DNA from: a virus | DNA: 35,641 bases | UHGV virus genome: UHGV-0194711 | Reading direction: 5' to 3' (one strand) | Part shown: piece after piece, positions 1 through 35,641 of the stretch | Layout of the letters: each line of letters opens with the position of its first letter | How positions within the stretch are numbered: position 1 is the stretch's first letter | Notes under the pieces: generated by a model | Database searches by the model: none | What the model was told of the DNA's origin: nothing | The model's input: the letters and a program-made list of their open reading frames with translations, nothing else | Made by a program: the position numbers and the translations under genes

Positions 1-155
1 GATGCCTCCGGCAGGCTGGGCTGAGAGTCCGTTTGATAGTAGCAAGGCGCGATCGTTTTGTCCTGGGACAAATGAGAAATTGACTGTAAGGCAAGAGTTA
101 ACCGAAAAACGCCGTGGCGTCAGGCTGGCGGGAAAGGTATCAGAAAGCGAAAGTA

Positions 156-283
156 CAGAAACAAAAAAACCACCCGTAGGTGGTTTCACGACACTGCTTA
201 TTGCTTTGATTATTCTGTATTTCCCAATGGTACCCGGAGCGGGACTTGAACCCGCACAGCGCGAACGCCGAGGGATTTTAAAT
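156..283. repeat. Left attachment-site direct repeat (attL): copy of the tRNA-Leu 3' half plus the downstream terminator hairpin
   Basis: About 128 bp near-identical to 35491-35619 (a few mismatches and one indel around 210-220). Contains the hairpin ccacccgtaggtgg flanked by an A-run and 56 nt matching the tRNA 3' portion. Confidence 0.85.
228..283 (-). other. Displaced partial tRNA-Leu fragment (3' end through anticodon loop), not a complete tRNA
   Basis: Identical to the 3' 56 nt of the tRNA at the right end; sequence diverges at 284 (tggtggtgatt) so no D-arm or 5' acceptor strand is present. Confidence 0.8.
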
Positions 284-421
284 TGGTGGTGATTATTCTA
301 AATATCAAATAGATATGAAAAAAAACCGAACATACGCTAATAAACTAGCATCATGAAAACAATAAGTTACAGCAATGTTTTAGACTATCTTCTGACGCTT
401 ATCATACCTCAAATTCAATAT

Positions 422-661
422 TTATTCAGTCGCGCGGTACCACGATTGCCAGCGGTAGATATTCGTACGTAACTCCCGCACACACTCTGCTGACTGTGTA
501 TCCGCCAGCAGATCAGCGTCGCTATCTGCGCCAGCGTTACTTATCTTGCACGGTCGGTTCATCAAATCCGGGGATGGCGTTGGCCGCGTCGATTGCTCGT
601 TGGCGCAGCTGCACAGCAGCAGGATCAAACTGGCACACAGTACGATTCGGGTCATTGACAT
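422..661 (-). CDS. Rz1-like o-spanin (outer-membrane lipoprotein), overlapping the 3' end of Rz in another frame
   Basis: N-terminal signal-like segment with Cys (LILLLCSC), Pro-rich mature region (RPTPSPD), small size, overlapped position relative to Rz. Start could be M1 or M3. Confidence 0.55.
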   Translation of the reverse strand: MSMTRIVLCASLILLLCSCANEQSTRPTPSPDLMNRPCKISNAGADSDADLLADTQSAECVRELRTNIYRWQSWYRATE

Positions 662-896
662 ATTTCACCACATCACGATAAACGGTACGGTAAATCACTT
701 TGGCTTCGGCGTTCGCCGTCGCTGCTTTCTGCTCACCAGCGGCAACTGCCTTTTCCTGCTTCGGTAGCCTTTGTTTAGCCTGGCTGTTTACTTGCTCTGA
801 ATGTGCGTACCAGCCTTTCAGATACCCCGCCCAGTAAATCCCGGCGCATACCGCCAGCACGCCACCAACAATCACCAGTTTGGTTTTTCCGTTCAT
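537..896 (-). CDS. Rz-like i-spanin (inner-membrane spanin subunit)
   Basis: N-terminal transmembrane helix (KTKLVIVGGVLAVCAGIYWAGY) followed by charged coiled-coil-like region. Start ATG at 896 overlaps the endolysin stop (ATGA); the track ORF extends to 914. Confidence 0.65.
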   Translation of the reverse strand: MNGKTKLVIVGGVLAVCAGIYWAGYLKGWYAHSEQVNSQAKQRLPKQEKAVAAGEQKAATANAEAKVIYRTVYRDVVKYVNDPNRTVCQFDPAAVQLRQRAIDAANAIPGFDEPTVQDK

Positions 897-1429
897 TCGT
901 ACAGCCCCCAGCACGTCAAAGCGCTTTCCTGATCGCGGCGGTCAACCTGCCCGTAGCAGCCATTCTTCTGGCCTTTGGTCAGTCGGCAATCCCGGCCTCC
1001 GTCGAACACCCATCGCCGGATCTCCGCGCATGCACCTTTACGGTCGCCTGCGTTCAGCTTGCGATAGAACGTTGAGGGGAAGCACTTACCCGGCCCGATG
1101 TTGTACGGGCAGAATGAGGCTATGCCGACCTTCTGCGGCGGCGTCAAAGAAACGAGCACATTCTTTTCTACCCAGGCCAGCGCCTTATCACGCTCAATGG
1201 CGTTTACCTTCCTGCACTGTTCCTCAGTTGCTCTTTGGCCCTTAATGACACGCTTGCCATCTATAACGGTTACTCCGTGGCACAATGACCACACACCGCC
1301 GGGGTCAACAACGGCCACCAGCGCGTTACCTTCTTTTTCGCTGATAAACTGATCGAACAGTACCGGTGCAGATGCACCGGCGGCCAGAAGCGCCAGCATA
1401 GCGGCGCTGAACTTAGCTTTGTTGCTCAT
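893..1429 (-). CDS. SAR endolysin (T4-lysozyme-like muramidase with N-terminal signal-arrest-release domain), phage 21 R-like
   Basis: Start taken at internal MSNKAKF. Hydrophobic Gly/Ala-rich N-terminus ([18 protein letters not shown]), then E-x10-D-x5-S catalytic spacing and CHG and GACAEIRRW motifs resembling phage 21 / P1 SAR lysozymes. Confidence 0.8.
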
Positions 1430-1643
1430 AGTCCTGTGCCTTCCGCCGGTCGTCTTTGATTTTGAAATACAAATTAGTGAGGTAGGTAAGCAGCCCAAAA
1501 ACAATACTGGCTAGTACGCCAATAGCCGCCCACTGGCTGGGGCTTACCTTATCGAGAAGTTGCAGCAGCCAGTAGCTCCCGCTGACAGTGGATGTGATGT
1601 ACGACGTGCCAGCCGCCACATCCGGTAAATTCTTCATTCGCAT
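1413..1643 (-). CDS. Class II holin / pinholin (phage 21 S-like) with dual-start motif
   Basis: Protein MRMKNLP...[48 protein letters not shown] closely resembles S21 from memory. M1-R-M3-K dual start, two TM segments, overlaps endolysin start. Confidence 0.8.
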
Positions 1644-1699
1644 GCCTTACCCCCATGGGGATCACTATGTGGAATGATGCGAGGGTAAGGCGAAGCTAA

Positions 1700-1714
1700 G
1701 GTCGGAATCCTGAC
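1700..1714. promoter_or_regulatory. Copy A of recurring inverted-repeat motif GGTCGGAATCCTGAC, ~57 bp upstream of holin start
   Basis: One of four copies (1700, 4603, 6536, 17304) of a 15-16 bp conserved element, each immediately upstream of a late gene. Confidence 0.5.
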
Positions 1715-1725
1715 TAAATGAAATT

Positions 1726-1996
1726 CTATATTACGAGTTTGCTTTTAAGTGATTCCTCTGCCTCTTCAAGAGGGCTTCCAGACCCAGAGTAGACAAAAGA
1801 ATGGGTAAGCTCCCCACTGGAAAGACAACCATCAATGCTAACTTTAAATGAAACAGTCGCTGTTCCATTATTTAGCGATATTAACGATACAGCCTGGTAT
1901 TCAACCTCAATCGAAGTATCTTCTGGTGGCATCCATACACCTAGCGTTGGGTATGCTATAGATTTCCCTATAGTCTGCGTCACTCTGAAAGTCATA
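1726..1996 (-). CDS. Hypothetical protein (low-GC moron immediately downstream of tailspike)
   Basis: ORF with GAGG RBS 7 nt before ATG at 1996 (MTFRVTQTIGK...); AT-rich relative to surrounding genes; no recognisable motif. Confidence 0.5.
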
Positions 1997-2002
1997 TTTG
2001 CC

Positions 2003-4522
2003 TCATGAATTAAAAGGAACAACATAATCAAAAGTACACTGGAGAGTGAAATCAAAAGTACCAGCTGCTTGAGAATATATTTCTTGGGCTGACGATTTAA
2101 TAATCGTCATTTGATTTGTCCCAGCAGGAACAAGCGGCATAACTAAAACCCCTGTAGCCGTACTAAGAATTATGCTTCCTTTAGACCCACCCTCCTGTAT
2201 AGAAGCGGCTGTAAAAGGAAGACCACTAATTACTATGGCGCCCGCAGTGCTAACCAGTAAAGAGGTTGATCTGACCCTTATATCGCAACGAACAACATCA
2301 CCAAACCGACGGTAAATTCCAATAATGGATGATGGTATTACGCTTGCGCCGCCAATTGTAATAGTTGGTGCGAATGTGCCATAAAGATACTTAAACTGAG
2401 CAGCATTACCACCGGGAAAAGCTATTGGCGGCATATAGGCATCATTTCGATTAAAAACATACTTATCGGATAAATTTGTTCCGTTTAACTCCTGAAGACC
2501 GAAAAGACGATAGTTTGAATTATCTCCAAGCTTTCTTTGAGCAACTATATTCTCACCGGCACCGATTCTTGTGCCGTTAAATTCATTAACTGGGGCAGCC
2601 TGAACCGCGCCACCTTTTACAATATCAAGGGCGAAAATATTTCCTCTTGTTGCCATCGCTGGAAATGTTGAAAGAGATGGTTCGTAGGGATCAACATTAT
2701 TAACATTAAATCTATTTCCAGCAACATCACCAAGGCCATACTTGATGATTCCTACCCTTTCCAGTATAAGAGTCCTTATTTTACTGTTACCAACATATGA
2801 TTTAAATCCGTCAACGAATTGAGCAGAGTGGTAGAATGGCGTTCTTGGAGACCACAGCACTTTAGCCTCACCAATATTGCAATGCAATATCTCCCTTCCC
2901 GGAAGTGAAATAATAGTTCTTGCGCGCCCAGCTATACCTCTATAGGTATCAACTGGGTAAACCCCATTCTGCTGATTATTTGACAACCGACCACCGCTGG
3001 CCGTAGGCAAGCAGTTTGCAGACTTGAAAACATACGTATCAAACCAAGTGTCAAGAGCGGCATATGCTGGATGTGTCCAGTCCATGCCGGTATCACCATA
3101 ATAATGAAACTTGTCTACATGGTACGAATCATTCCATCCCGCCCGATGAATATCTGATGCCGGGTACGGCGGAAGGTACTGAGACGCGTATGCATGATTT
3201 CTCGTTAGCCAGCGCCCGCCAAAAACAGGGCCTGTAATATTATACCAATATAATGTCAGCCCAGTTTGCGCCAGAGAATCAGATCCTTGATAACAAGCAG
3301 GAATGGCACACCCTGAGTACATCATATTATTTTCTACACAGCGGTTTACAGTCCCGTCTACCCATTGCCCAATAAAGAATCCGCTAATCCTGAAATCAGA
3401 AAGGTGATACTTTATGTATTGATCTGGTCCGCTGTCACCTGCGATGTATAGACCCATGGAAGATGTATGATCCCATGGTCCCGCAGTTTTTGAAAAATTA
3501 CCAATAATCCCACAATTGTGTTGGTTTTCACCAACAATCATTGAATCATCATAAACACGCAGTGCTGCTTTTGCCTTAACTGGTATTTCAGGAGCAATAT
3601 TTGAATCACCGTTCCCTATCCACCCTGGGTATACAGTCCCATCGTCGAATGGCAAATTAAACTCTATCGGTGAAGATATGCACGGATACATTTTAGTTAA
3701 ATATACCGGAAGGTTATTAGCTTTTCCGTAATCTATAGCTGCCTGTAGAAATTTAGTTGCATCAGCAGTGATGCCGTGAATATATCTTTCACCATTAATC
3801 CTTATCATTTCAGGGGTTACGTATTTTATTGCATCTTCAACGGTGCCTCCAGTAAGAACCCCTATATGCCCGCTACCTGTCGGTTTGGCATACTCAATCA
3901 TTACATCTGCTGCACTTCCACTCGAAGGCAATACCATCAATGGATTGCCATTATTATCCATTGCAACGATTTTATTTTTTCGTTCTGCAATGGAAGGTAA
4001 CGGTGTGATGCTAGACTCCGGAACGCGTAGAGTACGAGCTAGATTAATTTTTCCATTTTCAATTACAAATTTTTTAGTAGCTGCATCCTGATCGTTAACT
4101 GGATCGGCCAGATTTGCTATCCGGTAGCCGTTAGCGTTGAAAGGTCCACCGCCGAACAGCGGGCGACTTAGGGCCACTCCGAGATAAATAAACGCGCGCT
4201 GAATAGCCATCCAGAGACGGTCAAAATCTTTGTTAACTGTATCGGCCAGCAGGTCGCCGTTGTCCTGGTAATCAGTGAGCCTGTAAGTCGGCGTTACACG
4301 TTCAAAAATGACTGTAGCGCCATTGGCCGGCGCGGTCAGAAAAGTAACTTCGCCACCGCCAGTATTACCCACACCAGACACTGTATAGCCGGACGTTACT
4401 TCGTTGCCGTTGATTGTGACCTGAATATCGCTGGCGCTGATCAGGTAAAACTCATAGGCAAAGACAGTCGTCAGCCCGTTGGCGGTATAGATGTTATAGG
4501 GTGTCTGGTTCGGTACCGACAT
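2003..4522 (-). CDS. Tailspike / tail fibre protein with T7 gp17-like N-terminal adaptor and divergent low-GC receptor-binding (likely depolymerase) body
   Basis: 839 aa. N-terminal ~150 aa carry the GYRIANLADPVNDQDAATKKFV motif, similar to T7 gp17 (GRRIVNLANAVDDRDAVPFGQL). The remainder is Gly/Asn/Tyr-rich with GC dropping markedly after ~nt 4100. Confidence 0.8.
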   Translation of the reverse strand: MSVPNQTPYNIYTANGLTTVFAYEFYLISASDIQVTINGNEVTSGYTVSGVGNTGGGEVTFLTAPANGATVIFERVTPTYRLTDYQDNGDLLADTVNKDFDRLWMAIQRAFIYLGVALSRPLFGGGPFNANGYRIANLADPVNDQDAATKKFVIENGKINLARTLRVPESSITPLPSIAERKNKIVAMDNNGNPLMVLPSSGSAADVMIEYAKPTGSGHIGVLTGGTVEDAIKYVTPEMIRINGERYIHGITADATKFLQAAIDYGKANNLPVYLTKMYPCISSPIEFNLPFDDGTVYPGWIGNGDSNIAPEIPVKAKAALRVYDDSMIVGENQHNCGIIGNFSKTAGPWDHTSSMGLYIAGDSGPDQYIKYHLSDFRISGFFIGQWVDGTVNRCVENNMMYSGCAIPACYQGSDSLAQTGLTLYWYNITGPVFGGRWLTRNHAYASQYLPPYPASDIHRAGWNDSYHVDKFHYYGDTGMDWTHPAYAALDTWFDTYVFKSANCLPTASGGRLSNNQQNGVYPVDTYRGIAGRARTIISLPGREILHCNIGEAKVLWSPRTPFYHSAQFVDGFKSYVGNSKIRTLILERVGIIKYGLGDVAGNRFNVNNVDPYEPSLSTFPAMATRGNIFALDIVKGGAVQAAPVNEFNGTRIGAGENIVAQRKLGDNSNYRLFGLQELNGTNLSDKYVFNRNDAYMPPIAFPGGNAAQFKYLYGTFAPTITIGGASVIPSSIIGIYRRFGDVVRCDIRVRSTSLLVSTAGAIVISGLPFTAASIQEGGSKGSIILSTATGVLVMPLVPAGTNQMTIIKSSAQEIYSQAAGTFDFTLQCTFDYVVPFNS

Positions 4523-4539
4523 ACGAGGAACTCCGGCGG

Positions 4540-6150
4540 CTAGTAATCTACGGCGACCATGTGATCGCCATCATTTGGTTGCCAATGTTCCCGCGCCTGT
4601 GCGGTCGGAATCCCGACCAATTTACCAATGCGCACTGGTGTTGAGCTGATTGCGCCAGAGCCAGAGTCGATAAAGTCATCTGGCTGATTAGTCAGCGCCG
4701 GGTTAAAGTCGCGCATCTGGTCATACATTGGGCCGTCGAGCACGTCGGTATGCGCCCAGAGGAAGCGCGACGACAGCGGCGCTTCGAATGCATCGAGGAT
4801 GCGCTTTTGTTTATTGGTCACGCTGAATTCTTCCCGTACGCCGCAGCCGGTACCCTTTAGTGCCTGAATCAGCAATTTCCCGGCAAAGCTGCCCGGGCCG
4901 TTCACCTCGACGCAGACCAGCGGGATCTGGTATTTAAGCACCAGCTCTTTAATCTGCATCACCTGACCGCCGGTGATTTTGTCGTTGTCGTCGAATTCCG
5001 CCAGTTCGCCCGTAAGCCCCTGGCAAACATGCCAGTACAGATGCCCGCGTGCGTCGGTGAAAATCAGAGAGAACGCCGAGGCGTCGGCCTTAACTTTGCC
5101 GGTGGCCACATCCCACCAGGCAACAGCACCAACAATTTGCGTCTGGCCAAGCCACATCGAGCAGGAGCGGTTCGCGTACCGGATTTCAGGCTGTACGTTG
5201 TATTCGCGTATGCGGTCGGGATCGAGACGAACCTCGCCAACCGGTTTACTGTGCAGCTGGTACTGGCTGTCCCATTCGTTAATTGTGCGAGTCTCGCGAC
5301 GGCGCTTTGTCATTTCCTCCGGAGTGAACCTTTCTGGCCATTCACAATCGGCGTAACAGTCAACCGTGGTGCCGGGAGCCTCGGCAAACTCGATACCGTC
5401 ATCGTTAAGACGATAATCAACACCTTCAACGAGCAGTCGCGCGCCAATGTGAATACCGACGAAAACATATTCCGGCCGGAACGGTAACGAGTAACGGCTC
5501 GCAGTGGCCTGTTTTTCCTCGATTCTAAATTCTTTACCGAATAGTTTGATGGTCAGACAGTCGGCGCCCATAGATTCAACCTCATCGTAAAGGCTATCGT
5601 GGGTATGCGGCGTGCCGATAAACAGCTTTCGCCCGCCGGGGACAAGAATGTGTGTCTGTTCACCGAGACGATAACGCAGCTTTTCCCGCGCCTCTGGCGT
5701 CTGGATATTGCGGGGTACTTCTACGTCATCGTTCTGGCATTCATCAGCGCGGGCCGAGGTAACGTTAGAGAGGATCCCCTTTGCGTACATGCTGCCGTTA
5801 CGCATATCCAGAGAGCCGTTAACCCACCACTGTTCAACGGTTCCCTGTCCGTCCGGTAGCATGCCTTTGGTCAGTGGGTGATTGCGTAAAACGTTCTGCG
5901 TATCGCGGCTGGTTTTGTACGCGGTGCCGTCAGCTTCAGACTGGTGAAGAATGCGGTACTGGCGGTTCTGGTAATATCGCCATGCGTTATACACCGCCAG
6001 AATGGTAGATTTACCAAAGCCACGAAAACAGCGAAGCACCGCGAGATCCCCGCGGTGTTCCAACCAGTGGCAGGCTCGATAATGGCAGTCGGGAACCTCC
6101 CACCCCATCCGCTCCGCCCATATGATGAAAAAGGCGACGAATGAAATCAT
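4540..6150 (-). CDS. Terminase large subunit (T7 gp19-like DNA maturase B)
   Basis: 536 aa. LRCFRGFGKSTILAV Walker-A region aligns with T7 gp19 LQAFRGIGKSFITCAF from memory. Size and position next to terS are consistent. Confidence 0.85.
   Translation of the reverse strand: MISFVAFFIIWAERMGWEVPDCHYRACHWLEHRGDLAVLRCFRGFGKSTILAVYNAWRYYQNRQYRILHQSEADGTAYKTSRDTQNVLRNHPLTKGMLPDGQGTVEQWWVNGSLDMRNGSMYAKGILSNVTSARADECQNDDVEVPRNIQTPEAREKLRYRLGEQTHILVPGGRKLFIGTPHTHDSLYDEVESMGADCLTIKLFGKEFRIEEKQATASRYSLPFRPEYVFVGIHIGARLLVEGVDYRLNDDGIEFAEAPGTTVDCYADCEWPERFTPEEMTKRRRETRTINEWDSQYQLHSKPVGEVRLDPDRIREYNVQPEIRYANRSCSMWLGQTQIVGAVAWWDVATGKVKADASAFSLIFTDARGHLYWHVCQGLTGELAEFDDNDKITGGQVMQIKELVLKYQIPLVCVEVNGPGSFAGKLLIQALKGTGCGVREEFSVTNKQKRILDAFEAPLSSRFLWAHTDVLDGPMYDQMRDFNPALTNQPDDFIDSGSGAISSTPVRIGKLVGIPTAQAREHWQPNDGDHMVAVDY
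4603..4618. promoter_or_regulatory. Copy B of recurring inverted-repeat motif GGTCGGAATCCCGACC, inside the 3' end of terL, ~80 bp upstream of tailspike start
   Basis: Perfect 6 bp stem / 4 nt loop palindrome; same core as copies A, C and D. Confidence 0.5.
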
Positions 6151-6488
6151 TTTTTCCGCTGTTGTATGCGTTCGATAACTTCCTGTGCTGCCCGTTCAGC
6201 CGCAGATACCTGTTGCCCCAGGCGGAATGCTTCATCGTCCGGATCCTCGCCGGGTTTAGGCGTCCCCCCGCGCGTATGCATGCCAATCAGCGAATGGACT
6301 TTTACCAGCAGCGTCAGCGATGCGGCCGCGTTCTTCTTATGCCAGTACCGATCACCGCGTTCCTGTTTAGTGTGCTTTGTGATTTCCTTCCCTGCCCCCG
6401 GCCAGTTATCCGGATCGGCTTCTTCCAGAACTACGTCGGTGAGCTTATCGCTAAGAGCAGTAAGGCGAGTTTTGTAATCTGAATGCAT
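6147..6488 (-). CDS. Candidate terminase small subunit (DNA maturase A)
   Basis: 113 aa charged protein immediately upstream of terL with ATGA stop/start overlap (translational coupling). Positional inference only. Confidence 0.45.
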   Translation of the reverse strand: MHSDYKTRLTALSDKLTDVVLEEADPDNWPGAGKEITKHTKQERGDRYWHKKNAAASLTLLVKVHSLIGMHTRGGTPKPGEDPDDEAFRLGQQVSAAERAAQEVIERIQQRKK

Positions 6489-6535
6489 AAAAAAGCCCCG
6501 TGTTTATCCATAGGGCTATGATGTGTCGGCTTAGA

Positions 6536-6550
6536 GGTCGGAATCCTGAC
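6536..6550. promoter_or_regulatory. Copy C of recurring inverted-repeat motif GGTCGGAATCCTGAC, ~48 bp upstream of candidate terS start
   Basis: Same 15 bp core as copy A, with matching flanks (tagtcaggattccgacct on the transcribed strand). Confidence 0.5.
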
Positions 6551-6641
6551 TATTTCTAATCTAATTATAAAATTGATCGCTGTATGGTTTTTTGTTAAAT
6601 GTTTCTTATACCTAACACTCAGCTAAAGGCGTTTATTTTTC

Positions 6642-7076
6642 ATGAAAAAAATTGGTCTAATTTCGATATTAGTAATGATCTCACATCCGGCATTCGCAGC
6701 AGATAAGTGTAAACCAAACTTAACTGAGTTTGATGTATGCGAACAGGCTCAGAAAATCGTCACTCAGGTACGCCCCAGACTGCCCTTAACGTTATCAGAA
6801 AACGTAATAATGAAAGATGTTTCTGCTGATGGAAACAAAATAATCGCGCAGGTAAGGCTAGGCGTAACCGAAGAAGAAATGCTGGCTACCGCTTCAGAGA
6901 CCCATACTTCAATCGACGTTGCTAAATCTCGAATGGATGAAATAACAAAAAATGGGTTATGCACGAATAAAAATCCACTGGGTTCATTCATTAGATTAGG
7001 TGGGGAGATGCAATATGTTTACACCTACCCCTCCGGAACATTCTTCAATGCAGTTACTGTTAGTTCGTGTAACTAG
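6642..7076 (+). CDS. Secreted/periplasmic hypothetical protein (signal peptide, four Cys), opposite-strand low-GC moron inside the virion module
   Basis: MKKIGLISILVMISHPAFA signal peptide with AFA-A cleavage-like site; ~40% GC; opposite strand to all flanking structural genes; promoter-like TTGATC-N16-TTAAAT upstream. Confidence 0.65.
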   Translation: MKKIGLISILVMISHPAFAADKCKPNLTEFDVCEQAQKIVTQVRPRLPLTLSENVIMKDVSADGNKIIAQVRLGVTEEEMLATASETHTSIDVAKSRMDEITKNGLCTNKNPLGSFIRLGGEMQYVYTYPSGTFFNAVTVSSCN

Positions 7077-7080
7077 GCTA

Positions 7081-9984
7081 TCAACGCATACCGGGATCGA
7101 CCTGGTTAATCAGCGGCGCGATCCAGAACAGGTTATTGCCCGGTAACAGCGTTCGCGCGCTATGCAGGACCCGGTCTCCAGCGTCGCCATTCAGCACGCC
7201 AGCGGTCACATCGGTTACAGTATCCAGCAGGCCAAAGGTTGGCCCCAGAGCAGAACCGATAAAGCCGCGGCTGGCATAACGGGATTGCGTACCGGTGCCG
7301 AGCAATGGCCCAAGTCCTATCATGCCGCCAGATGCCTTTTCCGCCATGTTGTTGTATTCCATCAGCGGGCCGAGGATACCCGAACGGTCGATACCCTCTA
7401 GTACCATCTTCTGCGGCGTCAAATCAACCTCGCGACCGTTAGCCGCCTGCTTAAGCGCATAGGTCAATGAGCCCAGGCCAATCTGGAAGGCGGTACCGTA
7501 ATAGAATTGCGCGGTACCTTCCTGCAGGCCACCGAGCGTCGCGCGGTTATAGGATGCCGTAGCAAAAGACTTAAACTGGAATACAGTTTTCCCCAGCGGG
7601 GTACTGGCCCATAGCGGCGTATCACCGATACCCGGCGTGATAACGGTATTGTTTACGTCTTTCAGTACCGCAGATTGCAGCAAGCCGGCGGCGTACTGGT
7701 CATCCCATTTTTCGAAATTGCCGATATGCCAGCCCTGAATGACTTCGCCGTGCTTCTGAAACTCTTTCTGGATGCGTTCGGCCATTTTGTCATTGATGCC
7801 GAGCTTAGCCAGACGTTTCGCCGGGAACGCACCTGACAAAATACCGTCTGAAGTAATCATGCCATTTACCGATTTGTTCATGTCGTCAAAGTGGCCCATC
7901 ATGGTCAGCTTGCCGAACACATCGGTAATGCGCTCCATGCCCGCTTCGATCGCAGTGGTGCGCGAAGAGCTATCCACCAGATCGCCCATCGTACGCGAGC
8001 GGGTTTGAAGAATAGTTTCCAGCCCTACAGCCATTTTCTTCTGCTCCGCCCGGCTGGCGAGGTAAGCCGGTGATCGAGTGATCAGCGCGCCATATCCACG
8101 CATGGTATTGCTGAAGCCGTTAACCATCATGCCGCGCGCCAGATCCGGAATAGCGGATACCGTCATGCCACCGAGTTTCGTTACAAAGTTGGCACTACGC
8201 AGGAAAGCACCGGCGCGAACGAAAAATGATGATGGATCATCCGGCATACCGTAGGTTCCAACGAGGCGATCGCGGAGCGCCAGAATATCGCGCAGGTCGG
8301 CTTCGCGCGCCTTCGCCAGCTTTTCCTGTTCTGCCGGGCGTAAACGCATCAGCGCGTCGTATTCGTCCTGGATGGCGGCAAGCTGCGAATCCAGCGATTT
8401 GTTGCCAAAGGTGCGGGTTAATTCGATCTCCGCTGAGGCTTCGCGGATATGACGCTGCAGGACGTAATTTGCATCGCTCTCCAGATAGTCTTTCATCAGA
8501 CGATCGGGAACACTCAACGTACGCGATTTAGTGCTACCCGGCGCTTTCACCATAAAGACGTTGGCGAACTCCTGCGGAATTTTGGCCCCGACAATACGGT
8601 TAATAGTGGTATCGGCGGCGATTTCGGCATCTTCGCGGGACATGGTTTTCTCACCGCGTGACCACCAGTCAACCAGCATATTGCGGAATTTATCGCGCTC
8701 GCTAACGATTTTCCCCACCTTGTACACGCGCGGGAAATAGCTGGTCTGCCCCATCGCTTTCAATTCGGCATCCGGCGGGAGTAAGCCCAGTTCCTGCTGG
8801 GCTGTCTTCACGCGGTTAATGACCGTACGCATTGCCTGCGCCGCTTCCTGCACTTTCGCATTAACGTGCACGTCGCCGTTACGCAGCGCCTCACCAACCT
8901 GTTCACGGAAGGCCGTATAACCCAGATCGCCGCCCTCGGCTTTATACTGGGTGTATGCCTGCTTATTAGCAGTAACGACGGCCGCCTCTTCGCGGCGCCA
9001 GCCACGTACGCGCGTCTCGGCAGCTACCGGAGTTTCGATACCGCGCAGGTTGCCTTCCAGCGTGAAGTTATTCTCCGCCAGCTCCAGCGCTGTCCGGCGC
9101 GCTTCTTTTGATGGGGATTCCATCAGGCGGGTGATCGGCGTCAGATAGCTACCGGCCTTTTTAGCCAGCTTGCCGAGCGGGCCGCCGGACACTGGCGTGA
9201 GGTCTTCCAGCGTCGCCTCGCGAATACGCATAGCGCCGACGCTGCCACCGTTCGGTAAAGTATCCGCCAGGGCGTCGGCTGCGTTATTAATCGTTGGCGA
9301 GGCATTCATATTATCGAGCGCCTCGGCTACTTCCCGGGTTGCCGCATTTCTTACCGATGGGGTGATCATAGCGCCAGCAGTAGCAAATACACCGCTGAGA
9401 AGTGCGCCGGCTGTGATATGCGCGGCACTCTCCCTGGCTGTTCTGGTATACTGTTCGTTGTTGAGCACAACCTCGCTAAGCGCGGTACCAGCAGCACCGA
9501 TAGCAACCTGCGAACCAATGCGCGCAACCAGAGTTCCCTGGGCGCCGGGGATGAACATCGAAGCCACCGTGACAGGATCGATAGCCCCAGCAGCGATACT
9601 GGCTAAAGTTCCCTCTGTGCCAGCCTCGGACAGTACACGGCGGTCTTCGTTTTCATCGTCAATCTGGTTTTTAATCCAGGCTGTTTCTTCTGGTGACTGA
9701 GAATCTGCGAAAGCAGATCCCCATTGCTCATAGCCGTGAATTTCATTCTTATCAGCGTAAGGGTTATACCCTTCAGCCGGTTCAAATTGTTTTGCAGGCC
9801 GAAAAATCCCTGCTAGTAGGTTATTCTGTCGGAATGCAGCGCTCCATACGGACGGTTGTGGCGGTTGAGGTTCCGGGTTTGCACCTTCAGGTAAATCAAT
9901 ATCGAACCCTACTGGGGCATCCAGGGCGCTACCAGCAGGTATATAACCATTACTGAATTCGCTGGGTGTGGGGTAAATTGGCAT
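7081..9984 (-). CDS. Internal virion (core/ejection) protein, large (T7 gp16-position)
   Basis: 967 aa, Ala/Gly-rich, last large gene of the internal-protein block before terminase. Positional analogy to T7 gp15/gp16. Confidence 0.6.
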   Translation of the reverse strand: MPIYPTPSEFSNGYIPAGSALDAPVGFDIDLPEGANPEPQPPQPSVWSAAFRQNNLLAGIFRPAKQFEPAEGYNPYADKNEIHGYEQWGSAFADSQSPEETAWIKNQIDDENEDRRVLSEAGTEGTLASIAAGAIDPVTVASMFIPGAQGTLVARIGSQVAIGAAGTALSEVVLNNEQYTRTARESAAHITAGALLSGVFATAGAMITPSVRNAATREVAEALDNMNASPTINNAADALADTLPNGGSVGAMRIREATLEDLTPVSGGPLGKLAKKAGSYLTPITRLMESPSKEARRTALELAENNFTLEGNLRGIETPVAAETRVRGWRREEAAVVTANKQAYTQYKAEGGDLGYTAFREQVGEALRNGDVHVNAKVQEAAQAMRTVINRVKTAQQELGLLPPDAELKAMGQTSYFPRVYKVGKIVSERDKFRNMLVDWWSRGEKTMSREDAEIAADTTINRIVGAKIPQEFANVFMVKAPGSTKSRTLSVPDRLMKDYLESDANYVLQRHIREASAEIELTRTFGNKSLDSQLAAIQDEYDALMRLRPAEQEKLAKAREADLRDILALRDRLVGTYGMPDDPSSFFVRAGAFLRSANFVTKLGGMTVSAIPDLARGMMVNGFSNTMRGYGALITRSPAYLASRAEQKKMAVGLETILQTRSRTMGDLVDSSSRTTAIEAGMERITDVFGKLTMMGHFDDMNKSVNGMITSDGILSGAFPAKRLAKLGINDKMAERIQKEFQKHGEVIQGWHIGNFEKWDDQYAAGLLQSAVLKDVNNTVITPGIGDTPLWASTPLGKTVFQFKSFATASYNRATLGGLQEGTAQFYYGTAFQIGLGSLTYALKQAANGREVDLTPQKMVLEGIDRSGILGPLMEYNNMAEKASGGMIGLGPLLGTGTQSRYASRGFIGSALGPTFGLLDTVTDVTAGVLNGDAGDRVLHSARTLLPGNNLFWIAPLINQVDPGMR

Positions 9985-12695
9985 TATTCATTACTCCATG
10001 AAAAATAATTTTTCGTACGTTCAAGTCGCTCATCATGCAAACGCTGGTACTGCTCATCCAATGCTCGATGTTTCGCTTTAAATCCGCGAATATCTTTTCC
10101 GCGCGAAATTTCATCCTGTTCTTTCTGCTCTCGTTCCTTCTGCATTTTCTGGTAAGGCCCCCATTCCTCTAGGGATGGCCTCCACCGCATTTGCCTACCA
10201 AATTTGTCGTTATAAGGCTGTGCCTTTTCATTACCATCTTTATCCTTAAAGCGAATCCAAATTGCATAATCTTTAATTCTTGGAGTATATACATCAGGCA
10301 CAATTTCCAATTCACCACCAACTTTAGACTCGGGGGTGTTTGAGATAATATTTGTTGCAGTTCCTGACGTGATTCCTAACTGCGTTGGGCTGGTAGAGAT
10401 CTCCTCATTACGCTCGCCATACATTAGTTCCTCTTTTTTTTCTTTCCACAGTTCAGCCTGCCAACCTGACGGACCAAAGTTATATAGTGCTTCTGGTGCA
10501 TATTTCATGAACTGGGCCTTGCCGTTCACTTCGCTAATGCTCCAGTTACGAGAGATTTGAGTGTTGGTCATTTTTTTGGCAATTTCAGAATTCCCACCAG
10601 AATTTCGATAGTTGATATCGTAAAGGGACTGGTAGTCATTTCGAAAATTAACTGCATCAGTTGTTGTATCGCTTGCCTTTGGATCAATTCTGAACCACTG
10701 AGCCATACTATTTCGAGCTGAATCCATAGCACTATCTCGCTCGCTTTTATATTCTTTAGTGCTCTGCGTCGAAGTTAACTGATTTTTTAATGCATCGTTC
10801 TGGTTATAGGTTATATTCTGTGCCTGTTTCACTGCCTCATCAGAAGCCATACCAGCTTCGGTCAATTGCTTAATTGTCAGATAAAAACTTTGTATATCTT
10901 TTGGCATATCACTGACGTTAGAAGATTTAGAGTCGTAAAGCCTATTGAATATTTCAGCGCCTTGCTTCACTACATCTGAGCTACTGGAGCGGGAAATAGC
11001 ATTGAGCTGTGATGTTACCTGCGACGGAACAATGCCGGTCTGGTTTACCTGCTGTACGATAGCATCGTGGGTGGTTGCATCGTTAATGCGGAAATTAAGC
11101 GCCGATGGCGTATTGTCCGCCGCCCTCTGCATAGATTTATTGCTCGGGTCGAGTTTCTCGCCGGAGAGCAGCGCATCGTTAAAGCGGGCGGAGTCGCGCT
11201 GCGCCTGAATATTGGCGTTGCTCTTCTGCACCAGCGCGCTAAGTTTGCCGTGTGCATCAAGTTTTAGCGCAAAATCGGGATCGTTTGCCTGCGGCTTCAC
11301 CTTCGCCAGTTCGGCCTGCTGTTCTGCCGGGGTGGCGTACTGAATAGCCTGGAAGGTTCTGGCGTTATCAATCGCGATATCCAGCTGCTTGACCGCTGTT
11401 TGCCCCTGCTCACCATACGCAAACAAAATGGTGGAGGCGTTCGGCATAGCATCCGGCACCTCGCCGTTATACAGCTGCGCCATTGTATTATTGAGAATCG
11501 GGTCAATCTGCTGGCGCAGCGCCGTACGCTGCTGCCGGATCTGCGCTTCGGCGATATTGTCGATTTTGTTTACTGCTACCGGGTCGAGACCGGTTTTATT
11601 TTTGTTGTAGCGGGACAACCAACCGCGCGTTTCTGCGGGTAGCTGCTTAACGAAATCCGCCATCGAGATTTCGCCTTTGCGCGGGTCGCCCACTTTGGCG
11701 ATCAGTTTATCGACGTTACCCATCCCCCAGTTATACGCGGCCCCGGCCAGTGGTTCTGACTGGTATTTTTTACTGAGCTGCCCGGCATAATCACGCGCCA
11801 GCTGCGCATGCTGCACAGGATCGTCCGGGTTGTATTCCACGCCACGTTTAGCCGCCAGTTCTTTCCCTGTGTCCGGCATCAACTGAAATTCACCCTGCGC
11901 GCCAGCGGGCGATGTAACAAGACTACCATCCGCATTGCGGTGCTTACCACCGGACTCCACCAGGCCAACGGCGCGCATATCGAGTTCGCCGGTGCTGCTG
12001 TTAATCAACGTAAAATCGCCATTCAGCCAGCCAGTGGGATTGGTTACCGCGTAGTTCTGCGCGCGCTGCTCCAGCGCTTTTTGGTTCGCTTCTGATACCG
12101 CCGCGTCGATGCGCTCCTGCGGCCAGCCACGCGCCTGGCCATACATCTCGATCGAGTGTTTACGGGCGCTACGTATCAGCCCTGCCTGCATCGGATTATC
12201 GTATGCGCTGGCCTCTTGTTCGACGGAAGTGGTCACCGTCGCATTAAGCTGCTGCCGCTGGGCCTCATCCGTCTGTGCACGCTCGAAACCGCTGTAGGTA
12301 CTTGTCCGGCGTACCTGCCCTGCTTTCCACTGCGCATCAAAATAGTTTAACTGGTTGGGCGGTACGCGCTTCCGCGCTTCCTCGTAATCGCCAGCGTCGG
12401 CCTTATCCATATCGGTTACCACACCGGACGATTTAAAGCCCTGACGAGTGACCGTGGCGCCCGTCTCCGGGTTTTCCCAGCGGTCATTAGATTTAGCTTC
12501 CAGATCAGTCAGAATCGCCTGCGTGGCTGCCACATCGGCTTTATCCTGCTCATGCTGTACTTGTTCTGCTACCTGCCCTGTAGCGGTCCCAAAACCAGAC
12601 ACCGCATTGCCTATAGTGCCTACATTGCTAACAGCGACACGCGTCTGCTGTGCCTGCGGTGTCACATTACCAAAATTACCCGTTGGAATTCTCAC
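9984..12695 (-). CDS. Internal virion protein with lytic transglycosylase (SLT) domain
   Basis: 903 aa. SLT signature ES...S.AGAQGEFQLMP and AAYNWGMGNV around aa 240-330, as in the peptidoglycan-degrading T7 gp16 family. Confidence 0.75.
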   Translation of the reverse strand: MRIPTGNFGNVTPQAQQTRVAVSNVGTIGNAVSGFGTATGQVAEQVQHEQDKADVAATQAILTDLEAKSNDRWENPETGATVTRQGFKSSGVVTDMDKADAGDYEEARKRVPPNQLNYFDAQWKAGQVRRTSTYSGFERAQTDEAQRQQLNATVTTSVEQEASAYDNPMQAGLIRSARKHSIEMYGQARGWPQERIDAAVSEANQKALEQRAQNYAVTNPTGWLNGDFTLINSSTGELDMRAVGLVESGGKHRNADGSLVTSPAGAQGEFQLMPDTGKELAAKRGVEYNPDDPVQHAQLARDYAGQLSKKYQSEPLAGAAYNWGMGNVDKLIAKVGDPRKGEISMADFVKQLPAETRGWLSRYNKNKTGLDPVAVNKIDNIAEAQIRQQRTALRQQIDPILNNTMAQLYNGEVPDAMPNASTILFAYGEQGQTAVKQLDIAIDNARTFQAIQYATPAEQQAELAKVKPQANDPDFALKLDAHGKLSALVQKSNANIQAQRDSARFNDALLSGEKLDPSNKSMQRAADNTPSALNFRINDATTHDAIVQQVNQTGIVPSQVTSQLNAISRSSSSDVVKQGAEIFNRLYDSKSSNVSDMPKDIQSFYLTIKQLTEAGMASDEAVKQAQNITYNQNDALKNQLTSTQSTKEYKSERDSAMDSARNSMAQWFRIDPKASDTTTDAVNFRNDYQSLYDINYRNSGGNSEIAKKMTNTQISRNWSISEVNGKAQFMKYAPEALYNFGPSGWQAELWKEKKEELMYGERNEEISTSPTQLGITSGTATNIISNTPESKVGGELEIVPDVYTPRIKDYAIWIRFKDKDGNEKAQPYNDKFGRQMRWRPSLEEWGPYQKMQKEREQKEQDEISRGKDIRGFKAKHRALDEQYQRLHDERLERTKNYFSWSNE

Positions 12696-12700
12696 GTCAC

Positions 12701-13189
12701 TTACTCCGCATATAAACCGTATTTGCCTGTTTTTGCTTTTTTCCAGCCGCTGTATGCAGTTCCGCCAGCACTAAGTAATGAACTGCCAGCACTAATATTC
12801 CCCGCTGTCGCCGCATTACTGCCGCTGATCCTGTCGGCTTGTGCCTGCGCCTGCAGGCGATTAGAAGAATTCACGCCATTAAGGATTGTCTGATAGGCGT
12901 CCTGCTCCGCATCCCCTGCAATACCTGACGTGACACGGAGCGCCGTTCCCTCTCCCGTCTCAACGCCTGAAGCTGCCAACGCAGCATTGGCGGCAGATGC
13001 CTGCTGGCGACCGGCTTTACGAATACGCTCCGCTTCAACTTTTGCCGCTGCTTTTGATGCTTCGGCGTCGGCTTCAGCCTGCGCGGCCTGATAGTTCGCC
13101 ATTTTCTTTTGCTGCTGGCCGCTGGCCACTGCCCCGCCAGCAGCGAGAACCGAAGAAGCCACCAGTGCGATTTCAACACCTGTACACAT
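12701..13189 (-). CDS. Small internal virion protein (T7 gp14-position), membrane-associated
   Basis: Start taken at internal MCTGVEIALVASSVLAAGG (TM helix) 2 nt after the GNAT stop; Ala/Gln-rich coiled region. Track ORF extends to 13324 but that would overlap the GNAT gene. Confidence 0.5.
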   Translation of the reverse strand: MCTGVEIALVASSVLAAGGAVASGQQQKKMANYQAAQAEADAEASKAAAKVEAERIRKAGRQQASAANAALAASGVETGEGTALRVTSGIAGDAEQDAYQTILNGVNSSNRLQAQAQADRISGSNAATAGNISAGSSLLSAGGTAYSGWKKAKTGKYGLYAE

Positions 13190-13191
13190 CG

Positions 13192-13644
13192 TTAAACCTC
13201 CATCGAATAAAGCAGCCCGGTACGTTGCAGACCGAGGCGGGAATAAAGCTGGCCAGTACGTTCGGCATGGACGCCCGTGGTGATCCCCATGTTGATCACT
13301 GCGGCGCCGTGTTCTTTCGACCATTCGATAAATGCACGGGCCAGCCGTGGGCCCGCGCTGCCGCCCCGGTACTCCGGAGCGACGAACAGGCCATATTCAA
13401 ACGCCATCAACTGGCGGGAAAAAAACTGCTCCGCGATGCCGCCGCCGAGCCAGCCAATCACCAGGCCGTTTTTCTCTGCCACCAGCACGCATCCGGCGGG
13501 GGAATAAATCAGGCTCTCAGCCAGTTCCGCGCATTTGTCCGCGTCAAAGGGTGAGTTTTCGGAATAGCGGGATTCCAGGTACATCCGGGTTCCCAGTTCG
13601 ATAAGCGCCGGAATATCACCGGCGGTTGCATTACGGATCATCAT
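13192..13644 (-). CDS. GNAT-family N-acetyltransferase embedded in the virion module (T7 gp13-position)
   Basis: 150 aa with GNAT motif A (VAPEYRGGSAGPRLARAFIEW) and typical fold length; stop/start overlap with tail tubular B. Confidence 0.7.
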   Translation of the reverse strand: MMIRNATAGDIPALIELGTRMYLESRYSENSPFDADKCAELAESLIYSPAGCVLVAEKNGLVIGWLGGGIAEQFFSRQLMAFEYGLFVAPEYRGGSAGPRLARAFIEWSKEHGAAVINMGITTGVHAERTGQLYSRLGLQRTGLLYSMEV

Positions 13645-15635
13645 TAGCCCCCGTTGCTGGAGAACGTGAAAATAATCGCCAGCAGATGAAACGGCAGCGG
13701 CTGGCGTTGCTGAATAATCAAAGTGTCTTCCCCGCGCTCCCAGCCAAGTTTCCCGAAATAATGATCACCGGTGAAAAGTGGCGCGGGCTGGTTAAGGATT
13801 TTTGGGCCGAAGGTACGGAAGGGGATCACCTGACCGTTGCACTCCGCGCCAGTGGTTTCCATAAAGCGGAGCGTGACTTCGCTGGTACGCTTGCGGGCGT
13901 TCTGCGTGGTGCCTTCGGTCGTTGAGATTTCCGGCGTCAGCGTCTGGATGGTGGTTTCGTAATGCAGGCCTACTTCGATTTTTTTCGCTTTGCGGCTGAG
14001 AGTGATTTGCCCGTCTGTTACCGTTGCCTGCGGCATCACGGAACCATCGGCCACCACATCAACCGTTTTTCCATTGAGGTGAGAAAGACCTGTCCACGTG
14101 GTGGCACCTTCTGAACTGGAGCCGGTTACTGCGGAATCGGTATTCAGGTTGCTGTCGAATACTTCAACATAACGAACGGTCTGGCCGTTAACTTCCCGGC
14201 GCACCAGAACATAAATCACGTCGTCGCTTTCCGAGGGAATACTCGCCACCGATTCAAAAACGCCATCGGTGATCTGGCGTGACCATGCGACTACATCCTG
14301 CGCCCGGTCGATACCCATCGTCACCAGTACGCCATCGGCGCGGATCAGCCACACGAACGCATCAGGCTGTTGCTGATACGCCATATCGAGGACGCCGCCG
14401 GCCGTGATGTGTTCGGCCAGCACCGTTAAATCATTGGCGGAATACGAAACGTAGCTGTCGGGGTCATACGCCACGGCATACAGTTTTTTCCCGGCACGCT
14501 GGATAAACATAATTTCGGTACCGACACGAACCGGGCGAATGCTGTTGCAGCCGTACGGGCTGGGATTTTTTACCGAAATATTGGTCGGGGTGATCGCCGC
14601 GTCGCTGCCGGCAGTGATTGTAAACTCGCCGCCGTACGTCAGCGCGATAAGCGTATTCATCTGCGCCAGATGCACGATCGGGTTTAACTGGTCAGAAGAC
14701 AGCGTAAAGCTGATCGCGTCGTCGTCGTCCGTTCCCAGCTCAAACGACAGGTAAACGCCGGTTTCGCTCCACCAGATTGTTTGCGGGTACTGCGGGGAAC
14801 CAGCCAGAACCAGCCGCTGCTGGTACAGCGTCACCGCGCCGGGGTAGCCAAATTCCTCCGTCCAGACAGTATCTTCACGTGTCCAGGCTCCGGGGGATGC
14901 CGCCTGCGTTGCGCTTAAATCGGTGCGGATGGTGCCGACAGCAATCTGCGCGCTGGTGATGCTCTTAATTAGCACCAGACCGCTGTTAATGCGAACGTAC
15001 GAACCAACGTCCTCCGATATCCAGCCGGTACCAGTAAACGCGGGGGAATCGTCATCATCTGCGGGTTCGGCATCACTGAGCGTCAGCGTGATTTCTGAGC
15101 CGACGAATTCTTTAACCGATGGCTTACACCATTTCTCCGGCGTGTCGCGGATTTCGTCGAATGGTTCCACGATAAACGGCGCGGCTTCCAGTACCCAATC
15201 AGTTTGCCCCTTACGCTGCAAGCGGTGCGGCGGGACGCTCTGGTGCACTAAAAACATCGTGTCAGCGCCCTGCACGTAATTCACCTCAGACAACATATCG
15301 ACGGTGTACGGGCTGGCGATTTCATACGGGGTATTATCGTCGTTTACCAGCTGCCGGCCGTTCTGGTAGATGCGCAGATACCCGTCGCCAAATTCGAGCA
15401 TGTACGCCTGCGAGCGGTTAAAGACGTAGGGGATCAGTCGTGCTGTCCGGTCACCATATTTAGCGGCAGCGGCAAAGCGCGTACCCGGTCGGCGAACGAC
15501 ACCGCCCTGCACCACGCACACCGCGTTTTCGATAATTTTTGCACCGTTGGCATAGCGGGCGATATCAACACGCCCCATCAGGCGCGGGGAAATTTCACCC
15601 GCGGTAAAATTGGTTTTTATTAGGTTCGCGCGCAT
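13644..15635 (-). CDS. Tail tubular protein B (T7 gp12-like)
   Basis: 663 aa; N-terminal G-x-IS-x-x-P...Y..G...RRP pattern resembles T7 gp12 N-terminus; follows tubular A with overlapping start/stop. Confidence 0.65.
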   Translation of the reverse strand: MRANLIKTNFTAGEISPRLMGRVDIARYANGAKIIENAVCVVQGGVVRRPGTRFAAAAKYGDRTARLIPYVFNRSQAYMLEFGDGYLRIYQNGRQLVNDDNTPYEIASPYTVDMLSEVNYVQGADTMFLVHQSVPPHRLQRKGQTDWVLEAAPFIVEPFDEIRDTPEKWCKPSVKEFVGSEITLTLSDAEPADDDDSPAFTGTGWISEDVGSYVRINSGLVLIKSITSAQIAVGTIRTDLSATQAASPGAWTREDTVWTEEFGYPGAVTLYQQRLVLAGSPQYPQTIWWSETGVYLSFELGTDDDDAISFTLSSDQLNPIVHLAQMNTLIALTYGGEFTITAGSDAAITPTNISVKNPSPYGCNSIRPVRVGTEIMFIQRAGKKLYAVAYDPDSYVSYSANDLTVLAEHITAGGVLDMAYQQQPDAFVWLIRADGVLVTMGIDRAQDVVAWSRQITDGVFESVASIPSESDDVIYVLVRREVNGQTVRYVEVFDSNLNTDSAVTGSSSEGATTWTGLSHLNGKTVDVVADGSVMPQATVTDGQITLSRKAKKIEVGLHYETTIQTLTPEISTTEGTTQNARKRTSEVTLRFMETTGAECNGQVIPFRTFGPKILNQPAPLFTGDHYFGKLGWERGEDTLIIQQRQPLPFHLLAIIFTFSSNGG

Positions 15636-16198
15636 CAGAACCTCGATTCATAAGTTGGATAGCCGTCCAGCGTTTCCGGCGGTTCTTCCTGTCCGTCGAT
15701 AGATTTGGCCTGGCGAAGAAGGAATGCAGCTTCCTGCGTCAGACTGTCGCGCAGACTCGCGGAGCCGGTGACGGCGTACGCCAGCTTTGCGGCCATGAAC
15801 GCTTCGGCCAGATTGACCAGCGACGAATCCCACGTCGATTCATCCTCGTTACGAAACAGGTAGCGCAGATAAATTACGTTCTGATTCGCCAGCAGGCGGT
15901 TTCCTTCAACGCGGTACCCGATATCCTCATACTCACGGCCAACGGACAGGATCCGGATTAAATCGCCCGGCAGCGGGAACTGGTAGCCGAAACCAAACGC
16001 GGGCGCGGTGCTGGACGGTGAGAGCACGACGCGTTTTACCGCGCAGTTCCATGGATGTTTTCGCAGCAGGTCATTGCGTACGGTAGGGTAAATATTGGAG
16101 CACAGGCGGGCGTGTTCGGTCGCTTCGTCGAAGCTGTTAATGGGATGAGCGCCGAGCGCCAGCAGTACGTTAGAACAGATAGAGATACTGGAAGCCAT
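15635..16198 (-). CDS. Tail tubular protein A (T7 gp11-position)
   Basis: 187 aa, directly after the capsid terminator and before tubular B. Positional and size analogy to T7 gp11 (196 aa); sequence similarity not obvious by eye. Confidence 0.55.
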   Translation of the reverse strand: MASSISICSNVLLALGAHPINSFDEATEHARLCSNIYPTVRNDLLRKHPWNCAVKRVVLSPSSTAPAFGFGYQFPLPGDLIRILSVGREYEDIGYRVEGNRLLANQNVIYLRYLFRNEDESTWDSSLVNLAEAFMAAKLAYAVTGSASLRDSLTQEAAFLLRQAKSIDGQEEPPETLDGYPTYESRF

Positions 16199-16213
16199 AG
16201 CCTTACCTCAGAT

Positions 16214-16241
16214 GAAAAAAGGCCGGGAGGGATCCCCCGGC
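16214..16241 (-). terminator. Rho-independent terminator immediately downstream of the major capsid gene (analogous to T7 T-phi)
   Basis: On the transcribed strand GCCGGGGGATCCCTCCCGGCC hairpin followed by TTTTTT; located between capsid stop and tubular A start. Confidence 0.6.
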
Positions 16242-16257
16242 AAAGGTACCAGCGGCT

Positions 16258-17163
16258 TTATGCTACAAAATCGATGGCAACGACTTTTTTCTCGTTGGCG
16301 CGGCCAGCGCCATAGGACGCATCAACGGAAATCTGGATGGTGTTATTTTTATCGCGACGCGGGCCGATATCGACGTTGTACTCAGCGCCGGTACCGAAAT
16401 GCACAGCGGACTTACACCAGGCGGCGGCGGTTTTGGTGGTGACGTTTTCGGCAGTGGCAGAATCCAGCTTCTCGTATGCCAGCCAGTTAAAGCCCAGCCA
16501 TTTAGACGACACCGAACCTTCCTGAAGCATTTTCACCGCCATAAAGTCGGCGCTGGTCAGCGTGGTATCGCTGAGGATCTGCGTCAGCATGTCGGCGTTG
16601 TACGTCATGTACAGCTCTTCGCCGTTCTGCTCGTCACATTCGTTACGGCGGAACATCGCTTTTGCTGCGATCAGTTTGGCTTTGGTCATGCCAGTACCGC
16701 CAGCAACGATTTTCTGCGAGGCCGGGAGGGTAACGGATGCATACGCGCCGTTGTTCTCAGTCTTACGCAGTACCGCATCGAGCAGCGCGCGGTAAATTAC
16801 ATCGTCTTTTTTGCGGTTGGCGGCGGACAGGGTGAGCTGCAAATACGGCCCCTGCGGGTCGGCAATCAGCTTGCGCAGGTCGCGTTTCTCGACCGGGACG
16901 AAAACGCCGTAGTCGGCCATCAGCGCATTACGGGTACCGGCTTCCGGAACATCCCAGACGGTATCACCGAAACGCGTGGTGATCTGGTTCATCTCAATGG
17001 TACCCATATCGTTGATGGTGAACGACGCACCGGTGATGCTGCCACGGTCATGGACAGCCGCTTGCAGGCGCGAATCCTTTTGCTGTGCAGCAATTTCGAA
17101 AGAATCATGAAACTGCGTAACAAACGCAGCGGTGATCATGTTCTTGTTTGCATCAAATGACAT
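16258..17163 (-). CDS. Major capsid protein
   Basis: Start at MSFDANKN (ATG 17163 with GGAG RBS); ~300 aa; position after scaffold and before T-phi-like terminator; abundant-protein composition. Confidence 0.7.
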   Translation of the reverse strand: MSFDANKNMITAAFVTQFHDSFEIAAQQKDSRLQAAVHDRGSITGASFTINDMGTIEMNQITTRFGDTVWDVPEAGTRNALMADYGVFVPVEKRDLRKLIADPQGPYLQLTLSAANRKKDDVIYRALLDAVLRKTENNGAYASVTLPASQKIVAGGTGMTKAKLIAAKAMFRRNECDEQNGEELYMTYNADMLTQILSDTTLTSADFMAVKMLQEGSVSSKWLGFNWLAYEKLDSATAENVTTKTAAAWCKSAVHFGTGAEYNVDIGPRRDKNNTIQISVDASYGAGRANEKKVVAIDFVA

Positions 17164-17303
17164 AAAAATCACTCCAGTAAAAAATCGCCTGCGGGGTGTC
17201 GGTTTCCCGGCCCAAATCTGCACAATGCGGTTGGCGCTGGCGCATTGCGGGAGAAATCAGGTATCCGGCGTCCCCGCCGGGCTGGTTATGGAGTGATTGT
17301 TAT

Positions 17304-17319
17304 CGAGGTGCGCGGTCGG
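17304..17319. promoter_or_regulatory. Copy D of recurring inverted-repeat motif GGTCGGAATCCCGACC, ~140 bp upstream of capsid start
   Basis: Same core and flank type as copy B; sits between the moron terminator and the capsid gene, where the strong phi10 promoter lies in T7. Confidence 0.5.
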
Positions 17320-17330
17320 AATCCCGACCA

Positions 17331-17358
17331 AATAAAAAAGCCAGCGGGTTAGGCTGGC
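17331..17358 (-). terminator. Rho-independent terminator after the 138-aa moron gene
   Basis: Transcribed strand GCCAGCCTAACCCGCTGGC hairpin followed by TTTTTTATTT. Confidence 0.6.
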
Positions 17359-17382
17359 TTCTGGTTGTGACTGGTCACGGTG

Positions 17383-17799
17383 TTACTTGTTATTACAGGC
17401 GCCCTGGCCGGAGTAGCAGTTTTCACACATGCGCTCATCGGTACACTGCTCACTGAGCTTTTGTTTCAGCAGGTAACCTTCCAGCATCCAAATCTTGTTA
17501 ACCGCATTCTCGCGGGCAATCTTGCGACCGATCTCCGGGTCGAAGTTTTGCGGGCTGGCGCAGGCGCTTTCGCCCGTGACGGTGAAGCCGTTGTGCAGCA
17601 CCAGAACACAAATCGTCAGCAGGTTCAGCGCTGGGCTGCAATCGTCCATTGCCGACTTATCAGGCCAGCCCGCCTGAACCGCTTCGCCGACGTTGAGATA
17701 ATGGCACTCTTTGATAACGCTCTCGATATGATCAGGCGTAACGCGCGGCGCGGTTAAGCCTTTAGCCTGAATTTGCTGCTCGATATCTTTGTCGCTCAT
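17383..17799 (-). CDS. Hypothetical Cys-rich protein (moron inserted between scaffold and capsid genes)
   Basis: 138 aa; own conserved TIR (GAGGAAAGACCAATG) and own terminator; C-terminal CxxC...C cluster (CTDERMCENCYSGQGAC). Confidence 0.6.
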   Translation of the reverse strand: MSDKDIEQQIQAKGLTAPRVTPDHIESVIKECHYLNVGEAVQAGWPDKSAMDDCSPALNLLTICVLVLHNGFTVTGESACASPQNFDPEIGRKIARENAVNKIWMLEGYLLKQKLSEQCTDERMCENCYSGQGACNNK

Positions 17800-17832
17800 T
17801 GGTCTTTCCTCTGGTTAGGTTGTCGTGACATG

Positions 17833-18681
17833 TCACGCTACAGTTTGATCACCGTAACGCTTCTGGTAGTACGCGCGAACCCGGGCGGAAACGTTCTCAT
17901 GGTCGGCGTGTTTAGGATCCATGTAGGCCGGGGACTTCATCAGGTCACGGATTGATTGCTGTTCTTCGAGATTCACATCGCCGCCCGCCGGCGCATCCTC
18001 CTGCATTTCAGCGCCGATTTTCGCCAGCATGCGGATCACCATCGGGTTATTGCCGATTTCATCCATGCGCCCTTTGTCGCCGTCATCTGCCAGAGAGTTA
18101 AATGCCCGGAAAGCCAGACCGATGTTTTTATTAAACTCGGCGTCAGTTTTCCACGTCTCGCGCAGCTGCGTGGCGGCGGCTTCCGAATCCAGCGCCGCAG
18201 CACCGTTAACCAGTTCGGGGGCCAGCTGTGCATATTCGCCCAGGATGAAACCCATCTGATCGTTGGTGATGCCTTTGGCATGAGCCGATTTCATGAAGGA
18301 TTGCATGCGCGGGTCGGCTTTGAATTCGTCCCACTTAAAACCCTCGACCTCTACCTTTGGCGCATACTCATCAGCCGTTTTCGGCGGCGTGTCGCCGCTG
18401 CCCATGCGCTTTTCAAGGTGCGTGTAAGCATCCGCCAGTTTGCGGGCTGAGCCTTCAACGTTGAGTTTTCCGTCATCGCCCATAACGCGGTATTTTTCAG
18501 GTAGCCAGTCATCCGCGCCTTGTTCGCCCGCGCCGGTGCTGAGTAGCGAAGTACCAGCAGGAGTACCGCCGCCCGGATTTTGAGTACCATCGCTATTACC
18601 AGCATCATCCCCTCCTGCGTTACCCGCTGGCGCTTCTGCACCTGTTTCGGTGTTCATGAATAAGTGTTTAAACTTCCACAT
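17833..18681 (-). CDS. Capsid assembly (scaffolding) protein (T7 gp9-like)
   Basis: 282 aa, highly acidic, Gly/Ala-rich N-terminus, between portal and capsid genes. Confidence 0.65.
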   Translation of the reverse strand: MWKFKHLFMNTETGAEAPAGNAGGDDAGNSDGTQNPGGGTPAGTSLLSTGAGEQGADDWLPEKYRVMGDDGKLNVEGSARKLADAYTHLEKRMGSGDTPPKTADEYAPKVEVEGFKWDEFKADPRMQSFMKSAHAKGITNDQMGFILGEYAQLAPELVNGAAALDSEAAATQLRETWKTDAEFNKNIGLAFRAFNSLADDGDKGRMDEIGNNPMVIRMLAKIGAEMQEDAPAGGDVNLEEQQSIRDLMKSPAYMDPKHADHENVSARVRAYYQKRYGDQTVA

Positions 18682-18901
18682 CGTCGTTTACTCCGTCTGC
18701 TTTGTTGATTTGCATCAGAATGAAATCGAGCACGGAACGCTGTCCGGCCCGGTAACAGGTTTCCCGGTCGCCTTCGGTACCGCCTTTGACATACGCCTCA
18801 CGCCCGAAGCGGCGCGTTAATTCGTCCAGCACCTGCGGCCCGCCGGGCATCTCCTCGAAAATGCGCCGGTAGTCTTCAGGGGTTACGTCTTTTTTGATCA
18901 T
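18668..18901 (-). CDS. Hypothetical small protein between portal and scaffold genes
   Basis: 77 aa ORF with start overlapping the portal stop and end overlapping the scaffold start; protein-like composition. Confidence 0.4.
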   Translation of the reverse strand: MIKKDVTPEDYRRIFEEMPGGPQVLDELTRRFGREAYVKGGTEGDRETCYRAGQRSVLDFILMQINKADGVNDDVEV

Positions 18902-20523
18902 TGGTTGCCCGCCAGTCGTTGTCCCATAATTGCGCCTGCTGCCTGCCCTGCTGCGCCGGCGGCTTCCGTCCCGGCCTGCATCAGCAACTGCTGTTGCGCC
19001 TGCTGCTGTTGCATCTGCTGGCGCTGCTGTCGAAGTTGCTCGACCGCATCAGCGGAACGCATAACTTTTGCCGGAACGCCAAGAGCCTCGCCGACAACCT
19101 TGCTCGCCTCGTCGCTGTCCATGTTGTCCAGTACATCCGGGTACGCCTGCGCCAGCTGCATGATGTTCTGGCCGTATCGCTCGATGGCGGTCACATCTTC
19201 CAGCTTCTGCGCACGGGCCAGCGGGGAGATATAACGCACGTTGAAATTGGCGCTCTGGAGGCTCTCGGGAGCGGGAGGAAAAACGCCAGCGCGGAACGCA
19301 ATACCGAAGCAGCGCTCCACCAGCGGTTGCAGGTATTCAGCCTGGAATCGTCCATAGACCGGGCCAAGCAACTGGCGGATCAGCGCGACACGCACATGCA
19401 CTTCGGTAGCAGTCATTGCCGGGCCGTCCTGCGGTTGCAACTGATCGGCCATCATGATTTTGCGAATGGAAGCCTGCAGGCGCTGTTCAGCGGTAAACGC
19501 CACGTTGAAATCTGCGCCGGTGAGCAAAGGTTTCATGCTTTCGGTGCTGTTCGCCACGATGACGCGGCGCGGGCCAACTTTTACCGTTCGCGGGTTGAGC
19601 ACGCCGTCATCCTCAGCAATCCACATACCGGAGATAGCCAGATCCTGCGCGGCCTTCTCCATGCGTTTGGTTTCGTTCAGCTCTTTGCAGTCCGGCAGCG
19701 CGTCGTATACCGGGCCGATACCGTAGGAGCCGCCGGGAATTTTCATCCAGCGCGGGACGCACACAGGGAATTCGTGATAGCCGGATTCACGCACGATACG
19801 CTTGCCGTTCACTTCCACGTTGAACGATGCAAAACGCATATTGCGCGCCAGCTTCGCATTTACGGCGTAGGTATCACGCGGGAAAATGCAGTGCAGGAAA
19901 TCAAATTTATCGTCAGGTTTGTTTTTTGCAGCATCGCGGATTTTTTCGCTTACCTTGTCCGCGCCGAATTCTTTCACTGCCTGTTCAGCGGTGAGCTGAT
20001 AGCACCGATAAATCGTGTCCACGATGCCATCCCGGCGGGTGGAAGTCACAAAGCATTGCGCCAGCGGCCACTGCTGGAAGGTAAATCCTCCCTCTTCCTT
20101 GTCCTCATCGACGTACAGCGCGAACCAGCCAGCACAGACCACATCGAGATTGGCCTCGTACCCTTCCGCGTCAAAGTTAGCGGCGTGGATATTTTCCCAT
20201 ACCAGCGTTGCACAGGTGGACAACCACGCCTTAGCGTCATCAGGAAGTAATTCGCTGTCGAGGTTCAGCCATTGAGCATTCGCCGGGGTCATCCCTGACA
20301 TAAGCGCGGACGCCAGCATACGGGCGCTGTCGGTGGCTGTGCCGTCCAGCAGCTTCGCAACCTTGTGCTTTGCGCTCTGTGCGTCCAGCACCTCAGACGA
20401 AAACCCGGCCCCGCGCAGCGGATAGGTGTAGTCGTAGCATTCCCGCCAGACGCTTTCGTGCACCTGGCGATTTGCTTTCAGCGTGTCAGCGCGCCTGATT
20501 AACCGGCTGGCGAGTTGATCCAT
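18898..20523 (-). CDS. Portal (head-to-tail connector) protein, T7 gp8-like
   Basis: 541 aa (T7 gp8 is 536 aa); Gln-rich C-terminal tail (QQRQQMQQQQAQQQ) as in T7 portal; precedes scaffold and capsid. Confidence 0.8.
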   Translation of the reverse strand: MDQLASRLIRRADTLKANRQVHESVWRECYDYTYPLRGAGFSSEVLDAQSAKHKVAKLLDGTATDSARMLASALMSGMTPANAQWLNLDSELLPDDAKAWLSTCATLVWENIHAANFDAEGYEANLDVVCAGWFALYVDEDKEEGGFTFQQWPLAQCFVTSTRRDGIVDTIYRCYQLTAEQAVKEFGADKVSEKIRDAAKNKPDDKFDFLHCIFPRDTYAVNAKLARNMRFASFNVEVNGKRIVRESGYHEFPVCVPRWMKIPGGSYGIGPVYDALPDCKELNETKRMEKAAQDLAISGMWIAEDDGVLNPRTVKVGPRRVIVANSTESMKPLLTGADFNVAFTAEQRLQASIRKIMMADQLQPQDGPAMTATEVHVRVALIRQLLGPVYGRFQAEYLQPLVERCFGIAFRAGVFPPAPESLQSANFNVRYISPLARAQKLEDVTAIERYGQNIMQLAQAYPDVLDNMDSDEASKVVGEALGVPAKVMRSADAVEQLRQQRQQMQQQQAQQQLLMQAGTEAAGAAGQAAGAIMGQRLAGNQ

Positions 20524-20526
20524 GAA

Positions 20527-20748
20527 TTAAGCCCCTAACGTATTTTTTGCGGCCTGTGCGCCAGTGGACAGCAGGGAAGAACCTGTATCCGTTGCGCCTT
20601 CTGCGCCGCTGGCCAGCAGGGATGATCCCTGTTTGCGCTTTTTGCGCGCTGCTGCGTCAGCGTTCGCAGCTTTGGCCGCTGCGTCTGCTGCTGCGTCGGC
20701 TTCGGCCTGCGGGTCTGACTGAACAACTTTTGGTGCGCTACCACACAT
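20527..20748 (-). CDS. Hypothetical small Ala-rich protein upstream of portal (T7 gp7.3-position)
   Basis: 73 aa ORF, Ala/Asp-rich; position only. Confidence 0.4.
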   Translation of the reverse strand: MCGSAPKVVQSDPQAEADAAADAAAKAANADAAARKKRKQGSSLLASGAEGATDTGSSLLSTGAQAAKNTLGA

Positions 20749-20758
20749 AAAATTCTCC

Positions 20759-21208
20759 TTAGCCCGGAACGTGCCAGCCGTGTTCGGTTAATACCGGCGC
20801 ACTGCGTACGGGTTGCTTTTTGCCTTCCTCGTTTGTCACCTGCTCCGCTGTGCCGCCAGTGCTTACATCAGTGGCTTTGCGTACCAGACTGAGGAAATCG
20901 AGACAGTTGGTCAGCGGGTGGCCGATAGTGTCGGTGAAGCCGTACTCTTCGAAGCGGGCAACGATCGCAGCGCCCTGCGCGTTGAGTGTGGCTAGAATGG
21001 CGTTACGTTCTGCCAACTGAGTACCATCAAGCAGGGTTGAAACATTCTGCTGCACGGTCTGTTCGTCGCTATCGCTACCCTGCTGCTGCGCGCCGGTCTG
21101 TTCAGCAGTAATTAACTGCCCCTCTGTAACGAACGTTTTTTCTTCCGGCGCCGCTTTTTCCTGCCCCGGCATCTCAACGATTTTTTTCGGTCGAACCATT
21201 TTTTTCAC
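20759..21208 (-). CDS. Hypothetical acidic protein
   Basis: 149 aa ORF, Gln/Glu-rich; start uncertain. Confidence 0.45.
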   Translation of the reverse strand: MKKMVRPKKIVEMPGQEKAAPEEKTFVTEGQLITAEQTGAQQQGSDSDEQTVQQNVSTLLDGTQLAERNAILATLNAQGAAIVARFEEYGFTDTIGHPLTNCLDFLSLVRKATDVSTGGTAEQVTNEEGKKQPVRSAPVLTEHGWHVPG

Positions 21209-21226
21209 TCCTGTATTAGTGAGTCG

Positions 21227-21523
21227 TCATTGTGTGTTGCCCTTCTGGTCAGTTTCCCGACCAAAAACAGGGCGGCGGAACGTCCACCACTGGCGGTAAA
21301 GCACTGTGGGGAGTTTTTTACGGTCTGAGCTGGTAGCCAGACACCAGAGAGCAATCAGCGCTTCACCGTGACCATGGCGAGGCTCTGATCCAGATTTCCA
21401 GCCGAGGACGGCGGATTTTGAAACGCCAAGTTCATCGGCGATTTGCTGAGTGGTGAGATTTTTTCGGGTCAGGTCGGTAATGACTCTGAACCAGTCTGTA
21501 CGGAAGGTGGCGACCAGCGGCAT
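21227..21523 (-). CDS. Helix-turn-helix DNA-binding protein (possible late regulator)
   Basis: LTTQQIADELGVSKSAVLGWKSG HTH motif; 98 aa; first gene upstream of the virion module. Confidence 0.5.
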   Translation of the reverse strand: MPLVATFRTDWFRVITDLTRKNLTTQQIADELGVSKSAVLGWKSGSEPRHGHGEALIALWCLATSSDRKKLPTVLYRQWWTFRRPVFGRETDQKGNTQ

Positions 21524-21678
21524 AATTCAGCCCCCTAAACGCGCGCGTGCGCGAGCATAGAGAAGGGCAAAATCGCCGCCCGCCAGAATGGAAAAGGAGC
21601 CTGAACAGAATTTCATGCTTTCCGCACGTGCTGGCCAACCGCATTTTTTAGCGTTATCTGCTGCTCTTAGAGACGGAA

Positions 21679-22080
21679 TTAAATTCTGCATAGACGTAAT
21701 TCCTTTATCTCGTTAGTGACCTGTTCGAGCAATTCAGTCTCCGTGCCGTAGTTTTCTTCCCATGTTTTTTGCCCTGCGTGGATAGCTACGCCGTGTCCGC
21801 CGGTTCTGTGGTGTGGCGGGCAAAGCGGGAGAGTTTCTTTGTGGTCGGCGCGCTGGGCTATGCCCTGACCGGTTCGGATGTGATGGATTTCGGGGGCGGA
21901 GTACACGCCGAAGTGTACTTTGCAGACAATACAACCTATCTCAACGAGATCTTGGAAATATTGCTTATCTGATTTACTGGCGCGCTTTTTCACAAAGCAC
22001 CCCCTTGCTGGCTGCAAACTCCCCGTAATACAAATCTTCTGCTTTCCGGCGGGCATTGATAGCATCGGCAATTTCATCAA
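21679..22080 (-). CDS. Ref-like / HNH-motif nuclease (recombination enhancement function family), start uncertain
   Basis: CIVCKVHFGVYSAPEIHHIRTGQGIAQRADHKETLPLCPPHHRTGGHGVAIHAG His/Cys metal-finger pattern. The 5' end overlaps the AP2-HNH gene by ~100 nt if the first ATG is used; GTG at 21993 with GGGGG RBS is an alternative. Confidence 0.5.
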   Translation of the reverse strand: MMKLPMLSMPAGKQKICITGSLQPARGCFVKKRASKSDKQYFQDLVEIGCIVCKVHFGVYSAPEIHHIRTGQGIAQRADHKETLPLCPPHHRTGGHGVAIHAGQKTWEENYGTETELLEQVTNEIKELRLCRI

Positions 22081-22450
22081 AGCGGCCTAAACTAACGGTC
22101 CTGCCATCAACTGAAATTTGCGCCGCCCATTTTAGGCGAGTGGATACCCAGTAAATTCCCGGAATTCCTGAGCTATTGTCACTCCTCAAGCCCACATTTT
22201 TGGTATTGTCGGCCTGTGTGCAGATCCTCAGATTTGAGCGGGTGCAGTTGAGCTTATTACCATCAATGTGATCTACAACATCATGAGGCCCCGCATTCAT
22301 GATGACGCGATGAAGGTATCTTTCCTTGCCAAAATGCCAGCCGGTGACTTTTGCATAACCATTCGAGCCGATGTGGATGGGGTAACCCACAAAGATCAAG
22401 GCGTCGGCCTCATCCATCTCGACGATATGAGAGCGAATATTGAATTTCAT
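21974..22450 (-). CDS. HNH homing endonuclease with AP2 DNA-binding domain
   Basis: Start taken at MKFNIRS (GAGG RBS). HIDGNKLNCTRSNLRICTQADN HNH motif followed by an AP2-like segment (GIPGIYWVSTRLKWAAQISVDGRTVSLGRFDEIADAINARRKAEDLYYGEF). Confidence 0.75.
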   Translation of the reverse strand: MKFNIRSHIVEMDEADALIFVGYPIHIGSNGYAKVTGWHFGKERYLHRVIMNAGPHDVVDHIDGNKLNCTRSNLRICTQADNTKNVGLRSDNSSGIPGIYWVSTRLKWAAQISVDGRTVSLGRFDEIADAINARRKAEDLYYGEFAASKGVLCEKARQ

Positions 22451-22460
22451 AGTGTCCGCC

Positions 22461-23057
22461 TCAGGCCGCATAACTGAAAAGCTGAGAGGCTGCGTTTTCT
22501 GCTGCCTGCTGATTAGGGAAGGTGCGGAATAAAATAAAATTCCAGAGGACGTCTAATACGGATTTGTACAGCTGGGAAAATTCTACATCGTCCATTTTTG
22601 CGAACGATATGGATTTGGGTTCCTTGCGGGTGGTGCCATCAGGCATCTGGTATTCGGTATAAAAACCGGCCTCGATAGTTACCCAGGAACGGAAAGCTTC
22701 AAACGATTTAACCGCGCTGATATTGCCGGCGCGTTTTTCTGCCTCATCGCGCAGATACTGATCCGCCAGTTCCTGCAATGTGTCGCCATGCCCGGCATAG
22801 TGGGCCACCAGCTGCACGTAACCCCGAACCAGTTTTTTATCGGCTGGCGATATTGCACCGCCGGAAGGTTGCCAGTAATCAAATCCCAGATTCAGGAGGG
22901 CAAAAAATTTACGGTGAAATGCCGAGTTCCTTGCCTGTTTAAAATCCGCATACAGAATACCGCCCATGCGGACTTTTTTTTCTAAGAATTCGCGGGCGTC
23001 AGGCGTTGCCGGAATTAATACACCGCCGGGTGCTTTTACAAAAGAATACTGCGCCAT
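22461..23057 (-). CDS. DUF1367-family phage protein
   Basis: N-terminus MAQYSFVKAPGGVLIPATPDAREFL typical of DUF1367 proteins in enterobacterial lambdoid prophages (recalled, not searched). Confidence 0.5.
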   Translation of the reverse strand: MAQYSFVKAPGGVLIPATPDAREFLEKKVRMGGILYADFKQARNSAFHRKFFALLNLGFDYWQPSGGAISPADKKLVRGYVQLVAHYAGHGDTLQELADQYLRDEAEKRAGNISAVKSFEAFRSWVTIEAGFYTEYQMPDGTTRKEPKSISFAKMDDVEFSQLYKSVLDVLWNFILFRTFPNQQAAENAASQLFSYAA

Positions 23058-23125
23058 TGGGTTCCCCTTTAGCGCAGCAATTGTTCAGAATTACATGGTG
23101 TTGGGTGTTCAGGCCAACGGGGTAA

Positions 23126-23317
23126 TTATAGCATATTGCCGTCTGGTTTGATAATGGTATAACCCGTCAATTTAGCTAATTCAAACAACGCGTTAAGTGT
23201 CGCTACGTGCTCATCGGAATGGACAATTCTGGTCTTCTTAATCTTCCCATTTTCACACGTTATCAGTACATCACCATCGTCGGGGAGAAGGTCTCCTGCG
23301 TCTTTCTTATCAACCAC
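23126..23317 (-). CDS. Small protein downstream of a LexA box (candidate SOS-controlled antirepressor); start uncertain
   Basis: Track ORF is 23126-23386, but its first 23 codons run through the LexA box and promoter. In-frame GTG at 23317 preceded by GAGGGAGAGG gives a 63-aa product. Confidence 0.4.
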   Translation of the reverse strand: MVDKKDAGDLLPDDGDVLITCENGKIKKTRIVHSDEHVATLNALFELAKLTGYTIIKPDGNML

Positions 23318-23337
23318 TACCTCTCCCTCAACAACAA

Positions 23338-23357
23338 TACTGTATAAAATTACAGTA
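23338..23357. promoter_or_regulatory. LexA (SOS) box: TACTGTATAAAATTACAGTA
   Basis: CTG-N10-CAG with AT-rich spacer, 18/20 match to the E. coli consensus taCTGTatatatataCAGta; lies just downstream of a candidate -10 (TATATA) on the minus strand. Confidence 0.7.
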
Positions 23358-23445
23358 TATATACTACCAACTGACAGTGAGCGCAAATTTTTAAGAGCAC
23401 GAATCGTTAAAAATCAACAATAAATCTCAAAATATCCGATTGAAT

Positions 23446-23480
23446 TCAAAAGAAAACCGCCATTTCTGACGGTTCTGTTT
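23446..23480 (-). terminator. Candidate rho-independent terminator ending the early-right operon
   Basis: Transcribed strand CCGTCA-GAAA-TGGCGG hairpin (one G-U pair) followed by TTTTCTTTTG, just after the 112-aa gene. Confidence 0.4.
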
Positions 23481-23499
23481 TAACTGGTATGGTTGTTCG

Positions 23500-23838
23500 C
23501 TATGCTGACAGTTTGGTTTCGTGCCACCCTCGCGTTACCCAGCATTGCGAATCACCAGCACACGGGCAGGAGGTGATCGGCAGCGTCTCACCGCATTTTC
23601 TACACAGACGTTTGCTGATCGATTTGATGTGGCCACTAAGCCGCGCATCATCCTGACGGATCAGCATAGCGATGTACTCGGCCAGTTCGTACGGTTCACG
23701 CCCCGGACGCCGGGCGGCGCAGTTATGCGCCAGCATGTCCAGTTCCTGCGTATCGAGAACCAGCTCAATTTTGCGGTTGCCGGCGGCAGATTGCCGCGCC
23801 CTCTGCGCGGCTTTACGTTCTGCGGATGATTTAGCCAT
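23500..23838 (-). CDS. Hypothetical protein with C-terminal Cys cluster (possible zinc-finger regulator)
   Basis: 112 aa; CRKCGETLPITSCPCAGDSQC cluster; last gene of the early-right operon. Confidence 0.5.
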   Translation of the reverse strand: MAKSSAERKAAQRARQSAAGNRKIELVLDTQELDMLAHNCAARRPGREPYELAEYIAMLIRQDDARLSGHIKSISKRLCRKCGETLPITSCPCAGDSQCWVTRGWHETKLSA

Positions 23839-23850
23839 TAACCACCTCAG

Positions 23851-24468
23851 TTAGCTGGATAATCGTTTAATTGCATGGCGGAGCATAACTTGTGCATACA
23901 GCGCCGGAGCAAGAACCTGCGGCATTTTTGAGTAGCCCGCCCCAGAGAACAGGCGGCGTATTTCTTTAGGTGCCGCGCGTAGATTATTGATATTGTTGTT
24001 ATTCAAATCATTATCCAGATGGATAACCGAATAACCAGACGGTAATTTTCCATGTACGCATTCATATACGTATACATCGAGTCTAATTTTCTCTTTATTA
24101 ACAGTGATGTACTGTGGAAGAATGCGTTTCCGGCCTTTAGGTTCGCGTGTCCATCCGCGAGCTATCTTTACATCCTTGATATTGTCAGGTTTTTTATCGG
24201 TACCGAATCTCCTGTTGAACCTTTCTGTAAGTTCAGCATTCGTTAGATTCCTATTGGCATAAATGAAAGTCAGCTGCTCATCGGAATAGCGCGGCTCAAT
24301 TAAAAACTGCTTTCCTAACCCATGAGATTTGCACCAGATACGAATAGCGCCCACGCTCTTATTTGTACCAAATTTAGCGTTAAACATTTCAGTTAATTCC
24401 CGCGCAGTGGAGCTTTTAATATGCTGCTTGATAAACAACTCCTGGGCTGGAGTGTATTTCTCTATCAT
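23851..24468 (-). CDS. HNH homing endonuclease (AT-rich insertion)
   Basis: YECVHGKLPSGYSVIHLDNDLNNNNINNL HNH motif; N-terminal basic DNA-binding-like repeats; markedly AT-rich gene. Confidence 0.7.
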   Translation of the reverse strand: MIEKYTPAQELFIKQHIKSSTARELTEMFNAKFGTNKSVGAIRIWCKSHGLGKQFLIEPRYSDEQLTFIYANRNLTNAELTERFNRRFGTDKKPDNIKDVKIARGWTREPKGRKRILPQYITVNKEKIRLDVYVYECVHGKLPSGYSVIHLDNDLNNNNINNLRAAPKEIRRLFSGAGYSKMPQVLAPALYAQVMLRHAIKRLSS

Positions 24469-24695
24469 TTTTCGATCCCCATAATCTTAGGTACATTGCC
24501 TGCGGTACCGTCATAAATAGCCTTCTGGGCGTCGAGCGCAACTCGATAAGTACCGACCATCACCCCGACGATTTCCACTACCGCTTTAGCCCTCGATAAC
24601 TCTTCCTGAAGCAGGTCGCCTTTGATATTGGGATCGGTGACGGTTTCCAGCATGGCGAACTGGTGATTCATTAAATCCTGAATAGTGTTTTTCAT
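24465..24695 (-). CDS. Hypothetical small protein
   Basis: 76 aa ORF with overlapping stop/start to both neighbours. Confidence 0.45.
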   Translation of the reverse strand: MKNTIQDLMNHQFAMLETVTDPNIKGDLLQEELSRAKAVVEIVGVMVGTYRVALDAQKAIYDGTAGNVPKIMGIEK

Positions 24696-24697
24696 GG

Positions 24698-25288
24698 TTA
24701 GGCTACCTCCCCGATATATTCTGCAATGCCCGGCAGCAGCGCCACCGCTGGCGACTCACACTGATTGCCCCACACGTCGAAACCATGCGACGACTGGCGG
24801 GCGAATAACTCAATACGCGGCACATCGCCCAGCAGCTGCACCAGCTTTTCGCGCACGATATCCGGTTTGCGCGAATGCTCCAGACGCGGGGCCGTGAATG
24901 ACTGAACGATCCCTGCATCCATCCGGGCGGGTAATTTCCCCTGCACAGCGAAAAGGCAATCCTCGCTGTTCGCCCTGGTCAAATGGCCCATTCCAAGGGC
25001 CAGTTTGTCGGTCTGCCGGCTGTAGCATTTGTTCCACGTAAAGCCTTTCATGGTCATCAGACGGAAGCCCCACGCCTCGACTACTCGCAACGCCTCCAGC
25101 GGCTGAGTCGGTACCCACCACATAGCCAGCAGGCAGTTTTCAGCGGCCAGTTCCCAGACCGGGAGACGGCAGATATCGAGCACAGTCATGGTCTGGTATT
25201 TGTGCCCGGCGCCGCGTTCCCCGTCTTTGGCTTTGTCGCGGTAAGTCCATGGAGGATCCGCATAAATCAGGGTGTATTTGTTATTCAC
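24698..25288 (-). CDS. MT-A70-family DNA N6-adenine methyltransferase (orphan, no cognate restriction gene seen)
   Basis: IYADPPW catalytic motif near the N-terminus; 196 aa. Confidence 0.8.
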   Translation of the reverse strand: MNNKYTLIYADPPWTYRDKAKDGERGAGHKYQTMTVLDICRLPVWELAAENCLLAMWWVPTQPLEALRVVEAWGFRLMTMKGFTWNKCYSRQTDKLALGMGHLTRANSEDCLFAVQGKLPARMDAGIVQSFTAPRLEHSRKPDIVREKLVQLLGDVPRIELFARQSSHGFDVWGNQCESPAVALLPGIAEYIGEVA

Positions 25289-25455
25289 GCAAGCACCCCA
25301 CTACTGCGGAGACATTCCAGCGCCCACTGTGCAACCTCACATCCAGCCCATATCAGAGCGATAATGACTATCCAGCCAACAACGTTTGCACTGAGTACGA
25401 ACAGCATCAGCGTCCTGCGGCTGCAATGCATAAAATCAGGTGTTGAAAATTTCAT
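25285..25455 (-). CDS. Small membrane protein
   Basis: Start taken at MKFSTPDFMH; single TM helix (LMLFVLSANVVGWIVIIALIWAG); 56 aa. Track ORF 25285-25632 is extended upstream in a frame that overlaps the next gene. Confidence 0.4.
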   Translation of the reverse strand: MKFSTPDFMHCSRRTLMLFVLSANVVGWIVIIALIWAGCEVAQWALECLRSSGVLA

Positions 25456-25685
25456 GTCCGCTTCTCCCGCCAAAAATTTAATCGTTCTTTGAAAAACTCC
25501 CGGTAGCTTTCCGGCGTCGCTGCAATCTGCTCTACGATGGCCTGTCGAGTAACTTTTTTCTCGAACAGCTGGCGTATGAGTGCCGCGGCCCGCATGTCGT
25601 AGTGCTCTTTGATCTGGCACTCCTGCGGCCATTTGGCGCGATTAAGCGGTAAGCCGGGCGGCAAGTAATCTGATTGCCCGGCCAT
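25452..25685 (-). CDS. Hypothetical protein
   Basis: 77 aa ORF in the operon frame; no motif recognised. Confidence 0.45.
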   Translation of the reverse strand: MAGQSDYLPPGLPLNRAKWPQECQIKEHYDMRAAALIRQLFEKKVTRQAIVEQIAATPESYREFFKERLNFWREKRT

Positions 25686-25688
25686 GCC

Positions 25689-26357
25689 TTATGCCCTCTT
25701 GTTCTTCGCTGACTCGATGTAATAACGGGGATCGACGCTGTTAAGCGTGAAGTGAACCACCGGCATATCGTCGTGACGGGTGATACCCACGTAATTCGAC
25801 ATGAACATGCCGAACACGCGATCGTGAAGTTCTTTAGTCGTCACCTGACAATCGGGATAGTGCTTCTGGATTAATGCCAGAATGCCCTGGTAAGAAAGCG
25901 TTTTGCCTTTCATCACGGCTACCAGTTGCTGCGCGGTGACGCTCCCGGCGTCCTGTTGTGCGTCGCTGGCCTGCAATGGGCGGATACTCTCCAGCACCAG
26001 ACGGTGACGACCAATACTGCCGACGCGCTGGCCCGTTTTTTTATCGAAATGCTCATTTGAGCCAGCAGACCAGACAGTCGCGCCTTCGCTAAGGCGAACG
26101 CTTTTTTCACCTCTGGAATAAATCACGGTGCCGATGTGGGTTTTACGCCTGCGGCCGGAAACCGTAGGGGCGATAATTTCTCGCTTAATCGGTTTTTGCG
26201 GGGTGATGCCTGGTACAGGGGCCGGACGTGGCGCCGCTACGAACACGGAACGGCTACGGGCGCGCGCACCGGCATTCATGCGCCAGAGAATAACGGGGAG
26301 CCAGTTGCAGCCATCATCCGGTTTTACTGGTTTTGGGTAATTTAAATTCGTGGTCAT
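25689..26357 (-). CDS. Hypothetical protein (Pro/Arg-rich N-terminus, globular C-terminus)
   Basis: 222 aa; preceded by conserved TIR GAGGAAAGACCAATG and a conserved junction element. Confidence 0.5.
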   Translation of the reverse strand: MTTNLNYPKPVKPDDGCNWLPVILWRMNAGARARSRSVFVAAPRPAPVPGITPQKPIKREIIAPTVSGRRRKTHIGTVIYSRGEKSVRLSEGATVWSAGSNEHFDKKTGQRVGSIGRHRLVLESIRPLQASDAQQDAGSVTAQQLVAVMKGKTLSYQGILALIQKHYPDCQVTTKELHDRVFGMFMSNYVGITRHDDMPVVHFTLNSVDPRYYIESAKNKRA

Positions 26358-26395
26358 TGGTCTTTCCTCAGTTAAATCGCGCTGGTCAGGCGCGG

Positions 26396-27784
26396 TTAAA
26401 ATGCATCGGTATTGAATTTCTCTGAGTATTTACGGGGTTGTTTCCGGGGTTTCGCGGCCTCCAGTTGGATACGTGTTTTCTCTTTGCCAACATGCTGATC
26501 CATTGACAGAAAGTGTCCGTTTTTAAATTCCTGATAAATAATTGCGCCTGCGGCGCTGAAGCGGCTTTTACCCAGGATAATTTCAGCGACGCCAGCCGCC
26601 GGGCTTTCCGGGTTGTAAACCTCATCGCGGTACAGAAACATGATGCTGTCGGCGTCCTGCTCAATGGAACCGGAATCGCGCAGGTCTGACATGACCGGGC
26701 GGCGCTGGGCCGCCGGGCGGGAATCCACGGCGCGGGAAAGCTGGCTAAGCGCGAACGTCGGCGTATGCAGGCGCATAGCCATAGTTTTTAAGTTTCGGGA
26801 TATGTGGGCGATCGCGAGGTCGTTACGCTCTGCCTTCGGTTTTTTAATCAGGCCAAGGTAATCGACAACGATCATCGCCAGATGCGGATACCGGCGCTTA
26901 TGCGTTTCGGCAACGGCGCGGATTTGCTCAATCGTCAGATCGGTAGCATCAACGATCCAGATATCGCGCCCGTTCATGGTCTCCATGGCCGCTGTAAAGC
27001 GCGCCCAGTCCTCGTCCTGCATATCGAGGGGATTACGCAGGCGTGACACTGACATGTTGCCAGAACCCGCTAGAGCGCGTTCTACGATTTGCGCAGCGGC
27101 CATTTCCATGCTGAATATCAACGCGCCACCGCCAGCAGCGGTAACACCATCGACAATCTTCAGCGCAAATTCTGTTTTTCCCATGCCCGGACGCCCAGCG
27201 ACGACAATCAAATCCTGCAGGTTGATTCCGCCGGTCGCATCGTCAAGTTCCTCGATCCCGGTTTTCAGGTTGCGAGTACCCTCTTCGCCGTCCATGCGCT
27301 TCTGCATGGTTTCCATGTACACCGGCAATAATTCGCTCATGTGTACCGGCTGCACGTCGCCAGTGTCGCCGGTCATGTCCAGCAGCTGCGCCACGGCAGT
27401 TTCGACAATCTCATCGCGCTGCTCCTGATTATTCGCCTGGCGGATACCATCAGCACCATTTTGCAGTAATTCAGCCATACGGCGGCTGCGCCACGCCTTC
27501 ACCATTTTCCCGGCGTAACCTTTCAGGTTTGGTACCGTGGCGGGCATACGCGAAATCTCTGATAAATCAGCCAGGCTACTCCCTCCCAGAGCCTCACTGA
27601 CAAACAGCATATCGATCAGACCGTTCGTCAACGCCTGTTTTTTGATTTCCGAGAAGGCGCGACGATGAAAAACAATGCTGAATGATTCTTCAGGCGTCGA
27701 TGCGATCACGTCGAAAGCGTCCGGACTTGCTCCACCGTTCAGCAGTCCAGCCAGTACACAAGATTCCAGTTCCTGCGGAGTCAT
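26396..27784 (-). CDS. DnaB-type replicative helicase (P22 gp12-like)
   Basis: GRPGMGKTEFALKIV Walker A; Walker B-like MIVVDYLGL; 462 aa; follows replication initiator with overlapping stop/start. Confidence 0.85.
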   Translation of the reverse strand: MTPQELESCVLAGLLNGGASPDAFDVIASTPEESFSIVFHRRAFSEIKKQALTNGLIDMLFVSEALGGSSLADLSEISRMPATVPNLKGYAGKMVKAWRSRRMAELLQNGADGIRQANNQEQRDEIVETAVAQLLDMTGDTGDVQPVHMSELLPVYMETMQKRMDGEEGTRNLKTGIEELDDATGGINLQDLIVVAGRPGMGKTEFALKIVDGVTAAGGGALIFSMEMAAAQIVERALAGSGNMSVSRLRNPLDMQDEDWARFTAAMETMNGRDIWIVDATDLTIEQIRAVAETHKRRYPHLAMIVVDYLGLIKKPKAERNDLAIAHISRNLKTMAMRLHTPTFALSQLSRAVDSRPAAQRRPVMSDLRDSGSIEQDADSIMFLYRDEVYNPESPAAGVAEIILGKSRFSAAGAIIYQEFKNGHFLSMDQHVGKEKTRIQLEAAKPRKQPRKYSEKFNTDAF

Positions 27785-28773
27785 AGCGATCCCTCACGAG
27801 TTTTACGCAATGTTTCAGGCTTCATCAGGTAGTCAAAGCTGGCGCGCCATCCGCCATTTTCACCAAAGTAAAAATCGGAGGCGTCAGCGCGGAATTTTTC
27901 GAAATAGCCCAGAAATGCGCCCGTGGTTTTGTTTTTCATATGGGCGGCCAGACGGGTGATCATCCGGCGGCGGTCTGTGTCCAATTCAGCAGCGGGCAGA
28001 ACATCAGCAAAAATTTCGTTGTAGCCGTTCATAACGGCTTCCGGATCAATATCGGTTTCGGTCACCGCCCATGCTTCAGCGTCAGCGAGATAACCATCAA
28101 AGCGGTTTACCCGGCAGATGTTCGCTGGCTTCGGCAGGCTATCGCCACGGCGGCGCCATGTGGCCAGCACCCAGCGGATAACTAACTGCAATTCGTCCAG
28201 TGTGTACCCTTCCCGGGTGGTGGTCGGCGTCAGCATCATCACAAACGGTTTCAGGTCACGGCAGCGGGTACCGGTTTGCTCGTTGTAAAATTCCAGCGCT
28301 TTTTGTGCATCAGAAAGAATTAACTCAACGCCTTCCTCCTCTAAGGGGTTAGGGGTATATATATTCTCTGTAGTATTCTCTGTAAGAAAGTTTGCTGGTT
28401 TTCCCCTGACTTGTTTGGTGGTTTTCCGCATTCCAGTATGTGGTTTTTCCGCATTCTTGTTTGCAGCTGCAAGCACCTGATATAAAACGTTATTATCTAC
28501 TTTGTAGAAAAGTCGCGCAGGAACGCCTTTTCTTTTTTCCAGTAGTACACCAATTGAGCGGAGTTTCTTACGCGCCCCCTCCTGCTCATAGCGGGAAAGG
28601 CCGGTTTCTTCTTCCCATTCTTCCTGAGTTTTATACACCCATCCGTCATCGTCGGACCGGTTAGTCCAGTAGGTCATTTGTGATAGAAACAGCGCAGCCG
28701 TCACACCAATATCCAGACGAATAAAACTGCGCTGGAAGGCGATCGGCCTGTCGAGTAATGGCAAAATATTCAT
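27781..28773 (-). CDS. Replication initiation protein (lambda O / P22 gp18-like replisome organiser)
   Basis: 330 aa; position immediately upstream of the DnaB-like helicase; N-terminal DNA-binding-like region. Confidence 0.6.
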   Translation of the reverse strand: MNILPLLDRPIAFQRSFIRLDIGVTAALFLSQMTYWTNRSDDDGWVYKTQEEWEEETGLSRYEQEGARKKLRSIGVLLEKRKGVPARLFYKVDNNVLYQVLAAANKNAEKPHTGMRKTTKQVRGKPANFLTENTTENIYTPNPLEEEGVELILSDAQKALEFYNEQTGTRCRDLKPFVMMLTPTTTREGYTLDELQLVIRWVLATWRRRGDSLPKPANICRVNRFDGYLADAEAWAVTETDIDPEAVMNGYNEIFADVLPAAELDTDRRRMITRLAAHMKNKTTGAFLGYFEKFRADASDFYFGENGGWRASFDYLMKPETLRKTREGSL

Positions 28774-28775
28774 AC

Positions 28776-28997
28776 TCAGATCCCCAGCGAGTCAGCCAGC
28801 TGACGGCAGGCGATTTCGTATTCTTTCTGGGTAAGTCCCGCTTCCTGCAGGTCTGCCTTGCGCAGTTCGTAGCGTTCCCAGATTGTCAGCGCAGTAGCGC
28901 GACGTTCCTCGAAAATCGATTCGATATCTTCCATCGGGACTTGTACCCCGTTCCGGCGAAACCCGTTCCGCCAGGTGATGCGGTCTTGTGTTCTCAT
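28776..28997 (-). CDS. Hypothetical small protein
   Basis: 73 aa; conserved TIR GAGGAAAGACCAATG at start. Confidence 0.45.
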   Translation of the reverse strand: MRTQDRITWRNGFRRNGVQVPMEDIESIFEERRATALTIWERYELRKADLQEAGLTQKEYEIACRQLADSLGI

Positions 28998-29017
28998 TGG
29001 TCTTTCCTCGGTACAGG

Positions 29018-29464
29018 TTAAACGCTGGTCAGGCGCTGTGTTTCTCGCATAGCTTGCAATGCTCTGGCGACTTGCTGCGGCCCGTCTCTGGCGTCGAGTA
29101 ATAACGCGATAATCGCCGCGGCAAACTCACGAATGGCCACACAAATTAAATACTGGGTGGACATACCCAAGCGCGCGTAACGTTCTGCCGGCAGCGCCGC
29201 TTCCATCGCTTTGACCAGCGCCAGAGTTTTGGCTCTCGCGGCTTTGGTCTCGCCTCGCAACCAACGAAAAATTTGTTGGCGGTTGTTGTTGATTGCCCGC
29301 CAGTCGGCGTTTCCATCTGCATCTTCGATCTGGTGCAGCTTCAGCGAACCGGTATTACCACCAAGACGAAACCACATGCGGCTTATCTCGATAGCAACCA
29401 GCTCCTGCCCGCTTTCCGCTGCCCAGTTAAAGATCTCTCGTTTAAGTTCTTCGAGGTATTCCAC
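29018..29464 (-). CDS. YdaT-like regulatory protein (Rac prophage CII-analogue family)
   Basis: Resembles E. coli Rac YdaT by memory (conserved ...QQIFRWLRGETK... block); sits directly after the Cro-like gene as in Rac. Confidence 0.5.
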   Translation of the reverse strand: MEYLEELKREIFNWAAESGQELVAIEISRMWFRLGGNTGSLKLHQIEDADGNADWRAINNNRQQIFRWLRGETKAARAKTLALVKAMEAALPAERYARLGMSTQYLICVAIREFAAAIIALLLDARDGPQQVARALQAMRETQRLTSV

Positions 29465-29526
29465 TTCGAGCGTCTCCTGTCGCTGAAAATTGATTAAGCG
29501 TAATCAGATTTCGATAACGCCTGTAG

Positions 29527-29724
29527 TTATGCTTTAGACGTGTTTTGCTCTTCGTAAAAAGTAGGGTCGTACTTCAAGGCGCCCGCGGTTACATGCTCAA
29601 GTCGCGCAGCTCGCTTTTCAGGAACAACAGTCCCCCAGCGGGTTACAGCGACTTGAGAGATACCTAATGCACGCGCAACAGCGGTTTTAGTTCCAAAAAA
29701 TCTGATAACAGTTTCGGTCTTCAT
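29527..29724 (-). CDS. Cro-like HTH regulator (YdaS-like)
   Basis: 65 aa; HTH TKTAVARALGISQVAVTRWG; divergent from repressor across an operator region. Confidence 0.7.
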   Translation of the reverse strand: MKTETVIRFFGTKTAVARALGISQVAVTRWGTVVPEKRAARLEHVTAGALKYDPTFYEEQNTSKA

Positions 29725-29792
29725 AGTTTCCTCTCCTAACGTCAGTTAGGAACATAAATACTAACGAAAGTTATGTCAAGTTAACTTATATT
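29725..29792. promoter_or_regulatory. Immunity-region divergent promoter/operator interval
   Basis: Palindromes CCTAACgtcaGTTAGG (29735-29750, overlapping the Cro RBS), CTAACgaaaGTTAT (29761-29774) and AAGTTAACTT (29779-29788) between divergent repressor and cro-like genes. Confidence 0.65.
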
Positions 29793-30206
29793 ATGGATAT
29801 GAAAAAATTGACCTTTAACGATCGCATTACATCGAGACGGAAAGAGCTTGGTTTGACACAACAGCAGCTCGCCGATGCCGTTGGCATATCTGGCGTCAGC
29901 GTTTACAAGTGGGAAGCAGGTATTAACACCCCAAAAGGGCAAAATCTGTTTTCTCTCGCTGAGGCTCTTCGTTGCTCTCCGACATGGTTACTTAACGGTA
30001 CCGATAGCGATGAACCGTTGAAGGCAGAAGAGCTTTTACCTCGGTTAGATGATCGCCAAAAGCTACTGCTTGATCTTTTTGATTCTCTACCTGAATCAGA
30101 AAAAGATAGACATATCAATGAGTTGAAAGATAAAGTTGACGGATTCCAGCGATTGTTTGATGAGTTACTTTTGGTAAAAAAGAAAAAAAACACTCCAAAA
30201 AAATAA
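29793..30206 (+). CDS. Prophage repressor, XRE-family HTH (CI/RacR-like), without S24 peptidase domain
   Basis: HTH LGLTQQQLADAVGISGVSVYKWEAG; 137 aa, too short for a LexA-like autocleavage domain; divergent from cro-like gene. Confidence 0.75.
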   Translation: MDMKKLTFNDRITSRRKELGLTQQQLADAVGISGVSVYKWEAGINTPKGQNLFSLAEALRCSPTWLLNGTDSDEPLKAEELLPRLDDRQKLLLDLFDSLPESEKDRHINELKDKVDGFQRLFDELLLVKKKKNTPKK

Positions 30207-30212
30207 ATTAAA

Positions 30213-30242
30213 GGCAATGTTTTCAATGCATTGCCTTTTTTT
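30213..30242 (+). terminator. Rho-independent terminator after the repressor gene
   Basis: GGCAATG...CATTGCC hairpin followed by TTTTTTT. Confidence 0.65.
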
Positions 30243-30255
30243 ACACCTCTAATAT

Positions 30256-30290
30256 TAACTTTTGTTAGTAAAAAACATTGCCAATAAAAA
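30256..30290 (+). promoter_or_regulatory. Candidate early-left promoter with operator-like site
   Basis: TAACttttGTTAG (operator half-sites as in 29735-29750) overlapping -35 TTGTTA (30262-30267), 17 bp spacer, -10 TAAAAA (30285-30290). Confidence 0.4.
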
Positions 30291-30457
30291 TACCTTTGGT
30301 TATGCTTCACCACATCAAAGACGCACTAACCACGCGGCAGTTGTTCAGAAACAGTTCTGACAGTCCGGAAAGACGGGCGCGAATTCTTCGGGTCGCCGAC
30401 AGTACGATGACATGCGGGAAAGACCGCAACGAATACGAATTGCTGTGTGTAGTCTTG

Positions 30458-30482
30458 GCCCGGGCGCCCCGGGCATTTTTTT
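30458..30482 (+). terminator. Strong rho-independent terminator inside the early-left leader
   Basis: GCCCGGG-cgc-CCCGGGC perfect GC stem followed by ATTTTTTT. Confidence 0.7.
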
Positions 30483-30706
30483 AAAGCATTCACGCAGTAA
30501 CGAGGAAAGACCAATGGGGCTGACCACCCTGACAGCCGGGAAAGACCGGCAACCTTCAGGCGTAAAAAAGCCCACCGAAGTGGGCTAATTTACCCGGGAC
30601 AGTGACCAAACCGCCCAGAATGCTACAGGGGACCAACCCTGTAGCGAGGAAAGACCAACGACAGAGCCGCTGATCGGCTCTGAGTATATATCATCAAGGA
30701 GTCGCT

Positions 30707-31030
30707 ATGGAAGCGCTTACCATCCCCGTAACTATTTACGTTATGGCCACAACCAAACCATATCTACCAACGTCTTATCACTCATTCACCTGTGACATGT
30801 CACAGCAATACCCTGATCTGTATGTCCTCGTTACTACCAAAACGGTAGAGGTTGCCATTCCAGCTTTAGAGCCAATCGACATTATTGGTATGCAGGTTAA
30901 TGCCCTTCGTGCGAAGAAAGAGAAAATCTCTGCCGAAGCAAAGAAGGAGCTGGGTGTTATTGAAGACCAGATTCAGCAGCTGCTGTGCATCGATCACTCT
31001 CCAATTGAAGAAAGCGACGTACCGTTTTAA
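30707..31030 (+). CDS. Hypothetical protein (first gene of early-left operon)
   Basis: 107 aa; AAGGAG RBS before ATG. Confidence 0.5.
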   Translation: MEALTIPVTIYVMATTKPYLPTSYHSFTCDMSQQYPDLYVLVTTKTVEVAIPALEPIDIIGMQVNALRAKKEKISAEAKKELGVIEDQIQQLLCIDHSPIEESDVPF

Positions 31031-31074
31031 TTAACCGGCGCGTGACCTGCGCCAGTAACCAAGAGGAAAGACCA

Positions 31075-33225
31075 ATGACCATCTACAACGGCTCATTTGA
31101 GCCAAAGAAATCGGCGATTAAAGACTGCGGCGCCGTGCAGCTGGCGATCGCCATCGATGCGCCAAACAAAAAAGTGGCCGAAAGCATTATGACCGGCAAA
31201 CTCTGGGAATCATACCCGGCCAATGGTGACAACTATTTCAAACCGAAACTGTGGGAACACGTTGAAGGCCAGCCGCTGCCGACCGTTGGCCAGTTCGATG
31301 AGTCATTCGCCCAGCAGCATACTTTTGACGGTGAAAAATGGGTTTCTACTGCGCAGGATAGCGCTTCCGGAAGTGGTGCAGGTTTACCAGCCGACGATGA
31401 AGTGATCGACCTGATGACCGTTTCCCCTGATGAACGCTTTGCTGCCGTCCTGCTTTTTAGCACCGCGGCGATTGATGGCCATCTTTATTCTCAGGTTGTG
31501 GATTATCTGGATAATCTGAAAAACCACGATGGGGAATTTGAAGAGGAAGATCGCTTTAACTTTAATGTTCTGTGCGCCCTGCAAAATAACTTCCCGGTTC
31601 AAAGCATGCATGTGGAAGGTCTGAACAATCTTATTCAGGGTATTTTCTCCCACTTTGAAAACCAGACGCCGGGCAAAGCGGCTATCTCTCAGTTCGTTAA
31701 ACGCTGGCTTGAGAATCCGGGCAAGCGCGACGAACTGGCCCCCGGCGTATATAAAAATACCGCTCTCAGCACCAGCACCGATGATAAAACACCCGTGGTA
31801 ATTTCTAAGCGCGGGTATAAACACACTTATGCAACGCTGGATCAGGAGATCGCTACCGCCCTTCTCCCGCTGGCGCCTGATGCGCCGGTACTATCCGGAA
31901 ACCTTCTGGACGCTAAGAAGATGATTTCCGATGACCGGGAAGATTTTAAACGCTGGTCAGCATCGCTGCACACCACGCCGCAGATACTCAAATACGACCG
32001 TGCCAGCATCTTCGGCGTGGTACAAAACGTACCGGCGAAAGATACCTACCATTTCCCTGACAGCCTGCGCCGCCATATCGATTCATGGCTGGCGGCCAAC
32101 GGTCGCTTTGAGGAAACCGAGACAGGATCCGTTAAACAACCAGAGGCGACGCAAAATACCGCCTCAAACGTGGGCGAAAAAGTGGAAGCGCAGCAGCCGG
32201 TTGTAACCGACACTCAGGCCAAACAGGCGCGTGAGACGCTCAATGATATGGGTTATGGCGTATATGCCTCTGGTGAAGGTGCAGAGCCGGAAGAGAAGTT
32301 AAGCGTTAAGGCTGAAAAACTGGCTGATGATTCCGAGCGTTTAGCAAAACAAATCGCTCACGCTGAAAGCCTGCCTAACGCTGAGGATGTTGTGCAGGCT
32401 GTCGGAAAACCAATTATCGGGGAAGACAATTTAGACCTCTGGAAACGCGTATTTAAAACCGACGAAAGGTTTACTAAGGCTTTCACACAGAACGGCGGTG
32501 GCACCTCGATCAACGGTACCTACATGACCATGCTTGCCACACGTGAGTTTGGCCCTAAGGGCATCGGCTGGGGCGTGGATATTGTTGAAGAGCGTTTCGA
32601 TATTGGCGCGCCGATCACTCGGCAGGTAAAAGGCAAAGACAACAACGCATCGTGGGAGCTGGTTCTTGATGGGAATGGTAATACCGTCAACGAACAGCAC
32701 CATGTTGTGACTGTCCGGCTCTGGTACATCCTGAACGGAGTACGAGGTGAGGAAACAGCATACGGCTGTACACCCTACATTTACGGTAGTAAATACGGGA
32801 TCACCTGCGACGGCGAAGCAGCCAAAAAATCACTGACAGATGCGACCAAAAAAGCGTTATCCGGCCTCGGATTCAGTGGCGATATCTTTATGGGGCTTTA
32901 CGACAATCTGGAGTACCGCCAGAAGAACAAGGCCGAGTTTGACCTGAAGAACGCCAGCGAATCAGCCGAAGATGCAGCACGGCTCCGCCAGGAGTTTGAC
33001 GATAAATTAAGCCGCGTTGCTAATACCCTGGCGCATGGCGTGACGGTGAACGAAATCAACGGTGTGTTTTCCCCTATCGCACGTGAGATCGATGTTCACA
33101 TTAAAGCCGCCCAGGCCAACGGCGACACGCAGCATGAACGTTATCTGTCTGGCCGGCTCCGCCGACTCATCTCCATCAAAGATGGGCGCATTAAAGAACT
33201 GAATAAAGCCGAGGAGAAAGCATAA
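31075..33225 (+). CDS. Large early protein with C-terminal Erf-like single-strand annealing (SSAP) domain and ~450 aa N-terminal region of unknown function
   Basis: Start at MTIYNG with conserved TIR. C-terminal segment ...YGCTPYIYGSKYGITCDGEAAKKSLTDATKKALSGLGFSGDIF resembles the Erf signature (SYARKYCLNGLFGID) by eye. Confidence 0.4.
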   Translation: MTIYNGSFEPKKSAIKDCGAVQLAIAIDAPNKKVAESIMTGKLWESYPANGDNYFKPKLWEHVEGQPLPTVGQFDESFAQQHTFDGEKWVSTAQDSASGSGAGLPADDEVIDLMTVSPDERFAAVLLFSTAAIDGHLYSQVVDYLDNLKNHDGEFEEEDRFNFNVLCALQNNFPVQSMHVEGLNNLIQGIFSHFENQTPGKAAISQFVKRWLENPGKRDELAPGVYKNTALSTSTDDKTPVVISKRGYKHTYATLDQEIATALLPLAPDAPVLSGNLLDAKKMISDDREDFKRWSASLHTTPQILKYDRASIFGVVQNVPAKDTYHFPDSLRRHIDSWLAANGRFEETETGSVKQPEATQNTASNVGEKVEAQQPVVTDTQAKQARETLNDMGYGVYASGEGAEPEEKLSVKAEKLADDSERLAKQIAHAESLPNAEDVVQAVGKPIIGEDNLDLWKRVFKTDERFTKAFTQNGGGTSINGTYMTMLATREFGPKGIGWGVDIVEERFDIGAPITRQVKGKDNNASWELVLDGNGNTVNEQHHVVTVRLWYILNGVRGEETAYGCTPYIYGSKYGITCDGEAAKKSLTDATKKALSGLGFSGDIFMGLYDNLEYRQKNKAEFDLKNASESAEDAARLRQEFDDKLSRVANTLAHGVTVNEINGVFSPIAREIDVHIKAAQANGDTQHERYLSGRLRRLISIKDGRIKELNKAEEKA

Positions 33226-33791
33226 TGACTTCCACCACTGCAATTGCTATCGCAGCCGATATGTCAAAACTCCAGGCACTACTGGAAAACGAAGACGGTG
33301 CTGGTCTGTCTCCTGAAATGATCGCCGACACAATGGAAGGTCTTGAGTTACAACTCGGCGATAAACTGGATGCCGTTTTCGTCCACGTTCGCAATCTGGA
33401 AGGCCTGGCAAAAACCTGCGATGAAGAGGCCAAACGCCTTGCCGCCCGCAAAAAATCATTCGAAGGTAAGATCACGAACCTGAAGAAATATGTTCTCCAG
33501 TGTCTACTGGCCGCCGGTCAGGATACGGTTAAAACCGCCAAAAATACCTTTACCGCACGTAAGGGAGCTATAAACGTCGTGATCGATAATGATGAATTAC
33601 TGCCGGATGAATTAGTGACAGTTCAGACGTTAGTCACTCCGGACAAGAAAGCCATCAAGGAAGCGATTGAATCAGCACAGGCAGCGGCGGCCCAGATTAC
33701 CGCTGACGGCGGAGAGATACCGGAAGAACTGTTAAACCCAGTGCCGGGCGCTCACCTTGAGATTGGCGAACGTTCGCTGCAGGTGCGCTGA
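33225..33791 (+). CDS. Gam-like / Gp157-family protein (putative host-nuclease inhibitor)
   Basis: 188 aa, N-terminal coiled coil, follows SSAP gene with stop/start overlap; weak resemblance to Mu Gam-type proteins from memory. Confidence 0.35.
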   Translation: MTSTTAIAIAADMSKLQALLENEDGAGLSPEMIADTMEGLELQLGDKLDAVFVHVRNLEGLAKTCDEEAKRLAARKKSFEGKITNLKKYVLQCLLAAGQDTVKTAKNTFTARKGAINVVIDNDELLPDELVTVQTLVTPDKKAIKEAIESAQAAAAQITADGGEIPEELLNPVPGAHLEIGERSLQVR

Positions 33792-33792
33792 T

Positions 33793-33978
33793 ATGCTGAA
33801 ACTCACACTGAAACGAGGCGACGCGCTTCACGTCGTTTTTCCGGACGGTACTAACGGGATAATCGAAGCCTGCGCGCGTTGTGAACTGGCTATGCATTTT
33901 CCGCGCAGTGCCAAAATCACCCGCGAAAATGGCGCGTTCCGGAATAAACCAAACCTGATTAAGCCTAATCAGAAATAA
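33793..33978 (+). CDS. Hypothetical small protein
   Basis: 61 aa from ATG at 33793, immediately after the upstream stop (TGAtATG). Confidence 0.4.
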   Translation: MLKLTLKRGDALHVVFPDGTNGIIEACARCELAMHFPRSAKITRENGAFRNKPNLIKPNQK

Positions 33979-34187
33979 CTCGCAACTGTCGTTAGCATTG
34001 TGATCTACCTATGAACCGGAGATCACAATGCTACGTTGGCAACCAGGCACACTTTTACTTTCAGATTTCGATATCAAAATTGGCAGGCTATCAGCCAGCG
34101 TTAGAAAGAGGACTCTGACCCAGTCCGATATCCAACGCGCTTGCGATACGGCAGACAACGCGATAGCCGGCATGCTGAGGAAAGACC

Positions 34188-34433
34188 ATGAGACACGATC
34201 ACGACATCATCACCAGAGAGGAAATGATCGAACTGACGGGGACCCCACTTAAATCGAGGCAGTGTGAAGCGCTACGTCGGGCCGGTGTCTTTTTCATGGA
34301 AAGGGCAGACGGCCATCCTAAAACGACGTGGGGCCATTTCCTGAACCCGATTAAATACCGCAACCAGCAGGAAGAGACGGTGCGGGAGGAAGAACCAGAC
34401 TTCGGAGCTATCTTTAATGGCCGGAAAACGTAA
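34188..34433 (+). CDS. DUF4224-family protein (excisionase-like, upstream of integrase)
   Basis: ITREEMIELTGTPLKSRQCEALRRAGVFF matches the DUF4224 pattern typically found next to integrases; TIR GAGGAAAGACCATG variant. Confidence 0.55.
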   Translation: MRHDHDIITREEMIELTGTPLKSRQCEALRRAGVFFMERADGHPKTTWGHFLNPIKYRNQQEETVREEEPDFGAIFNGRKT

Positions 34434-35433
34434 GAACCCCGCTGATAACTGGATGCCGCCCCGCGTGTATCGCGGTAAGGCGGCGTATGAATTCAGGAAT
34501 AAAGATAACAAGGCTATCAGGCTATGTGCGCTCTCCGAGCCTCAATCAGCTGTATGGCTGGCATATGAAAAAGCCATGGGAGAAGAAGTCGAGCGCAAGA
34601 CGTTTCAGGCTCTGGCCGATCAATTCATGTCTTCCCCTGACTGGCAGGATTTAGCGGCAGAAACCCGCAAAGACTACACGAAATACGCAGGCAAAGTGTT
34701 GCCGGTGTTCGGGAAGGTTAACCCCGATAAAATTAAACCGGAACACATCCGGCGCTATATGGATCAGCGTGGCATGGCCAGTAAAACGCAGGCCAACCGG
34801 GAAAAGAGTTTTCTTTCTCGGGTATTCCGCTGGGGTTATGAGCGGGGTTACGTCCAGCATAATCCCTGTCAGGGCGTTAAGAAGTTCAAAGAGGCAGCCC
34901 GGGAGCGTTACATCACCGACGAAGAATACAAAGCGGTTTACGATGTTGCTCCAGACGTAGTTCGCGCCACCATGGAAATCGCTTATTTGTGTCTGGCCAG
35001 ACAAAGCGATGTGCTGGCTTTGACTGAAGACCAGATACGCGAAACCGGGATCTTTATCCGCCAGGGGAAAACAGGCGTGAAGCAAATCAAAGCATGGTCG
35101 CCACGCCTGCGCGCCGCTGTCGCCCTCGCCCGTTCCCTGCCGTTAAAGCCGGGTATCCGTAGCCTGTTTGTCATTCACCAGACCAGCGGCAGCAAATACA
35201 CCCGTGACGGTTTTAATTCACGCTGGCGCGACGCGAAAATCGCAGCGCAGGAAAAGAACCCACACCTGCAGATAGATTTCACTTTCCACGATCTGAAAGC
35301 GAAAGGTGTCTCTGATCTGGAAGGAAGCCTCGAGGAGAAACAGGCGATTTCAGGCCATAAGAATTCGAGACAAACGGCGATTTACGACAGGAAAACTAAA
35401 ATTGTGCCGGTTGTTGGTGGTCAGAAAAAATGA
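34417..35433 (+). CDS. int: Tyrosine recombinase / phage integrase
   Basis: 338 aa; C-terminal catalytic region HDLKAKG...GHKNSRQTAIYDR (H-x-x-R and Tyr); adjacent to tRNA att site. Confidence 0.9.
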   Translation: MAGKRKNPADNWMPPRVYRGKAAYEFRNKDNKAIRLCALSEPQSAVWLAYEKAMGEEVERKTFQALADQFMSSPDWQDLAAETRKDYTKYAGKVLPVFGKVNPDKIKPEHIRRYMDQRGMASKTQANREKSFLSRVFRWGYERGYVQHNPCQGVKKFKEAARERYITDEEYKAVYDVAPDVVRATMEIAYLCLARQSDVLALTEDQIRETGIFIRQGKTGVKQIKAWSPRLRAAVALARSLPLKPGIRSLFVIHQTSGSKYTRDGFNSRWRDAKIAAQEKNPHLQIDFTFHDLKAKGVSDLEGSLEEKQAISGHKNSRQTAIYDRKTKIVPVVGGQKK

Positions 35434-35490
35434 ATCGCTATGCGTTCGTTGAAAAATCATCTTCGGACGCATCTTCGGAAAGGAGAGTTT

Positions 35491-35619
35491 CAGATACAAA
35501 AAAACCACCCGTAGGTGGTTTCACGACACTGCTTATTGCTTTGATTATTCTGCTTTATCCCAATGGTACCCGGAGCGGGACTTGAACCCGCACAGCGCGA
35601 ACGCCGAGGGATTTTAAAT
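35491..35619. repeat. Right attachment-site direct repeat (attR), including terminator hairpin and tRNA-Leu 3' half
   Basis: Near-identical to 156-283; preceded by tandem CATCTTCGGA repeats (35459-35480) that may be integrase arm sites. Confidence 0.85.
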
Positions 35620-35641
35620 CCCTTGTGTCTACCGATTCCAC
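35564..35641 (-). tRNA. leuZ: tRNA-Leu (anticodon UAA), truncated by the window edge (5' ~9 nt outside)
   Basis: Reverse complement reads ...GTGGAATCGGTAGACACAAGGGATTTAAAATCCCTCGGCGTTCGCGCTGTGCGGGTTCAAGTCCCGCTCCGGGTACCA; anticodon loop tTTAAaa gives UAA; matches enterobacterial leuZ from memory. Confidence 0.85.

Follow-up and report, generated by a model that had tools for sequence, protein, structure and literature searches.

Lambda cII, an HTH protein of about 97 aa, activates the promoters PRE, PI and PaQ, which have no usable -35 box; its half-sites, about 10 bp apart, lie on either side of the -35 region, and the other face of the DNA stays free for sigma region 4. cII binds as a tetramer to TTGC-N6-TTGC direct repeats and serves lysogeny genes. 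The C proteins of restriction-modification (R-M) systems and the lambdoid cI/c2 proteins are small XRE-type dimers whose palindromic operators adjoin or cover the -35 box, and they activate via region 4 of sigma-70. In phage late promoters the dyad is located at approximately -22 in P1 (a 9-bp inverted repeat), at approximately -30 to -55 for Mu C and at approximately -55 in P2. The late promoters of P1 are turned on by Lpa (PMC8198154).

Here we analysed a stretch of 35,641 nucleotides (UHGV virus genome UHGV-0194711, in the following the window), which contains a T7/BPP-1-like virion module without an RNA polymerase of its own. Five copies of a palindromic motif are located in front of late genes. 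They are probably (at approximately 0.68) activator-dependent sigma-70 late promoters of a Klebsiella-type temperate podophage prophage, and they appear to be activated by a small DNA-binding protein of the phage, so far uncharacterised, whose gene immediately precedes the first promoter.

As with lambda cII, there is a small phage HTH protein (98 aa), no -35 box, and a pair of half-sites approximately 10 bp apart that, in the geometry we infer, straddle the -35 region. Unlike in the cII system, the site is an inverted repeat, the predicted fold is XRE/Cro-like, a Pfam scan gave no Phage_CII match for the protein, and five late lytic operons are concerned. Membership in the cII system was rejected because of the inverted-repeat site and because the CII-like protein of this phage is encoded by a separate gene (29018-29464). 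With P1 Lpa, Mu C/Mor and P2 Ogr/P4 Delta the window shares dispersed late promoters with a -10 element but no -35 box, a dyad, and the proposed use of an early or middle phage protein together with host sigma-70. The dyad, however, would be centred here at approximately -32.5, one helical turn further upstream than in P1, and Lpa, Mor/C and the zinc-finger protein Ogr are set apart from the Cro/C1-type HTH protein, which has no Pfam, NCBIfam or PHROG match to them. The closest PDB folds of the modelled 98-aa protein are R-M C proteins and lambdoid cI/c2; these autoregulate one operon, whereas the 98-aa protein would drive a late regulon of five promoters. The T7 class III promoters phi10 and phi17 occupy corresponding places in the virion gene order, ahead of the capsid and the tail fibre, and terminators likewise flank the capsid gene. 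In contrast to T7, no phage RNA polymerase is present, and a palindrome with a downstream sigma-70 -10 element is found in place of an asymmetric 23-bp promoter with its own start site.

The motif and its -10-like hexamer

A pattern search of the window yielded four exact plus-strand matches to GGTCGGAATCCYGAC (1700-1714, 4603-4617, 6536-6550 and 17314-17328), compared with a mean of 0.08 in dinucleotide-preserving shuffles, none of 100 of which reached 6 matches. All four had been noticed in a sequence-only reading, which had placed the fourth at 17304-17319; this was a 10-bp slip whose end cuts the motif, and the copy is located at 17314-17329. Its two flank subtypes were recovered by the pattern matches: the perfect 16-bp palindrome GGTCGG-AATC-CCGACC is found in copies B (4603) and D (17314), and a T variant in copies A (1700) and C (6536). 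Its placement of A before the holin gene, B in the 3′ end of terL, C upstream of terL and D before the capsid gene also holds. Overlooked were the minus-strand orientation, the -10-like element and a fifth, degenerate copy (21247-21262, GGTCGGGAAACTGACC on the minus strand), which lies within the 3′ end of the 98-aa HTH reading frame and ahead of the first late gene. Every phage gene between approximately 500 and 30500 is on the minus strand, and the motif therefore has to be read as its reverse complement, AWWTR-GTCRGGAWWCYGAMC. The extended pattern GTCRGGAWWCYGAMC-N13-A-N3-T has five matches in the window, all five on the minus strand, with 0.00 expected.

Exactly 12 bp downstream of the palindrome lies a -10-like hexamer (nAnnAT), whose A at -11 and T at -7 are present at 5/5 window copies. 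Conservation in related prophages, a check that the sequence-only reading had proposed, was found for 127 distinct copies in related viral contigs and prophages, upstream of the capsid, holin, terS-like, first late and tailspike genes; variation within the motif is under-sampled in this set, because most viral loci were fetched by the exact motif. Among these copies, A28 and T32 of the hexamer are both kept in 126 of 127, and the spacing between palindrome and hexamer is unchanged in 126 of 127. An A and T at the mirror side of the palindrome occur in 3/127 copies, and the hexamer pair occurs in 7/31 copies from unrelated contigs. The conserved flanks are asymmetric, with a short A/T tract upstream and the hexamer downstream, and the palindrome consists of two GTCRG half-sites with centres 10 bp apart.

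No -35 box was found (the sequence 17 bp upstream of the hexamer reads GGATTC), nor an extended -10 element (positions 24-25 are not TG), and upstream of the palindrome the related copies have no conserved -10-like element, only AWWTR. Just these two positions, -11 and -7, are fixed in the weak sigma-70-type hexamer. Such a hexamer at a fixed distance, together with a poor -35 region and no extended -10, is the pattern of a class II-like activator-dependent promoter. A generic sigma-70 scan of the late region showed no excess of promoters (15 found, 18.3 expected). If the hexamer is the -10 box, the palindrome lies at approximately -40 to -25 with its centre at about -32.5; the half-site centres would then be at about -37.5 and -27.5, and both major-groove half-sites would straddle the usual -35 reading place of sigma region 4.

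Predicted late promoters and terminators

The predicted elements are listed in the order of transcription.

21227-21523, minus strand: Cro/C1 (XRE)-type HTH gene, 98 aa, proposed late-gene activator; last gene of the early operon, its 3′ end holds promoter E
21229-21266, minus strand: predicted promoter E (first late operon); A/T tract, degenerate palindrome GGTCGGGAAACTGACC at 21247-21262, 12-bp spacer, -10-like CACAAT at 21229-21234; predicted start at about 21222, ATG of the first late gene at 21199
17336-17362, minus strand: intrinsic terminator, 10-pair stem and T run; ends the first late operon, directly upstream of promoter D
17296-17333, minus strand: predicted promoter D (capsid); palindrome GGTCGGGATTCCGACC at 17314-17329, -10-like AACAAT at 17296-17301; predicted start at about 17289, capsid ATG at 17162
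16222-16241, minus strand: intrinsic terminator, 8 pairs (7 GC) and T run, just past the capsid gene
6518-6555, minus strand: predicted promoter C (113-aa terS-like gene and terL); palindrome AGTCAGGATTCCGACC at 6536-6551, -10-like CATCAT at 6518-6523; predicted start at about 6511
4585-4622, minus strand: predicted promoter B (tailspike), in the last terL codons; palindrome GGTCGGGATTCCGACC at 4603-4618, encoding V-G-I-P-T, -10-like GAACAT at 4585-4590; predicted start at about 4578
1682-1719, minus strand: predicted promoter A (holin-lysozyme-spanin lysis cassette); palindrome AGTCAGGATTCCGACC at 1700-1715, -10-like TACCCT at 1682-1687; predicted start at about 1675, holin ATG at 1643

The predicted 5′ UTRs are sensible, judging by the distance of SD and ATG from the hexamers. 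In the capsid leader, hairpins with compensatory changes begin approximately 8 nt past the predicted start. Copy C precedes the 113-aa gene, which is located upstream of terL, and copy B lies 81 bp ahead of the tailspike ATG (4522). Where promoter B overlaps the terL coding sequence, the synonymous sites of the motif and the hexamer T are invariant, and the flanking codons vary at their third positions. Promoter E has the same architecture in relatives, and the copy of L002 at this place is perfect.

The capsid gene is bracketed by promoter D upstream and the terminator at 16222-16241 behind it. This order of terminator, promoter, capsid gene and terminator, together with the positions mirroring T7 class III promoters, could indicate relic or retargeted promoters of a phage-type single-subunit RNA polymerase or of a phage sigma factor, as the sequence-only reading had considered. 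That reading had also stated that no phage RNA polymerase is encoded, and PHROG and Pfam scans confirmed this: neither a phage RNA polymerase nor a sigma gene was found among the ORFs, and all large ORFs were assigned to exonuclease, replication, internal virion, tail, portal and terminase families. T7-type promoters span -17 to +6, whereas the element here is a 16-bp palindromic block with an A/T tract and a sigma-70-type -10 hexamer 12 bp on, at fixed spacing; a T7-type phage-polymerase promoter was rejected on these grounds. The motif is under strong purifying selection and is thus not a relic. This origin is very improbable.

For activator-dependent promoters, the 98-aa protein would be made from the last gene of the early operon and bind the palindrome as a dimer. 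The bound dimer would recruit or stabilise host sigma-70 RNA polymerase at a -10 element that is otherwise inactive. Five units would thereby be switched on: the head-assembly operon, capsid to internal proteins, terS-terL, tailspike and lysis.

The 98-aa HTH protein and its co-inheritance with the motif

The 98-aa protein, which the sequence-only reading had named as a candidate for EMSA, was also singled out by comparative genomics. In the window and in L001, L002 and YeP5 its gene immediately precedes the first motif copy, despite early modules of two kinds: lambdoid RepO/DnaB in the window and L001, a DNA polymerase/primase in L002 and YeP5. The HTH gene is inherited together with the motif and the virion module across unrelated early modules. 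The second candidate of the earlier reading, a Cys-cluster protein (23500-23838), is missing from L001 and L002, both of which keep the motif, and is therefore not the cognate factor. Thirteen further loci were fetched via the 98-aa protein alone, independently of the motif. The canonical motif is located 0-60 bp downstream of the HTH gene in 8/13 of them, with an intact hexamer in 7 of those 8; all 8 carry virion-module genes, truncated in one (L128). In three loci (L132, L133 and L136) no motif is found behind the distant HTH homologue, which speaks against the protein as cognate activator. In L135 and L137 the recognition helix lacks the conserved Lys and the motif is different as well; this observation is anecdotal.

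The protein belongs to a family of at least 278 clusters (50% identity) at E<=1e-10 without a Pfam or NCBIfam model; Pfam HTH matches (HTH_3) were sub-threshold only. The core of its AF2 model has four helices with a pLDDT of approximately 90. Top Foldseek matches were P22 c2, R-M controller proteins, SinR, CapH, HipB and 434 Cro, with a probability of approximately 1.0 but weak E-values (0.03-0.3), which count against the assignment. The closest PDB folds (C.BclI, C.AhdI, C.Kpn2I, P22 c2 and lambda cI) share only 13-22% sequence identity. The model therewith suggests a Cro/C1-like fold, as in dimeric operator binders.

Such a fold also fits a protein that represses or times promoters driven by something else, the palindromes being its operators. 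An operator over the -35 region is the typical position for a repressor, -32.5 is an unusual centre for an activator dimer, the protein is a member of PHROG 16553 with the label 'transcriptional repressor', and near folds include the repressors P22 c2, SinR and HipB. However, promoters without -35 box and extended -10 and with a minimal -10 offer a repressor little basal activity to act on; the gene is part of the early lytic operon, expected to be kept silent by the prophage repressor in the lysogen; and the 12-bp spacing to the -10, fixed in 126/127 copies, suggests contact with RNA polymerase. We regard repression as unlikely, and activation is the direction of regulation that these data favour.

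Slightly less likely than repression is that a conserved host factor binds the motif, or that host RNA polymerase reads it with an alternative sigma factor, and that the HTH protein is unrelated to it. The 15-mer is almost invariant across phages with differing hosts and with capsids only about 50% identical, as a host factor would explain, and GGAAAC/GGATTC loosely resembles GGAAC, the -35 motif of ECF-type sigma factors. Against this, the -10, with A at -11 and T at -7, resembles that of sigma-70 and not that of ECF factors, motif and HTH gene co-occur and move jointly between early modules, and in L135 and L137 helix and motif changed together, which is anecdotal.

The proposed pair of HTH activator and palindrome might be general: with odds somewhat better than even, temperate relatives of T7-like podophages use, in place of a phage RNA polymerase, a portable and hitherto undescribed 'late transcription module', comprising a new family of XRE-like activators of about 80-100 aa and promoters with a 16-bp palindrome for the -35 box. 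Either the protein would sit on the palindrome across the DNA helix from sigma region 4, or it would take over the role of region 4 altogether. Some of the promoters are overprinted on coding sequence (the C-termini of TerL and of the candidate activator itself). A literature search for the motif gave nothing relevant and no published data on transcript starts or activator dependence; late transcription in these prophages, which lack the RNA polymerase typical of T7-like virion modules, is so far undescribed. The promoter model offers five predicted start sites and names a candidate activator from an uncurated protein family, and the simple motif annotates late operons in hundreds of prophages. 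Should the dimer indeed straddle the -35 region, this would be a second, sequence-unrelated case of the lambda cII activation mode, here for late genes. As a compact orthogonal pair of activator and promoter it could be of use in synthetic biology, and it could offer a means to control the induction of Klebsiella prophages. The prophage family is very common in genomes of Klebsiella, Raoultella, Enterobacter, Serratia, Yersinia and E. coli, and its first late protein falls into 646 clusters at 90% identity.

Hairpin and antitermination readings of the palindrome

With its 6-bp GC-rich stem and 4-nt loop, the motif could also be an RNA or extruded DNA hairpin that serves polycistronic late transcripts as a signal for processing, stability or antitermination; T7 has RNase III sites between its late genes. 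If so, pairing should be kept. Stem pair 3/10 is GC in 87 copies, A·C in 34, G·T in 4 and A·T in 2, and pair -1/14 is GC in 87 and A·C in 40, so that uncompensated A·C mismatches occur at these two positions in 27% and 31% of the copies. The RNA of neither strand retains pairing in every variant: the fifth copy of the window pairs on the minus strand only, copies A and C on the plus strand only, and the outer pair of the YeP5 copy is G·A. No Rfam family matches the motif, and an RNase III-type or structured RNA hairpin was rejected. A hairpin would also leave the conserved asymmetric flanks unexplained, and if the promoter model holds, transcription would start downstream of the motif. This is the least probable of the readings considered. 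Of the three options raised by the sequence-only reading, RNA processing hairpins and phage-polymerase promoters find no support, and the evidence favours the remaining one, in which a late activator binds these sites at positions equivalent to promoters.

An intrinsic terminator was likewise rejected for the motif, since the T-rich tract of the coding strand precedes the hairpin and GC-rich sequence follows it; a terminator was called on copy C only, weakly and on the plus strand. A separate hairpin with a U-run is located just before the terS-like gene, the sole case of a terminator-like hairpin behind one of the five window copies. Because this hairpin begins directly after the hexamer, predicted start C lies inside it, which is a point against the promoter model. 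The same arrangement of hairpin and U-run is found before five late genes of the Acinetobacter phage TPWB-05.

Lambda Q acts on RNA polymerase paused at a -10-like site, and by analogy the hexamer could be a sigma-dependent pause element behind an unrecognised promoter, with the palindrome as loading site of a Q-like antiterminator; the hairpins before the terS-like gene and in TPWB-05 would fit. The region upstream of the palindrome has only AWWTR and no conserved -10-like element; four of the five window copies have no terminator-like hairpin behind them, and at promoter E the distance from hexamer to SD and ATG is too short for a leader with pause and terminator. PHROG and Pfam scans found no Q family among the scanned proteins, nor is a Q-family protein conserved with the motif. 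Lambda Q-type antitermination in the strict sense, with a single late promoter and terminator, was rejected in view of the five dispersed sites, and the Q-like variant is about as improbable as a phage-polymerase origin. TPWB-05 is a related phage with a different upstream motif, which counts against the promoter model.

The prophage and its relatives

The DNA is a prophage of ~35.2 kb with direct repeats at 140-283 and 35475-35619 as borders, into which the 3′ portion of a tRNA gene falls (tRNA fragment at 35567-35641). attL and attR are marked by directly repeated segments of 78 nt (90% identical) and 62 nt (100%), and integration is in the 3′ end of this tRNA gene; in E. coli, the homologous prophage L001 adjoins yecA. 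Matches of 90-95% to nearly every E. coli genome may be due to the tRNA-bearing flanks.

The minus strand holds all phage genes that lie between ~500 and 30500, and the motif therefore has to be read as the reverse complement. The early region, with genes for a CII-like protein, RepO, DnaB, NinB, HNH and methyltransferase, is lambdoid; its opposite strand encodes an exonuclease, a Gam-like protein and the integrase. Between the two early arms, which diverge from a regulatory region, TGACAGNCGGGAAAGACCG occurs three times (30358-30548); these copies are probably operators of an immunity repressor/Cro pair. The late genes form a T7/BPP-1-like podophage module.

Order of the late genes
First half: portal, Bbp19-like protein, scaffold, capsid, tail tube A and B
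Second half: acetyltransferase, internal virion proteins, terS-like, terL, tailspike, holin, lysozyme

Two E. coli prophages are close relatives, L001 with 83% identity across 76% of the query and L002 with 79% identity in the virion module alone; the Yersinia phages YeP4-6 are likewise related. The early module of L002 and YeP5 is wholly different from that of the window and is of the DNA polymerase, VapE primase and SNF2 type, which is present in BPP-1 and APSE (PMC8579659).

Motif copies and the adjoining hexamer

A pattern search of the window identified exact plus strand matches to GGTCGGAATCCYGAC at 1700, 4603, 6536 and 17314, with 0.08 matches expected in shuffled window sequence. The four inverted-repeat copies of the sequence-only reading thus exist, but the fourth was placed 10 bp off at 17304-17319 and is actually located at 17314-17329. 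Its two flank subtypes were borne out: copies B and D are perfect 16-bp palindromes, and A and C have a transition in one half-site. With three mismatches permitted, an additional copy was found at 21247-21262 (copy E), which on the minus strand reads GGTCGGGAAACTGACC.

L001 has the motif at four homologous places and a degenerate fifth copy; L002 has all five, the fifth being perfect and directly ahead of the first late gene. The YeP5 record contains four copies, three of them the variant GTCGGGAAACCGAAC. An exact 15-mer scan of IMG/VR matched at least 120 stretches, and the matches listed are mostly contigs of 35-37 kb, whose fragments hold 2-3 copies each. A literature search found neither the motif in a phage context nor any account of late promoters in YeP4-6 or prophages like them.

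When the copies were aligned on the coding strand (numbered on the minus strand from the G of GTC as 0), conservation reached past the palindrome on both sides. An A/T tract precedes it, with A at -5, T at -2 and R at -1, and a hexamer follows exactly 12 bp 3′ of it, at positions 27-32, with A28 and T32 near-invariant and A or C at 31. Sorting by the protein encoded downstream (capsid, holin, terS-like, first-late, tailspike) gave 127 distinct copies; A28 and T32 are both present in 126 of these, the equivalent bases on the mirror side of the palindrome in three. Among copies in unrelated contigs, 7 of 31 have both bases. Sigma region 2 recognises a sigma-70 -10 element through the flipped-out bases at -11 and -7, and we take A28 and T32 to be their equivalents.

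Motif copies in the window, read on the minus strand, with their hexamers and the starts predicted by taking T32 as -7
Copy A, 1700, minus strand: hexamer TACCCT, predicted start ~1675
Copy B, 4603, minus strand: hexamer GAACAT, predicted start ~4578
Copy C, 6536, minus strand: hexamer CATCAT, predicted start ~6511
Copy D, 17314, minus strand: hexamer AACAAT, predicted start ~17289
Copy E, 21247-21262, minus strand: hexamer CACAAT, predicted start ~21222

Hexamer position 27, the -12 equivalent, is random, the motif copies have no TG at the extended -10 position, and there is no -35 box, GGATTC being found at the expected place; the predicted promoters would therefore be very weak unaided. The sequences TAATAT/TATAAT 12 nt 5′ of copies A and C were rejected as -10 elements, since they are missing at B, D and E and unconserved in relatives. 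Canonical sigma-70 promoters were likewise rejected, because in a generic sigma-70 scan they were not enriched in the late region. The central GATT of the palindrome is highly conserved and asymmetric, and in ~90% of copies it faces the hexamer in the same orientation; speculatively, this could reflect a contact with a direction, perhaps one made with RNA polymerase. Predicted promoter B lies within terL, where the motif codes for V-G-I-P-T. There, none of the synonymous sites of the motif varies, nor does the hexamer T, which is at a third codon position, and adjacent codons vary freely at third positions, which indicates that selection acts on the DNA itself.

A candidate activator and competing explanations

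We propose that a dimer of the 98-aa HTH protein (ORF 21227-21523, minus strand, the last early gene) is the activator of five late promoters; transcript starts, binding and the sign of regulation are predictions from sequence. The protein was found by tblastn in every long enough related locus, including L002 (60% identity) and YeP5 (51%). Its gene is always directly 5′ of the first motif copy, and L002 and YeP5 share no early genes with the window. Binding of the motif by a host factor or an alternative sigma is an improbable alternative.

A protein-anchored scan with one genome per species gave 13 loci. The canonical motif is located 0-60 bp 3′ of the HTH gene in eight of them, the hexamer being intact in seven of these, and all eight have virion-module genes (the module is truncated in the locus L128). 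One of the eight, a Zeimonas (Burkholderiales) MAG, has a protein of 40% identity and carries the variant GTCGGGATTCCGTTC twice. One further locus, on a short contig of Burkholderiaceae, has a variant that diverges more but keeps the correct spacing to the hexamer; in three of the 13 the motif was not found within the retrieved sequence. The Ventosimonas locus has a single occurrence of GTTGGAAATCCAACC-N12-CATACT ahead of the first late genes, with a symmetric change in both half-sites. Covariation of protein and operator is anecdotal only: GTTGG-N4-CCAAC occurs once in locus L131, and variants occur in loci L135 and L137.

The HTH protein matches no Pfam or NCBIfam family. Its AF2 model shows a Cro/C1-type helical bundle (core pLDDT ~90), and the nearest solved structures, with weak E-values, are P22 c2, R-M controller proteins, SinR, CapH and HipB. 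A profile search at E<=1e-10 yielded 278 clusters (50% identity), nearly all of 75-130 aa. Promoter E sits in the 3′ end of the ORF (GGT CGG GAA ACT GAC = G-R-E-T-D), and at 21229-21262 it is overprinted on the C-terminal tail (F-G-R-E-T-D). According to a protein alignment, 84-aa family members end earlier and have their promoter in non-coding DNA, so that the promoter sequence would seem to have produced the tail as a side effect.

With T32 taken as -7, the half-sites are centred at about -37.5 and -27.5, and at this distance of 10 bp a dimer would lie on a single side of the helix. The HTH dimer would leave free, on the opposite side, the major groove at about -33, which is the usual binding place of sigma region 4. 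Produced at the end of early transcription, it would recruit the sigma-70 holoenzyme to five otherwise silent promoters, and the strict 12-bp spacing argues for direct contact between the HTH protein and RNA polymerase. Lambda cII has the geometry predicted here at PRE, PI and PaQ, but it is a tetramer of another family on direct repeats. Phage activators of dispersed late promoters without a -35 box (P1 Lpa, Mu C, P2 Ogr, lambda cII) are a well-known concept. What would be new are the activator family, the operator, the position near -32.5 and the putative role as functional replacement of the phage RNA polymerase in a T7-like virion module.

The main caveat is that a site over the -35 region is classically repressive; nevertheless, the palindromes are unlikely to be repressor or timing operators, since nothing recognisable is present to repress. 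The idea that they are relic or retargeted phage-RNAP promoters lost ground, as no RNA polymerase or sigma factor was found among the window ORFs in PHROG, Pfam and NCBIfam scans, and we consider it improbable. The Cys-cluster protein (112 aa, 23500-23838), also suggested as the factor, is missing from L001 and L002, both of which bear the motif. Two proteins encoded 3′ of promoter E, the first late protein of 146 aa and one of 73 aa, were rejected as well: they are acidic or low-complexity, less conserved than the HTH protein, and have no DNA-binding family and no Pfam or NCBIfam match.

RNA structures, leaders and terminators

An RNA processing hairpin had also been put forward as a possible role of the motif. 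Uncompensated mismatches are frequent: stem pair 3/10 is GC in 87 copies, A·C in 34, G·T in 4 and A·T in 2, and pair -1/14 is GC in 87 and A·C in 40; the outer pair of YeP5 is G·A. Copies A and C would pair in plus strand RNA only, copy E of the window in minus strand RNA only. The motif has no Rfam match, the flanking tRNA being the sole one. Such a pattern is as expected of independent, presumably protein-bound GTCRG half-sites and not of a selected stem, and under the promoter model the palindrome would lie upstream of the start, which also counts against a hairpin; this explanation is thus improbable. The T-run is on the wrong side for a terminator. That the motif is a Q-type loading site with a pause element is likewise improbable.

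Promoter E would give a UTR of ~23 nt including an SD sequence, and promoter D a capsid leader of ~127 nt (17163-17289, minus strand), the capsid start being the ATG at 17162 and not the mechanically listed GTG at 17223. Terminators at 17362-17336 and 16241-16222 bracket the capsid gene. Two similar hairpins, each followed by GAYAMCC, are found in the leader, the first starting ~8 nt past the predicted start.

Hairpins of the capsid leader
~17265-17281, minus strand: hairpin 1, GCCCGGCG-GGGA-CGCCGG-AUACCUG
~17198-17212, minus strand: hairpin 2, GGCCGGG-AAA-CCGA-CACCCC

The arrangement is kept in relatives with only ~50% capsid identity. RNAalifold analysis of 11 diverse leaders showed compensatory double changes in 6 of 11 pairs, which indicates that the region is expressed as RNA. 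The leader matches no Rfam family; its hairpins may influence how stable the late mRNA with the highest expression is, or how well it is translated. In L137, a Burkholderiaceae MAG, a ~24-nt unit with CCGGACACCGCCGG is repeated ~100 nt apart 3′ of the variant promoter (3787-3910) and is reminiscent of the capsid-leader hairpin-GACACC units.

At 6489-6517 (minus strand) a hairpin AGCCC...GGGGCU with a U6 run adjoins the terS-like ATG (dG -11.5, z -2.8). It begins directly after the hexamer, so that the transcript of promoter C would start within it; under this start model, it could fold and terminate in read-through RNA only. In the distant Acinetobacter phage TPWB-05 (L124) no equivalent of the palindrome was found; instead, CACCCAACAAAC precedes the leaders of five late genes, which consist of hairpin, U-run and ATG.

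A 144-aa gene of unassigned function (phrog_8772; 6642-7076, plus strand) is located between the internal virion protein gene and promoter C and is absent from L002. It has a sigma-70-like promoter, CTGACT-16-TAAAAT (6546-6573), with a -35 box that is part of palindrome C, and binding at C could thus silence this gene while turning terS on. A mirror-side promoter for it was rejected, since it was found in the window and one close relative only and the hexamer is unconserved elsewhere.

The holin start (1637-1665, minus strand) is a dual start, Met-Arg-Met (ATGcgaATG). A CCCC-loop-GGGG hairpin 5′ of it overlaps the SD sequence, and in relatives the stem is kept and the loop is variable. This arrangement resembles the 'sdi' holin/antiholin start control of lambda S.

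Follow-up and report, generated by a model that had tools for sequence, protein, structure and literature searches.

Receptor-binding proteins (RBPs) of Klebsiella phages combine a conserved N-terminal scaffold with swapped distal modules, which are exchanged across virion morphotypes (bioRxiv 10.64898/2026.05.12.724579; PMC13123978). The capsule is the primary receptor in Klebsiella hosts, and activity as Class 4A depolymerases has been demonstrated experimentally for both S1-2 (KN4 = KL124) and KN1dep, with KN1dep/Dp42 acting on KL101/KL120/KL170 (PMC13385381). The nearest deposited backbone to the one analysed here is that of the Yersinia phages YeP4/YeP5/YeP6, which are temperate T7-like podoviruses with a TerL that is 80% identical at the amino acid level and a tailspike anchor that is 54% identical over aa 1-225. 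They differ, however, in showing no DNA-level match, in host genus and in their tailspike bodies.

Here, we analysed a stretch of 35,641 nucleotides (UHGV virus genome UHGV-0194711; hereafter the window), which represents an entire prophage of Klebsiella (pneumoniae complex), an integrative T7-like podovirus. We consider it highly probable that its tailspike is recombinant, carrying the anchor of the prophage lineage and an imported capsule-depolymerase body that came together with a small gene. The swap of a tailspike body is a textbook case of a well-known process; only the small travelling gene is undescribed.

Tailspike locus and joints of the exchanged segment

The backbone of the prophage comprises the families of portal (PF12236), capsid (PF19821), nozzle (PF25675) and TerL (PF22530), an SLT-containing internal virion protein and an integrase, and a T7-like tail/virion module (portal of the gp8 type, nozzle of the gp12 type, T7-type terminase) surrounds the gene with the PF03906 anchor. 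The exact 839-aa tailspike protein occurs in 51 blocks of a public collection, including the 5.35-Mb chromosome CP070088.1. A megablast search of deposited phages with positions 1600-4700 gave zero matches, which indicates that there is no close deposited phage, and the same search of complete E. coli genomes matched at 78% over TerL and the anchor and nowhere else. Scanning genome contigs yielded anchor relatives only, in Pluralibacter, Enterobacter, Trabulsiella, Serratia, Sodalis, Scandinavium and Rosenbergiella; the tailspike body and the 89-aa gene were found in none of these. The prophage end (1-700) contains neither a tRNA nor a convincing Rfam family, scanning 1300-4800 for promoters and terminators gave results at chance level, and NCBIfam had zero matches for the tailspike and the 89-aa, 113-aa and 144-aa genes. 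The open reading frames of tailspike and small gene lie where a preliminary description of this DNA had placed them, and the locus is organized as follows:

2003..4522, minus strand: complete tailspike gene, 839 aa, stop codon included (ORF list)
4064..4522, minus strand: T7 gp17-type N-terminal anchor, codons 1-153, with backbone-like composition (PF03906 match)
3890..4036, minus strand: neck or linker, aa 163-211, with a conserved motif (sliding identity profiles, alignments)
2006..3889, minus strand: low-GC receptor-binding/enzymatic body, aa 212-839, with predicted beta-helix core, inserted helices and C-terminal domains (homology, AF2)
1726..1995, minus strand: 89-aa gene of the phrog_7836 family, within the swapped cassette (PHROG profile)
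1714..1725, minus strand: distal cassette boundary, intergenic before the holin gene at 1413-1643 (homology endpoints)

The preliminary description had reported a gp17-like anchor motif, and this was borne out by a match of the Pfam domain Phage_T7_tail (PF03906) to aa 9-153, covering model positions 8-148 of 157 with 43.7 bits (E 3e-11) at a gathering score of 25.2 bits. The N-terminus also matches Dpo31/Dpo36 (E 2e-12) and the tail fiber gp9 (E 4e-4) in the PDB. The anchor is predicted to dock the tailspike trimer on the adaptor/nozzle of the T7-like tail. Its first 150 aa are 97% identical to the anchor of the tailspike in L002, a K. pneumoniae prophage of the same family that sits at the same chromosomal site and has flanks 98.6% identical to those of the window.

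Comparison with L002 and with L001, an unrelated epsilon15-like prophage, delimits the exchanged segment from both sides. L002 is homologous to window positions 6555-3942 and 1723-3, with no homology across 3941-1724, whereas L001, whose anchor is epsilon15-like and whose lysis genes differ, shares homology with 3982-1767 alone, at 80% nucleotide identity. Body and small gene have thus been exchanged together, as a unit, between prophages that are otherwise collinear, and an unrelated prophage shares the same unit; this upholds the horizontally swapped cassette that had been proposed. At the distal end, DNA homology to backbone relatives restarts at 1723 (L002), 1716 (L010) or 1714 (L011, L012), and homology to the donor-like locus L001 stops at 1767; the second joint of the cassette would accordingly lie between genes, upstream of the holin gene. 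The homologues of the tailspike likewise fall into a body-only class (64-77% identity, other N-termini) and an anchor-only class (72-90% identity, other bodies), the latter in many Klebsiella prophages. PHROG tail families also cover the halves separately, with phrog_1640 and others on aa 1 to ~250 and phrog_22560 on aa 202-839.

Sliding identity profiles locate the first joint. Identity to L002 stays within 76-100% through codon ~170 and drops to around 40% beyond it; identity to L001 is around 50% through codon 180 and rises to 73-91% from there on. These profiles place the putative crossover zone at codons ~171-181 (nt ~3980-4012), within the neck motif LRVPES..LP....RKNKI.A.D..G.P..VLP.SGSA.DVMI., which is found in six of six aligned tailspikes and is conserved in the PDB 9m4d alignment as well. 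The cassette may therefore have been inserted by homologous crossover in a neck motif common to many enterobacterial tailspikes: the first ~170 codons (anchor and start of the neck) would be the prophage lineage's own, while codon ~181 to the stop, together with the 89-aa gene, would represent a horizontally acquired low-GC cassette of ~2.2 kb (nt ~3980-1724).

Small gene downstream of the tailspike

The 89-aa gene matches phrog_7836 (E 3.5e-20) over 87 of 92 profile positions and keeps the C-terminal motif YSGxGxPLxEAExxL; the family alignment has invariant and near-invariant columns. Homologues lie 6-13 nt 3' of tailspike genes in L001-L005, L009 and L020-L026. A GAGG stands 5 nt upstream of the ATG and overlaps the tailspike stop codon, and the gene is probably translationally coupled to the tailspike. 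An exhaustive profile search found no fusions to phrog_7836, all 176 clusters being stand-alone; the few long matches are repetitive proteins that align in short stretches only. The AF2 model of the protein reaches a pLDDT of 84.6, and no sequence or fold similarity to known Tfa proteins (Tfa/gpG, Caudo_TAP) was seen. Literature searches returned neither a described role for the small gene nor a paper on 9m4c.

The phrog_7836 gene is a real, conserved, tailspike-adjacent family that travels with bodies, and no one-off neighbour. Our preferred guess is that the small protein is an accessory tailspike partner, an assembly or attachment helper, made in step with the tailspike. It is possible, and we propose it only tentatively, that phrog_7836 acts in trans as a dedicated and so far undescribed partner of depolymerase tailspikes: it might, for instance, help them to trimerise or assemble, or attach them to the virion, and it would move with the enzymatic body among podo-, sipho- and myoviruses that infect Klebsiella and Erwinia. 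If so, the transferable host-range unit would be a two-gene module that extends beyond the distal part of the tailspike.

Alternatively, the gene could be a hitchhiking accessory (host-takeover, anti-defence or exclusion), carried by linkage in a recombination-prone slot and functionally unlinked to the tailspike. It is missing after five of nine homologues of the window's body (JY917, L028, Koku, K64-1 S1-2 and L027), which argues against strict functional dependence, and recombinant S1-2 is active alone (PMC13385381). The slot between tailspike and holin carries unrelated cargo in relatives (an acyltransferase, other small ORFs), and the small gene diverges faster than the body, with 61-63% versus 71-91% nucleotide identity to L001. 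However, in all ten contexts read, which span podo-, sipho- and myoviruses, both lytic and temperate, the gene lies on the same strand 6-13 nt past the tailspike stop, a constancy of position that would be surprising in a free-floating accessory gene. Among the sampled loci, it is never fused to or distant from the tailspike. Moreover, the 89-aa gene has no PADLOC match and is under purifying selection, as indicated by a pN of 0.28-0.31 against a pS of 0.70-0.80. We therefore regard an unlinked hitchhiker as rather unlikely and favor the accessory partner. The similarity of the small protein correlates only weakly with that of the C-terminal 150 aa of the tailspike (Spearman 0.40); this was rejected as a sign that it tracks a tailspike domain because it is confounded by linkage.

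Predicted target of the body and base composition of the cassette

The suggestion that the body is a receptor-binding/depolymerase module held, as the body shows whole-length homology to characterized Klebsiella capsule depolymerases. It is 55% identical to the tailspike of Klebsiella phage JY917, 53% to K64-1 S1-2, 51% to Taipeivirus tailspikes and 31% to KN1-1/IME321, and matches phrog_22560 with E 2.5e-229. PDB entry 9m4c ('Depolymerase, capsule KN1-specific') matches aa 79-834 (E 3e-92). A beta-helix was likewise found when the fold was predicted. In the AF2 monomer model, pLDDT is about 90 at aa 231-600 and 710-839 and below 50 at aa 1-230; the model has strand-rich rungs at aa ~270-600 that are interrupted by helices (256-268, 485-504), and its C-terminus (672-839) forms a beta-sandwich. 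Foldseek matched it to beta-helix tailspikes, namely the Det7 tailspike (6f7k; E 1e-9, probability 1.0), the K2-2 TSP, the Phi92 colanidase and others, with TM-scores that are low (0.15-0.2) because the full-length monomer was used; 9m4c was absent from these matches. Homology and model together support the assignment of the body as a putative alpha-helix-decorated beta-helix capsule depolymerase of the KN1/KN4 type (DepoCatalog Class 4A). As a predicted trimeric right-handed beta-helix, it most likely binds a single Klebsiella capsule type and cleaves it, and the cassette would set the K-type host range of the phage. A KL124-like specificity is possible, but the 53% identity to the nearest characterized enzyme is too low for specificity transfer.

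The preliminary description had left the target as capsule or O antigen. It appears improbable to us that the body recognizes a non-capsule glycan (O antigen or another exopolysaccharide) or binds without cleaving. The anchor-type relatives epsilon15 and phiV10 do target O antigen, and the Pfam search of the body gave no pectate-lyase/beta-helix match. Yet all characterized body homologues are Klebsiella capsule depolymerases (S1-2 for KN4/KL124; KN1dep/Dp42 for KL101/120/170), homology extends across the entire catalytic core, with DDGT.YP.W and WFDTY.FKSAN among the conserved blocks, and the hosts are Klebsiella, with the capsule as primary receptor (PMC13385381). Of the two targets named, capsule (K antigen) is thus the likely one and O antigen the less likely.

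The base composition of the locus follows the same division. Codons 1-150 of the tailspike have a GC of 0.518 (GC3 0.553), whereas codons 151-839 have 0.421 (GC3 0.316) and the 89-aa gene 0.418 (GC3 0.341); the 18 other genes of the window have a GC of 0.545 +/- 0.025 and a GC3 of 0.597 +/- 0.055, with a lowest GC3 of 0.486. By maximum likelihood, the composition changes at codon 134 when GC3 is used and at codon 148 when all positions are used, and the observed GC3 statistic was reached in none of 2000 codon permutations (p<0.0005; total GC p = 0.008). This confirms the described split between a GC-typical start of ~150 codons and an AT-richer remainder with the small gene. L001 shows the same pattern (backbone 0.56-0.58, body 0.416, small gene 0.355).

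A break at codon ~150, as first proposed, hence stands for composition (codon ~134-150) but not for the recombination joint, since homology breaks at codon ~171-194 (nt ~4010-3942), which places the joint some 20-45 codons closer to the 3' end. The mismatch points to more than one historical exchange or to a neck segment that is itself part of the cassette pool. The same body family occurs in phages of GC 0.32 to 0.50, each time matching the GC of its own genome, so that an unameliorated body of 0.42 in a backbone of 0.55 argues for a fairly recent import. The low GC of the cassette could in part reflect a general AT-richness of such bodies. That there was no horizontal swap at all, with the low GC stemming from beta-helix amino-acid or codon constraints or from mutational drift in a vertically inherited gene, is hardly credible: tailspike bodies are indeed often AT-richer than their own genomes and the differences at GC1 and GC2 are small next to that at GC3, but the drop lies chiefly at synonymous sites (GC3 0.55 to 0.32), sister prophages at the same chromosomal site bear unrelated bodies between the same two breakpoints, the unrelated prophage has this body and small gene at 80% nucleotide identity, and bodies of other cassettes in this backbone are not low in GC (0.50 in L002).

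Comparison with known systems

The tailspike body would decide which Klebsiella capsule type is open to the phage, and such enzymes are being collected in catalogues for use against capsules and for typing. As a diverged (53%) relative of the sole known KN4/KL124 enzyme, the body could add a new K-type or a second KL124 enzyme. The locus is an unusually clean natural experiment, as it includes both joints and can be set against a sister prophage at the same chromosomal site with a different cassette and an unrelated prophage with the same one. For engineering, the neck motif (aa ~165-210) is the cut site, and our data suggest that the small downstream gene, from a widespread and unannotated family, may need to be moved together with the body.

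K64-1 S1-2 is collinear with the body from aa ~217 to the C-terminus (aa 839) and alike in class (short beta-helix, inserted alpha-helices, double C-domain). It differs in its jumbo-phage branching anchor (here of the gp17 type), in a GC of 0.32 versus 0.42 here and in having no small gene behind it. KN1dep/Dp42 (KN1-1/IME321; PDB 9m4c, 9m4d/e) is built alike, with a gp17-type anchor followed by a neck and a Class 4A body, and its phages are T7-like podoviruses as well; its structures can be aligned to aa 79-834 of the tailspike studied here (E 3e-92 to 3e-94), and both the neck motif and the core blocks are kept, but it is only about 31% identical and comes from lytic phages.

The tailspike of the window fits exactly the published modular RBP exchange with a PF03906 anchor (bioRxiv 10.64898/2026.05.12.724579; PMC13123978). 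In text searches, neither of these studies, which deal with RBPs only, mentions a co-transferred small downstream gene. The preprint (bioRxiv 10.64898/2026.05.12.724579) describes short hot spots in the first 100 aa, whereas the joint here lies at aa ~171-194. The small gene was compared with the trans-acting tail-fibre chaperones lambda Tfa, P2 gpG and T4 gp38/gp57A and with the intramolecular chaperone domain of endosialidases. It shares its genomic logic with the fibre-plus-Tfa pair, in which a small gene directly 3' of the receptor-binding gene moves with the distal module.

Layout and relatives of the prophage

The late operon lies on the minus strand and carries, in order of transcription:

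7081-9984, minus, 967-aa internal virion protein gene
6147-6488, minus, 113-aa gene
4540-6150, minus, large terminase (TerL)
2003-4522, minus, tailspike, 839 aa
1726-1995, minus, small gene, 89 aa
1413-1643, minus, holin
after the holin, minus, endolysin, Rz and Rz1, in that order

Because T7-type nozzle, capsid and portal genes, a DnaB helicase and an integrase are found further upstream of this operon, the window is a complete integrative T7-like podovirus prophage. Its closest deposited phages are Yersinia phages YeP4-6 (TerL 80% aa identity), and a search of deposited phages for a DNA-level match found none. Among public assemblies, one ENA contig matches at 99.98% identity across 12 kb, and CP070088.1, a 5.35-Mb chromosome, at 99.5% across window 3-6551. 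At 98.5-98.7% identity, the chromosomal flank matches that of L002, which belongs to the same prophage family and occupies the same site; NCBI labels its tailspike Klebsiella pneumoniae. Window 1-420 comprises the prophage end and chromosomal junction; the neighbouring DHDPS, yecA-like, tyrP-like and ferritin genes mark a site common to L002, the CP070088.1 prophage and a further locus, L018. In this segment, ARAGORN found no tRNA and Rfam gave STnc130 alone, sub-threshold (24.9 bits versus a gathering score of 55). As called mechanically, the endolysin ORF (893-1504) begins with a TTG at position 1504 and shares ~90 nt with the holin gene. In identical public contigs, gene callers choose a later start (178 aa, short overlap); the listed one probably lies too far upstream.

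Mosaic structure of the tailspike

The preliminary description of a GC-typical anchor followed by an AT-richer body and small gene is borne out quantitatively. GC and GC3 are 0.518 and 0.553 in tailspike codons 1-150, 0.421 and 0.316 in codons 151-839, and 0.418 and 0.341 in the small gene, versus means of 0.545 and 0.597 (minimum 0.486) in 18 other window genes. Likelihood places the change-point at codon 134 (GC3) or 148 (all positions), and none of 2000 codon permutations matched the observed GC3 statistic. The proposed gp17-like anchor corresponds to a Pfam Phage_T7_tail domain at aa 9-153, over the gathering score. PHROG profiles divide the protein likewise, with several tail families on aa 1-~250 only and phrog_22560 on aa 202-839 only.

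Homologues among 5.8 billion proteins fell into two classes: body-only matches with differing N-termini (64-77% identity), and many Klebsiella prophage "tail fiber" proteins matching only the first 25-35% (72-90% identity). The bodies of these anchor-only homologues differ, containing Pfam beta-helix, PF27114, PF25692 or PF12708 domains. At the DNA level, L002 aligns over 6555-3942 (84.5%) and 1723-3 (85%), with no alignment between 3942 and 1723, while in Pluralibacter, Enterobacter and Trabulsiella relatives alignment ends at 4016-4071 and restarts at 1714-1716. Conversely, L001, an unrelated prophage with an epsilon15-like anchor and lysis genes unlike those of the window, aligns over 3982-1767 only (80%), a stretch made up of the body and the small gene. 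From these alignments, the swapped cassette includes the small gene. Overall, the compositional observation is confirmed and its interpretation as a swapped tailspike cassette is supported.

The break had been placed near codon ~150; it exists, but DNA comparison moves the joint to codons ~171-194 (~171-181 by 30-nt identity profiles), within a neck motif, LRVPES..LP....R.NKI.A....G.P..VLP.SGSA.DV, that is present in 6/6 aligned tailspikes and kept in the solved KN1 depolymerase. The compositional break thus precedes the homology break by 20-45 codons. No part of the gene is more AT-rich than the neck (codons 151-193, window 3943-4072; GC 0.357, GC3 0.233), which nevertheless keeps 76-86% identity to L002 up to ~codon 170. 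By composition it groups with the cassettes rather than the anchor, which suggests that older exchanges used a joint closer to codon 150. Given its AT-richness and the offset of the two breaks, the neck may be part of the exchangeable pool and could serve as homologous substrate for crossover. L001 has a like pattern (backbone GC 0.56-0.58, body 0.416, small gene 0.355). Since homologous bodies in lytic phages match the genomes around them in composition (GC 0.32 in jumbo phage K64-1, up to 0.50 in Webervirus), an unameliorated GC of 0.42 within a prophage of 0.55 suggests that the body came in fairly recently from a phage of lower GC.

Upstream of window ~6551, the internal-virion genes of the CP070088.1 prophage differ (651, 442, 832 and 97 aa versus 903 and 967 aa in the window), which makes this position a second mosaic breakpoint within the same lineage. 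A 144-aa ORF (6642-7076, plus strand, opposite to the late operon; GC 0.405) lies between the internal-virion and 113-aa genes. Its N-terminus resembles a signal peptide (MKKIGLISILVMISHPAFA), and it matches phrog_8772 (function unknown; E 1e-67). Different genes occupy its place in L002 (108 aa) and the CP070088.1 prophage (216 aa), so the site looks like a second moron or variable slot. The tailspike-holin slot is also filled by other cargo in L002 (8816-9288) and in backbone relatives L010 (8242-8541), L011 (8500-9117) and L012 (8375-9385). In L012 this is a 336-aa acyltransferase-like ORF, possibly an O-antigen- or capsule-modifying conversion gene; other loci hold unrelated ORFs of ~60-100 aa. 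None of the non-Klebsiella relatives carries the phrog_7836 gene.

The body as a putative capsule depolymerase

The best annotated relatives of the body are Klebsiella phage tailspikes: JY917 (55%), K64-1 S1-2 (53%; UniRef "Depolymerase, capsule KN4-specific"), Taipeivirus tailspikes (51%) and KN1-1/IME321 (31%). PDB 9m4c ("Depolymerase, capsule KN1-specific") and the related 9m4d/e align to aa 79-834 (E 3e-92 to 3e-94). DepoCatalog tested these depolymerases, with KN4 equal to KL124 and KN1 to KL101/KL120/KL170, and assigned S1-2 and the KN1 enzyme to structural Class 4A, which is defined by a short beta-helix of 9-10 rungs, interrupted between rungs by alpha-helices and followed by a double C-terminal domain (PMC13385381). 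Our AF2 model is confident in the core and C-terminus, with a Class 4A-like pattern visible, and its top Foldseek matches in the PDB are beta-helix tailspikes, led by Det7 gp208 (E 1e-9, probability 1.0) and including K2-2 TSP, Phi92 colanidase, and Acinetobacter and Sf6 tailspikes. The compositional break and these matches therefore speak against both a uniform gene and a protein lacking a beta-helix/depolymerase fold.

By homology, the body is probably a capsule depolymerase, with activity and specificity predicted accordingly; of the capsule or O-antigen specificity suggested beforehand, we retain a putative capsule target and drop O antigen. At 53% identity, we would not transfer the KL124 specificity of S1-2. 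Conservation nominates D254, D294 and D491, in blocks DDGT.YP.W and WFDTY.FKSAN, as candidate active-site acidic residues.

The small gene behind the tailspike

The small gene is real, because its ribosome-binding site overlaps the tailspike stop codon, its product matches phrog_7836, the AF2 model is confident (four antiparallel strands and a C-terminal helix; pLDDT 84.6) and substitutions indicate purifying selection (pN ~0.3 versus pS ~0.75). An exhaustive profile search over 1.84 billion representatives gave 176 clusters, nearly all stand-alone proteins of 85-130 aa, with no informative fusions among them. Even small proteins encoded beside unrelated bodies share 30-50% identity, along with a near-invariant motif, YSGxGxPLxEAExxL.

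We tentatively favour, at somewhat less than even confidence, an accessory partner of the tailspike that helps in assembly or attachment. The main rival, a linked hitchhiker, seems to us only a little less probable. It has to accommodate a strikingly constant position: the gene starts 6-13 nt past the tailspike or depolymerase stop codon in all contexts examined, namely JKT5 (a lytic Drulisvirus), a Webervirus siphovirus, Erwinia phage Pavtok (behind an "EPS depolymerase"), Taipeivirus (behind a homologue of the window body), lambda-like prophages (adjoining gpJ), P2-like prophages (behind a Tail_spike_N protein), a further myovirus-like contig, L001 and L002. Body and small gene move together across morphotypes, as pairwise identities show:

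Identity of body and small protein between loci
L002 (podovirus) versus L023/L025 (siphovirus): body 95%, small protein 91%
JKT5 (podovirus) versus L020 (P2-like myovirus): body 75%, small protein 72%
Window versus L001: body ~77-90%, small protein 59%

Yet 5 of 9 homologues of the window body have no small gene behind them (JY917, the locus L028, Koku, K64-1 S1-2 and an SU10-like phage), which speaks against strict dependence, and S1-2 works as a recombinant protein (PMC13385381).

In the widespread P2-like Klebsiella prophages (L020-L022, 2762-5276), a 741-aa Tail_spike_N protein is encoded ahead of the phrog_7836 gene, which lies between baseplate gpI and a short tail fibre; 1697 blocks of the collection list the small protein, P0153. 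Before the sheath gene of L020-L022, no gpG-type chaperone gene could be recognised.

The passages searched in recent papers on the modularity of Klebsiella phage and prophage receptor-binding proteins do not mention the small gene, and targeted literature searches for it found nothing. Body exchange on conserved gp17-type anchors is established, also across morphotypes (bioRxiv 10.64898/2026.05.12.724579; PMC13123978), and the window tailspike is therefore another instance of a known process. What is new relative to the searchable literature is only the conserved, co-transferred small gene, not yet a discovery but one that merits experiment.

Follow-up and report, generated by a model that had tools for sequence, protein, structure and literature searches.

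Why does a temperate podovirus carry a gene for a small secreted protein on the strand opposite to its late genes, between the genes for its internal virion proteins and its terminase? The window, which is the whole stretch of DNA that was analyzed (35,641 nucleotides of the virus genome UHGV-0194711), represents an almost complete temperate podovirus of ca. 35 kb. It contains a T7-type virion module (portal, capsid, nozzle and terminase), a DnaB helicase gene and an integrase gene adjoining a tRNA fragment. Its backbone is similar at the DNA level to the Yersinia phages YeP4-6, which have been grouped with BPP-1-, BcepC6B- and Xfas53-like podoviruses (PMC8579659). A first-pass annotation had described the gene as a moron of ca. 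40% GC with its own promoter-like sequence, encoding a 144-residue protein with a signal peptide and four cysteines, and had suggested a role in lysogenic conversion.

An optional cassette beside the ejection genes

The 144-aa ORF begins at the first in-frame ATG and is antiparallel to all of its flanking genes, namely those for the small-terminase-position protein, TerL, the gp16-like protein and the SLT-bearing protein (Table 1). The plus-strand orientation and the location between internal virion genes and terminase, as originally described, could thus be upheld. Only 4 nt separate the stop codon of the ORF from that of the convergent gp16-like gene, whose product has a conserved C-terminal tail (...NLFWIAPLINQVDPGMR), and a terminator cannot fit into this gap. 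For the gp15-like protein, the SLT domain (PF01464) was matched on orthologs in three related loci (L001, L006 and L007). The low GC content was likewise confirmed, at 40.5% within the ORF and 35% in the spacer upstream of it, compared with 52% for the window.

Table 1. Positions of the cassette, its parts and the flanking genes within the window.
Feature	Coordinates	Strand	Basis
Terminase large subunit, TerL	4540..6150	-	phrog_38, E 1.5e-84; PF22530 T7 terminase RNaseH-like domain
113-aa gene, small-terminase position	6147..6488	-	phrog_9277, unknown function; named solely for its position upstream of TerL
Backbone spacer, 63 nt, left of cassette	6489..6551	-	Retained in all relatives, empty sites included
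Sigma-70-like promoter match CTGACT-16-TAAAAT	6546..6573	+	9/12 matches
Accessory cassette (moron): allele-specific 5' region and ORF	6552..7080	+	Empty-site relatives; low GC
CDS, 144-aa precursor, predicted periplasmic AspS/PA3611-fold protein	6642..7076, stop included	+	ORF; phrog_8772; model
Signal peptide, predicted Sec (SPase I), residues 1-19	6642..6698	+	Cleavage after AFA; without lipobox; sequence reading and heuristics across 85 relatives
Mature domain, residues 20-144	6699..7073	+	alpha1, beta1-3, three helices, beta4-5
gp16-like internal virion (ejection) protein, 967 aa	7081..9984	-	phrog_342 'internal virion protein', E 2.7e-194
gp15-like internal virion protein, 903 aa, lytic transglycosylase (SLT) domain	9984..12695	-	phrog_1044
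gp14-like protein gene	12701..13324		

Alignment of the window with empty sites placed the cassette boundaries at 6551/6552 and 7080/7081. In the empty-site phages, the sequence ...GGTCGGAATCCTGACT(AA) runs directly into the gp16-like stop codon. The backbone spacer is outside the cassette and marks its left boundary; the last part of this spacer, GGTCGGAATCCTGACT at 6536-6551, is invariant among relatives. A hairpin at 6494-6517, which carries a minus-strand T6 run, directly adjoins the start codon of the gene in the small-terminase position, and its stem pairing is kept via different sequences in the related loci L007, L033 and L099. The proposed promoter did not fare as well as the other features. 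Its only candidate, a match with the -35 element within the conserved backbone and the -10 element within the cassette, is at chance level (1 found compared with 1.5 +/- 1.1 expected in shuffled sequence) and is conserved among near-identical alleles only. Rfam returned no match in or near the cassette, and blastn against 5,426 E. coli genomes matched the backbone spacer only.

The slot was surveyed in 80 IMG/VR loci with a gp16-like C-terminus at least 88% identical to that of the window. Thirty of these loci are empty, with a spacer of 58-67 nt (ca. 62 nt) from the gp16-like stop to the next gene start, which together with the deviant GC content bears out the classification as a moron. The family of the 144-aa protein occupies the slot in 10 loci and other cargo, consisting of envelope proteins, in about 26, while 14 loci are without a small-terminase-position gene within 4 kb (2 of these 14 also carry the family). 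Among the other cargoes listed, almost all show signal-peptide-like, lipobox-like or membrane-spanning segments. The slot is a hot spot that holds an optional low-GC cassette. The idea that the other cargoes are very distant family members was dropped as unsupported (hhalign E 0.024-0.26).

The encoded protein, its family and its predicted fold

The N-terminus of the 144-aa protein, MKKIGLISILVMISHPAFA followed by AD, combines a charged n-region with a hydrophobic core and an A-x-A site. Heuristics found a comparable signal-peptide-like N-terminus in 78 of 85 family members and a lipobox-like string in one of them; in the window protein, the cleavage region reads AFA/ADKC with the first cysteine at +4. 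No hydrophobic segment other than the predicted signal peptide occurs, and the mature protein forms a globular alpha/beta domain in the predicted structure. Each of the four cysteines (residues 23, 33, 107 and 143) is kept in at least 84 of the 85 members, and together they could form two disulfides. Length, predicted signal peptide and cysteine count are thus as the first-pass annotation had stated. Conserved features of the mature domain comprise C23/C33, C107/C143, LP (47-48), F116-x-x-LGG and Y125/Y127.

A HMMER search of 1.84 billion cluster representatives yielded 202 relatives at E<=1e-3, most of them ca. 145 aa long with the same signal peptide and cysteine pattern. Named members are 'hypothetical proteins' from Klebsiella, Salmonella, Serratia and Providencia, and the PHROGs match of the window protein, phrog_8772 (E 1e-67), is annotated as 'unknown function'. 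No match to the 144-aa protein was found by tblastn in 50,697 deposited phage genomes. Plasmid matches obtained by tblastn (E >= 2e-3), including CloDF13 'protein K', were weak and treated as chance. Pfam gave no meaningful match for the protein itself, returning a spurious PNISR match alone (E 0.016), and NCBIfam returned just a spurious 15-residue match to the signal peptide. PADLOC gave no defense match, and between PADLOC and Pfam no homology to any characterized exclusion or defense protein was detected.

Between close alleles, dN/dS ranges from 0.09 to 0.22, which indicates purifying selection on the reading frame; judged by this substitution pattern and the 202 relatives, the ORF is a real gene, beyond a chance ORF. 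The same comparison revealed no gene-wide signature of positive selection or an arms race. Other alleles are only 52-57% identical, with saturated dS, within backbones whose gp16-like genes are 94-96% identical. From their sequences, these divergent alleles look like old variants that were swapped as cassettes, unlike the products of fast evolution in place.

Further, the family has members in other settings. One is located in a sarcosine-oxidase operon; Sel1 repeats, DUF1311 and possibly AMIN-like modules occur as fusion partners of others. When genome contigs were scanned with the family, a single locus was obtained, in which a Xanthobacteraceae MAG encodes a Sel1 fusion. An ApeA/PDC-S58 candidate defense gene is found three genes away from one non-phage relative, which is also near a type IIG restriction-modification gene. 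Since many members may, from such sequence contexts, reside outside phages and the fusions are varied, the family domain is probably a general periplasmic module.

Structure prediction, which the first-pass annotation had recommended as a check, proved informative. AlphaFold2 with 85 relatives gave a confident model (pLDDT 92, pTM 0.81) consisting of a helix (32-46), three strands, helices at 77-86, 91-106 and 112-118 and two strands. Foldseek matched this model to PA3611 (3npd, E 5.7e-7) and to the AspS/EpsS pilotins (4ftf, E 5.3e-5; EpsS 6i2v, E 9.7e-5). The AspS-type alpha/beta fold (alpha1, beta1-3, helices, beta4-5) is present in the model, as are the PA3611-type features of an extra helix after beta3 and a predicted Sec signal without lipobox. 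Sequence-level support is marginal: hhalign against three AspS/EpsS sequences gave E 0.0018 at a probability of 15%, with the alignment in register at the LP after helix 1 and the cysteine before the penultimate helix. PF16549 (T2SSS_2) did not match the window protein and produced weak matches of E ~1e-3 in 3 of 85 members, below the family threshold (one listed score was 17.9 bits against a cut-off of 25 bits). For PA3611, no Pfam match of this type at E<=0.01 was obtained in the 85 members, and 3npd was absent at E<=10 from a profile search against PDB sequences, whose results were only noise, including tau fibrils. BFVD viral structures contained no match below E 1e-3. An Ivy-like 'CKPxxC' reading of the DKCKPN...C string was rejected because of the 10-residue spacing of the cysteines and an unrelated fold.

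AspS-type pilotins are lipoproteins whose central hydrophobic crevice clamps the terminal amphipathic helix of the secretin S-domain (PMC3542185; PMC6532946), and PA3611 is a periplasmic relative that is not lipidated, has an open groove and contains an additional helix behind beta3 (PMC3542185). AspS and EpsS (GspS-beta; PDB 4FTF, 6I2V, 5ZDH; PF16549) are the closest solved structures. In contrast to them, the window protein lacks a lipobox and would thus not be an outer-membrane lipoprotein, has three helices between beta3 and beta4 and no C-terminal helix, carries an extra N-terminal cysteine pair, stays below Pfam thresholds and is phage-borne with no secretin partner nearby; no secretin was found among the genes identified in the window or in related phage loci. 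The likeness to PA3611 of Pseudomonas aeruginosa (PDB 3NPD; QSregVF-type) is at fold level only, with 10-13% identity and no Pfam or HMM link. Unlike the window gene, PA3611 is a conserved chromosomal gene, without established periplasmic function and without phage association. Going by the model, we file the 144-aa protein as a new, sequence-distinct family of the AspS/PA3611 fold rather than as a pilotin, because its missing lipobox and its three helices between beta3 and beta4 are both points of resemblance to PA3611.

Linkage to the gp16-like gene and copies of its N-terminus

Every phage-borne homolog examined (27-99% identity) is convergent with the 3' end of a gp16-like gene. All of them abut this gene except those in L023 and L024, where ca. 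1 kb and two ORFs lie between. The homologs comprise near-identical copies in K. michiganensis and IMG/VR contigs, alleles of 43-57% identity from Salmonella Newport and metagenomic prophages, a 36% identical allele in a MAG and alleles of ca. 30% identity in Serratia and Providencia phages. The linkage is kept in L027-L029, whose gp16-like genes are only 40-48% identical to that of the window; the gp16-like protein of the Serratia phage, at 1129 aa, clearly differs in length from the window's. In phages with the ca. 30% identical alleles, the other neighbor is not terminase but anti-repressor or toxin-antitoxin genes. Across these genomes, sequence comparison indicates that the linkage between the gene and the gp16-like gene is deep and specific. 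Adjacency could partly reflect a recombination hot spot, since the slot takes unrelated cargo. Alleles of the gene showed no co-variation with residues 1-60 of the gp16-like protein, its variable N-terminal part.

Two relatives show a particular upstream context. In L042, ant and arc are divergent from mnt, which is followed in the same orientation by a gene for a 212-aa membrane protein and by a fusion gene (the family homolog), the latter running convergently towards the gp16-like gene, behind which the SLT gene is located. L023 has an Arc-like repressor gene (E 8.5e-18) directly upstream of the homolog, in the same orientation and divergent from a P22-type anti-repressor gene (E 2.8e-43). 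This mnt/arc/ant arrangement was seen in L042 and L023 and not in the window; the homologs there may, given the gene order, be read from an mnt-type promoter. The arrangement of the P22 immI region resembles this order.

In sister lineages, the domain is fused to a copy of the N-terminus of the protein encoded next door. The fusion protein P0023 (290 aa), found on 4 independent contigs and one IMG/VR contig, consists of a signal peptide, an AspS-like domain, a linker of ca. 20 residues, the gp16-like copy, a C-terminal TM helix and basic residues. The copy corresponds to residues ~3-104 of the gp16-like protein of its own neighbor (38% identity, E 4e-19), and residues 3-145 of the window's gp16-like protein are homologous to the C-terminal half of P0023. 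P0052 (287 aa) shares this architecture. Because the two fusions are only 33% identical over their full length, the architecture is old and maintained. The copied part includes gp16-like residues 61-110 (NPYxD..GYExW..FxDSxSPEETxxIKxQID), which are better conserved in distant phages than any other stretch of the first 800 residues, whereas residues 1-60 are the most variable. In a further locus (L071), the slot contains a 137-aa protein made up of the mimic and TM helix alone; it shares 54% identity with P0052 over the C-terminal half of the latter (E 3e-51) and 38% with the N-terminus of its own neighbor.

Three forms therefore occur at one position, namely the domain alone (as in the window), the domain plus mimic and the mimic alone. 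On sequence grounds, this is the pattern that would be expected of parts in one process involving the gp16-like protein. A search for more decoys with gp16-like residues 1-150 returned just frameshifted or truncated fragments of the full-length gene. AlphaFold2 prediction of P0023, based on a shallow and partly misaligned alignment, showed no confident docking of the mimic on the AspS-like domain (pTM 0.46; pLDDT 36-75 in the C-terminal half).

Proposed function and relation to known systems

We propose, with a probability of roughly 0.4, that the 144-aa protein is a periplasmic factor for superinfection exclusion, expressed from the prophage and directed against the ejection-protein conduit. 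The protein would be made in the lysogen and its signal peptide without lipobox would yield a soluble periplasmic protein of ca. 125 residues. As the T7-type internal proteins of a related podovirus are ejected into the periplasm, the 144-aa protein would bind to an exposed part of this conduit, with the gp16-like protein as the most likely target, and stop channel assembly or DNA passage, resulting in superinfection exclusion at the DNA-entry step. It would be a functional analog of P22 SieA but act as a soluble periplasmic binder, and in the sister lineages the domain fused to a membrane-anchored copy of the gp16-like N-terminus would serve as a decoy.

Among the lysogenic-conversion roles suggested earlier, exclusion or periplasmic inhibition gains circumstantial support from the linkage to ejection genes, the sieA-like slot after mnt and the mimic fusion, while nothing beyond the fold likeness to PA3611 speaks for virulence. 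Exclusion is further favored by the presence or absence of the cassette in the slot, by allele swapping, by a fold known from helix-binding chaperones and by the non-phage relative near ApeA/PDC-S58 and type IIG restriction-modification genes. Weighing against it are the chance-level promoter, the lack of defense homology, the missing confident docking in P0023, the lack of allele co-variation, purifying selection, the non-phage members and the unrelated cargo of the slot. A wider proposal is more tentative and, on balance, doubtful: the AspS-fold protein, the mimic fusions and the stand-alone mimic might represent an undescribed class of periplasmic exclusion in temperate podoviruses with T7-type ejection proteins, which would capture or mimic a conduit segment ('ejectosome decoy') with a pilotin fold recruited as an anti-phage binder, and podoviruses of unrelated lineages would generally keep entry-blocking genes in this slot.

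Other functions would account for parts of these data. The gene might be host-fitness or virulence cargo, for example a PA3611-like secreted factor or a chaperone for envelope proteins, present in the slot solely because it is a recombination hot spot. The many unrelated envelope proteins accepted by the slot fit this explanation, as do the many family members that are chromosomal or fused to Sel1/DUF1311 modules, and according to one report, PA3611 is secreted and acts as an effector on epithelial cells (PMC8860233). We nevertheless consider it unlikely, as the resemblance to PA3611 is at fold level and a hot spot alone explains neither the position beside gp16-like genes of 40-48% identity with different neighbors nor the repeated fusion to a gp16-like N-terminal copy. 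Exclusion could also come about through enzyme inhibition instead of conduit capture if the protein were a periplasmic inhibitor of the gp15-like SLT domain. This is rather improbable. The gene is located two genes from the one for the SLT-bearing internal protein, and two members carry modules of the DUF1311/LprI 'lysozyme inhibitor' type (P0057, PF07007, E 2.5e-4; P0013, source name YecT/DUF1311). The precedent would be T4 Spackle (Sp), a small protein exported by Sec that inhibits the gp5 lysozyme in the periplasm; the window protein has no fold or sequence similarity to the periplasmic lysozyme and transglycosylase inhibitors compared (T4 Sp, Ivy, PliC/MliC, PliG and LprI).

A non-lipidated decoy pilotin acting on secretin S-domains (T2SS, type IV pili or filamentous-phage pIV), which would exclude pilus-dependent or filamentous phages or alter secretion, seems very unlikely to us. 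It would explain why AspS and EpsS are the closest solved structures and why weak similarity to AspS and T2SSS_2 can be detected, and a secretin-binding role has been proposed for the non-lipidated PA3611 (PMC3542185). The AspS similarity is marginal, however, neither the gp16-like linkage nor the mimic fusion would be explained, and no secretin gene is located nearby. Further, in the Salmonella and Klebsiella hosts the cognate pilotin is PulS-type or a T2SS is absent.

A prophage moron that likely confers exclusion is a known kind of thing. The family, its fold assignment, its fixed position beside the ejection genes and the fusion to an ejection-protein mimic appear to be undescribed, as a limited literature search retrieved no description of any of them. 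Few post-adsorption exclusion proteins are understood mechanistically and, to our knowledge, none encoded by a prophage is known for podoviruses with T7-type internal proteins. The family offers a confident fold, a clear candidate target, natural fusions pointing to this target and many natural controls in the form of empty sites and allele swaps, so that exclusion can be tested with a few plasmids and induced phages. If the proposal is true, a pilotin fold has been put to new use as a binder directed against phages, mimicking an ejection protein at the molecular level is a principle of defense, and P22-like phages and the window lineage have independently put entry blockers beside their ejection genes. 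The last of these points would also aid the annotation of many 'hypothetical' envelope proteins in the slot and help to predict cross-resistance when phages are used therapeutically against Klebsiella, Enterobacter, Salmonella and Serratia.

A close known counterpart is found in P22, where sieA maps between genes 16 and 9; among 66 P22-like phages, only 22 carry it, in types that are ca. 25% identical to one another (PMC10883804). SieA blocks DNA injection, and escape mutations map to the ejection proteins gp16 and gp20 (PMC10883804). Both sieA and the window gene are optional prophage genes in a slot just after the last ejection-protein gene, both families consist of very divergent allelic types present in some phages only, and relatives of the window gene lie downstream of mnt in an immI-like region. 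The two differ in that P22 SieA is a polytopic inner-membrane protein whereas the window protein is a predicted soluble periplasmic domain, with no sequence relation seen between them, and in that P22 uses the ejection proteins gp7/20/16 compared with T7-type gp14/15/16 in the window lineage. The action of SieA on ejection proteins has been shown whereas we infer that of the window protein. In size and predicted export, there is a likeness to T4 Spackle and P1 Sim, which are small Sec-exported periplasmic exclusion proteins directed against incoming virions after adsorption: like them, the window protein is a small protein with a signal peptide, and we propose that it acts in the periplasm.

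Gene content of the slot and prophage end

In related loci the insertion slot of the AspS-like gene also carries other genes (coordinates are collected in the table). One that recurs encodes a protein of ~211-236 aa with a TM helix at the N-terminus and a Cys-rich domain of CxxC repeats at the C-terminus, whose Stc1 match is weak and slightly under Pfam's cut-off. In two loci its gene immediately precedes that of the AspS-like protein, whereas Yersinia phage YeP4 has it without the latter, and the product could be either a partner of the AspS-like protein or that of a separate exclusion gene. Alternative cargo includes a protein of 130 aa that has a signal peptide and matches Rap1a (T6SS immunity) below threshold (E 0.036), lipoproteins related to a 115-aa protein of YeP4, and a secreted protein of 173-188 aa that occurs in phage TL-2011b too. 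Near phage homologues, a toxin-antitoxin pair was found in one metagenomic relative, and SocA/Panacea and DUF7946/7947 genes are located close to the Serratia homologue (L038, L039). At the far end of the window, the partial tRNA gene beside the integrase gene is probably the prophage attachment site.

Features of the window and of related loci (L-numbers)
Feature	Location	Strand	Remarks
Backbone spacer, 63 nt	window 6489-6551	-	kept in every relative, empty sites included
Spacer hairpin	window 6494-6517		followed by minus-strand T6
Invariant GGTCGGAATCCTGACT	window 6536-6551		within spacer
gp16-like gene	window 7081-9984	-	
Integrase gene	window 34417-35433	+	adjoins partial tRNA gene
Partial tRNA gene	window 35567-35641	-	Rfam RF00005; cut at window end
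HigB/HigA-like pair	L002:2-576		upstream of slot genes
~211-236-aa protein	L002:688-1323; L042:2658-3296; L004 (YeP4):2012-2722		recurrent in slot
130-aa protein	L005:4151-4543		E. coli 23GD11002 prophage; alternative cargo also in L108
gp16-like N-terminus copy, 137 aa	L071:4903-5313	- (of locus)	in slot
P0159 setting	L010:6740-11677		
P0008 setting	L034:2708-14444		

Sequences flanking the slot

On the minus strand, the T6 behind the spacer hairpin directly abuts the ATG of the gene in the small-terminase position. Pairing of the stem is maintained with differing sequences in three related loci (L007, L033 and L099), and the fold z-score is only -1.0. Situated between the genes for internal proteins and those for packaging and lysis, the element looks like an intrinsic terminator or a translational element.

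On the other side of the slot, residues 1-60 of the gp16-like protein are its most variable part among close relatives, with 62-72% identity versus ~100% elsewhere. Residues 61-110 represent the best-conserved stretch within the first 800 residues when distant phages are compared. One of the 80 related phages carries a stand-alone copy of this N-terminus; the copy has a C-terminal TM helix and is devoid of a signal peptide.

Family members in other settings

Longer family members (P0039, P0047, P0013, P0057, P0049 and P0061) contain added modules, namely DUF1311/LprI-type modules, Sel1 repeats, tandem domain copies or, possibly and as judged by eye only, AMIN-like N-termini. Such extra modules are consistent with the AspS-like domain being a general periplasmic binding module. 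The gene for the chromosomal member P0159 (27% identity) is inserted between the genes for two subunits of sarcosine oxidase, the beta-like (DAO) and the delta (SoxD) subunit, an odd setting for an exported protein. That for P0008 (36% identity) adjoins a radical-SAM/AAA_28/HD-CE trio, with an ApeA/PDC-S58 gene three genes away and a type IIG restriction-modification gene nearby, a context that resembles a defence island.

Follow-up and report, generated by a model that had tools for sequence, protein, structure and literature searches.

A GNAT acetyltransferase of the phrog_1249 family in the gene 13 slot of a T7-type structural block, and its probable relation to T7 gp13

The gene that follows the nozzle gene in the window (the whole 35,641-nt stretch of viral DNA analysed here, UHGV-0194711) is assigned with high confidence to a GNAT lineage that is native to the late block of T7-type phages, as its member in the gp13 slot. 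It is a fixed member of this virion-assembly block, not a foreign insert, and it is the positional and probably also the evolutionary counterpart of T7 gene 13, whose product appears from structure modelling to be a degenerate copy of the same GNAT fold. Judged by its retained residues, the window family is apparently a catalytically competent GNAT. It is proposed, at what we regard as evenly balanced probability, that the protein is an active assembly-stage acetyltransferase directed at a component of the virion or ejectosome, being itself non-structural or of low copy number.

Our bioinformatic analysis of the window protein gave scores above the GNAT profile thresholds of both PF00583 (43.7 bits, cut-off 20.7) and PF13508 (32.9 bits, cut-off 27), a GNAT, 4j3g_A, as the best match in a PDB profile search (E 7e-11), and a full-length HMM match to phrog_1249 (E 1.4e-47, residues 1-149 on profile positions 8-156 of 180). 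In its predicted structure the elements follow the GNAT fold order b1-a1-a2-b2-b3-b4-a3-b5-a4-b6. The acetyl-CoA pyrophosphate loop (Table 1) conforms to the motif A pattern Q/R-x-x-G-x-G/A, with the deviation that the central Gly is replaced by Ser or Thr in the window family. Residue conservation was counted in the close family (n=22) and in samples taken across phrog_1249 (n=12): R93 and the Gly or Ala at position 98 are each present in 22/22 and 12/12 of these proteins, and G94 in 22/22 and 10/12. Tyr134 stands at what we take, from general knowledge of GNATs, to be the usual position of the general acid, and Glu83 is a candidate general base. The retention of R93, G94, Gly/Ala98, Tyr134 and the acidic residue of beta4 at 28-35% identity would be hard to explain without use of the cofactor. 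Cellular protein N-acetyltransferases (archaeal Ard1, Naa10/30/50, RimI and HPA2) are 13-24% identical to the window protein, and small-molecule GNATs score nearly equally against it.

Table 1. Position in the window of the GNAT gene, its presumed functional residues, its junctions and the neighbouring structural genes.
Feature	Coordinates	Strand	Evidence or remark
Portal gene	18898-20523	(-)	same-strand block
Tail tubular protein A / adaptor gene, 187 aa	15635..16198	(-)	phrog_394 E 3e-60
Nozzle / tail tubular protein B gene, 663 aa	13644..15635	(-)	PF25675 Phage_nozzle E 2.7e-8; phrog_376 E 1e-220
TAATG junction, nozzle stop and GNAT start share one base	13642..13646	(-)	sequence and ORF ends
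GNAT acetyltransferase gene, 150 aa, phrog_1249 family, gp13 slot	13192..13644	(-)	intact ORF
Glu83 codon, strand beta4	13396..13398	(-)	E/D in 22/22 close relatives, 10/12 distant
R93-G94-G95-S96-A97-G98 codons, motif A acetyl-CoA pyrophosphate loop	13351..13368	(-)	aligns to RGGGIG of 4j3g_A
Tyr134 codon, helix alpha4	13243..13245	(-)	Y in 21/22 close relatives, 9/12 distant
GGAGG, then GNAT stop TAA (13194-13192), CG, gp14-like ATG at 13189	13187..13203	(-)	sequence
gp14-like internal virion protein gene, 162 aa	12701..13189	(-)	phrog_418 E 1.5e-41; PF24072 T7_gp14 weak
gp15-position internal virion protein gene, SLT lytic transglycosylase domain, 903 aa	9984..12695	(-)	PF01464 E 1.2e-9; phrog_1044
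gp16-like large internal virion protein gene, 967 aa	7081..9984	(-)	phrog_342 E 2.7e-194

The initial annotation had placed the GNAT gene between tail tubular B and the internal core proteins, at the position of T7 gene 13, and the matches to PF00583 and phrog_1249 together with those of the neighbouring genes bear this out: portal, scaffold, capsid, tail tubular A, nozzle, GNAT, gp14-like protein, SLT-domain core protein and gp16-like protein are encoded in this order on one strand. The gp14-like protein has a hydrophobic N-terminus, MCTGVEIALVASS... The coupled stop/start overlaps of that annotation hold for the upstream junction only; the downstream junction with the gp14-like gene is a 2-nt gap, yet a tight one, and the GGAGG ahead of the gp14-like start is placed within the 3' end of the GNAT gene. 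Since both junctions are tight, translational coupling is possible. The (-) strand of the structural block was found to be free of sigma-70-like promoters throughout, and neither side of the GNAT gene has a convincing terminator. Strong terminator-like hairpins occur at 16222-16241 (-), directly after the capsid gene, and at 17336-17362 (-), after a 138-aa ORF; they resemble the attenuator of T7, which lies after the major capsid gene. This 138-aa ORF (17383-17799 (-), between scaffold and capsid, phrog_322) and a 77-aa ORF (18668-18901 (-), between portal and scaffold, phrog_5977), both of function unknown in PHROG, are additional genes within the head module.

The window phage is a mosaic, in which an integrase (34417-35433), an O-like replication initiator, a DnaB-type helicase and an exonuclease are combined with a T7-type structural block running from portal to core proteins; a large terminase (4540-6150) and a tail spike (2003-4522) are also encoded, and a scan of the large window ORFs revealed no RNA polymerase. 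Among isolates the window phage is closest to the temperate Yersinia phages YeP4, YeP5 and YeP6, whose GNAT is 65% identical to that of the window; the gene order of YeP5, read from its annotation, is that of the window, and YeP4 and YeP6 have the GNAT gene at the same coordinates. A megablast search of the region against isolated phages gave no match. Homologues with 60-97% identity are found in Klebsiella, Citrobacter, Enterobacter, Serratia, Yersinia, Pantoea, Pectobacterium, Brenneria and Dickeya genomes, and this spread across enterobacterial genera implies that the temperate podophage, with its T7-type structural module, is widespread.

Conservation of the locus was examined in Enterobacterales genomes and IMG/VR at 92 related loci, of which reference genomes contributed 12 and IMG/VR 80. 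The order nozzle-GNAT-gp14 is kept in 89 of them, with the nozzle gene ending at most 6 nt upstream and the gp14-like gene starting a few nt downstream; the three exceptions are two contig ends and one partial copy. The GNAT ORF is intact at all related loci but one, a Sodalis symbiont MAG (L010), in which the frame ends early at codon 130 and the nozzle gene is fragmented, a combination that points to a decaying prophage. On one IMG/VR contig (L099:7001-7405) the GNAT copy covers residues 16-150 only and has no nozzle homologue upstream, which may reflect a rearrangement or an assembly artefact. Symbiopectobacterium sp. RP has three loci with the module (L013-L015), two of them at opposite ends of one contig. 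Distant betaproteobacterial matches (L017-L019) offered no interpretable gene context. By pairwise NG86 estimates the GNAT gene is under purifying selection (dN/dS 0.11-0.14) at a level similar to that of scaffold (0.12) and of tail tubular A (0.09-0.11); the values for capsid and nozzle are about 0.07-0.08. The initial annotation had named homologues always at this locus with an established structural role as evidence against its reading; the fixed locus is indeed what we find, and the role is loosely established, for T7 gp13 only.

Members of the family were found by tblastn in 244 isolated phage genomes. Among them are SP6 gp28 and the K1-5 'acetyltransferase', Aeromonas MJG_26, Celeribacter P12053L_44 and SIO1 pc40, and a protein of Acinetobacter TPWB-05, which match the window protein over the full length at 28-35% identity and have in common with it the motif A Arg and Gly/Ala, the Tyr and the acidic residues; a PHROGs scan assigned the proteins of K1-5, Aeromonas MJG and Celeribacter P12053L, and both copies of the metagenomic contig L106 described below, to phrog_1249. 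The gene always lies within or at the edge of the T7-type structural block (window, K1-5, MJG, P12053L, Oiolarie, Paso, BD5 and TPWB-05), and two positions can be distinguished. The gp13-slot position, with the order nozzle, GNAT and gp14-like gene, is found in Yersinia YeP5, Acinetobacter TPWB-05, the Cobavirinae phage Celeribacter P12053L and L106. The pre-portal position, 1-3 small genes upstream of the portal gene, is found in K1-5 (SP6-like), MJG (Colwellvirinae), Pseudomonas Oiolarie, Rhizobium Paso and Vibrio BD5, a set that includes two phiKMV-type phages sampled; in all of these the gp14-like gene comes immediately after the nozzle gene, leaving nothing in the gp13 slot. No GNAT is encoded upstream of the window portal gene, where a 149-aa ORF is not GNAT-like. 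The two positions look mutually exclusive in this small sample, which suggests a single function whose gene has been relocated inside the late block. L106 (4220-5127; a Logan SRR20363642 contig, with L107 and L108 showing the same) carries two tandem phrog_1249 GNATs, 30% identical, in the gp13 slot, flanked by a nozzle gene and a gp14-like gene 46% and 42% identical to those of the window. In the second copy the R-D-T-G-A-G loop is canonical and the Tyr is present, and the first has Leu at the Tyr position; the pair may be a snapshot of a duplication followed by decay of one copy.

T7 gp13 (PF11090 Phage_T7_Gp13, phrog_308), known as 'internal virion protein A' or 'probable scaffold protein', is encoded at the equivalent place, with the nozzle gene (12) on one side and gene 14 on the other, and has 138 residues compared with 150 in the window protein. 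The need of T7 gene 13 for infectivity has been known for decades and is still without a mechanism. The protein is reported to be necessary for infection, its location in the virion being undetermined (PMC8811829), and it was not detected in phiPsa17 virions, in which gp6.7, gp7.3, gp14-16 and even the scaffold protein were detected (PMC4517105). A correspondence with GNATs has been raised before: Bischoff et al. 2019 described SIO1 pc40 as a GNAT that 'could correspond to gp13 from T7' (PMC6775973), and a T7-like Pseudomonas phage was reported to encode a 145-aa 'acetyltransferase', recognised by HHpred, between gp12 and gp14 (PMC10142737). By direct comparison the two proteins show nothing significant (BLASTP of the window protein against T7 gp13, E 9.8); the window protein has no PF11090 match at E <= 0.01, and a PDB sequence search with the gp13 profile returned no GNAT. 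PF00583 is matched, weakly, by 1 of 130 gp13 representatives, and the window protein matches canonical GNAT models strongly.

The structure model of a 97%-identical proxy of T7 gp13 nevertheless has a GNAT fold, with the same order of strands and helices as predicted for the window protein. A gp13 profile search over 1.84 billion representatives yielded 224 relatives, of which 130 were aligned, all matching PF11090 (130/130), and hhalign aligned a diverse set of phrog_1249 sequences with these 130 representatives from end to end (probability 87.9%, E 3.2e-6, 133 columns). The relation surfaced only with the 130 diverse representatives; with shallow gp13 alignments the hhalign match was limited to the N-terminal strand, where MxIRxAT..D is common to both families. 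The gp13 family and the window family are therefore regarded as remote homologues with, as modelled, a shared fold, the profile match being of moderate strength. The gp13 family differs in having no conserved residue in the b4-a3 loop, with a 4-residue deletion there in half of the 130 representatives, and in having Leu at the site of the window family's Tyr134. The fold and profile relation, taken together with the lost loop, implies that the slot would hold a GNAT fold in T7 too, degenerate there and apparently competent here. This disagrees with the view that a GNAT has displaced gp13 from its slot, since the gp13 proxy models as a GNAT, the families are related, the locus is fixed and the gene is under purifying selection. 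Another T7 protein, gp7 (L021:831-1232, 133 aa, phrog_2746 'host range'), is encoded at the pre-portal position where SP6-like phages carry the GNAT. By hhalign it aligns weakly, but in register, with b3-b5 of phrog_1249 (11.9%, E 0.0025); among PDB entries the GNAT MccE is a weak match (E 0.51), and gp7 could be a second degenerate GNAT in T7. The long proteins P0199, P0210, P0212, P0213 and P0220 (1614-5796 aa) each match a part of the gp13 profile of about 50 residues 10-23 times; these multiple matches may come from repeat proteins or be a compositional artefact.

We propose that late in infection the GNAT gene would be transcribed together with the nozzle and internal core genes and coupled to them in translation, and that its product would bind acetyl-CoA and, most likely, acetylate a protein during assembly of the virion or ejectosome. 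The most plausible targets would be the N-terminus or a lysine of a core protein or a small ejected protein. Acetylation would then serve to make the particles infectious, and the GNAT would probably be no stoichiometric component of the virion. A modifier of virion proteins, one of the roles suggested by the initial annotation, thus stays the leading idea, with its enzymatic activity presumed. To our knowledge no acetylated T7-type virion protein has been described. The gp14-like proteins of the window (13187-13189), YeP5 (L001:25490) and T7 (L002:3729) start with Met-Cys, and the others sampled start with MA or MW. A second residue of small size would be suitable for processing and acetylation of the N-terminus, but the Cys2 pattern is not general in gp14 N-termini. 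An extension of the proposal, which we consider speculative and unlikely, is that assembly in the T7 supergroup ancestrally involved an acetyl-CoA-dependent modification of an ejection or core component by this GNAT lineage, with gp13 as a dead-enzyme relic keeping the binding or chaperone half and the window protein as the active form.

If gp13 does its work without the motifs for cofactor binding, the slot may not call for catalysis, and the protein could instead be an assembly chaperone by virtue of its fold alone, holding a partner peptide in the GNAT groove, with acetyl transfer dispensable. The gp13 family, with its fold kept and its loop and Tyr lost, and the L106 pair, with one canonical copy and one carrying Leu, are what such a chaperone would predict, but the persistence of R93, G94, Gly/Ala98, Tyr134 and the acidic beta4 residue across lineages only 28-35% identical argues against it, and we consider it improbable for the window family. 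A further explanation, absent from the initial annotation, is that the late-made enzyme acetylates proteins of the host, such as proteases, unfoldases or components of transcription or translation, so as to reprogramme the cell or shut it down; linkage to structural genes would then be one of timing only. The model for this is LUZ19 gp28 (Rac), which resembles the window family in being a small phage GNAT encoded at the edge of the late structural block, in its case immediately ahead of the first structural gene. [quoted passage not shown] Rac is the sole characterised distant relative, and that it acts on the host and not on virion proteins counts against the assembly proposal; it belongs to phrog_3986, with a weak secondary match to phrog_1249 (E 4.9e-4). 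The Drulisvirus fHe-Kpn01 encodes at the same pre-portal position gp38, which was GNAT-like by its authors' HHpred, toxic in E. coli and not detected in a virion proteome of 29 proteins (PMC7291057). However, the effect of Rac is genus-specific, as the LKA1 homologue encoded at the same place does not cleave alpha (PMC7552054), and the rac gene lies just downstream of that of the phage single-subunit RNAP and overlaps the first structural gene, whereas the window GNAT gene follows the nozzle gene in a phage with no RNA polymerase of its own among the ORFs scanned. Disabling the host RNAP would harm such a phage, so that a Rac-type shut-off is unlikely in it. The window protein has no phrog_3986 match and no pairwise similarity to Rac (BLASTP E 4.3), and fHe-Kpn01 gp38 is not significantly similar to the phrog_1249 family. 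Host takeover would also leave the cofactor-less GNAT fold beside gp14 in T7 unexplained, and we give it a low, though not negligible, probability. The Klebsiella phage protein gp38 itself (L105:4094-4534, 146 aa, phrog_5167) appears to be without a motif A loop, and hhalign found no significant alignment of it with the phrog_1249 or gp13 families.

Two other roles had been put forward by the initial annotation. In one, the GNAT would be packaged in the capsid with the core proteins and ejected as an effector that acetylates a host target on entry. The gene adjoins and is coupled to the genes of the ejected core proteins, and early T7 nomenclature annotated gp13 as 'internal virion protein A'; the virion proteomes of phiPsa17 (PMC4517105) and fHe-Kpn01 (PMC7291057), which lack gp13 and the GNAT-like gp38 respectively, nevertheless speak against packaging, as do the position of the homologue outside the core genes in several lineages and the prediction that the window protein is a single compact domain without any extension able to serve as a packaging signal. 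Our search of the literature found no virion proteomics for a bona fide phrog_1249 protein. The ejected effector is thus left unsupported and very doubtful. In the other, the gene would be a toxin-like moron, a reading considered here together with that of a lysogenic-conversion or resistance gene for an aminoglycoside or other small-molecule acetyltransferase and that of the GNAT toxin of a toxin-antitoxin pair. Its location in a prophage and weak NCBIfam matches to AAC, RimI and ArsN1 models might suggest this, but these matches score 16.7-20 bits against cut-offs of 86-200 (19.6 against 86.4 for RimI), the gene has no promoter or terminator of its own, its neighbours are nozzle and gp14-like genes with no antitoxin among them, PADLOC gave no match, and the gene is fixed in a late operon and common to strictly lytic phages too. 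Resistance, toxin and defence readings were ruled out by these scores and the gene context, and we find a moron of any of these kinds scarcely credible.

Several deposited genomes already carry annotations of this arrangement, and the correspondence to gp13 has already been proposed in print. New here are explicit evidence, from fold and profile, for gp13 as a GNAT that lacks the motifs, a survey of the fixed synteny and of selection across the enterobacterial prophage clade, and the pattern of two alternative gene positions. For annotation this means that such GNAT genes should not be labelled morons, AMGs or resistance genes, nor GNATs of the gp13 slot be called 'internal virion proteins' unless proteomics supports it. 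Should gp13 be a degenerate GNAT, with an apparently active enzyme kept in the same operon by many relatives, the function of gp13 becomes testable, and with it the use by podophages of protein acetylation in assembly or late infection, for which temperate Klebsiella or Yersinia phages would be tractable systems.

Follow-up and report, generated by a model that had tools for sequence, protein, structure and literature searches.

Gene organization around the scaffold-capsid junction

Inspection of the window, by which we mean the whole 35,641-nt stretch of viral DNA analyzed here, reveals a temperate podovirus prophage with a full podovirus structural module. The relevant genes all lie on the minus strand in the order portal, Bbp19-like, scaffold-like, a 138-aa open reading frame, major capsid, tail adaptor and nozzle. 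The window also carries an integrase gene and an early region of lambdoid type, with CII-like, O-like, DnaB, NinB and HNH genes.

18898-20523, minus strand: portal gene (PF12236)
18668-18901, minus strand: Bbp19-like gene
17833..18681, minus strand: gene for a scaffold-like protein (phrog_3742, with a weak phrog_458 match), between the Bbp19-like and capsid genes; upstream flank of the slot described below
17383..17799, minus strand: Acb4-family gene ("Gp49 family", PF13876), from the ORF list; 138 aa, span including the stop codon
16258..17163, minus strand: major capsid protein gene (PF19821, E=8.5e-70; phrog_3437); downstream flank of the slot
34417-35433: integrase gene

An earlier description of this DNA, made from its letters alone (hereafter the sequence-only reading), had presented the 138-aa gene as an autonomous, cysteine-rich moron inserted between the scaffold and capsid genes. 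The gene itself is real, starting with ATG and carrying GAGGA ~8 nt upstream of that codon. An antisense ORF at 17380-17757 on the plus strand was taken as the shadow of the real minus-strand gene. The composition profile gives a GC content of 0.555-0.57 for the gene versus 0.54-0.58 in the flanks and reveals no foreign signature, where the base composition is the same as that of the neighbors. At gathering thresholds, the sole Rfam match of the whole window is a truncated tRNA at its end, and ARAGORN found no complete tRNA. When the junction was compared with published phages by megablast, the capsid part alone was matched, in Yersinia phages YeP4-6.

The 138-aa protein matches the Acb4 family in sequence and predicted fold

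The 138-aa protein matches Pfam PF13876 (Phage_gp49_66) with 115.3 bits against a cut-off of 27 (E=1.8e-33) over the full-length profile (1-82), and it also matches phrog_322. A phmmer search of PDB sequences returned a single protein, the anti-CBASS 4 protein (Acb4) of phage SPO1 (9E4W), and a profile search agrees. The structure prediction and fold search that the sequence-only reading had proposed lead to the same protein. An AlphaFold2 model built with 60 homologs has a mean pLDDT of 87.7 and presents its elements in the order H-H-E-H-H-E-E-H. Foldseek comparison of this model with the PDB places 9E4W chains in all of the best 13 positions (probability 1.00, target TM 0.62-0.72, whole target covered, 26-27% identity), where the first match to any other structure appears at E=0.076. 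Judged from sequence and the predicted model, the protein can be assigned to the Acb4 family, an assignment that is secure for family and fold and not for the ligand.

17455..17742, minus strand: Acb4 core domain, residues 20-115 (Pfam envelope 20-115)

PF13876 corresponds to the Acb4 family of Chang et al. (PMC11722364). SPO1 Acb4 is a tetrameric sponge that holds four 3'3'-cGAMP molecules (PMC11722364), and the published homologs are tetramers. All eight homologs assayed bind 3'3'-cGAMP, none of the eight binds c-di-GMP, and those from Gram-negative hosts bind c-di-AMP too (PMC11722364). Acb4 of coliphage N4, which is the Gp49 protein that gave the Pfam family its name, binds c-di-AMP at 111 nM, thereby tripping the PanDA guard system, and it also triggers the Panoptes guard system. 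Acb4 domains are often fused to other sponges.

The window protein and SPO1 Acb4 are both small phage-encoded members of the same Pfam family and share the same predicted fold, with helices at the N-terminus, a sheet of three antiparallel strands and one long helix at the C-terminus. In contrast to SPO1 Acb4, the N-terminal segment of the window protein is longer and hypervariable, and its C-terminus bears an additional tail with four cysteines. SPO1 is moreover a lytic Bacillus phage, whereas the window gene comes from a Gram-negative temperate prophage.

Homologs annotated as "Gp49 family protein" are abundant in Enterobacterales prophages. Over the core, the window protein is 46% identical to a homolog from Escherichia phage vB_EcoP_PhAPEC7, which we take to be an N4-like phage. 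That homolog is an entry in Table S3 of Chang et al. (PMC11722364), where the TGESACASP core motif of the window protein is found in 352 sequences. Since the gene is an ordinary, already catalogued "Gp49 family protein", the original finding is largely explained.

Conserved core, hypervariable segment and ligand contacts

An alignment of 23 homologs separates a hypervariable N-terminal segment at residues ~30-58 from a highly conserved core of beta-sheet and helix at residues 61-113. The gene at Klebsiella locus L038 aligns with the window gene only from approximately residue 60 onward, which points to a recombination breakpoint inside the gene; the two are 96.7% identical from ~codon 60 on and show no alignment before it. 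This breakpoint agrees with the hypervariable residues 30-58 of the protein alignment. The segment ends beside the counterpart of the base-reading residue K36 of SPO1 and may tune specificity.

Inspection of the ten ligand contacts of SPO1 Acb4 reveals that three are kept in the window protein. These are hydrophobic or aromatic, with F48, F62 and I66 of SPO1 corresponding to F72, F86 and I90. The other seven are replaced (K36 by L60, E49 by T73, V56 by C80, Y57 by A81, N63 by D87, T70 by I94 and K81 by M105). Because so few contacts are kept and the polar base-reading and phosphate contacts are among the replaced residues, ligand binding by the window protein is not guaranteed. Throughout the enterobacterial clade these replacements are fixed, and divergent Gram-negative Acb4 homologs still bind cGAMP or c-di-AMP.

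That most of the SPO1 contact residues are replaced counts against reading the protein as a sponge. It could instead speak for a decayed or neutral passenger, that is to say an Acb4 relic without ligand binding that is kept by linkage alone. We consider such a relic very unlikely. The ORF is intact, 99%-identical copies occur on independent contigs, the core hardly varies over dozens of genera, and the four cysteines of the tail are invariant where that tail occurs. The clade-wide fixation of the contact replacements argues in the same direction, as the enterobacterial clade is itself heavily represented in the characterized family.

A four-cysteine tail is found in one Acb4 sub-clade

17386..17445, minus strand: 20-residue C-terminal extension with four Cys (C119-x5-C125-x2-C128-x6-C135), beyond the Acb4 core

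The C-terminal cysteine cluster that first drew attention to the protein does exist. Eight cysteines are present in total, four of them in the last 20 residues, and C119, C125, C128 and C135 are invariant in nine homologs of the 23-member alignment (P0004, P0018, P0020, P0025, P0026, P0028, P0029, P0033 and P0037), where the adjacent residues vary. Cys-tailed homologs include ones named for Rahnella, Klebsiella, Cedecea, Serratia and Dickeya. In most of the remaining homologs the chain either stops at ~residue 118 or continues into an unrelated tail. The cluster had previously been taken to suggest a metal-binding or disulfide protein; that identity gives way to a PF13876 Acb4-family protein on which the Cys tail is a short sub-clade add-on.

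In the AlphaFold2 model the tail has a pLDDT of ~67. It has no Pfam match, and a PDB search with the tail alone returned only chance matches to Rab12. Some Acb4 homologs do carry extensions (Chang et al., PMC11722364). The published family table (Chang et al. Table S3, PMC11722364) does not contain the tail motif, which counts against the sponge reading. When ~4.9 million translated residues of the fetched loci were scanned with a regular expression for the motif, Acb4 proteins and one other protein were recovered, where the sole non-Acb4 carrier has the motif at the N-terminus of a 190-aa cargo in locus L256. From its sequence, the tail may at a fair guess possibly be a small zinc knuckle that stabilizes the oligomer or adds a function. 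The Cys-tailed sub-clade could show how extensions modify sponge function.

The scaffold-capsid junction is a hypervariable slot

To describe the junction across the lineage, 99 related loci with a capsid at least 85% identical were collected from one-genome-per-species contigs and IMG/VR, giving 86 distinct junctions. Their contents are listed below, where junctions with two or three cargos are counted in several lines such that the counts sum to more than 86.

27/86: empty junctions, 206-219 nt
25/86: Acb4, two of these also with a Tad2-like protein
10/86: Acb2/Tad1-hairpin protein (PF24729, E ~1e-17 to 1e-19)
8/86: Tad2-like protein (PF11195, E ~1e-27)
5/86: family-less 54-56-aa helical protein
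2/86: 158-190-aa family
16/86: other genes, several on the opposite strand

With 27 of the 86 junctions empty and others holding unrelated genes, the 138-aa gene is accessory cargo, and the insertion between scaffold and capsid genes described by the sequence-only reading is borne out. The same reading called the junction normally tight, which it is not; even the empty state has the length given above and contains the palindrome, the terminator and a structured leader.

A known nucleotide-sponge family is present in 38 of the 59 occupied junctions, and relatives in Klebsiella pneumoniae carry a Tad2-like protein and the same Cys-tailed Acb4 in tandem. Approximately one third of the occupied slots hold genes of no known function. 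Pfam scans of the uncharacterized cargos gave no match, and a PADLOC scan of seven of them from both the forward and reverse strands gave only weak coiled-coil noise. The junction is thus a hypervariable slot into which relatives load different nucleotide sponges (Acb4, Acb2, Tad2) or none. The phage lineage occurs in Klebsiella, Enterobacter, Escherichia, Serratia, Pectobacterium and other genera, and it keeps one small late-operon slot that mostly collects sponges of nucleotide signals. Uncharacterized genes of the slot are well-placed candidates for new anti-defence proteins.

The census also bears on whether the protein could be a head-assembly accessory, such as a zinc-binding scaffold partner or a capsid decoration or cement factor, sited with its partners. 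Such a role would suit a gene that lies between the scaffold and capsid genes, is probably co-transcribed with both, and has a conserved four-Cys tail. However, 27 of the 86 distinct junctions lack the gene at a capsid identity of at least 89%, and in other junctions unrelated Acb2 or Tad2 genes replace Acb4. Close homologs, including the Cys-tailed form, lie on the opposite strand beside terminase genes in other phage types, and the fold matches Acb4 only. Head assembly is therefore a highly improbable role. In short, comparison of relatives at the junction did not reveal a gene conserved in all of them with a structural role.

An exchangeable anti-signaling hotspot is already known as a concept; the lineage and position differ here. 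N4-like phages have an anti-signaling hotspot with Acb4, Tad2 and Sequestin (bioRxiv 10.64898/2026.06.04.730250). Like that hotspot, and like anti-CRISPR and anti-defence islands, the slot is a fixed backbone site that collects exchangeable inhibitors of nucleotide-signaling immunity along with genes annotated without a function. In contrast to the N4-like hotspot, where Acb4 lies between the primase-polymerase and virion RNA polymerase genes, the slot belongs to another phage lineage and is a single site at another position, within the late structural operon, with the scaffold gene on one side and the capsid gene on the other. It further differs in having a shared ribosome-binding leader and terminator, in usually holding one to three small genes, and in being empty in approximately one third of relatives. 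N4 Gp49 and the window protein are members of the same family, whereas the C-terminal tail of N4-like Acb4 differs from that of the window protein.

The leader and terminator belong to the slot

17800..17823, minus strand: slot leader with Shine-Dalgarno ACAACCTAACCAGAGGAAAGACCA, 5' of the ATG; the same leader precedes Acb4, Acb2, Tad2-like, u54 and u190 cargos
17328..17362 (stem 17336-17362), minus strand: intrinsic terminator, AGAAGCCAGCC-TAACCCG-CTGGCTTTT with a U-tract, -14.4 kcal/mol

The gene had been credited with a translation-initiation region, a palindrome and a terminator of its own. Unrelated forward-strand cargos nearly all start at +37 from the scaffold stop, behind the leader GACAACYTAACCAGAGGAAAGACCA and an ATG or GTG. 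Because unrelated cargo families use this same leader at this same offset, the translation-initiation region belongs to the slot and not to the gene. An intrinsic terminator does exist at 17336-17362, followed by its U-tract, but it cannot be called the gene's own, as it is conserved in relatives with empty junctions and in relatives with other cargos. Empty junctions run in the order scaffold stop, palindrome, short spacer, same terminator, conserved leader and capsid ATG. Since the terminator and the upstream palindrome are both present and mutually adjacent at such junctions (L002, L005, L006), both are elements of the phage backbone.

No terminator was found between the scaffold stop and the 138-aa gene. 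A consensus scan of the minus strand from 16000 to 19000 found no sigma-70-like promoter, where weak or activator-dependent promoters could escape such a scan. With no promoter found, and with leader, terminator and upstream palindrome all parts of the backbone slot, the description of the gene as autonomous falls away. The earlier observation is, on the whole, largely real and its interpretation half right.

In lambdoid phages, a moron in the HK97/HK022 definition is a gene that brings a promoter and a terminator of its own and separates two genes that are neighbors in relatives. The 138-aa gene resembles a classical moron in this last respect, as the scaffold and capsid genes that flank it lie next to each other in related phages. 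In contrast to a classical moron, it has no promoter of its own that could be found, its terminator is ancestral, and its base composition is not deviant.

These features also weigh on an alternative in which the gene is a moron of lysogenic conversion, expressed from the prophage and altering host physiology by buffering the housekeeping cyclic dinucleotides c-di-AMP and c-di-GMP. Residence of the cargo in a prophage fits this alternative, as does the binding of cyclic dinucleotides by the family. However, the gene's strand has no promoter-like site, and the gene is part of the late operon, read in the direction of its structural genes. Assayed homologs avoid c-di-GMP, and enterobacteria reportedly make no homeostatic use of c-di-AMP. 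We accordingly assign lysogenic conversion a very small probability.

A probable sponge for cyclic-dinucleotide immune signals

The reading that we favor, and regard as quite probable, is that the 138-aa protein is an Acb4-family phage sponge, expressed late from an exchangeable cargo slot, that sequesters cyclic-dinucleotide immune signals. During lytic growth, the gene would be transcribed with the portal-Bbp19-scaffold late message and translated from the fixed ribosome-binding leader of the slot. The ancestral terminator would stop transcription at least partly, and most transcripts would end there. As a sponge, the protein would act stoichiometrically, as a homotetramer with pockets between its subunits. 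These pockets would bind and sequester CBASS products such as 3'3'-cGAMP or cUA, and c-di-AMP would probably be bound too, as in other Gram-negative homologs. Sequestration would leave the host effector inactive.

Two further points speak against this reading. If the immune signal is an early one, expression of its antagonist from a late structural operon would be unusual, and the window shows neither a CBASS system nor any other target. Searches by tblastn for other sponge families elsewhere in the window returned none.

A conserved RNA leader precedes the capsid gene

17194..17284, minus strand: conserved three-hairpin leader 5' of the capsid gene (RNAalifold); backbone, 3' boundary of the slot

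Between the terminator and the capsid ATG lies an element of ~90 nt whose conservation exceeds that of the surrounding coding sequence. A covariance model recovers this element in 28 loci, directly 5' of the capsid gene. Beta-proteobacterial prophages are among its carriers, which include Moraxellaceae, Orbaceae, Pseudomonas, Rhodoferax, Massilia, Roseateles, Rubrivivax, Herbaspirillum and Hydrogenophaga prophages. In the leader alignment, 96.2% of cells pair versus a shuffled mean of 75.5%, where fitting the alignment to the model inflates pairing somewhat. Compensatory double changes are present in 19 of the 22 pairs, and double-change cells number 114 versus 28 in shuffles. None of 500 shuffles reaches the observed values, and slid controls drop to 22-41% paired. 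Rfam 15 returned no match at the junction, whether the whole window was searched at gathering thresholds or positions 17000-17950 at E<=1. As far as searches show, the leader is apparently a cis-acting RNA of the capsid gene that has gone undescribed.

The leader RNA sits where T7, according to the sequence-only reading, has its strongest promoter.

A protein gene next to a structured capsid leader could also be viewed as encoding an RNA-binding regulator, in which the Acb4 monomer, which resembles a dsRNA-binding domain, would bind the leader and tune capsid translation. We hold this to be exceedingly unlikely. The leader RNA is present with the slot empty, with Acb4 or with other cargo, Acb4 homologs are widespread in phages that have no such leader RNA, and all assayed members of the family bind nucleotides.

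A 12-bp palindrome recurs at cargo boundaries

17824-17837: perfect 14-nt palindrome CGTGACATGTCACG, overlapping the TGA stop of the scaffold gene
17825..17836: palindrome copy 1, 12-mer core GTGACATGTCAC; backbone element
17367..17378: palindrome copy 2, GTGACCAGTCAC, 4 nt 3' of the Acb4 stop and 4 nt 5' of the terminator stem
30792-30803: palindrome copy 3, inside a conserved ORF (phrog_2479)

The palindrome over the scaffold stop, which has the form GTGAC-NN-GTCAC at its core, is perfect as first reported and lies beyond chance, with three exact copies of GTGACNNGTCAC in the window versus 0.018 expected under a first-order Markov model. Its span had been given as 17825-17838, one position off. 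A single palindrome had been described at the gene, and copy 2 had been missed. Copy 1 is furthermore not an element of the gene itself, as most of the 99 related loci have it too, and so do the empty junctions L002, L005 and L006.

Inspection of the surrounding sequence reveals that the palindrome flanks the cargo on both sides in the window and in Klebsiella, is found upstream only in L004, L010 and L017, and is found downstream only in L011. The arrangement of a stop codon followed by the palindrome is also present 3' of Acb4 in Klebsiella L038 and Rahnella L042. The Rahnella locus has a different phage backbone, where a Cys-tailed Acb4 is followed by the palindrome and then by a different terminator. 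Among 80 Acb4 loci sampled from IMG/VR without bias, 20 of 56 distinct 3' contexts have the exact palindrome at most 75 nt from the Acb4 stop. These copies usually begin 4 nt past the stop codon and are then followed by one of several different terminators; variants with one mismatch account for ~5 further Acb4 3' contexts.

A wider scan for CGTGACATGTCACA returned at least 120 viral loci, many of which are plain coding coincidences, such as the N-terminus of a Q antiterminator. The recurrent pattern is one of variable sequence right up to the palindrome on one side and conserved backbone on the other. On the backbone side stands a terminator or else the stop of a 113-aa gene that is conserved and neighbors terminase. 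Homology ends within ~5 nt of the palindrome edge in 223 of 304 locus pairs, a count biased by the selection of both sequences for the palindrome and by the non-independence of the pairs. The palindrome recurs beside terminators or cargo boundaries in many unrelated enterobacterial temperate phages. In the literature library that was searched for the 12-mer GTGACATGTCAC, no paper contains it.

The matS site of E. coli, to which MatP binds, has the 13-bp sequence GTGAC[AG]N[CT]GTCAC, and true matS is reported to be absent from prophages. The phage palindrome has identical GTGAC and GTCAC half-sites, but it measures 12 bp with a 2-nt spacer versus 13 bp with a 3-nt spacer for matS. Identity with matS was ruled out on this spacing, as all copies are 12 bp and no 13-bp version occurs at these sites.

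As hypotheses only, the palindrome might serve cargo exchange as a boundary of microhomology or recombination, it might be an operator bound by a protein, or it might be coupled to termination or 3'-end stability. The capsid leader RNA and the 12-bp palindrome, both undescribed as far as searches show, may bear on late-gene regulation and cargo exchange, and they may be newer as findings than the Acb4 gene.

These elements could be combined into one broader proposal, which as a whole we consider doubtful. In this proposal, the junction would be a dedicated slot for exchangeable sponge cassettes, with exchange mediated or delimited by a functional palindrome that acts as a recombination or cassette boundary or as a protein operator coupled to termination. 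The uncharacterized cargos (the 54-56-aa helical protein, the 158-190-aa family and others) would be new inhibitors of signaling immunity, and the four-Cys tail would provide an added function for its Acb4 sub-clade.

Copy 3 lies apart from the junction, in a region where the early module of the STEC383 relative differs from that of the window.

A structured leader precedes the capsid gene

Inspection of the region directly 5' of the capsid gene reveals a conserved element, lying 3' of the junction terminator and ahead of the capsid start codon:

Window 17194-17284, minus strand: three-hairpin RNA-like element

The element occupies the same position, directly 5' of the capsid gene, in the compared loci L001-L035, L163 and L202, where the hosts are gamma- and beta-proteobacteria carrying the corresponding prophages. 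Covariation is strong, with compensatory changes at 19 of the 22 pairs and 96% of alignment cells paired, values reached by none of 500 shuffles. A search of the leader against Rfam 15 returned no match.

The prophage of Rahnella inusitata (L042) contains 630 nt of non-coding DNA (3370-4000) 5' of its Cys-tailed Acb4 gene. The capsid-leader model matches this stretch weakly (E=0.027), and a hairpin within it resembles the first hairpin of the leader.

In Symbiopectobacterium purcellii (L012, ~2660-2860), an AT-rich insert of ~200 nt without an ORF lies with the terminator on one side and the capsid leader on the other. Its borders carry a duplicated TTTGGTCGGG and the inverted repeats TTGTTGAATAATTTAAC ... 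GTTAAATTATTCAACAA, a structure that suggests a miniature insertion element.

A 12-bp palindrome recurs at terminators and cargo edges

The palindrome GTGAC-NN-GTCAC is found three times in the window:

Window 17367-17378: 12-bp palindrome
Window 17825-17836: 12-bp palindrome
Window 30792-30803: 12-bp palindrome

Outside the window it is present in over 100 IMG/VR loci as well as in L038 (Klebsiella), L042 and L123. Across many enterobacterial temperate phages it repeatedly stands immediately 5' of various intrinsic terminators, and it recurs at the edges between variable cargo and conserved backbone. The sequence lies 3' of the Acb4 gene in 20 of 56 distinct gene ends. Its half-sites are those of matS, but the phage spacer is shorter by one base; a literature search for the 12-bp palindrome gave no match.

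The palindrome also accompanies a conserved gene located 5' of the small terminase gene:

L123 12663-13004, minus strand: gene for the 113-114-aa protein
L042 7369-7713, minus strand: gene for the 113-114-aa protein

This protein has a Cys cluster at its C-terminal end and an N-terminus that, judged by eye, appears ribbon-helix-helix-like. In L123 the last residues of the protein are ...GWHETKLIV and the TGA stop falls within the palindrome; in L042 the palindrome adjoins the end of the gene. The protein may be a palindrome-linked regulator or packaging factor.

Mosaic Acb4 and other cargos of the scaffold-capsid slot

Comparison of the window with the Klebsiella copy (L038) places a recombination breakpoint within the Acb4 gene (window 17621; L038 4179). 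In its 3' part, beginning near codon 60, the gene is 96.7% identical between the two copies, and the hypervariable 5' part does not align. A homolog in a different position was found in a distant relative in which ~25 nt separate the end of the scaffold match from the capsid gene:

L022 3972-4307 (Acinetobacter sp. TY2): Acb4 homolog, 59% identity, directly 3' of the capsid gene

Uncharacterised cargos occupy the slot position that elsewhere carries Acb4, Acb2 or Tad2:

L245, L246, L261, L275, L286: small cargos, 54-56 aa
L015: 74 aa
L011, L256: 158-190 aa
L244, L249, L258, L277, L295, L301, L313: cargos on the opposite strand

No significant match was obtained for any of the cargos that were run against Pfam or PADLOC, and one cargo has a signal peptide. 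Because of their location, these genes are candidates for anti-defence or lysogen-expressed functions.

At its N-terminus, the 190-aa L256 cargo reads CINCFANKGPC...C, similar to CENCYSGQGAC of the Acb4 tail (window 17386-17445). The common pattern, C-x-N-C-[FY]-x3-G-x-C, occurs outside Acb4 only in this cargo among ~4.9 million translated residues of the fetched loci. The likeness may reflect a shared mini-module, or it may be chance.

The prophage end

The window ends within a partial tRNA that adjoins the integrase gene (34417-35433):

Window 35567-35641, minus strand: partial tRNA, interrupted by the window end

This arrangement is consistent with integration of the prophage at a tRNA gene.

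Follow-up and report, generated by a model that had tools for sequence, protein, structure and literature searches.

The C4 RNA of phages P1 and P7 and the CI RNA of P4 are antisense immunity RNAs, which are complementary to short sequences repeated at or close to the ribosome-binding sites or leaders of their genes and rely on loop recognition. In phage T4, RegA and RegB are examples of one factor addressing many early-gene start regions that carry a short common sequence. The closest analogue of the block described here, as judged by its arrangement, is the SAS/ESAS of the Cluster K mycobacteriophages, though as an analogue and not as a fellow member. These repeats were described in 2011 (PMC3203893), and as of a 2025 survey there was no explanation of the function of SAS (PMC12699233). 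Pope et al. also reported one SAS copy in the opposite orientation in each K1 phage, away from the gene starts (PMC3203893). Another relevant system is IsrB of Salmonella Gifsy-1 and Gifsy-2 (Rfam RF01386; Padalon-Brauch et al. 2008), the reference used here, which is an RNA of 88/94 nt, mapped by Northern blot and primer extension, and antisense in the Gifsy pL operon (PMC2330248).

The window, that is, the whole stretch of 35,641 nucleotides analysed here (UHGV virus genome UHGV-0194711), contains a repeated block whose core is the 11-mer GAGGAAAGACC, found in seven copies against about 0.03 expected by chance. According to the original prediction, the 15-mer GAGGAAAGACCAATG is reused at gene starts. 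This is confirmed, as there are five exact copies (0.03 expected), and all the copies then named lie at the starts of their ORFs, on the coding strand. The 15-mer is not the conserved unit, however; that is the 11-mer, and its distance to the start codon varies between 0 and 9 nt in relatives. The list of sites also holds, but a copy with one mismatch had been missed. The copies are as follows:

17801-17811 (15-mer 17797-17811), minus strand: block at the start of the gp49/Sf6-gp66-family gene 17383-17799
26359-26369 (15-mer 26355-26369), minus strand: block at the start of the gene for a 222-aa basic protein, 25689-26357
28999-29009 (15-mer 28995-29009), minus strand: block at the start of the gene for a 73-aa protein, 28776-28997
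30502-30512 (15-mer 30502-30516), plus strand: leader copy 1, heading a mini-ORF of 24 codons that has no conserved counterpart in relatives
30646-30656 (one-mismatch 15-mer 30646-30660, ending AACG), plus strand: leader copy 2, without a start codon, read as the template of a predicted sRNA seed
31063-31073 (15-mer 31063-31077), plus strand: block at the start of the gene for a 716-aa RecE/ExoVIII-like exonuclease, 31075-33225
34177-34187 (11-mer core), plus strand: block directly 5' of the ATG of the DUF4224 gene, 34188-34433

The gene at 31075 had been taken for an SSAP gene; PHROG assigns it instead to the RecE/ExoVIII-like exonucleases. The block at 34177 is located within the coding end of an upstream ORF (34028-34252, ..LRKD..), and the DUF4224 gene that follows adjoins the integrase gene.

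Conservation was assessed in 78 relatives, which were picked via protein homology and not via the motif. They hold 463 exact copies of the 11-mer, with 300 at ORF starts, 158 in the pL leader and 5 elsewhere; none of the 463 is internal or antisense to a gene. The expected enrichment at gene boundaries was thus found, and the motif does not occur at equal frequency away from starts. Exact copies outnumber those with one mismatch by 463 to 45 in 853 kb of relatives and, unlike the near-fixed 11-mer, the 107-aa protein encoded beside the leader falls to 48% identity. The family carrying the 11-mer consists of Enterobacterales prophages, with hosts ranging from Serratia to Escherichia. Since seven positions outside GAGG are invariant in the block, the constraint far exceeds what a Shine-Dalgarno sequence needs. 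Around one third of all copies belong to the leader, where no conserved ORF follows. The copies hold the same positions from one genome to the next. Those of one genome have the motif and a loop in common while their flanks differ, and hence they have not been recently homogenised.

In many respects SAS and the block are alike. Both are short asymmetric motifs with a Shine-Dalgarno core, repeated many times per genome, a few bases 5' of the starts of mostly non-structural genes of different families and in one orientation. In both, a subset has an inverted repeat just upstream, and in both there are conserved positions with no role in rRNA pairing. The SAS copy of opposite orientation in the K1 phages may parallel the copy that would serve as sRNA template here. 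The sequences themselves are distinct: SAS is defined by the consensus GGGATAGGAGCCC with at most two mismatches in Cluster K actinobacteriophages, from which the Enterobacterales block GAGGAAAGACC departs, and SAS has 11-19 copies per genome against 7 for the block. The ESAS repeats span 17 bp without RNA-pairing covariation, and a DNA-binding protein is favoured for them, whereas the stems described below covary. Also unlike SAS, a concrete RNA partner can be predicted for the block. The C4 and CI RNAs are processed from the sense transcript that bears their targets and concern one operon, while here an antisense promoter of its own and three transcription units would be involved. RegA and RegB differ in being proteins, with different targets that are conserved far less strictly than the block.

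Upstream of three of the seven block copies there is a small hairpin, class I, with a GCGC-type stem and a CUGACCA loop:

26378-26394, minus strand: CGCGC-CUGACCA-GCGCG, 1 nt past the DnaB stop codon and 8 nt 5' of the block
29021-29037, minus strand: AGCGC-CUGACCA-GCGUU, with a G·U pair on the sense strand, overlapping the last codons of the YdaT-like gene 29018-29464
31037-31053, plus strand: GGCGC-GUGACCU-GCGCC, after the stop codon of the 107-aa gene

The first two correspond to what had been called extended junction homology. The additional shared sequence is indeed present (GCGCCTGACCAGCG, then TTTAAC), and at the 28995 site it does overlap the end of the preceding gene (..QRLTSV, stop). 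It is better described, though, as a covarying hairpin, of which 31037-31053 is a third instance. Each arm measures 4-6 bp, and the changes in the stems covary at the RNA level. At the putative target sites 17797 and 34177 the hairpin is absent; a palindrome, CGTGACATGTCACG, is found at 17824-17837, by the gp49-like gene.

The two remaining copies of the block belong to the leader of the rightward early operon, where elements were recognised on both strands:

30278-30306, plus strand: pL-like promoter (TTGCCA, 17 nt, TATGCT), from which the leader and the rightward early operon would be transcribed
30383-30484, plus strand: RprA-like sRNA with an intrinsic terminator
30516-30550, plus strand: leader hairpins GGGG-CUGACCA-CCC and GCCGG-GAAAGA-CCGGC, each displaying bases that could pair with the predicted sRNA
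30563-30677, minus strand: predicted IsrB-like antisense sRNA of about 115 nt, called from its hairpins, -10 box, terminator and isrB match
30683-30688, minus strand: -10 box TATACT, 8 nt from the Shine-Dalgarno sequence of the 107-aa gene
30622-30645, minus strand: hairpin B', loop UUGGUC
30593-30619, minus strand: hairpin A', loop UUUGGUCAC
30569-30586, minus strand: terminator hairpin, followed by a U run at 30563-30568

The RprA-like sRNA includes a hairpin, GCGG-GAAAGA-CCGC (30414-30427), which carries GGAAAGACC, i.e. 9 of the 11 block bases. GACC is met in three different structural contexts. The 5' tail of the predicted antisense sRNA carries CGUUGGUCUUUCCUC, the complement of 30646-30660.

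The strand on which hairpins A and B, adjoining leader copy 2, are maintained can be read from their base pairs, for they fold well on the minus strand only. There, hairpin A has 62 G·U pairs and hairpin B 10, with four mismatches each. On the plus strand, hairpin A has 2 G·U pairs and 64 mismatches, and hairpin B has 1 and 13, respectively; the 72 minus-strand G·U pairs become A·C mismatches. In hairpin B, compensatory double changes affect eight of the nine pairs, a result matched by none of 500 shuffles. All 81 leader variants examined have TATACT or TATAAT at a distance of 26-49 nt on the upstream side of the seed, and all 25 non-redundant variants aligned have the terminator hairpin with its T run. 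Folding of the minus strand is under selection, and the -10 box and terminator on that strand are conserved. The predicted promoter has a poor -35, and a canonical extended -10 is seen in just 9 of the 81 variants. In the same 25 non-redundant variants, GGTCTTTCC of leader copy 2 is invariant, even in those whose GAGG has degenerated into TAGG or TCGG. Of 65 block-bearing loci, 51 have a single sRNA gene per genome, the others looking like truncated pieces that end before the leader. We infer that the minus-strand RNA is transcribed and that it includes the seed.

A relationship with IsrB is suggested from both directions, the model matches being reciprocal. The Rfam isrB model matches 30565-30649 on the minus strand with 28.7 bits (E 0.003 in a 501-nt search), a score below the Rfam gathering score of 35, which none of 12 relatives reaches either. 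Conversely, a covariance model of the phage leader sRNA family has its best Gifsy-2 match at the IsrB locus (E 0.002). Like IsrB, the predicted sRNA is antisense within the pL operon, near a RecE-like exonuclease gene; one of its hairpins has the loop UUUGGUC, its Rho-independent terminator reads GCCCAC-UUCG-GUGGGC, and its -10 box is 8 nt from the Shine-Dalgarno sequence of the downstream sense gene. It differs in its greater length, the extra hairpin B' and the 5' tail with the anti-block sequence. No GAGGAAAGACC block occurs in Gifsy-2, nor does the genome that encodes IsrB offer it a trans site of at least 11 nt. In the alignment, the mapped IsrB start comes downstream of the seed position. 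The seed is thus peculiar to the present phage family.

On this basis, our leading reading, held tentatively and at somewhat short of an even chance, is that the block combines a Shine-Dalgarno sequence with the seed-match site of a phage-encoded antisense sRNA. GAGG would be the Shine-Dalgarno part, and the invariant remainder, GGAAAGACC(AA), the site matched by the seed. The sRNA would be made from the minus strand opposite the pL leader, from about 30677 to 30563, and would belong to the IsrB lineage. Its tail, CGUUGGUCUUUCCUC, could form 13-17 nt of pairing that takes in block and start codon at five or more dispersed genes, covering their ribosome-binding sites and so repressing the translation of all five jointly. 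Seed complementarity extends over 11-17 nt at five start regions (those of the 73-aa, 222-aa, RecE-like exonuclease, DUF4224 and gp49-like genes), where 7 nt would suffice for the seed of a trans-acting antisense sRNA, and the net binding predicted by cofolding is -15 to -24 kcal/mol at these block-bearing starts against -0.8 to -6.9 at 12 others. Antisense RNA systems typically rely on YUNR loops for recognition (PMC4485353). The CUGACCA loop, a U-turn of YUNR type, stands upstream of three targets and could pair by complementarity with the UGGUC loops in the sRNA hairpins, which may allow a fast initial kissing contact; the geometry would suit this, with the target hairpin 5' of the block and the sRNA hairpins 3' of the seed. 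The sense leader, including the RprA-like RNA, has extra copies, either of the block or of GGAAAGACC placed in hairpin loops; they would act as cis targets, or as decoys absorbing the sRNA once pL fires. The hairpins at 30516-30550 are candidates for either role.

The translational control site suggested earlier thus gains in substance: the copies are always on the mRNA strand, exact copies greatly outnumber near ones, and the exact complement is found in the predicted sRNA gene. That complementarity would be automatic, however, if leader copy 2 were merely a paralogue of the start sites transcribed in antisense. Since the block is the same in every lineage, and no alternative version was found among the relatives, seed and target do not show the co-variation that would prove pairing. 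Such uniformity would also be compatible with a conserved factor of the host.

An extension of the sRNA reading, which we regard as doubtful, makes the RNA regulon a second switch beside CI/Cro. In the lysogen, the sRNA would silence at least five genes for recombination, excision-associated and other functions through the frozen ribosome-binding block and the kissing loops. When pL is derepressed, four to six decoy sites in the leader and the RprA-like sRNA, with its GGAAAGACC loop, would titrate the sRNA and so sharpen induction. With the block present throughout the family, the sRNA of a resident prophage would also strike incoming heteroimmune relatives. Similar reasoning could account for the SAS motifs of mycobacteriophages.

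Alternatively, the block could be a protein operator: a phage or host RNA-binding protein, acting as T4 RegA or CsrA do on their own targets, would read GGAAAGACC together with the GACCA loops at the start sites; the many-copy leader would then be a sponge or loading platform, and the antisense RNA unrelated or active in cis only. Invariance from Serratia to Escherichia is what a conserved partner would lead one to expect. The presentation of GGAAAGACC in pre-folded CCGG-GAAAGA-CCGG hairpins of the sense leader, with compensatory stem changes, and the recurrence of GACC in its three contexts point the same way. Nevertheless, no RegA, RegB, CsrA, Hfq or N-like protein was found by Pfam and PHROG among about 25 early proteins, the 107-aa protein beside the leader is acidic, and the minus-strand selection of hairpins A and B is left without a reason. 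We therefore consider such an operator unlikely.

It is likewise improbable that no trans factor is involved at all and that the block is simply an efficient ribosome-binding region, with hairpins that stabilise or process intercistronic RNA and an identity kept by recombination between mosaic phages. The proposal that the repeat is a module-boundary linker falls here and is weakly supported. In the 30 bp around the copies, BLAST breakpoints between relatives show about five-fold enrichment, but gene boundaries without the block have clusters just as large. Some relatives have an extra gene between two copies, its junctions falling at the 11-mer, and the RecE-like exonuclease of the phage could exploit short homologies; still, 11 bp of identity is very short for recombination, and the flanks differ between copies of one genome. 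The junctions would fit a block that is portable as a start region, or one at which crossovers occur as a by-product; they do not establish a function in recombination. Nor does this account need the seven invariant positions past GAGG or the third of copies in a leader without a conserved ORF.

A still less probable view confines the antisense RNA to the pL leader in cis, by transcriptional interference or leader pairing as with OOP, the start copies being read by something else or by nothing. The minus-strand evidence does bear on the existence of the RNA alone, and Gifsy IsrB manages without trans sites in its own genome, yet the invariance of the seed match at five distant genes and the loop-loop complementarity would go unexplained. 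A role for the hairpins as nut/boxB-like sites, recognised by an N-type antiterminator, is very improbable: GCGC-CUGACCA-GCGC does resemble P22 boxB, GCGCUGACAAAGCGC (PMC11480772), and some relatives have CCCUC-GAAAA-GAGGG hairpins in the leader, but no N-like arginine-rich protein was found (the one alternative-frame candidate, at 30900, is interrupted by stop codons in relatives), no boxA was seen, and the sites number at least five, each linked to a start codon, instead of one per operon as in lambda, P22 and phi21.

Start-associated phage repeats have stayed unexplained since 2011, and this Enterobacterales prophage family supplies a testable candidate partner, a predicted antisense sRNA with a seed complementary to the block. 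The arrangement suggests that one phage RNA switches off a set of phage genes together. If this is true, a temperate phage co-regulates genes in three transcription units post-transcriptionally via one RNA, and the IsrB lineage of prophage sRNAs gains a function. It would further show how a cis-antisense RNA can acquire a trans regulon by duplication of its target site. For engineering, the block would offer a compact, portable module that joins a ribosome-binding site to an sRNA handle. The neighbouring RprA-like RNA, for its part, suggests that these prophages reach into the RpoS control of the host.

The 15-mer GAGGAAAGACCAATG, which the original prediction had placed at a series of gene starts, is a real repeated start-site block. 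Five exact copies are present in the window (17797-, 26355-, 28995-, 30502+ and 31063+), where 0.03 are expected by chance, and a scan of the window gave one more at 30646+, with a single mismatch and the ending AACG. The 11-nt core of the block, GAGGAAAGACC, of which GAGG is the SD part, occurs a seventh time at 34177+, with an ATG directly after it. Every copy lies on the coding strand, and five of them stand immediately 5' of the following genes:

17383-17799, gp49/Sf6-gp66-family gene
gene of a 222-aa basic protein of unknown function
gene of a 73-aa protein
gene of a 716-aa protein, by PHROG a RecE/ExoVIII-like exonuclease instead of the SSAP it had been labelled
DUF4224 gene, headed by the copy at 34177+ and adjoining the integrase gene

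The window is a lambdoid-type prophage, in which the early genes are arranged thus:

minus strand, P22-Cro-like gene, YdaT-like gene, O-like gene and DnaB gene
plus strand, CI-like repressor, pL leader and exonuclease-to-integrase operon, beside a tRNA fragment

The copies at 30502 (copy 1) and 30646 (copy 2) lie in the pL leader, upstream of a 107-aa gene.

When IMG/VR was scanned with the 15-mer, many single matches were obtained, presumably by chance, along with about 50 loci of two to seven copies each, all from one phage family. Through a pattern scan of one genome per species, the element was found in prophages of Serratia, Citrobacter, Enterobacter, Raoultella, Shimwellia, Rosenbergiella and Escherichia whittamii. 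E. coli rarely has it: 21 of 5426 genomes match the region in part. Across the related loci, the invariant unit is the 11-mer, and its spacing to the start varies (ATG, AATG, AACATG, AAGTG and others). To avoid a motif-based choice, 78 loci were picked via the neighbouring 107-aa protein, down to 48% identity. Their 853 kb hold 463 exact 11-mers versus 45 one-mismatch copies. Of the exact copies, 300 are followed within 9 nt by an ORF of 50 codons or more, 158 are in the pL leader and five are unclassified, while none of the 463 in these loci falls within a gene or antisense to one. Thus, the simple compositional bias which the original prediction had set against itself is refuted.

The seven positions after GAGG are constrained beyond the needs of an SD. 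All relatives with a 107-aa protein of at least 48% identity carry GAGGAAAGACC, and no lineage was found among them with an alternative block co-varying among its copies. The rare variants (..GACT, ..AGTCC, TAGG.. and TCGG..) are single-copy, and the other copies of the same genome are unchanged. A conserved host factor would account equally well for such universal invariance. Pairing of the block beyond GAGG, with the 3' end of 16S rRNA or with other rRNA segments, was set aside, as the known complementary segments are within rRNA helices. In a full-text literature search, no description of the 11-mer was found, the only matches being unrelated eukaryotic and viral primers.

The extended homology that had been noted at two of the boundaries belongs to a hairpin. 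Three copies in the window have this class I stem-loop 8-11 nt upstream, with a GC stem of 4-6 bp and the seven-base loop CUGACCA (GUGACCU at 31042). Both the loop and the core GCGC stem persist in the relatives, where changes of the outer pairs are compensatory (A-U, C-G, G-C, U-A, CACGC/GCGUG), with G·U pairs favouring the sense strand, 9 versus 3. The loop opens with a YUNR motif, a U-turn that is typical of antisense RNA recognition loops (PMC4485353). A class II hairpin is confined to the leader, where it abuts the 11-mer with a variable stem of 5-9 bp and a six-base GACCAA loop. Its stem is 92% paired, with double compensatory changes at eight of nine pairs, and its covariation score of 0.59, as against 0.20 in shuffles, was reached by 0 of 500 of them. 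It was also observed that the unrelated DnaB and 107-aa genes both stop just before a class I hairpin and end in ..F*, the DNA being TTTTAA(C)C or TTTTGA (26395-26400, 31025-31036 and many related loci). The conserved stretch thus extends back across the stop codon.

Copy 2 is without a start codon in the window and without a conserved ORF in the relatives, and its region reads better as a minus-strand element in terms of terminator, -10 hexamer, folding and isrB match. On the strand opposite the copy, GGTCTTTCC is invariant in 25 of 25 non-redundant variants, even those with a decayed SD part (TAGG or TCGG). A good intrinsic terminator (AGCCCAC-TTCG-GTGGGCT, then T6) lies at 30586-30569 on the minus strand; as scored from alignments, its T run is kept in all aligned variants, whereas the plus-strand tail is often not U-rich. 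Each of the 81 unique leader variants has a minus-strand -10 hexamer, TATACT or TATAAT, which precedes the block complement by 26-49 nt. Of the two leader hairpins beside copy 2, hairpin A in its minus-strand form (A') combines 155 Watson-Crick and 62 G·U pairs with 4 mismatches; read on the plus strand, it has 64 mismatches and 2 G·U pairs. For hairpin B, the counts are 10 G·U pairs with 4 mismatches on the minus strand (B'), as compared with 1 and 13 on the plus strand. This G·U asymmetry, 72 versus 3, is far beyond any mutational strand bias, and both hairpins fold properly only on the minus strand. On the basis of the terminator, the -10 hexamer, the strand-specific folding and the likeness to IsrB, a minus-strand RNA of about 115 nt is predicted, running roughly from 30677 to 30563. 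The -35 of its predicted promoter is poor, and a canonical extended -10 is found in just 9 of the 81 variants. There is one predicted sRNA gene per genome in 51 of 65 block-bearing loci, and the others look like truncated pieces short of the leader. At 30663-30681 (+), the start predicted for the antisense RNA falls within a perfect palindrome, AGAGCCG-CTGAT-CGGCTCT. The palindrome changes symmetrically in relatives (GAGCUG..CAGCUC), one variant having a U·G pair on the plus strand, and could be either a hairpin of the sense mRNA or an operator for a DNA-binding protein controlling the antisense promoter.

IsrB is an experimentally mapped sRNA of 88/94 nt in Gifsy-1 and Gifsy-2, antisense and located between STM1010 and the exonuclease gene sbcA (PMC2330248). 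In a local search, the Rfam isrB model matches 30565-30649 on the minus strand with 28.7 bits (gathering score 35, E 0.003), and its threshold is reached by none of 12 relatives. The parts common to the window RNA and isrB are the UUUGGUC-loop hairpin and the GCCCAC-UUCG-GUGGGC terminator. With a covariance model made from the block-bearing family, the best match in Gifsy-2 is the IsrB locus (E 0.002). The mapped IsrB start is 6 nt after TAGAAT, and 8 nt separate this hexamer from the SD of the sense gene downstream; TATACT in the window (30688-30683) stands equally far from the 107-aa gene's SD. Unlike the predicted RNA, genuine IsrB begins downstream of the aligned seed position. The block is absent from Gifsy-2, and only chance 9-10-mers were found there as trans targets of IsrB.

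The best-supported mechanism, which we hold tentatively and at a little below an even chance, is that the block is a seed match for the predicted sRNA at selected ribosome-binding sites. The 5' tail of this RNA contains CGUUGGUCUUUCCUC, the complement of the block, and the complementarity with flanks included amounts to 13-17 nt across the SD and AUG of five block-bearing genes. Net cofold energies, which include the unfolding cost of both partners, are -15 to -24 kcal/mol for these five starts; twelve further start regions of this phage give -0.8 to -6.9 kcal/mol. GACCA in the class I loops finds its complement in both predicted sRNA loops, UUGGUC and UUUGGUCAC. Antiparallel two-point binding is compatible with how the elements are ordered, as the target hairpin lies 5' of the block and the sRNA hairpins lie 3' of the seed. 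It is proposed that the seed would pair with the block at the five genes, covering SD and AUG, and that the sRNA loops would contact the class I loops as a second binding point. The non-SD part of the block would then be frozen because it is the seed match, the YUNR hairpin would be kept because of loop pairing, and a block copy would persist in the gene-less leader because it is the template of the sRNA. Leader copy 1, a CUGACCA-loop hairpin of the sense leader and the loop-presented GGAAAGACC could act as cis targets or decoys.

The sense leader carries, along with copy 1, a GGG-CUGACCA-CCC hairpin. GGAAAGACC, with 9 of the 11 block bases, is shown in the loops of two hairpins:

30414-30427, plus strand, GCGG-GAAAGA-CCGC hairpin inside an RprA-like RNA
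30535-30550, plus strand, GCCGG-GAAAGA-CCGGC hairpin in the sense leader

A related UCCG-GAAAGA-CGGG is seen near 30365. The stems of the GGG-CUGACCA-CCC hairpin by copy 1 and of the GAAAGA hairpins vary compensatorily in relatives, and the GAAAGA hairpins may serve as decoys for any factor that binds the block. The RprA-like RNA is a full-length match to the RprA sRNA (RF00034) at 30383-30484 (+), with 43.3 bits in a local search (gathering 70, E 0.0004). Its 3' half, ACGAAUUGCUGUGUGUAGUCUU, is identical to RprA and is followed by a terminator. It follows closely on the pL-like promoter and is flanked by the CI-like gene and block copy 1. The ttgctgtgtgtagtctt-plus-terminator motif is kept in many relatives, and others have boxB-like GAAAA hairpins instead. 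A possible role for this RNA is that of a prophage-borne RprA mimic which acts on host rpoS control; no description of a prophage RprA-like RNA or RprA homologue was found in a full-text search.

There is some support for a purely cis role, in which the block serves as an efficient RBS with stabiliser hairpins or as a recombination linker. Near block copies, breakpoints between relatives show a 5-fold enrichment, and a gene inserted in some relatives is bounded by two copies. However, breakpoints are equally frequent at gene boundaries without the block, the flanks are not common to the copies within one genome, and one third of all copies have no gene. The original prediction of a module-boundary linker and/or shared translational control site is borne out in part: control at ribosome-binding sites is favoured in the form of the putative sRNA seed match, and the recombination linker retains some support only. 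The extra gene (MDIKKLLERI..) in L030, L048, L174 and other related loci lies between the 107-aa and exonuclease genes. It sits between two complete hairpin-plus-block elements, and on either side of it the similarity to genomes lacking the insert ends at the 11-mer. In other relatives, this place is taken by another inserted gene, whose junction is an ordinary stop/SD overlap and which has no block. It is possible, too, that a RegA- or CsrA-like protein binds the block as its operator; nevertheless, no candidate was found among the roughly 25 early proteins, the class I loops are without GGA, the CsrA motif, and the selection on the minus strand would be left unaccounted for. The class I hairpin resembles the boxB of P22 (PMC11480772), but a nut/boxB reading of the hairpins is disfavoured, as boxA is absent and the sites are too many, each being tied to a start codon. 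The search for an N-like ARM protein gave none, and relatives have an interrupted form of the Arg-rich ORF that lies in an alternative frame at 30900. Leader-peptide attenuation via the 24-codon mini-ORF at 30514 was likewise rejected, its start codon being missing in many relatives with the nucleotides conserved.

The closest described phenomenon is SAS/ESAS of the Cluster K mycobacteriophages. SAS spans 13 bp, contains an SD and stands at 11-19 gene starts, about half of its copies being preceded by an inverted repeat; its authors left undecided whether it is bound by a host- or phage-encoded RNA or protein (PMC3203893). Its function was still without a test in 2025 (PMC12699233). In Cluster K1 phages, one SAS copy is in reverse orientation. 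The present block differs in sequence, host and hairpin behaviour, and is an analogue of SAS/ESAS, not a member. P1 C4 and P4 CI are phage antisense control RNAs. In contrast to them, the proposed RNA would have an antisense promoter of its own, and its targets would be spread over three transcription units; the proposed seed pairing would be a variant of phage antisense control.

In a blastn search of the phage collection, the leader matched only BUCT708 and BUCT709 (OM816834/OM816835, L001), which are also the only sequenced phages with a similar early region (~86% identity). Their structural module is unlike that of the window. They are labelled Stenotrophomonas phages, a host label that looks doubtful because all genomic relatives are in Enterobacterales. 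Two related prophages have above-threshold matches to sRNA-Xcc1 (RF02221; 66-68 bits) beyond their integrase end, on its downstream side (L020 12230-12318 and L025 10882-10970), with none in the window. At the window edge, a truncated tRNA gene with a long variable arm (35567-35641, -) adjoins the tyrosine integrase gene (34417-35433, +), and this is probably the prophage attachment site. An MT-A70-family adenine methyltransferase gene is present at 24698-25288 (-); UGACC, AGACC and GGACC in the loops and block fit DRACH, the pattern of the eukaryotic MT-A70 enzyme METTL3, which is probably a coincidence. A nin-like region extends over 21679-25685 (-), with the following genes:

23851-24468 and 21974-22471, minus strand, two HNH endonuclease genes
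21679-22080, minus strand, Ref-like RecA-dependent nuclease gene
minus strand, DUF1367 gene
25452-25685, minus strand, DNA polymerase III theta (HOT-like) homologue

Follow-up and report, generated by a model that had tools for sequence, protein, structure and literature searches.

Results

Gene content of the region

The window analyzed here, UHGV virus genome UHGV-0194711 (35,641 nucleotides), is an integrated prophage whose host is Klebsiella pneumoniae; its integrase gene (34417-35433) lies beside a tRNA gene (35567-35641). Three minus-strand genes, with the replication genes on one side and the late genes on the other, encode an AP2-HNH endonuclease, a second HNH-domain protein (HNH205), and an MT-A70 methyltransferase (Table 1). 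Upstream are RepO, DnaB and a theta-like gene, and downstream is the portal gene. A 56-aa predicted membrane ORF sits between the theta-like gene and the MT-A70 gene, coupled to its neighbors via ATGA and GTGA overlaps. Profile matches and public gene calls, which share the coordinates of the three genes in identical prophages, bear out the first-pass annotation of their presence and position. All five proteins looked up in public databases (AP2-HNH, HNH205, p76, MT-A70 and Ref) are identical to Klebsiella proteins. Our comparative set, anchored on NinB, comprised 91 related loci, but because it contains many closely related prophages as well as duplicate contigs (L096=L082, L098=L084 and L099=L078), its counts overstate the number of independent events.

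Table 1. Features of the accessory region
Feature	Coordinates	Strand	Evidence
Ref-family gene (RecA-dependent nuclease, DUF968-like), 104 aa, GTG start	21679..21993	-	PF16786 E=9e-14
Putative gene-conversion patch, ~635 bp	21865..22500	-	identity contrast between patch and flanks; informative sites
AP2-HNH free-standing endonuclease gene (predicted), 158 aa	21974..22450	-	HNH_3, AP2, phrog_99; public 158-aa call
NinB/Orf-like DUF1367 gene, upstream flank of the AP2-HNH insertion	22461..23057	-	PF07105 E=1e-83
p112, phrog_536 "transcriptional regulator"	23500..23838	-	phrog_536 E=2e-50
p76+HNH205 cassette	23839..24697	-	bounded exactly by MT-A70 stop and p112 start
HNH205, HNH_3-domain protein, 205 aa	23851..24468	-	HNH_3 E=1e-9; phrog_1891 E=2e-41
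p76, 76-aa helical protein	24465..24695	-	phrog_2044 E=7e-25; 4-nt overlap with HNH205 start
Orphan MT-A70, beta-class DPPW N6-adenine methyltransferase, 196 aa, GTG start	24698..25288	-	PF05063 E=2e-23
56-aa predicted membrane ORF	25285..25455	-	sequence; 56-aa gene call in public assemblies

An optional endonuclease gene in a mosaic patch

The AP2-HNH start codon, ATG at 22450, is preceded by a GAGG Shine-Dalgarno sequence. The protein matches Pfam HNH_3 (E=2e-7; 31 bits, cut-off 24.8) and phrog_99 (E=7e-42), and alignment shows that it retains the catalytic residues of I-HmuI (1U3E), D-H, N and N. HNH-AP2 endonucleases are reported from cyanobacteria and from phages, among them phages of Xanthomonas oryzae (PMC2248197); close relatives of AP2-HNH share their PF13392 plus PF00847 architecture, but the AP2 score of the window's own protein (E=1.2e-3; 19.6 bits) is under the Pfam cut-off of 33.3. 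We infer that AP2-HNH belongs to the I-HmuI type of free-standing homing endonuclease genes and has a predicted AP2-like DNA-binding tail.

The gene is optional. Among the 65 NinB-anchored relatives having both NinB and Ref, 61 junctions between the two genes were empty (15-28 nt), one held an IS5-family element, and three carried AP2-HNH, each time at the same site. The AP2-HNH ATG stands where empty alleles have the Ref ATG (TGAGGTCACCACCATGAC in L066 versus TGAGGTCACCACTATGAAATTC in L084). Relatives of AP2-HNH with 70-85% identity were found in five other contexts, always with a Ref gene of the HNH-linked N-terminal type directly downstream.

The Ref gene (51.9 bits to PF16786, cut-off 26.9) starts at GTG 21993, after AAGGGGG. 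Homology begins at V30 of the longest ORF, and the 104-aa product agrees with RefSeq WP_227639748.1 and public gene calls. The earlier extent of 21679-22080 came from taking the longest mechanical ORF, which begins with TTG, and is corrected here. Its overlap with AP2-HNH, which had been taken as a hint of recent insertion, is accordingly 20 nt and not 107 nt; since it is conserved in every HNH-positive locus, including relatives of 70% identity, it is no indication of recency. Protein comparison revealed that Ref is chimeric, with ~43 N-terminal residues of the HNH-linked type and a remainder of the type found in HNH-less backbones. In L084 the junction falls at codon ~58, as against codon ~44 in L078, L082, L097 and the window, and the recipient Ref in these chimeras is of two different types. 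Tallied against AP2-HNH presence, the Ref N-terminal types gave 65:0 and 0:18.

Evidence for recent transfer of AP2-HNH comes from a patch that runs from the final ~40 nt of NinB through the spacer and the AP2-HNH gene to codon ~43 of Ref. Identity to the distant HNH-bearing loci L078 and L082 is 98-100% within this patch and 66-92% in its flanks, whereas the flanks are 92-100% identical to the HNH-less loci L014 and L017. Informative sites in NinB divide between HNH type and HNH-less type at 12:0 inside the patch and 2:57 outside, and those in Ref at 65:2 and 1:104 (Fisher tests, 7e-12 and 7e-44), placing the breakpoints at 22512-22485 and 21868-21861. The proposal that AP2-HNH is a mobile insertion thus holds, given its presence in 3/65 relatives at a single fixed junction inside a sharp mosaic patch; universal conservation of the endonuclease genes, which would have counted against the first-pass proposal, is not observed.

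A conserved p76 and HNH205 pair

A gene of the HNH205 family follows p76 in 37/37 IMG/VR loci with unrelated backbones and likewise in L112-L115, and the two occurred together in 21/21 NinB-anchored loci. Salmonella PolA/SNF2 elements and a further lambdoid phage carry the pair as well. In several loci p76 is the better conserved member, with p76 versus HNH205 identities of 84% versus 44-45% (L147/L148), 96% versus 69% (L143), and 79% versus 54% (L149/L150). In comparisons with L018, L082 and L031, homology ends at 24699-24706 and restarts at 23838-23840; p112, found in 51/76 loci, forms the downstream edge of the variable cassette. Other loci have C5, D12 or different cargo in this slot, and we found no empty site for the cassette in the compared loci.

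An AF2 model of HNH205 (pLDDT 83) has two N-terminal three-helix repeats and a beta-beta-alpha domain. In the family alignment H150 is kept, but Ile replaces the preceding Asp ligand and Arg the Asn ligand, leaving both canonical metal ligands missing; conserved acidic, His and Asn residues are absent from the helix, and many relatives have Phe in place of the catalytic His. A Foldseek search with HNH205 returned no significant nuclease match. These features suggest that HNH205, with its predicted tandem HTH repeats and HNH-derived domain, most likely binds DNA in a sequence-specific manner and probably does not cut it. The pair (24695-23851) is probably a conserved, translationally coupled unit that moves as a whole between unrelated phage backbones.

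An orphan MT-A70 methyltransferase

The MT-A70 gene, present in 40/76 loci, also matches phrog_359 (E=6e-113) and PADLOC MTase_II (E=7e-78), and the closest solved structures to its product are the ciliate MTA1 complex and METTL3. It was correctly described as an orphan: its neighbors are the 56-aa membrane ORF and the 76-aa ORF, with no restriction-enzyme gene adjacent. In the same variable slot, relatives carry PF00145 (C5), PF02086 (D12, Dam-type) or PF01555 (N4/N6) methylases.

Over residues 1-192 the protein is 77-78% identical to the Stx2a-phage MT-A70 enzyme, presumably M.EcoGV / M.EcoPA8orf6770P (PMC10810198; PMC6602927), with which it shares the DPPW motif and a prophage-borne, orphan setting. 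The Stx-phage genes are integrase-proximal, whereas the window's gene is in a nin-like region; it also lacks a PNB-2 partner, and its C-terminus is 12 residues shorter. On sequence grounds it appears to be an orthologue of the Stx-phage MT-A70, taken here as M.EcoGV, which from strain and position is presumably ORF07 of phiON-2011. M.EcoGV is listed as GATC-specific (PMC6602927; PMC10810198). The function of the window's enzyme is less open than had been assumed, in that a closely related enzyme has been studied and reported either as GATC-specific or, with PNB-2, as a 16S rRNA methylase.

Discussion

One interpretation of the mosaic patch is that it records homing. During a mixed infection or a cross between prophages, AP2-HNH would cut or nick HNH-less alleles in or near the ref 5' end, and repair off the HNH-positive genome would copy AP2-HNH along with a ref 5' end that is recoded and resistant, leaving the ~635-bp patch. 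Ref would afterwards be translated from the new GTG, using a Shine-Dalgarno sequence inside the 3' end of AP2-HNH. Plain homologous recombination between two ref alleles that diverged long ago, in which AP2-HNH is a passive or domesticated passenger or perhaps a working partner of Ref, predicts the identical footprint, and in phages mosaic breakpoints at gene junctions are common even where no nuclease is involved. The location of that Shine-Dalgarno sequence, and the retention of the HNH-Ref pair with its 20-nt overlap down to 70% identity on several backbones, resemble an operon-style functional pair. However, Ref does not need AP2-HNH, as the 61 of 65 junctions without it indicate, and the AP2-HNH catalytic residues are intact. 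The patch is also short and centered on AP2-HNH, its similarity to distant phages far exceeds that of its flanks, and the junctions within Ref occupy at least two positions on two recipient Ref types. We consider passive recombination unlikely and favor reading the patch as a homing or gene-conversion footprint. Whether HNH205 could be a second active free-standing homing endonuclease, with p76 as its target gene in the manner of Ref, is a related question. Its HNH_3 score is above the Pfam cut-off, the general-base His150 is kept in its close clade, and some His-Me nucleases require few protein ligands. Its gene has a GC content of 0.42, compared to 0.52 in the window, and is present in just 21/76 related loci, and its allele classes of 94-100% and 68-70% between near-identical p76 and p112 genes suggest local exchange. 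Against this, none of the 37 loci, which extend to 47% p76 identity, has p76 without an HNH205-family gene, arguing that there is no target population lacking the endonuclease gene. Together with the lack of an empty site among the compared loci, the Foldseek result, the substituted ligands and the loss of the His in many relatives, this makes active homing by HNH205 a somewhat doubtful explanation, and the earlier description of the gene as a selfish homing insertion is not sustained.

Two further alternatives concern the methyltransferase. HNH-type restriction enzymes exist, and MT-A70, p76 and HNH205 are contiguous and co-oriented in 28/37 p76-anchored loci, as might be expected if the three formed a system resembling restriction-modification in which the HNH protein supplied the nuclease. 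The co-occurrence data already contradict this reading: MT-A70 is found without p76/HNH205 in 20/40 loci, and p76/HNH205 without MT-A70 in L004, L112-L115 and L143-L150, where a restriction enzyme alone would be lethal. With a degenerate HNH205 active site and MT-A70 as the sole PADLOC match, we regard such a system as highly improbable; HNH205 appears from its sequence to be neither a restriction partner of MT-A70 nor a classic homing endonuclease. Alternatively, the main activity of MT-A70 could be methylation of 16S rRNA, by which it would tune prophage induction, as has been described for its Stx-phage orthologue. This close Stx2a-phage counterpart is reported to be weak on DNA and, in complex with PNB-2, to prefer 16S rRNA (PMC10810198), which suggests that DNA may not be the main substrate of the family. 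A tblastn search found no PNB-2 homologue in the window or the fetched loci, however, and the window's protein ends 12 residues short of the Stx version; the same study describes shorter variants without PNB-2 in non-STEC bacteria (PMC10810198). Given also that relatives hold DNA methyltransferases in this slot and that M.EcoGV is listed for GATC, a chiefly rRNA-directed role seems quite unlikely. Most likely MT-A70 would methylate the DNA of both phage and host, with GATC as the probable site, and could thereby shield phage DNA from restriction. If GATC is the target, the methylome of Dam-positive Klebsiella would show no new motif even with an active enzyme.

The proposed homing of AP2-HNH has precedents. 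"Intronless homing" with co-conversion of flanking markers is known from the T-even seg and mob genes, and the short high-identity patch reaching into both genes that flank AP2-HNH is similar. As with other free-standing phage homing genes, AP2-HNH is optional and intergenic, at a fixed site beside a conserved gene, and its HNH_3 domain and catalytic residues are those of free-standing I-HmuI-type enzymes. Unlike I-HmuI, its C-terminal DNA-binding part is AP2-like and not a helix-turn-helix tail, and the gene associated with it is a Ref-family nuclease whose first ~43 codons have been replaced. Ref itself, like that of phage P1, scores above the cut-off for PF16786 and has retained the CxxC...HH...CPxHH motif, but at 104 aa it is much shorter, and it serves here only as the gene whose 5' end takes the AP2-HNH insertion. 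In phage ICP1, nuclease genes are reported at the boundaries of genetic exchange between phages (PMC10448857). AP2-HNH differs from the I-HmuI-type, T-even and ICP1 systems in residing in a temperate Klebsiella prophage.

We think it probable, though by no means certain, that this segment is a nin-like accessory region with three kinds of element: the AP2-HNH homing gene, the p76 and HNH205 module, and an orphan DNA methyltransferase of the MT-A70 family. Each of these kinds was already known, and the region is an ordinary, well-documented one of modest interest.

The prophage and its nin-like region

The window is an integrated Klebsiella pneumoniae prophage whose integrase gene lies beside a truncated tRNA that is probably the attachment site; an Rfam scan of the window returned nothing besides this tRNA at the integrase end. 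After the integrase come an exonuclease gene, the immunity region, RepO and DnaB, and every gene from position ~29 kb down to the tail-spike is on the minus strand. The segment that separates the replication genes from the portal gene corresponds to the nin region of lambda and contains the NinB (DUF1367) gene. Given the hairpin 3' of p112 (a phrog_536 gene) and the promoter-like site preceding NinB, this segment may be more than one transcript.

None of the elements described here is of a new kind, and public Klebsiella genomes already carry annotations for all of them. By exact-sequence look-up, AP2-HNH, HNH205 (the second HNH-domain protein), p76 (a 76-aa protein), MT-A70 (a methyltransferase) and Ref (a RecA-dependent nuclease family member) are each identical to public proteins of K. 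pneumoniae and close relatives. These carry the names "HNH endonuclease", "MT-A70 family methyltransferase" and "Ref family recombination enhancement nuclease", with p76 listed as "hypothetical protein". In the assembly collection, 199 indexed blocks contain the AP2-HNH sequence, with a gene order identical to that of the window wherever it was read. Megablast against complete Escherichia coli genomes and GenBank phages returned two partial relatives only.

Several features of the wider backbone were observed alongside. The large terminase gene is ~13 kb from the portal gene, an unusual order for a lambdoid-looking prophage; a Bbp19-family gene follows the portal gene in relatives, and the theta-like gene is kept in nearly all of them. 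Two "Stenotrophomonas" phages, BUCT709 (L001, OM816835) and BUCT708 (OM816834), are ~85% identical to the window in nucleotide sequence across the replication and NinB genes; their recorded host looks doubtful. We rejected a role for either HNH protein as a terminase-associated packaging nuclease because TerL is far from both genes and both are optional in relatives.

Positions of features in the window and, where a locus is named, in related loci
Feature	Position	Strand	Remarks
Tail-spike	2003-4522
TerL (large terminase)	4540-6150		far end of late operon, beside tail-spike
Portal	18898-20523
AP2-HNH	21974-22450	-	158 aa
NinB/DUF1367	22461-23057
Promoter-like site	23154-23125	-	TTATCA-18-TATAAT, upstream TG; just before NinB; consensus match only
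Terminator-like hairpin	23476-23453	-	3' of p112; consensus match only
p112	23500-23838	-	phrog_536
HNH205	23851-24468	-	205 aa
p76	24465-24695	-	76 aa
p76-HNH205 cassette	24697-23839	-	limits exactly at methylase stop and p112 start
MT-A70	24698-25288	-
Predicted membrane ORF	25285-25455	-	56 aa; between theta-like gene and methylase; ATGA and GTGA overlaps with both; called in public assemblies
Theta-like gene	25452-25685	-	DNA polymerase III theta subunit homologue; PF06440 E=2e-4, below cut-off; phrog_1105 E=4e-29
DnaB	26396-27784
RepO	27781-28773
Tyrosine integrase	34417-35433	+	adjoins 5'-truncated tRNA
tRNA	35567-35641	-	Rfam; cut off at window end, next to integrase
IS5-family transposase	L036 5664-6632		322 aa; in the NinB-Ref junction that AP2-HNH uses
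Other cargo, slot methylase/theta-like gene to NinB	L001 2170-3929; L002 4949-7433; L025 2700-4700; L085 3110-4620
C5 cytosine methylases, two kinds			slot cargo in relatives; PF00145
D12 Dam-type enzyme			slot cargo in relatives; PF02086
N6_N4 enzyme			slot cargo in relatives; PF01555
ParB-HTH protein			slot cargo in relatives
AAA ATPase and RloB-domain protein			slot cargo in relatives, unrelated
IS110 and DUF2971			slot cargo in relatives, unrelated

An HNH gene at the junction of NinB and ref

Three of the four genes placed here by the first-pass annotation, AP2-HNH, HNH205 and MT-A70, keep their coordinates. The fourth, a Ref-like gene at 21679-22080, is an artefact of calling the longest ORF: only from residue 30 onward does this ORF show homology to Ref, and the gene starts with a GTG at 21993, after AAGGGGG, encoding the 104-aa protein found in RefSeq and public gene calls. 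Ref scores 51.9 bits against PF16786 (cut-off 26.9), and RefSeq calls the identical protein a Ref family member. Its overlap with AP2-HNH, the stop codon of which is at 21974-21976, is 20 nt. This overlap had been taken as a sign of recent insertion, but it is kept in all loci with AP2-HNH, with the Ref Shine-Dalgarno sequence inside the HNH gene; a relatively recent transfer is supported instead by the contrast in identity between a patch around the gene and its flanks.

AP2-HNH matches PF13392 (HNH_3; 31 bits against a curated cut-off of 24.8, E=2e-7) and phrog_99 (E=7e-42). Its catalytic motif, VVDHIDGNKLNCTRSNLRICTQADN, aligns with VVDHKDGNKDNNLSTNLRWVTQKIN of I-HmuI (1U3E), and it retains the Asp-His pair together with the structural Asn and the metal-binding Asn of the helix. 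In I-HmuI these are D74/H75 (the Asp and the general-base His), N87 and N96. The match to AP2 (PF00847) is below the cut-off (19.6 bits versus 33.3, E=1.2e-3); precomputed PF00847 matches are present in most homologues, including those at 72-85% identity, and the closest ones have both PF13392 and PF00847. A PDB sequence search with AP2-HNH gave only a weak match to I-HmuI (E=0.08), and a search with its AP2-like tail gave none. PADLOC and NCBIfam returned weak "homing endonuclease" matches and nothing further.

We mapped the window proteins onto a NinB-anchored set of 91 loci (11 genome representatives and 80 from IMG/VR). Among the 65 loci with both NinB and Ref, the junction between the two genes was empty (15-28 nt) in 61, contained AP2-HNH in three (L078, L082 and L084) and held an insertion sequence in one (L036), indicating that AP2-HNH is optional and site-specific. 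The 1.1-kb insert of L036 was considered as a second endonuclease and proved to be an IS5-family transposase. Where the junction is empty, the ATG of Ref lies ~14 nt after the NinB stop; where AP2-HNH is present, its own ATG is at that position (compare TGAGGTCACCACCATGAC in L066, empty, with TGAGGTCACCACTATGAAATTC in L084, occupied).

The sequence around AP2-HNH differs in affiliation from its surroundings. From ~22500 to ~21865 the window is 98-100% identical to L078 and L082, versus 66-92% on both sides, and the flanks outside this patch are 92-100% identical to loci that lack the HNH gene (L014, L017, L019, L016, L039 and L023). Informative sites of the HNH-type and HNH-less type number 12:0 inside the patch and 2:57 outside it in NinB (Fisher p 7e-12), and 65:2 and 1:104, respectively, in Ref (Fisher p 7e-44). 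Both breakpoints, at 22512-22485 and 21868-21861, are sharp. The window Ref is consequently a chimera, with a first ~43 residues (VKKRASKSDKQYFQDLVEIGCIVCKVHFGVYSAPEIHHIRTGQG) of the HNH-linked type and the rest of the same type as L014 and L017. The same N-terminus is found on another recipient type, that of L066, in L078 and L082, and the HNH-linked part is longer in L084, extending to about codon 58. These differing junctions and recipient types indicate that more than one event occurred.

The linkage extends to distant relatives of AP2-HNH (70-85% identity), found in a Citrobacter cronae prophage, Klebsiella sp. Ap-873 and three more contigs. Their neighbors vary (a NACHT-like ATPase, antiterminator Q, RusA, or a C5 methylase with MT-A70), and in every case the next gene downstream is a Ref-family gene whose N-terminus is of the HNH-linked type. 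Across all fetched loci, Ref is of the MTKDDK...LGCVVCRNLG type in 65/65 HNH-less ref genes and of the VKKR...IGCIVCK type in 18/18 loci with the HNH gene; the latter include several duplicate or near-identical prophages and represent ~8 distinct cases. In one locus (L111 3260-4959), a C5 methylase gene and a 214-aa MT-A70 gene come after the HNH-Ref pair, an arrangement that places MT-A70 genes at more than one position in this phage group.

A second HNH-domain gene in a two-gene cassette

HNH205 also matches PF13392 (38.3 bits versus 24.8, profile positions 6-42 of 46, E=1e-9) and phrog_1891 (E=2e-41), and its gene has a GC content of 0.42. Within the motif SVIHLDND...NLRAAPKEIRR, His150 is kept, Ile replaces the metal-binding Asp and Arg replaces the helix Asn. 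The family alignment shows no conserved Asp, Glu, His or Asn in the helix at residues 168-176, which follows "NL" (PKEIRRLFS). Relatives number 988 among 1.84 billion representatives; the number of their N-terminal ~50-residue repeats varies, and the His is Phe in many. An AlphaFold model (pLDDT 83) consists of two three-helix repeats and a beta-beta-alpha unit. Foldseek found no PDB structure at E<=0.001 for this model, the best being bipartite helix-turn-helix (HTH) proteins (SETMAR, Pax5 and Tc3) and, weakly, I-HmuI and I-PpoI; a PDB sequence search with HNH205 gave no match.

The p76 and HNH205 genes overlap by 4 nt and occur in 21 of the 76 loci spanning the theta-like gene to NinB, always together. 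When IMG/VR loci were found by p76 alone, an HNH205-family gene followed immediately in 37/37, down to 47% p76 identity, and no p76 without such a gene was seen in these loci or in L112-L115. A different lambdoid backbone also has the pair, as do Salmonella contigs that contain PolA and SNF2 genes. Conservation is higher for p76 than for its partner in several loci (84% vs 44-45% in L147/L148, 96% vs 69% in L143). HNH205 alleles fall into classes with 94-100% and 68-70% amino acid identity to the window (L022, L039, L076, L119, L123, L124 and L128). In most of these loci, p76 and p112 are near-identical to those of the window, which suggests that exchange was confined to the HNH205 ORF.

The first-pass annotation regarded HNH205 as a second selfish homing insertion. 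This is not supported, as no empty site, with the methylase joined directly to p112, was found among the loci compared, p76 is always paired with it, and its metal ligands are missing. The degenerate motif, the constant pairing and the HTH-like model lead us to read HNH205 as a putative HNH-derived DNA-binding protein that would work with p76 and move with it as a two-gene unit; its HNH domain is probably inactive. Given its profile match and retained His150, we consider active homing by this protein as a nuclease unlikely, if not negligibly so. A partnership with the methylase as its restriction enzyme is ruled out by co-occurrence: 20 of 40 methylase loci lack the pair, and L004, L112-L115 and L143-L150 have the pair without the methylase. 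Beyond the reading of HNH205 as a DNA-binding protein, it is possible, though somewhat doubtful, that p76 and HNH205-family proteins form a so far undescribed accessory module of two phage proteins, the larger of which has tandem HTH repeats and an HNH-derived domain without metal ligands. Such a module would hop as one piece among unrelated temperate phages and phage-plasmids of Klebsiella, Salmonella and their relatives. Its action would lie in binding specific DNA sequences, perhaps for exclusion, anti-defense or regulation, with no homing cleavage.

An orphan methylase in a variable slot

MT-A70, present in 40 of the 76 loci spanning the theta-like gene to NinB, occupies a variable island rich in methyltransferases. 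With its diverse cargo in relatives (table), the slot that runs from the methylase or theta-like gene to NinB may be a defense or accessory hotspot. AT-rich inserts (GC 0.32-0.36) are also seen among the other-cargo segments.

The protein matches PF05063 along the entire profile (positions 1-172 of 172; 83.6 bits versus 23.9, E=2e-23), with DPPW at residues 11-14, and aligns with the MTA1 complex and METTL3. As had been proposed, it is an orphan methyltransferase: its neighbors are the 56-aa ORF upstream and p76 downstream, a test for a type II restriction-modification system found no restriction endonuclease gene adjacent to or co-inherited with it, and PADLOC matches the methylase only, as a type II methylase ("MTase_II").

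By tblastn, residues 1-192 are 77-78% identical to the MT-A70 gene of Stx2a-converting phages (e.g., phiON-2011 of E. coli O104:H4), a family that, by our reading of strain and position, is M.EcoGV / M.EcoPA8orf6770P. The link predicts a GATC target, or rRNA given a partner. M.EcoGV is listed as GATC-specific (PMC6602927). The Stx-phage enzyme was later reported to be weak on DNA and to methylate 16S rRNA when complexed with PNB-2, the product of the upstream gene; the same paper describes shorter variants in non-STEC bacteria as having no PNB-2 (PMC10810198). The M.EcoPA8orf6770P-PNB-2 holoenzyme has a co-transcribed upstream PNB-2 subunit and a full C-terminal tail; the window has no gene for this subunit, and its protein is 12 residues shorter at the end. 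By tblastn, PNB-2 (phiON-2011 ORF08), antA, ORF06 and the TL-2011b neighbors matched neither the window nor any of the fetched loci. The missing PNB-2, the earlier C-terminal end and the short non-STEC variants favor DNA N6-adenine methylation, presumably for phage self-protection, over 16S rRNA methylation, which we retain as a minority rival. By analogy with the Stx-phage family, the target of the DNA methylation that we favor is probably GATC. The 139 GATC sites in 35.6 kb are close to the 1-in-256 expectation and uninformative. The first-pass annotation proposed a methylome comparison in which the absence of a strain-specific motif would count against its reading. If the target is GATC, a Dam+ Klebsiella lysogen would show no such motif, making the test uninformative and that criterion misleading.

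Discussion

The proposal that AP2-HNH is a mobile insertion is borne out by the empty junctions, the sharp patch at ~21865-22500 and the link between Ref type and HNH presence. A free-standing homing endonuclease gene that co-converts its flanks is expected to leave this footprint, a fixed-site polymorphism with a linked patch. We consider AP2-HNH likely to be an active homing enzyme, which would cleave HNH-less ref within its 5' part. Phage nuclease genes are reported to sit preferentially at exchange boundaries (PMC10448857), and the AP2-HNH patch agrees.

Within 2 kb, databases apply the single name "HNH endonuclease" both to a likely active homing enzyme and to a probably inactive domain fixed in a two-gene module, although these differ greatly. 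These results leave the current understanding of phage biology unchanged; their contribution is to document the conversion patch and to recognize p76-HNH205 as a module. AP2-HNH provides a sequence-level case of a free-standing HNH gene spreading in temperate Klebsiella prophages and carrying a recoded ref 5' end along, and AP2-HNH and ref could serve as a ready system for homing and co-conversion beyond the T-even and ICP1 lytic phages.
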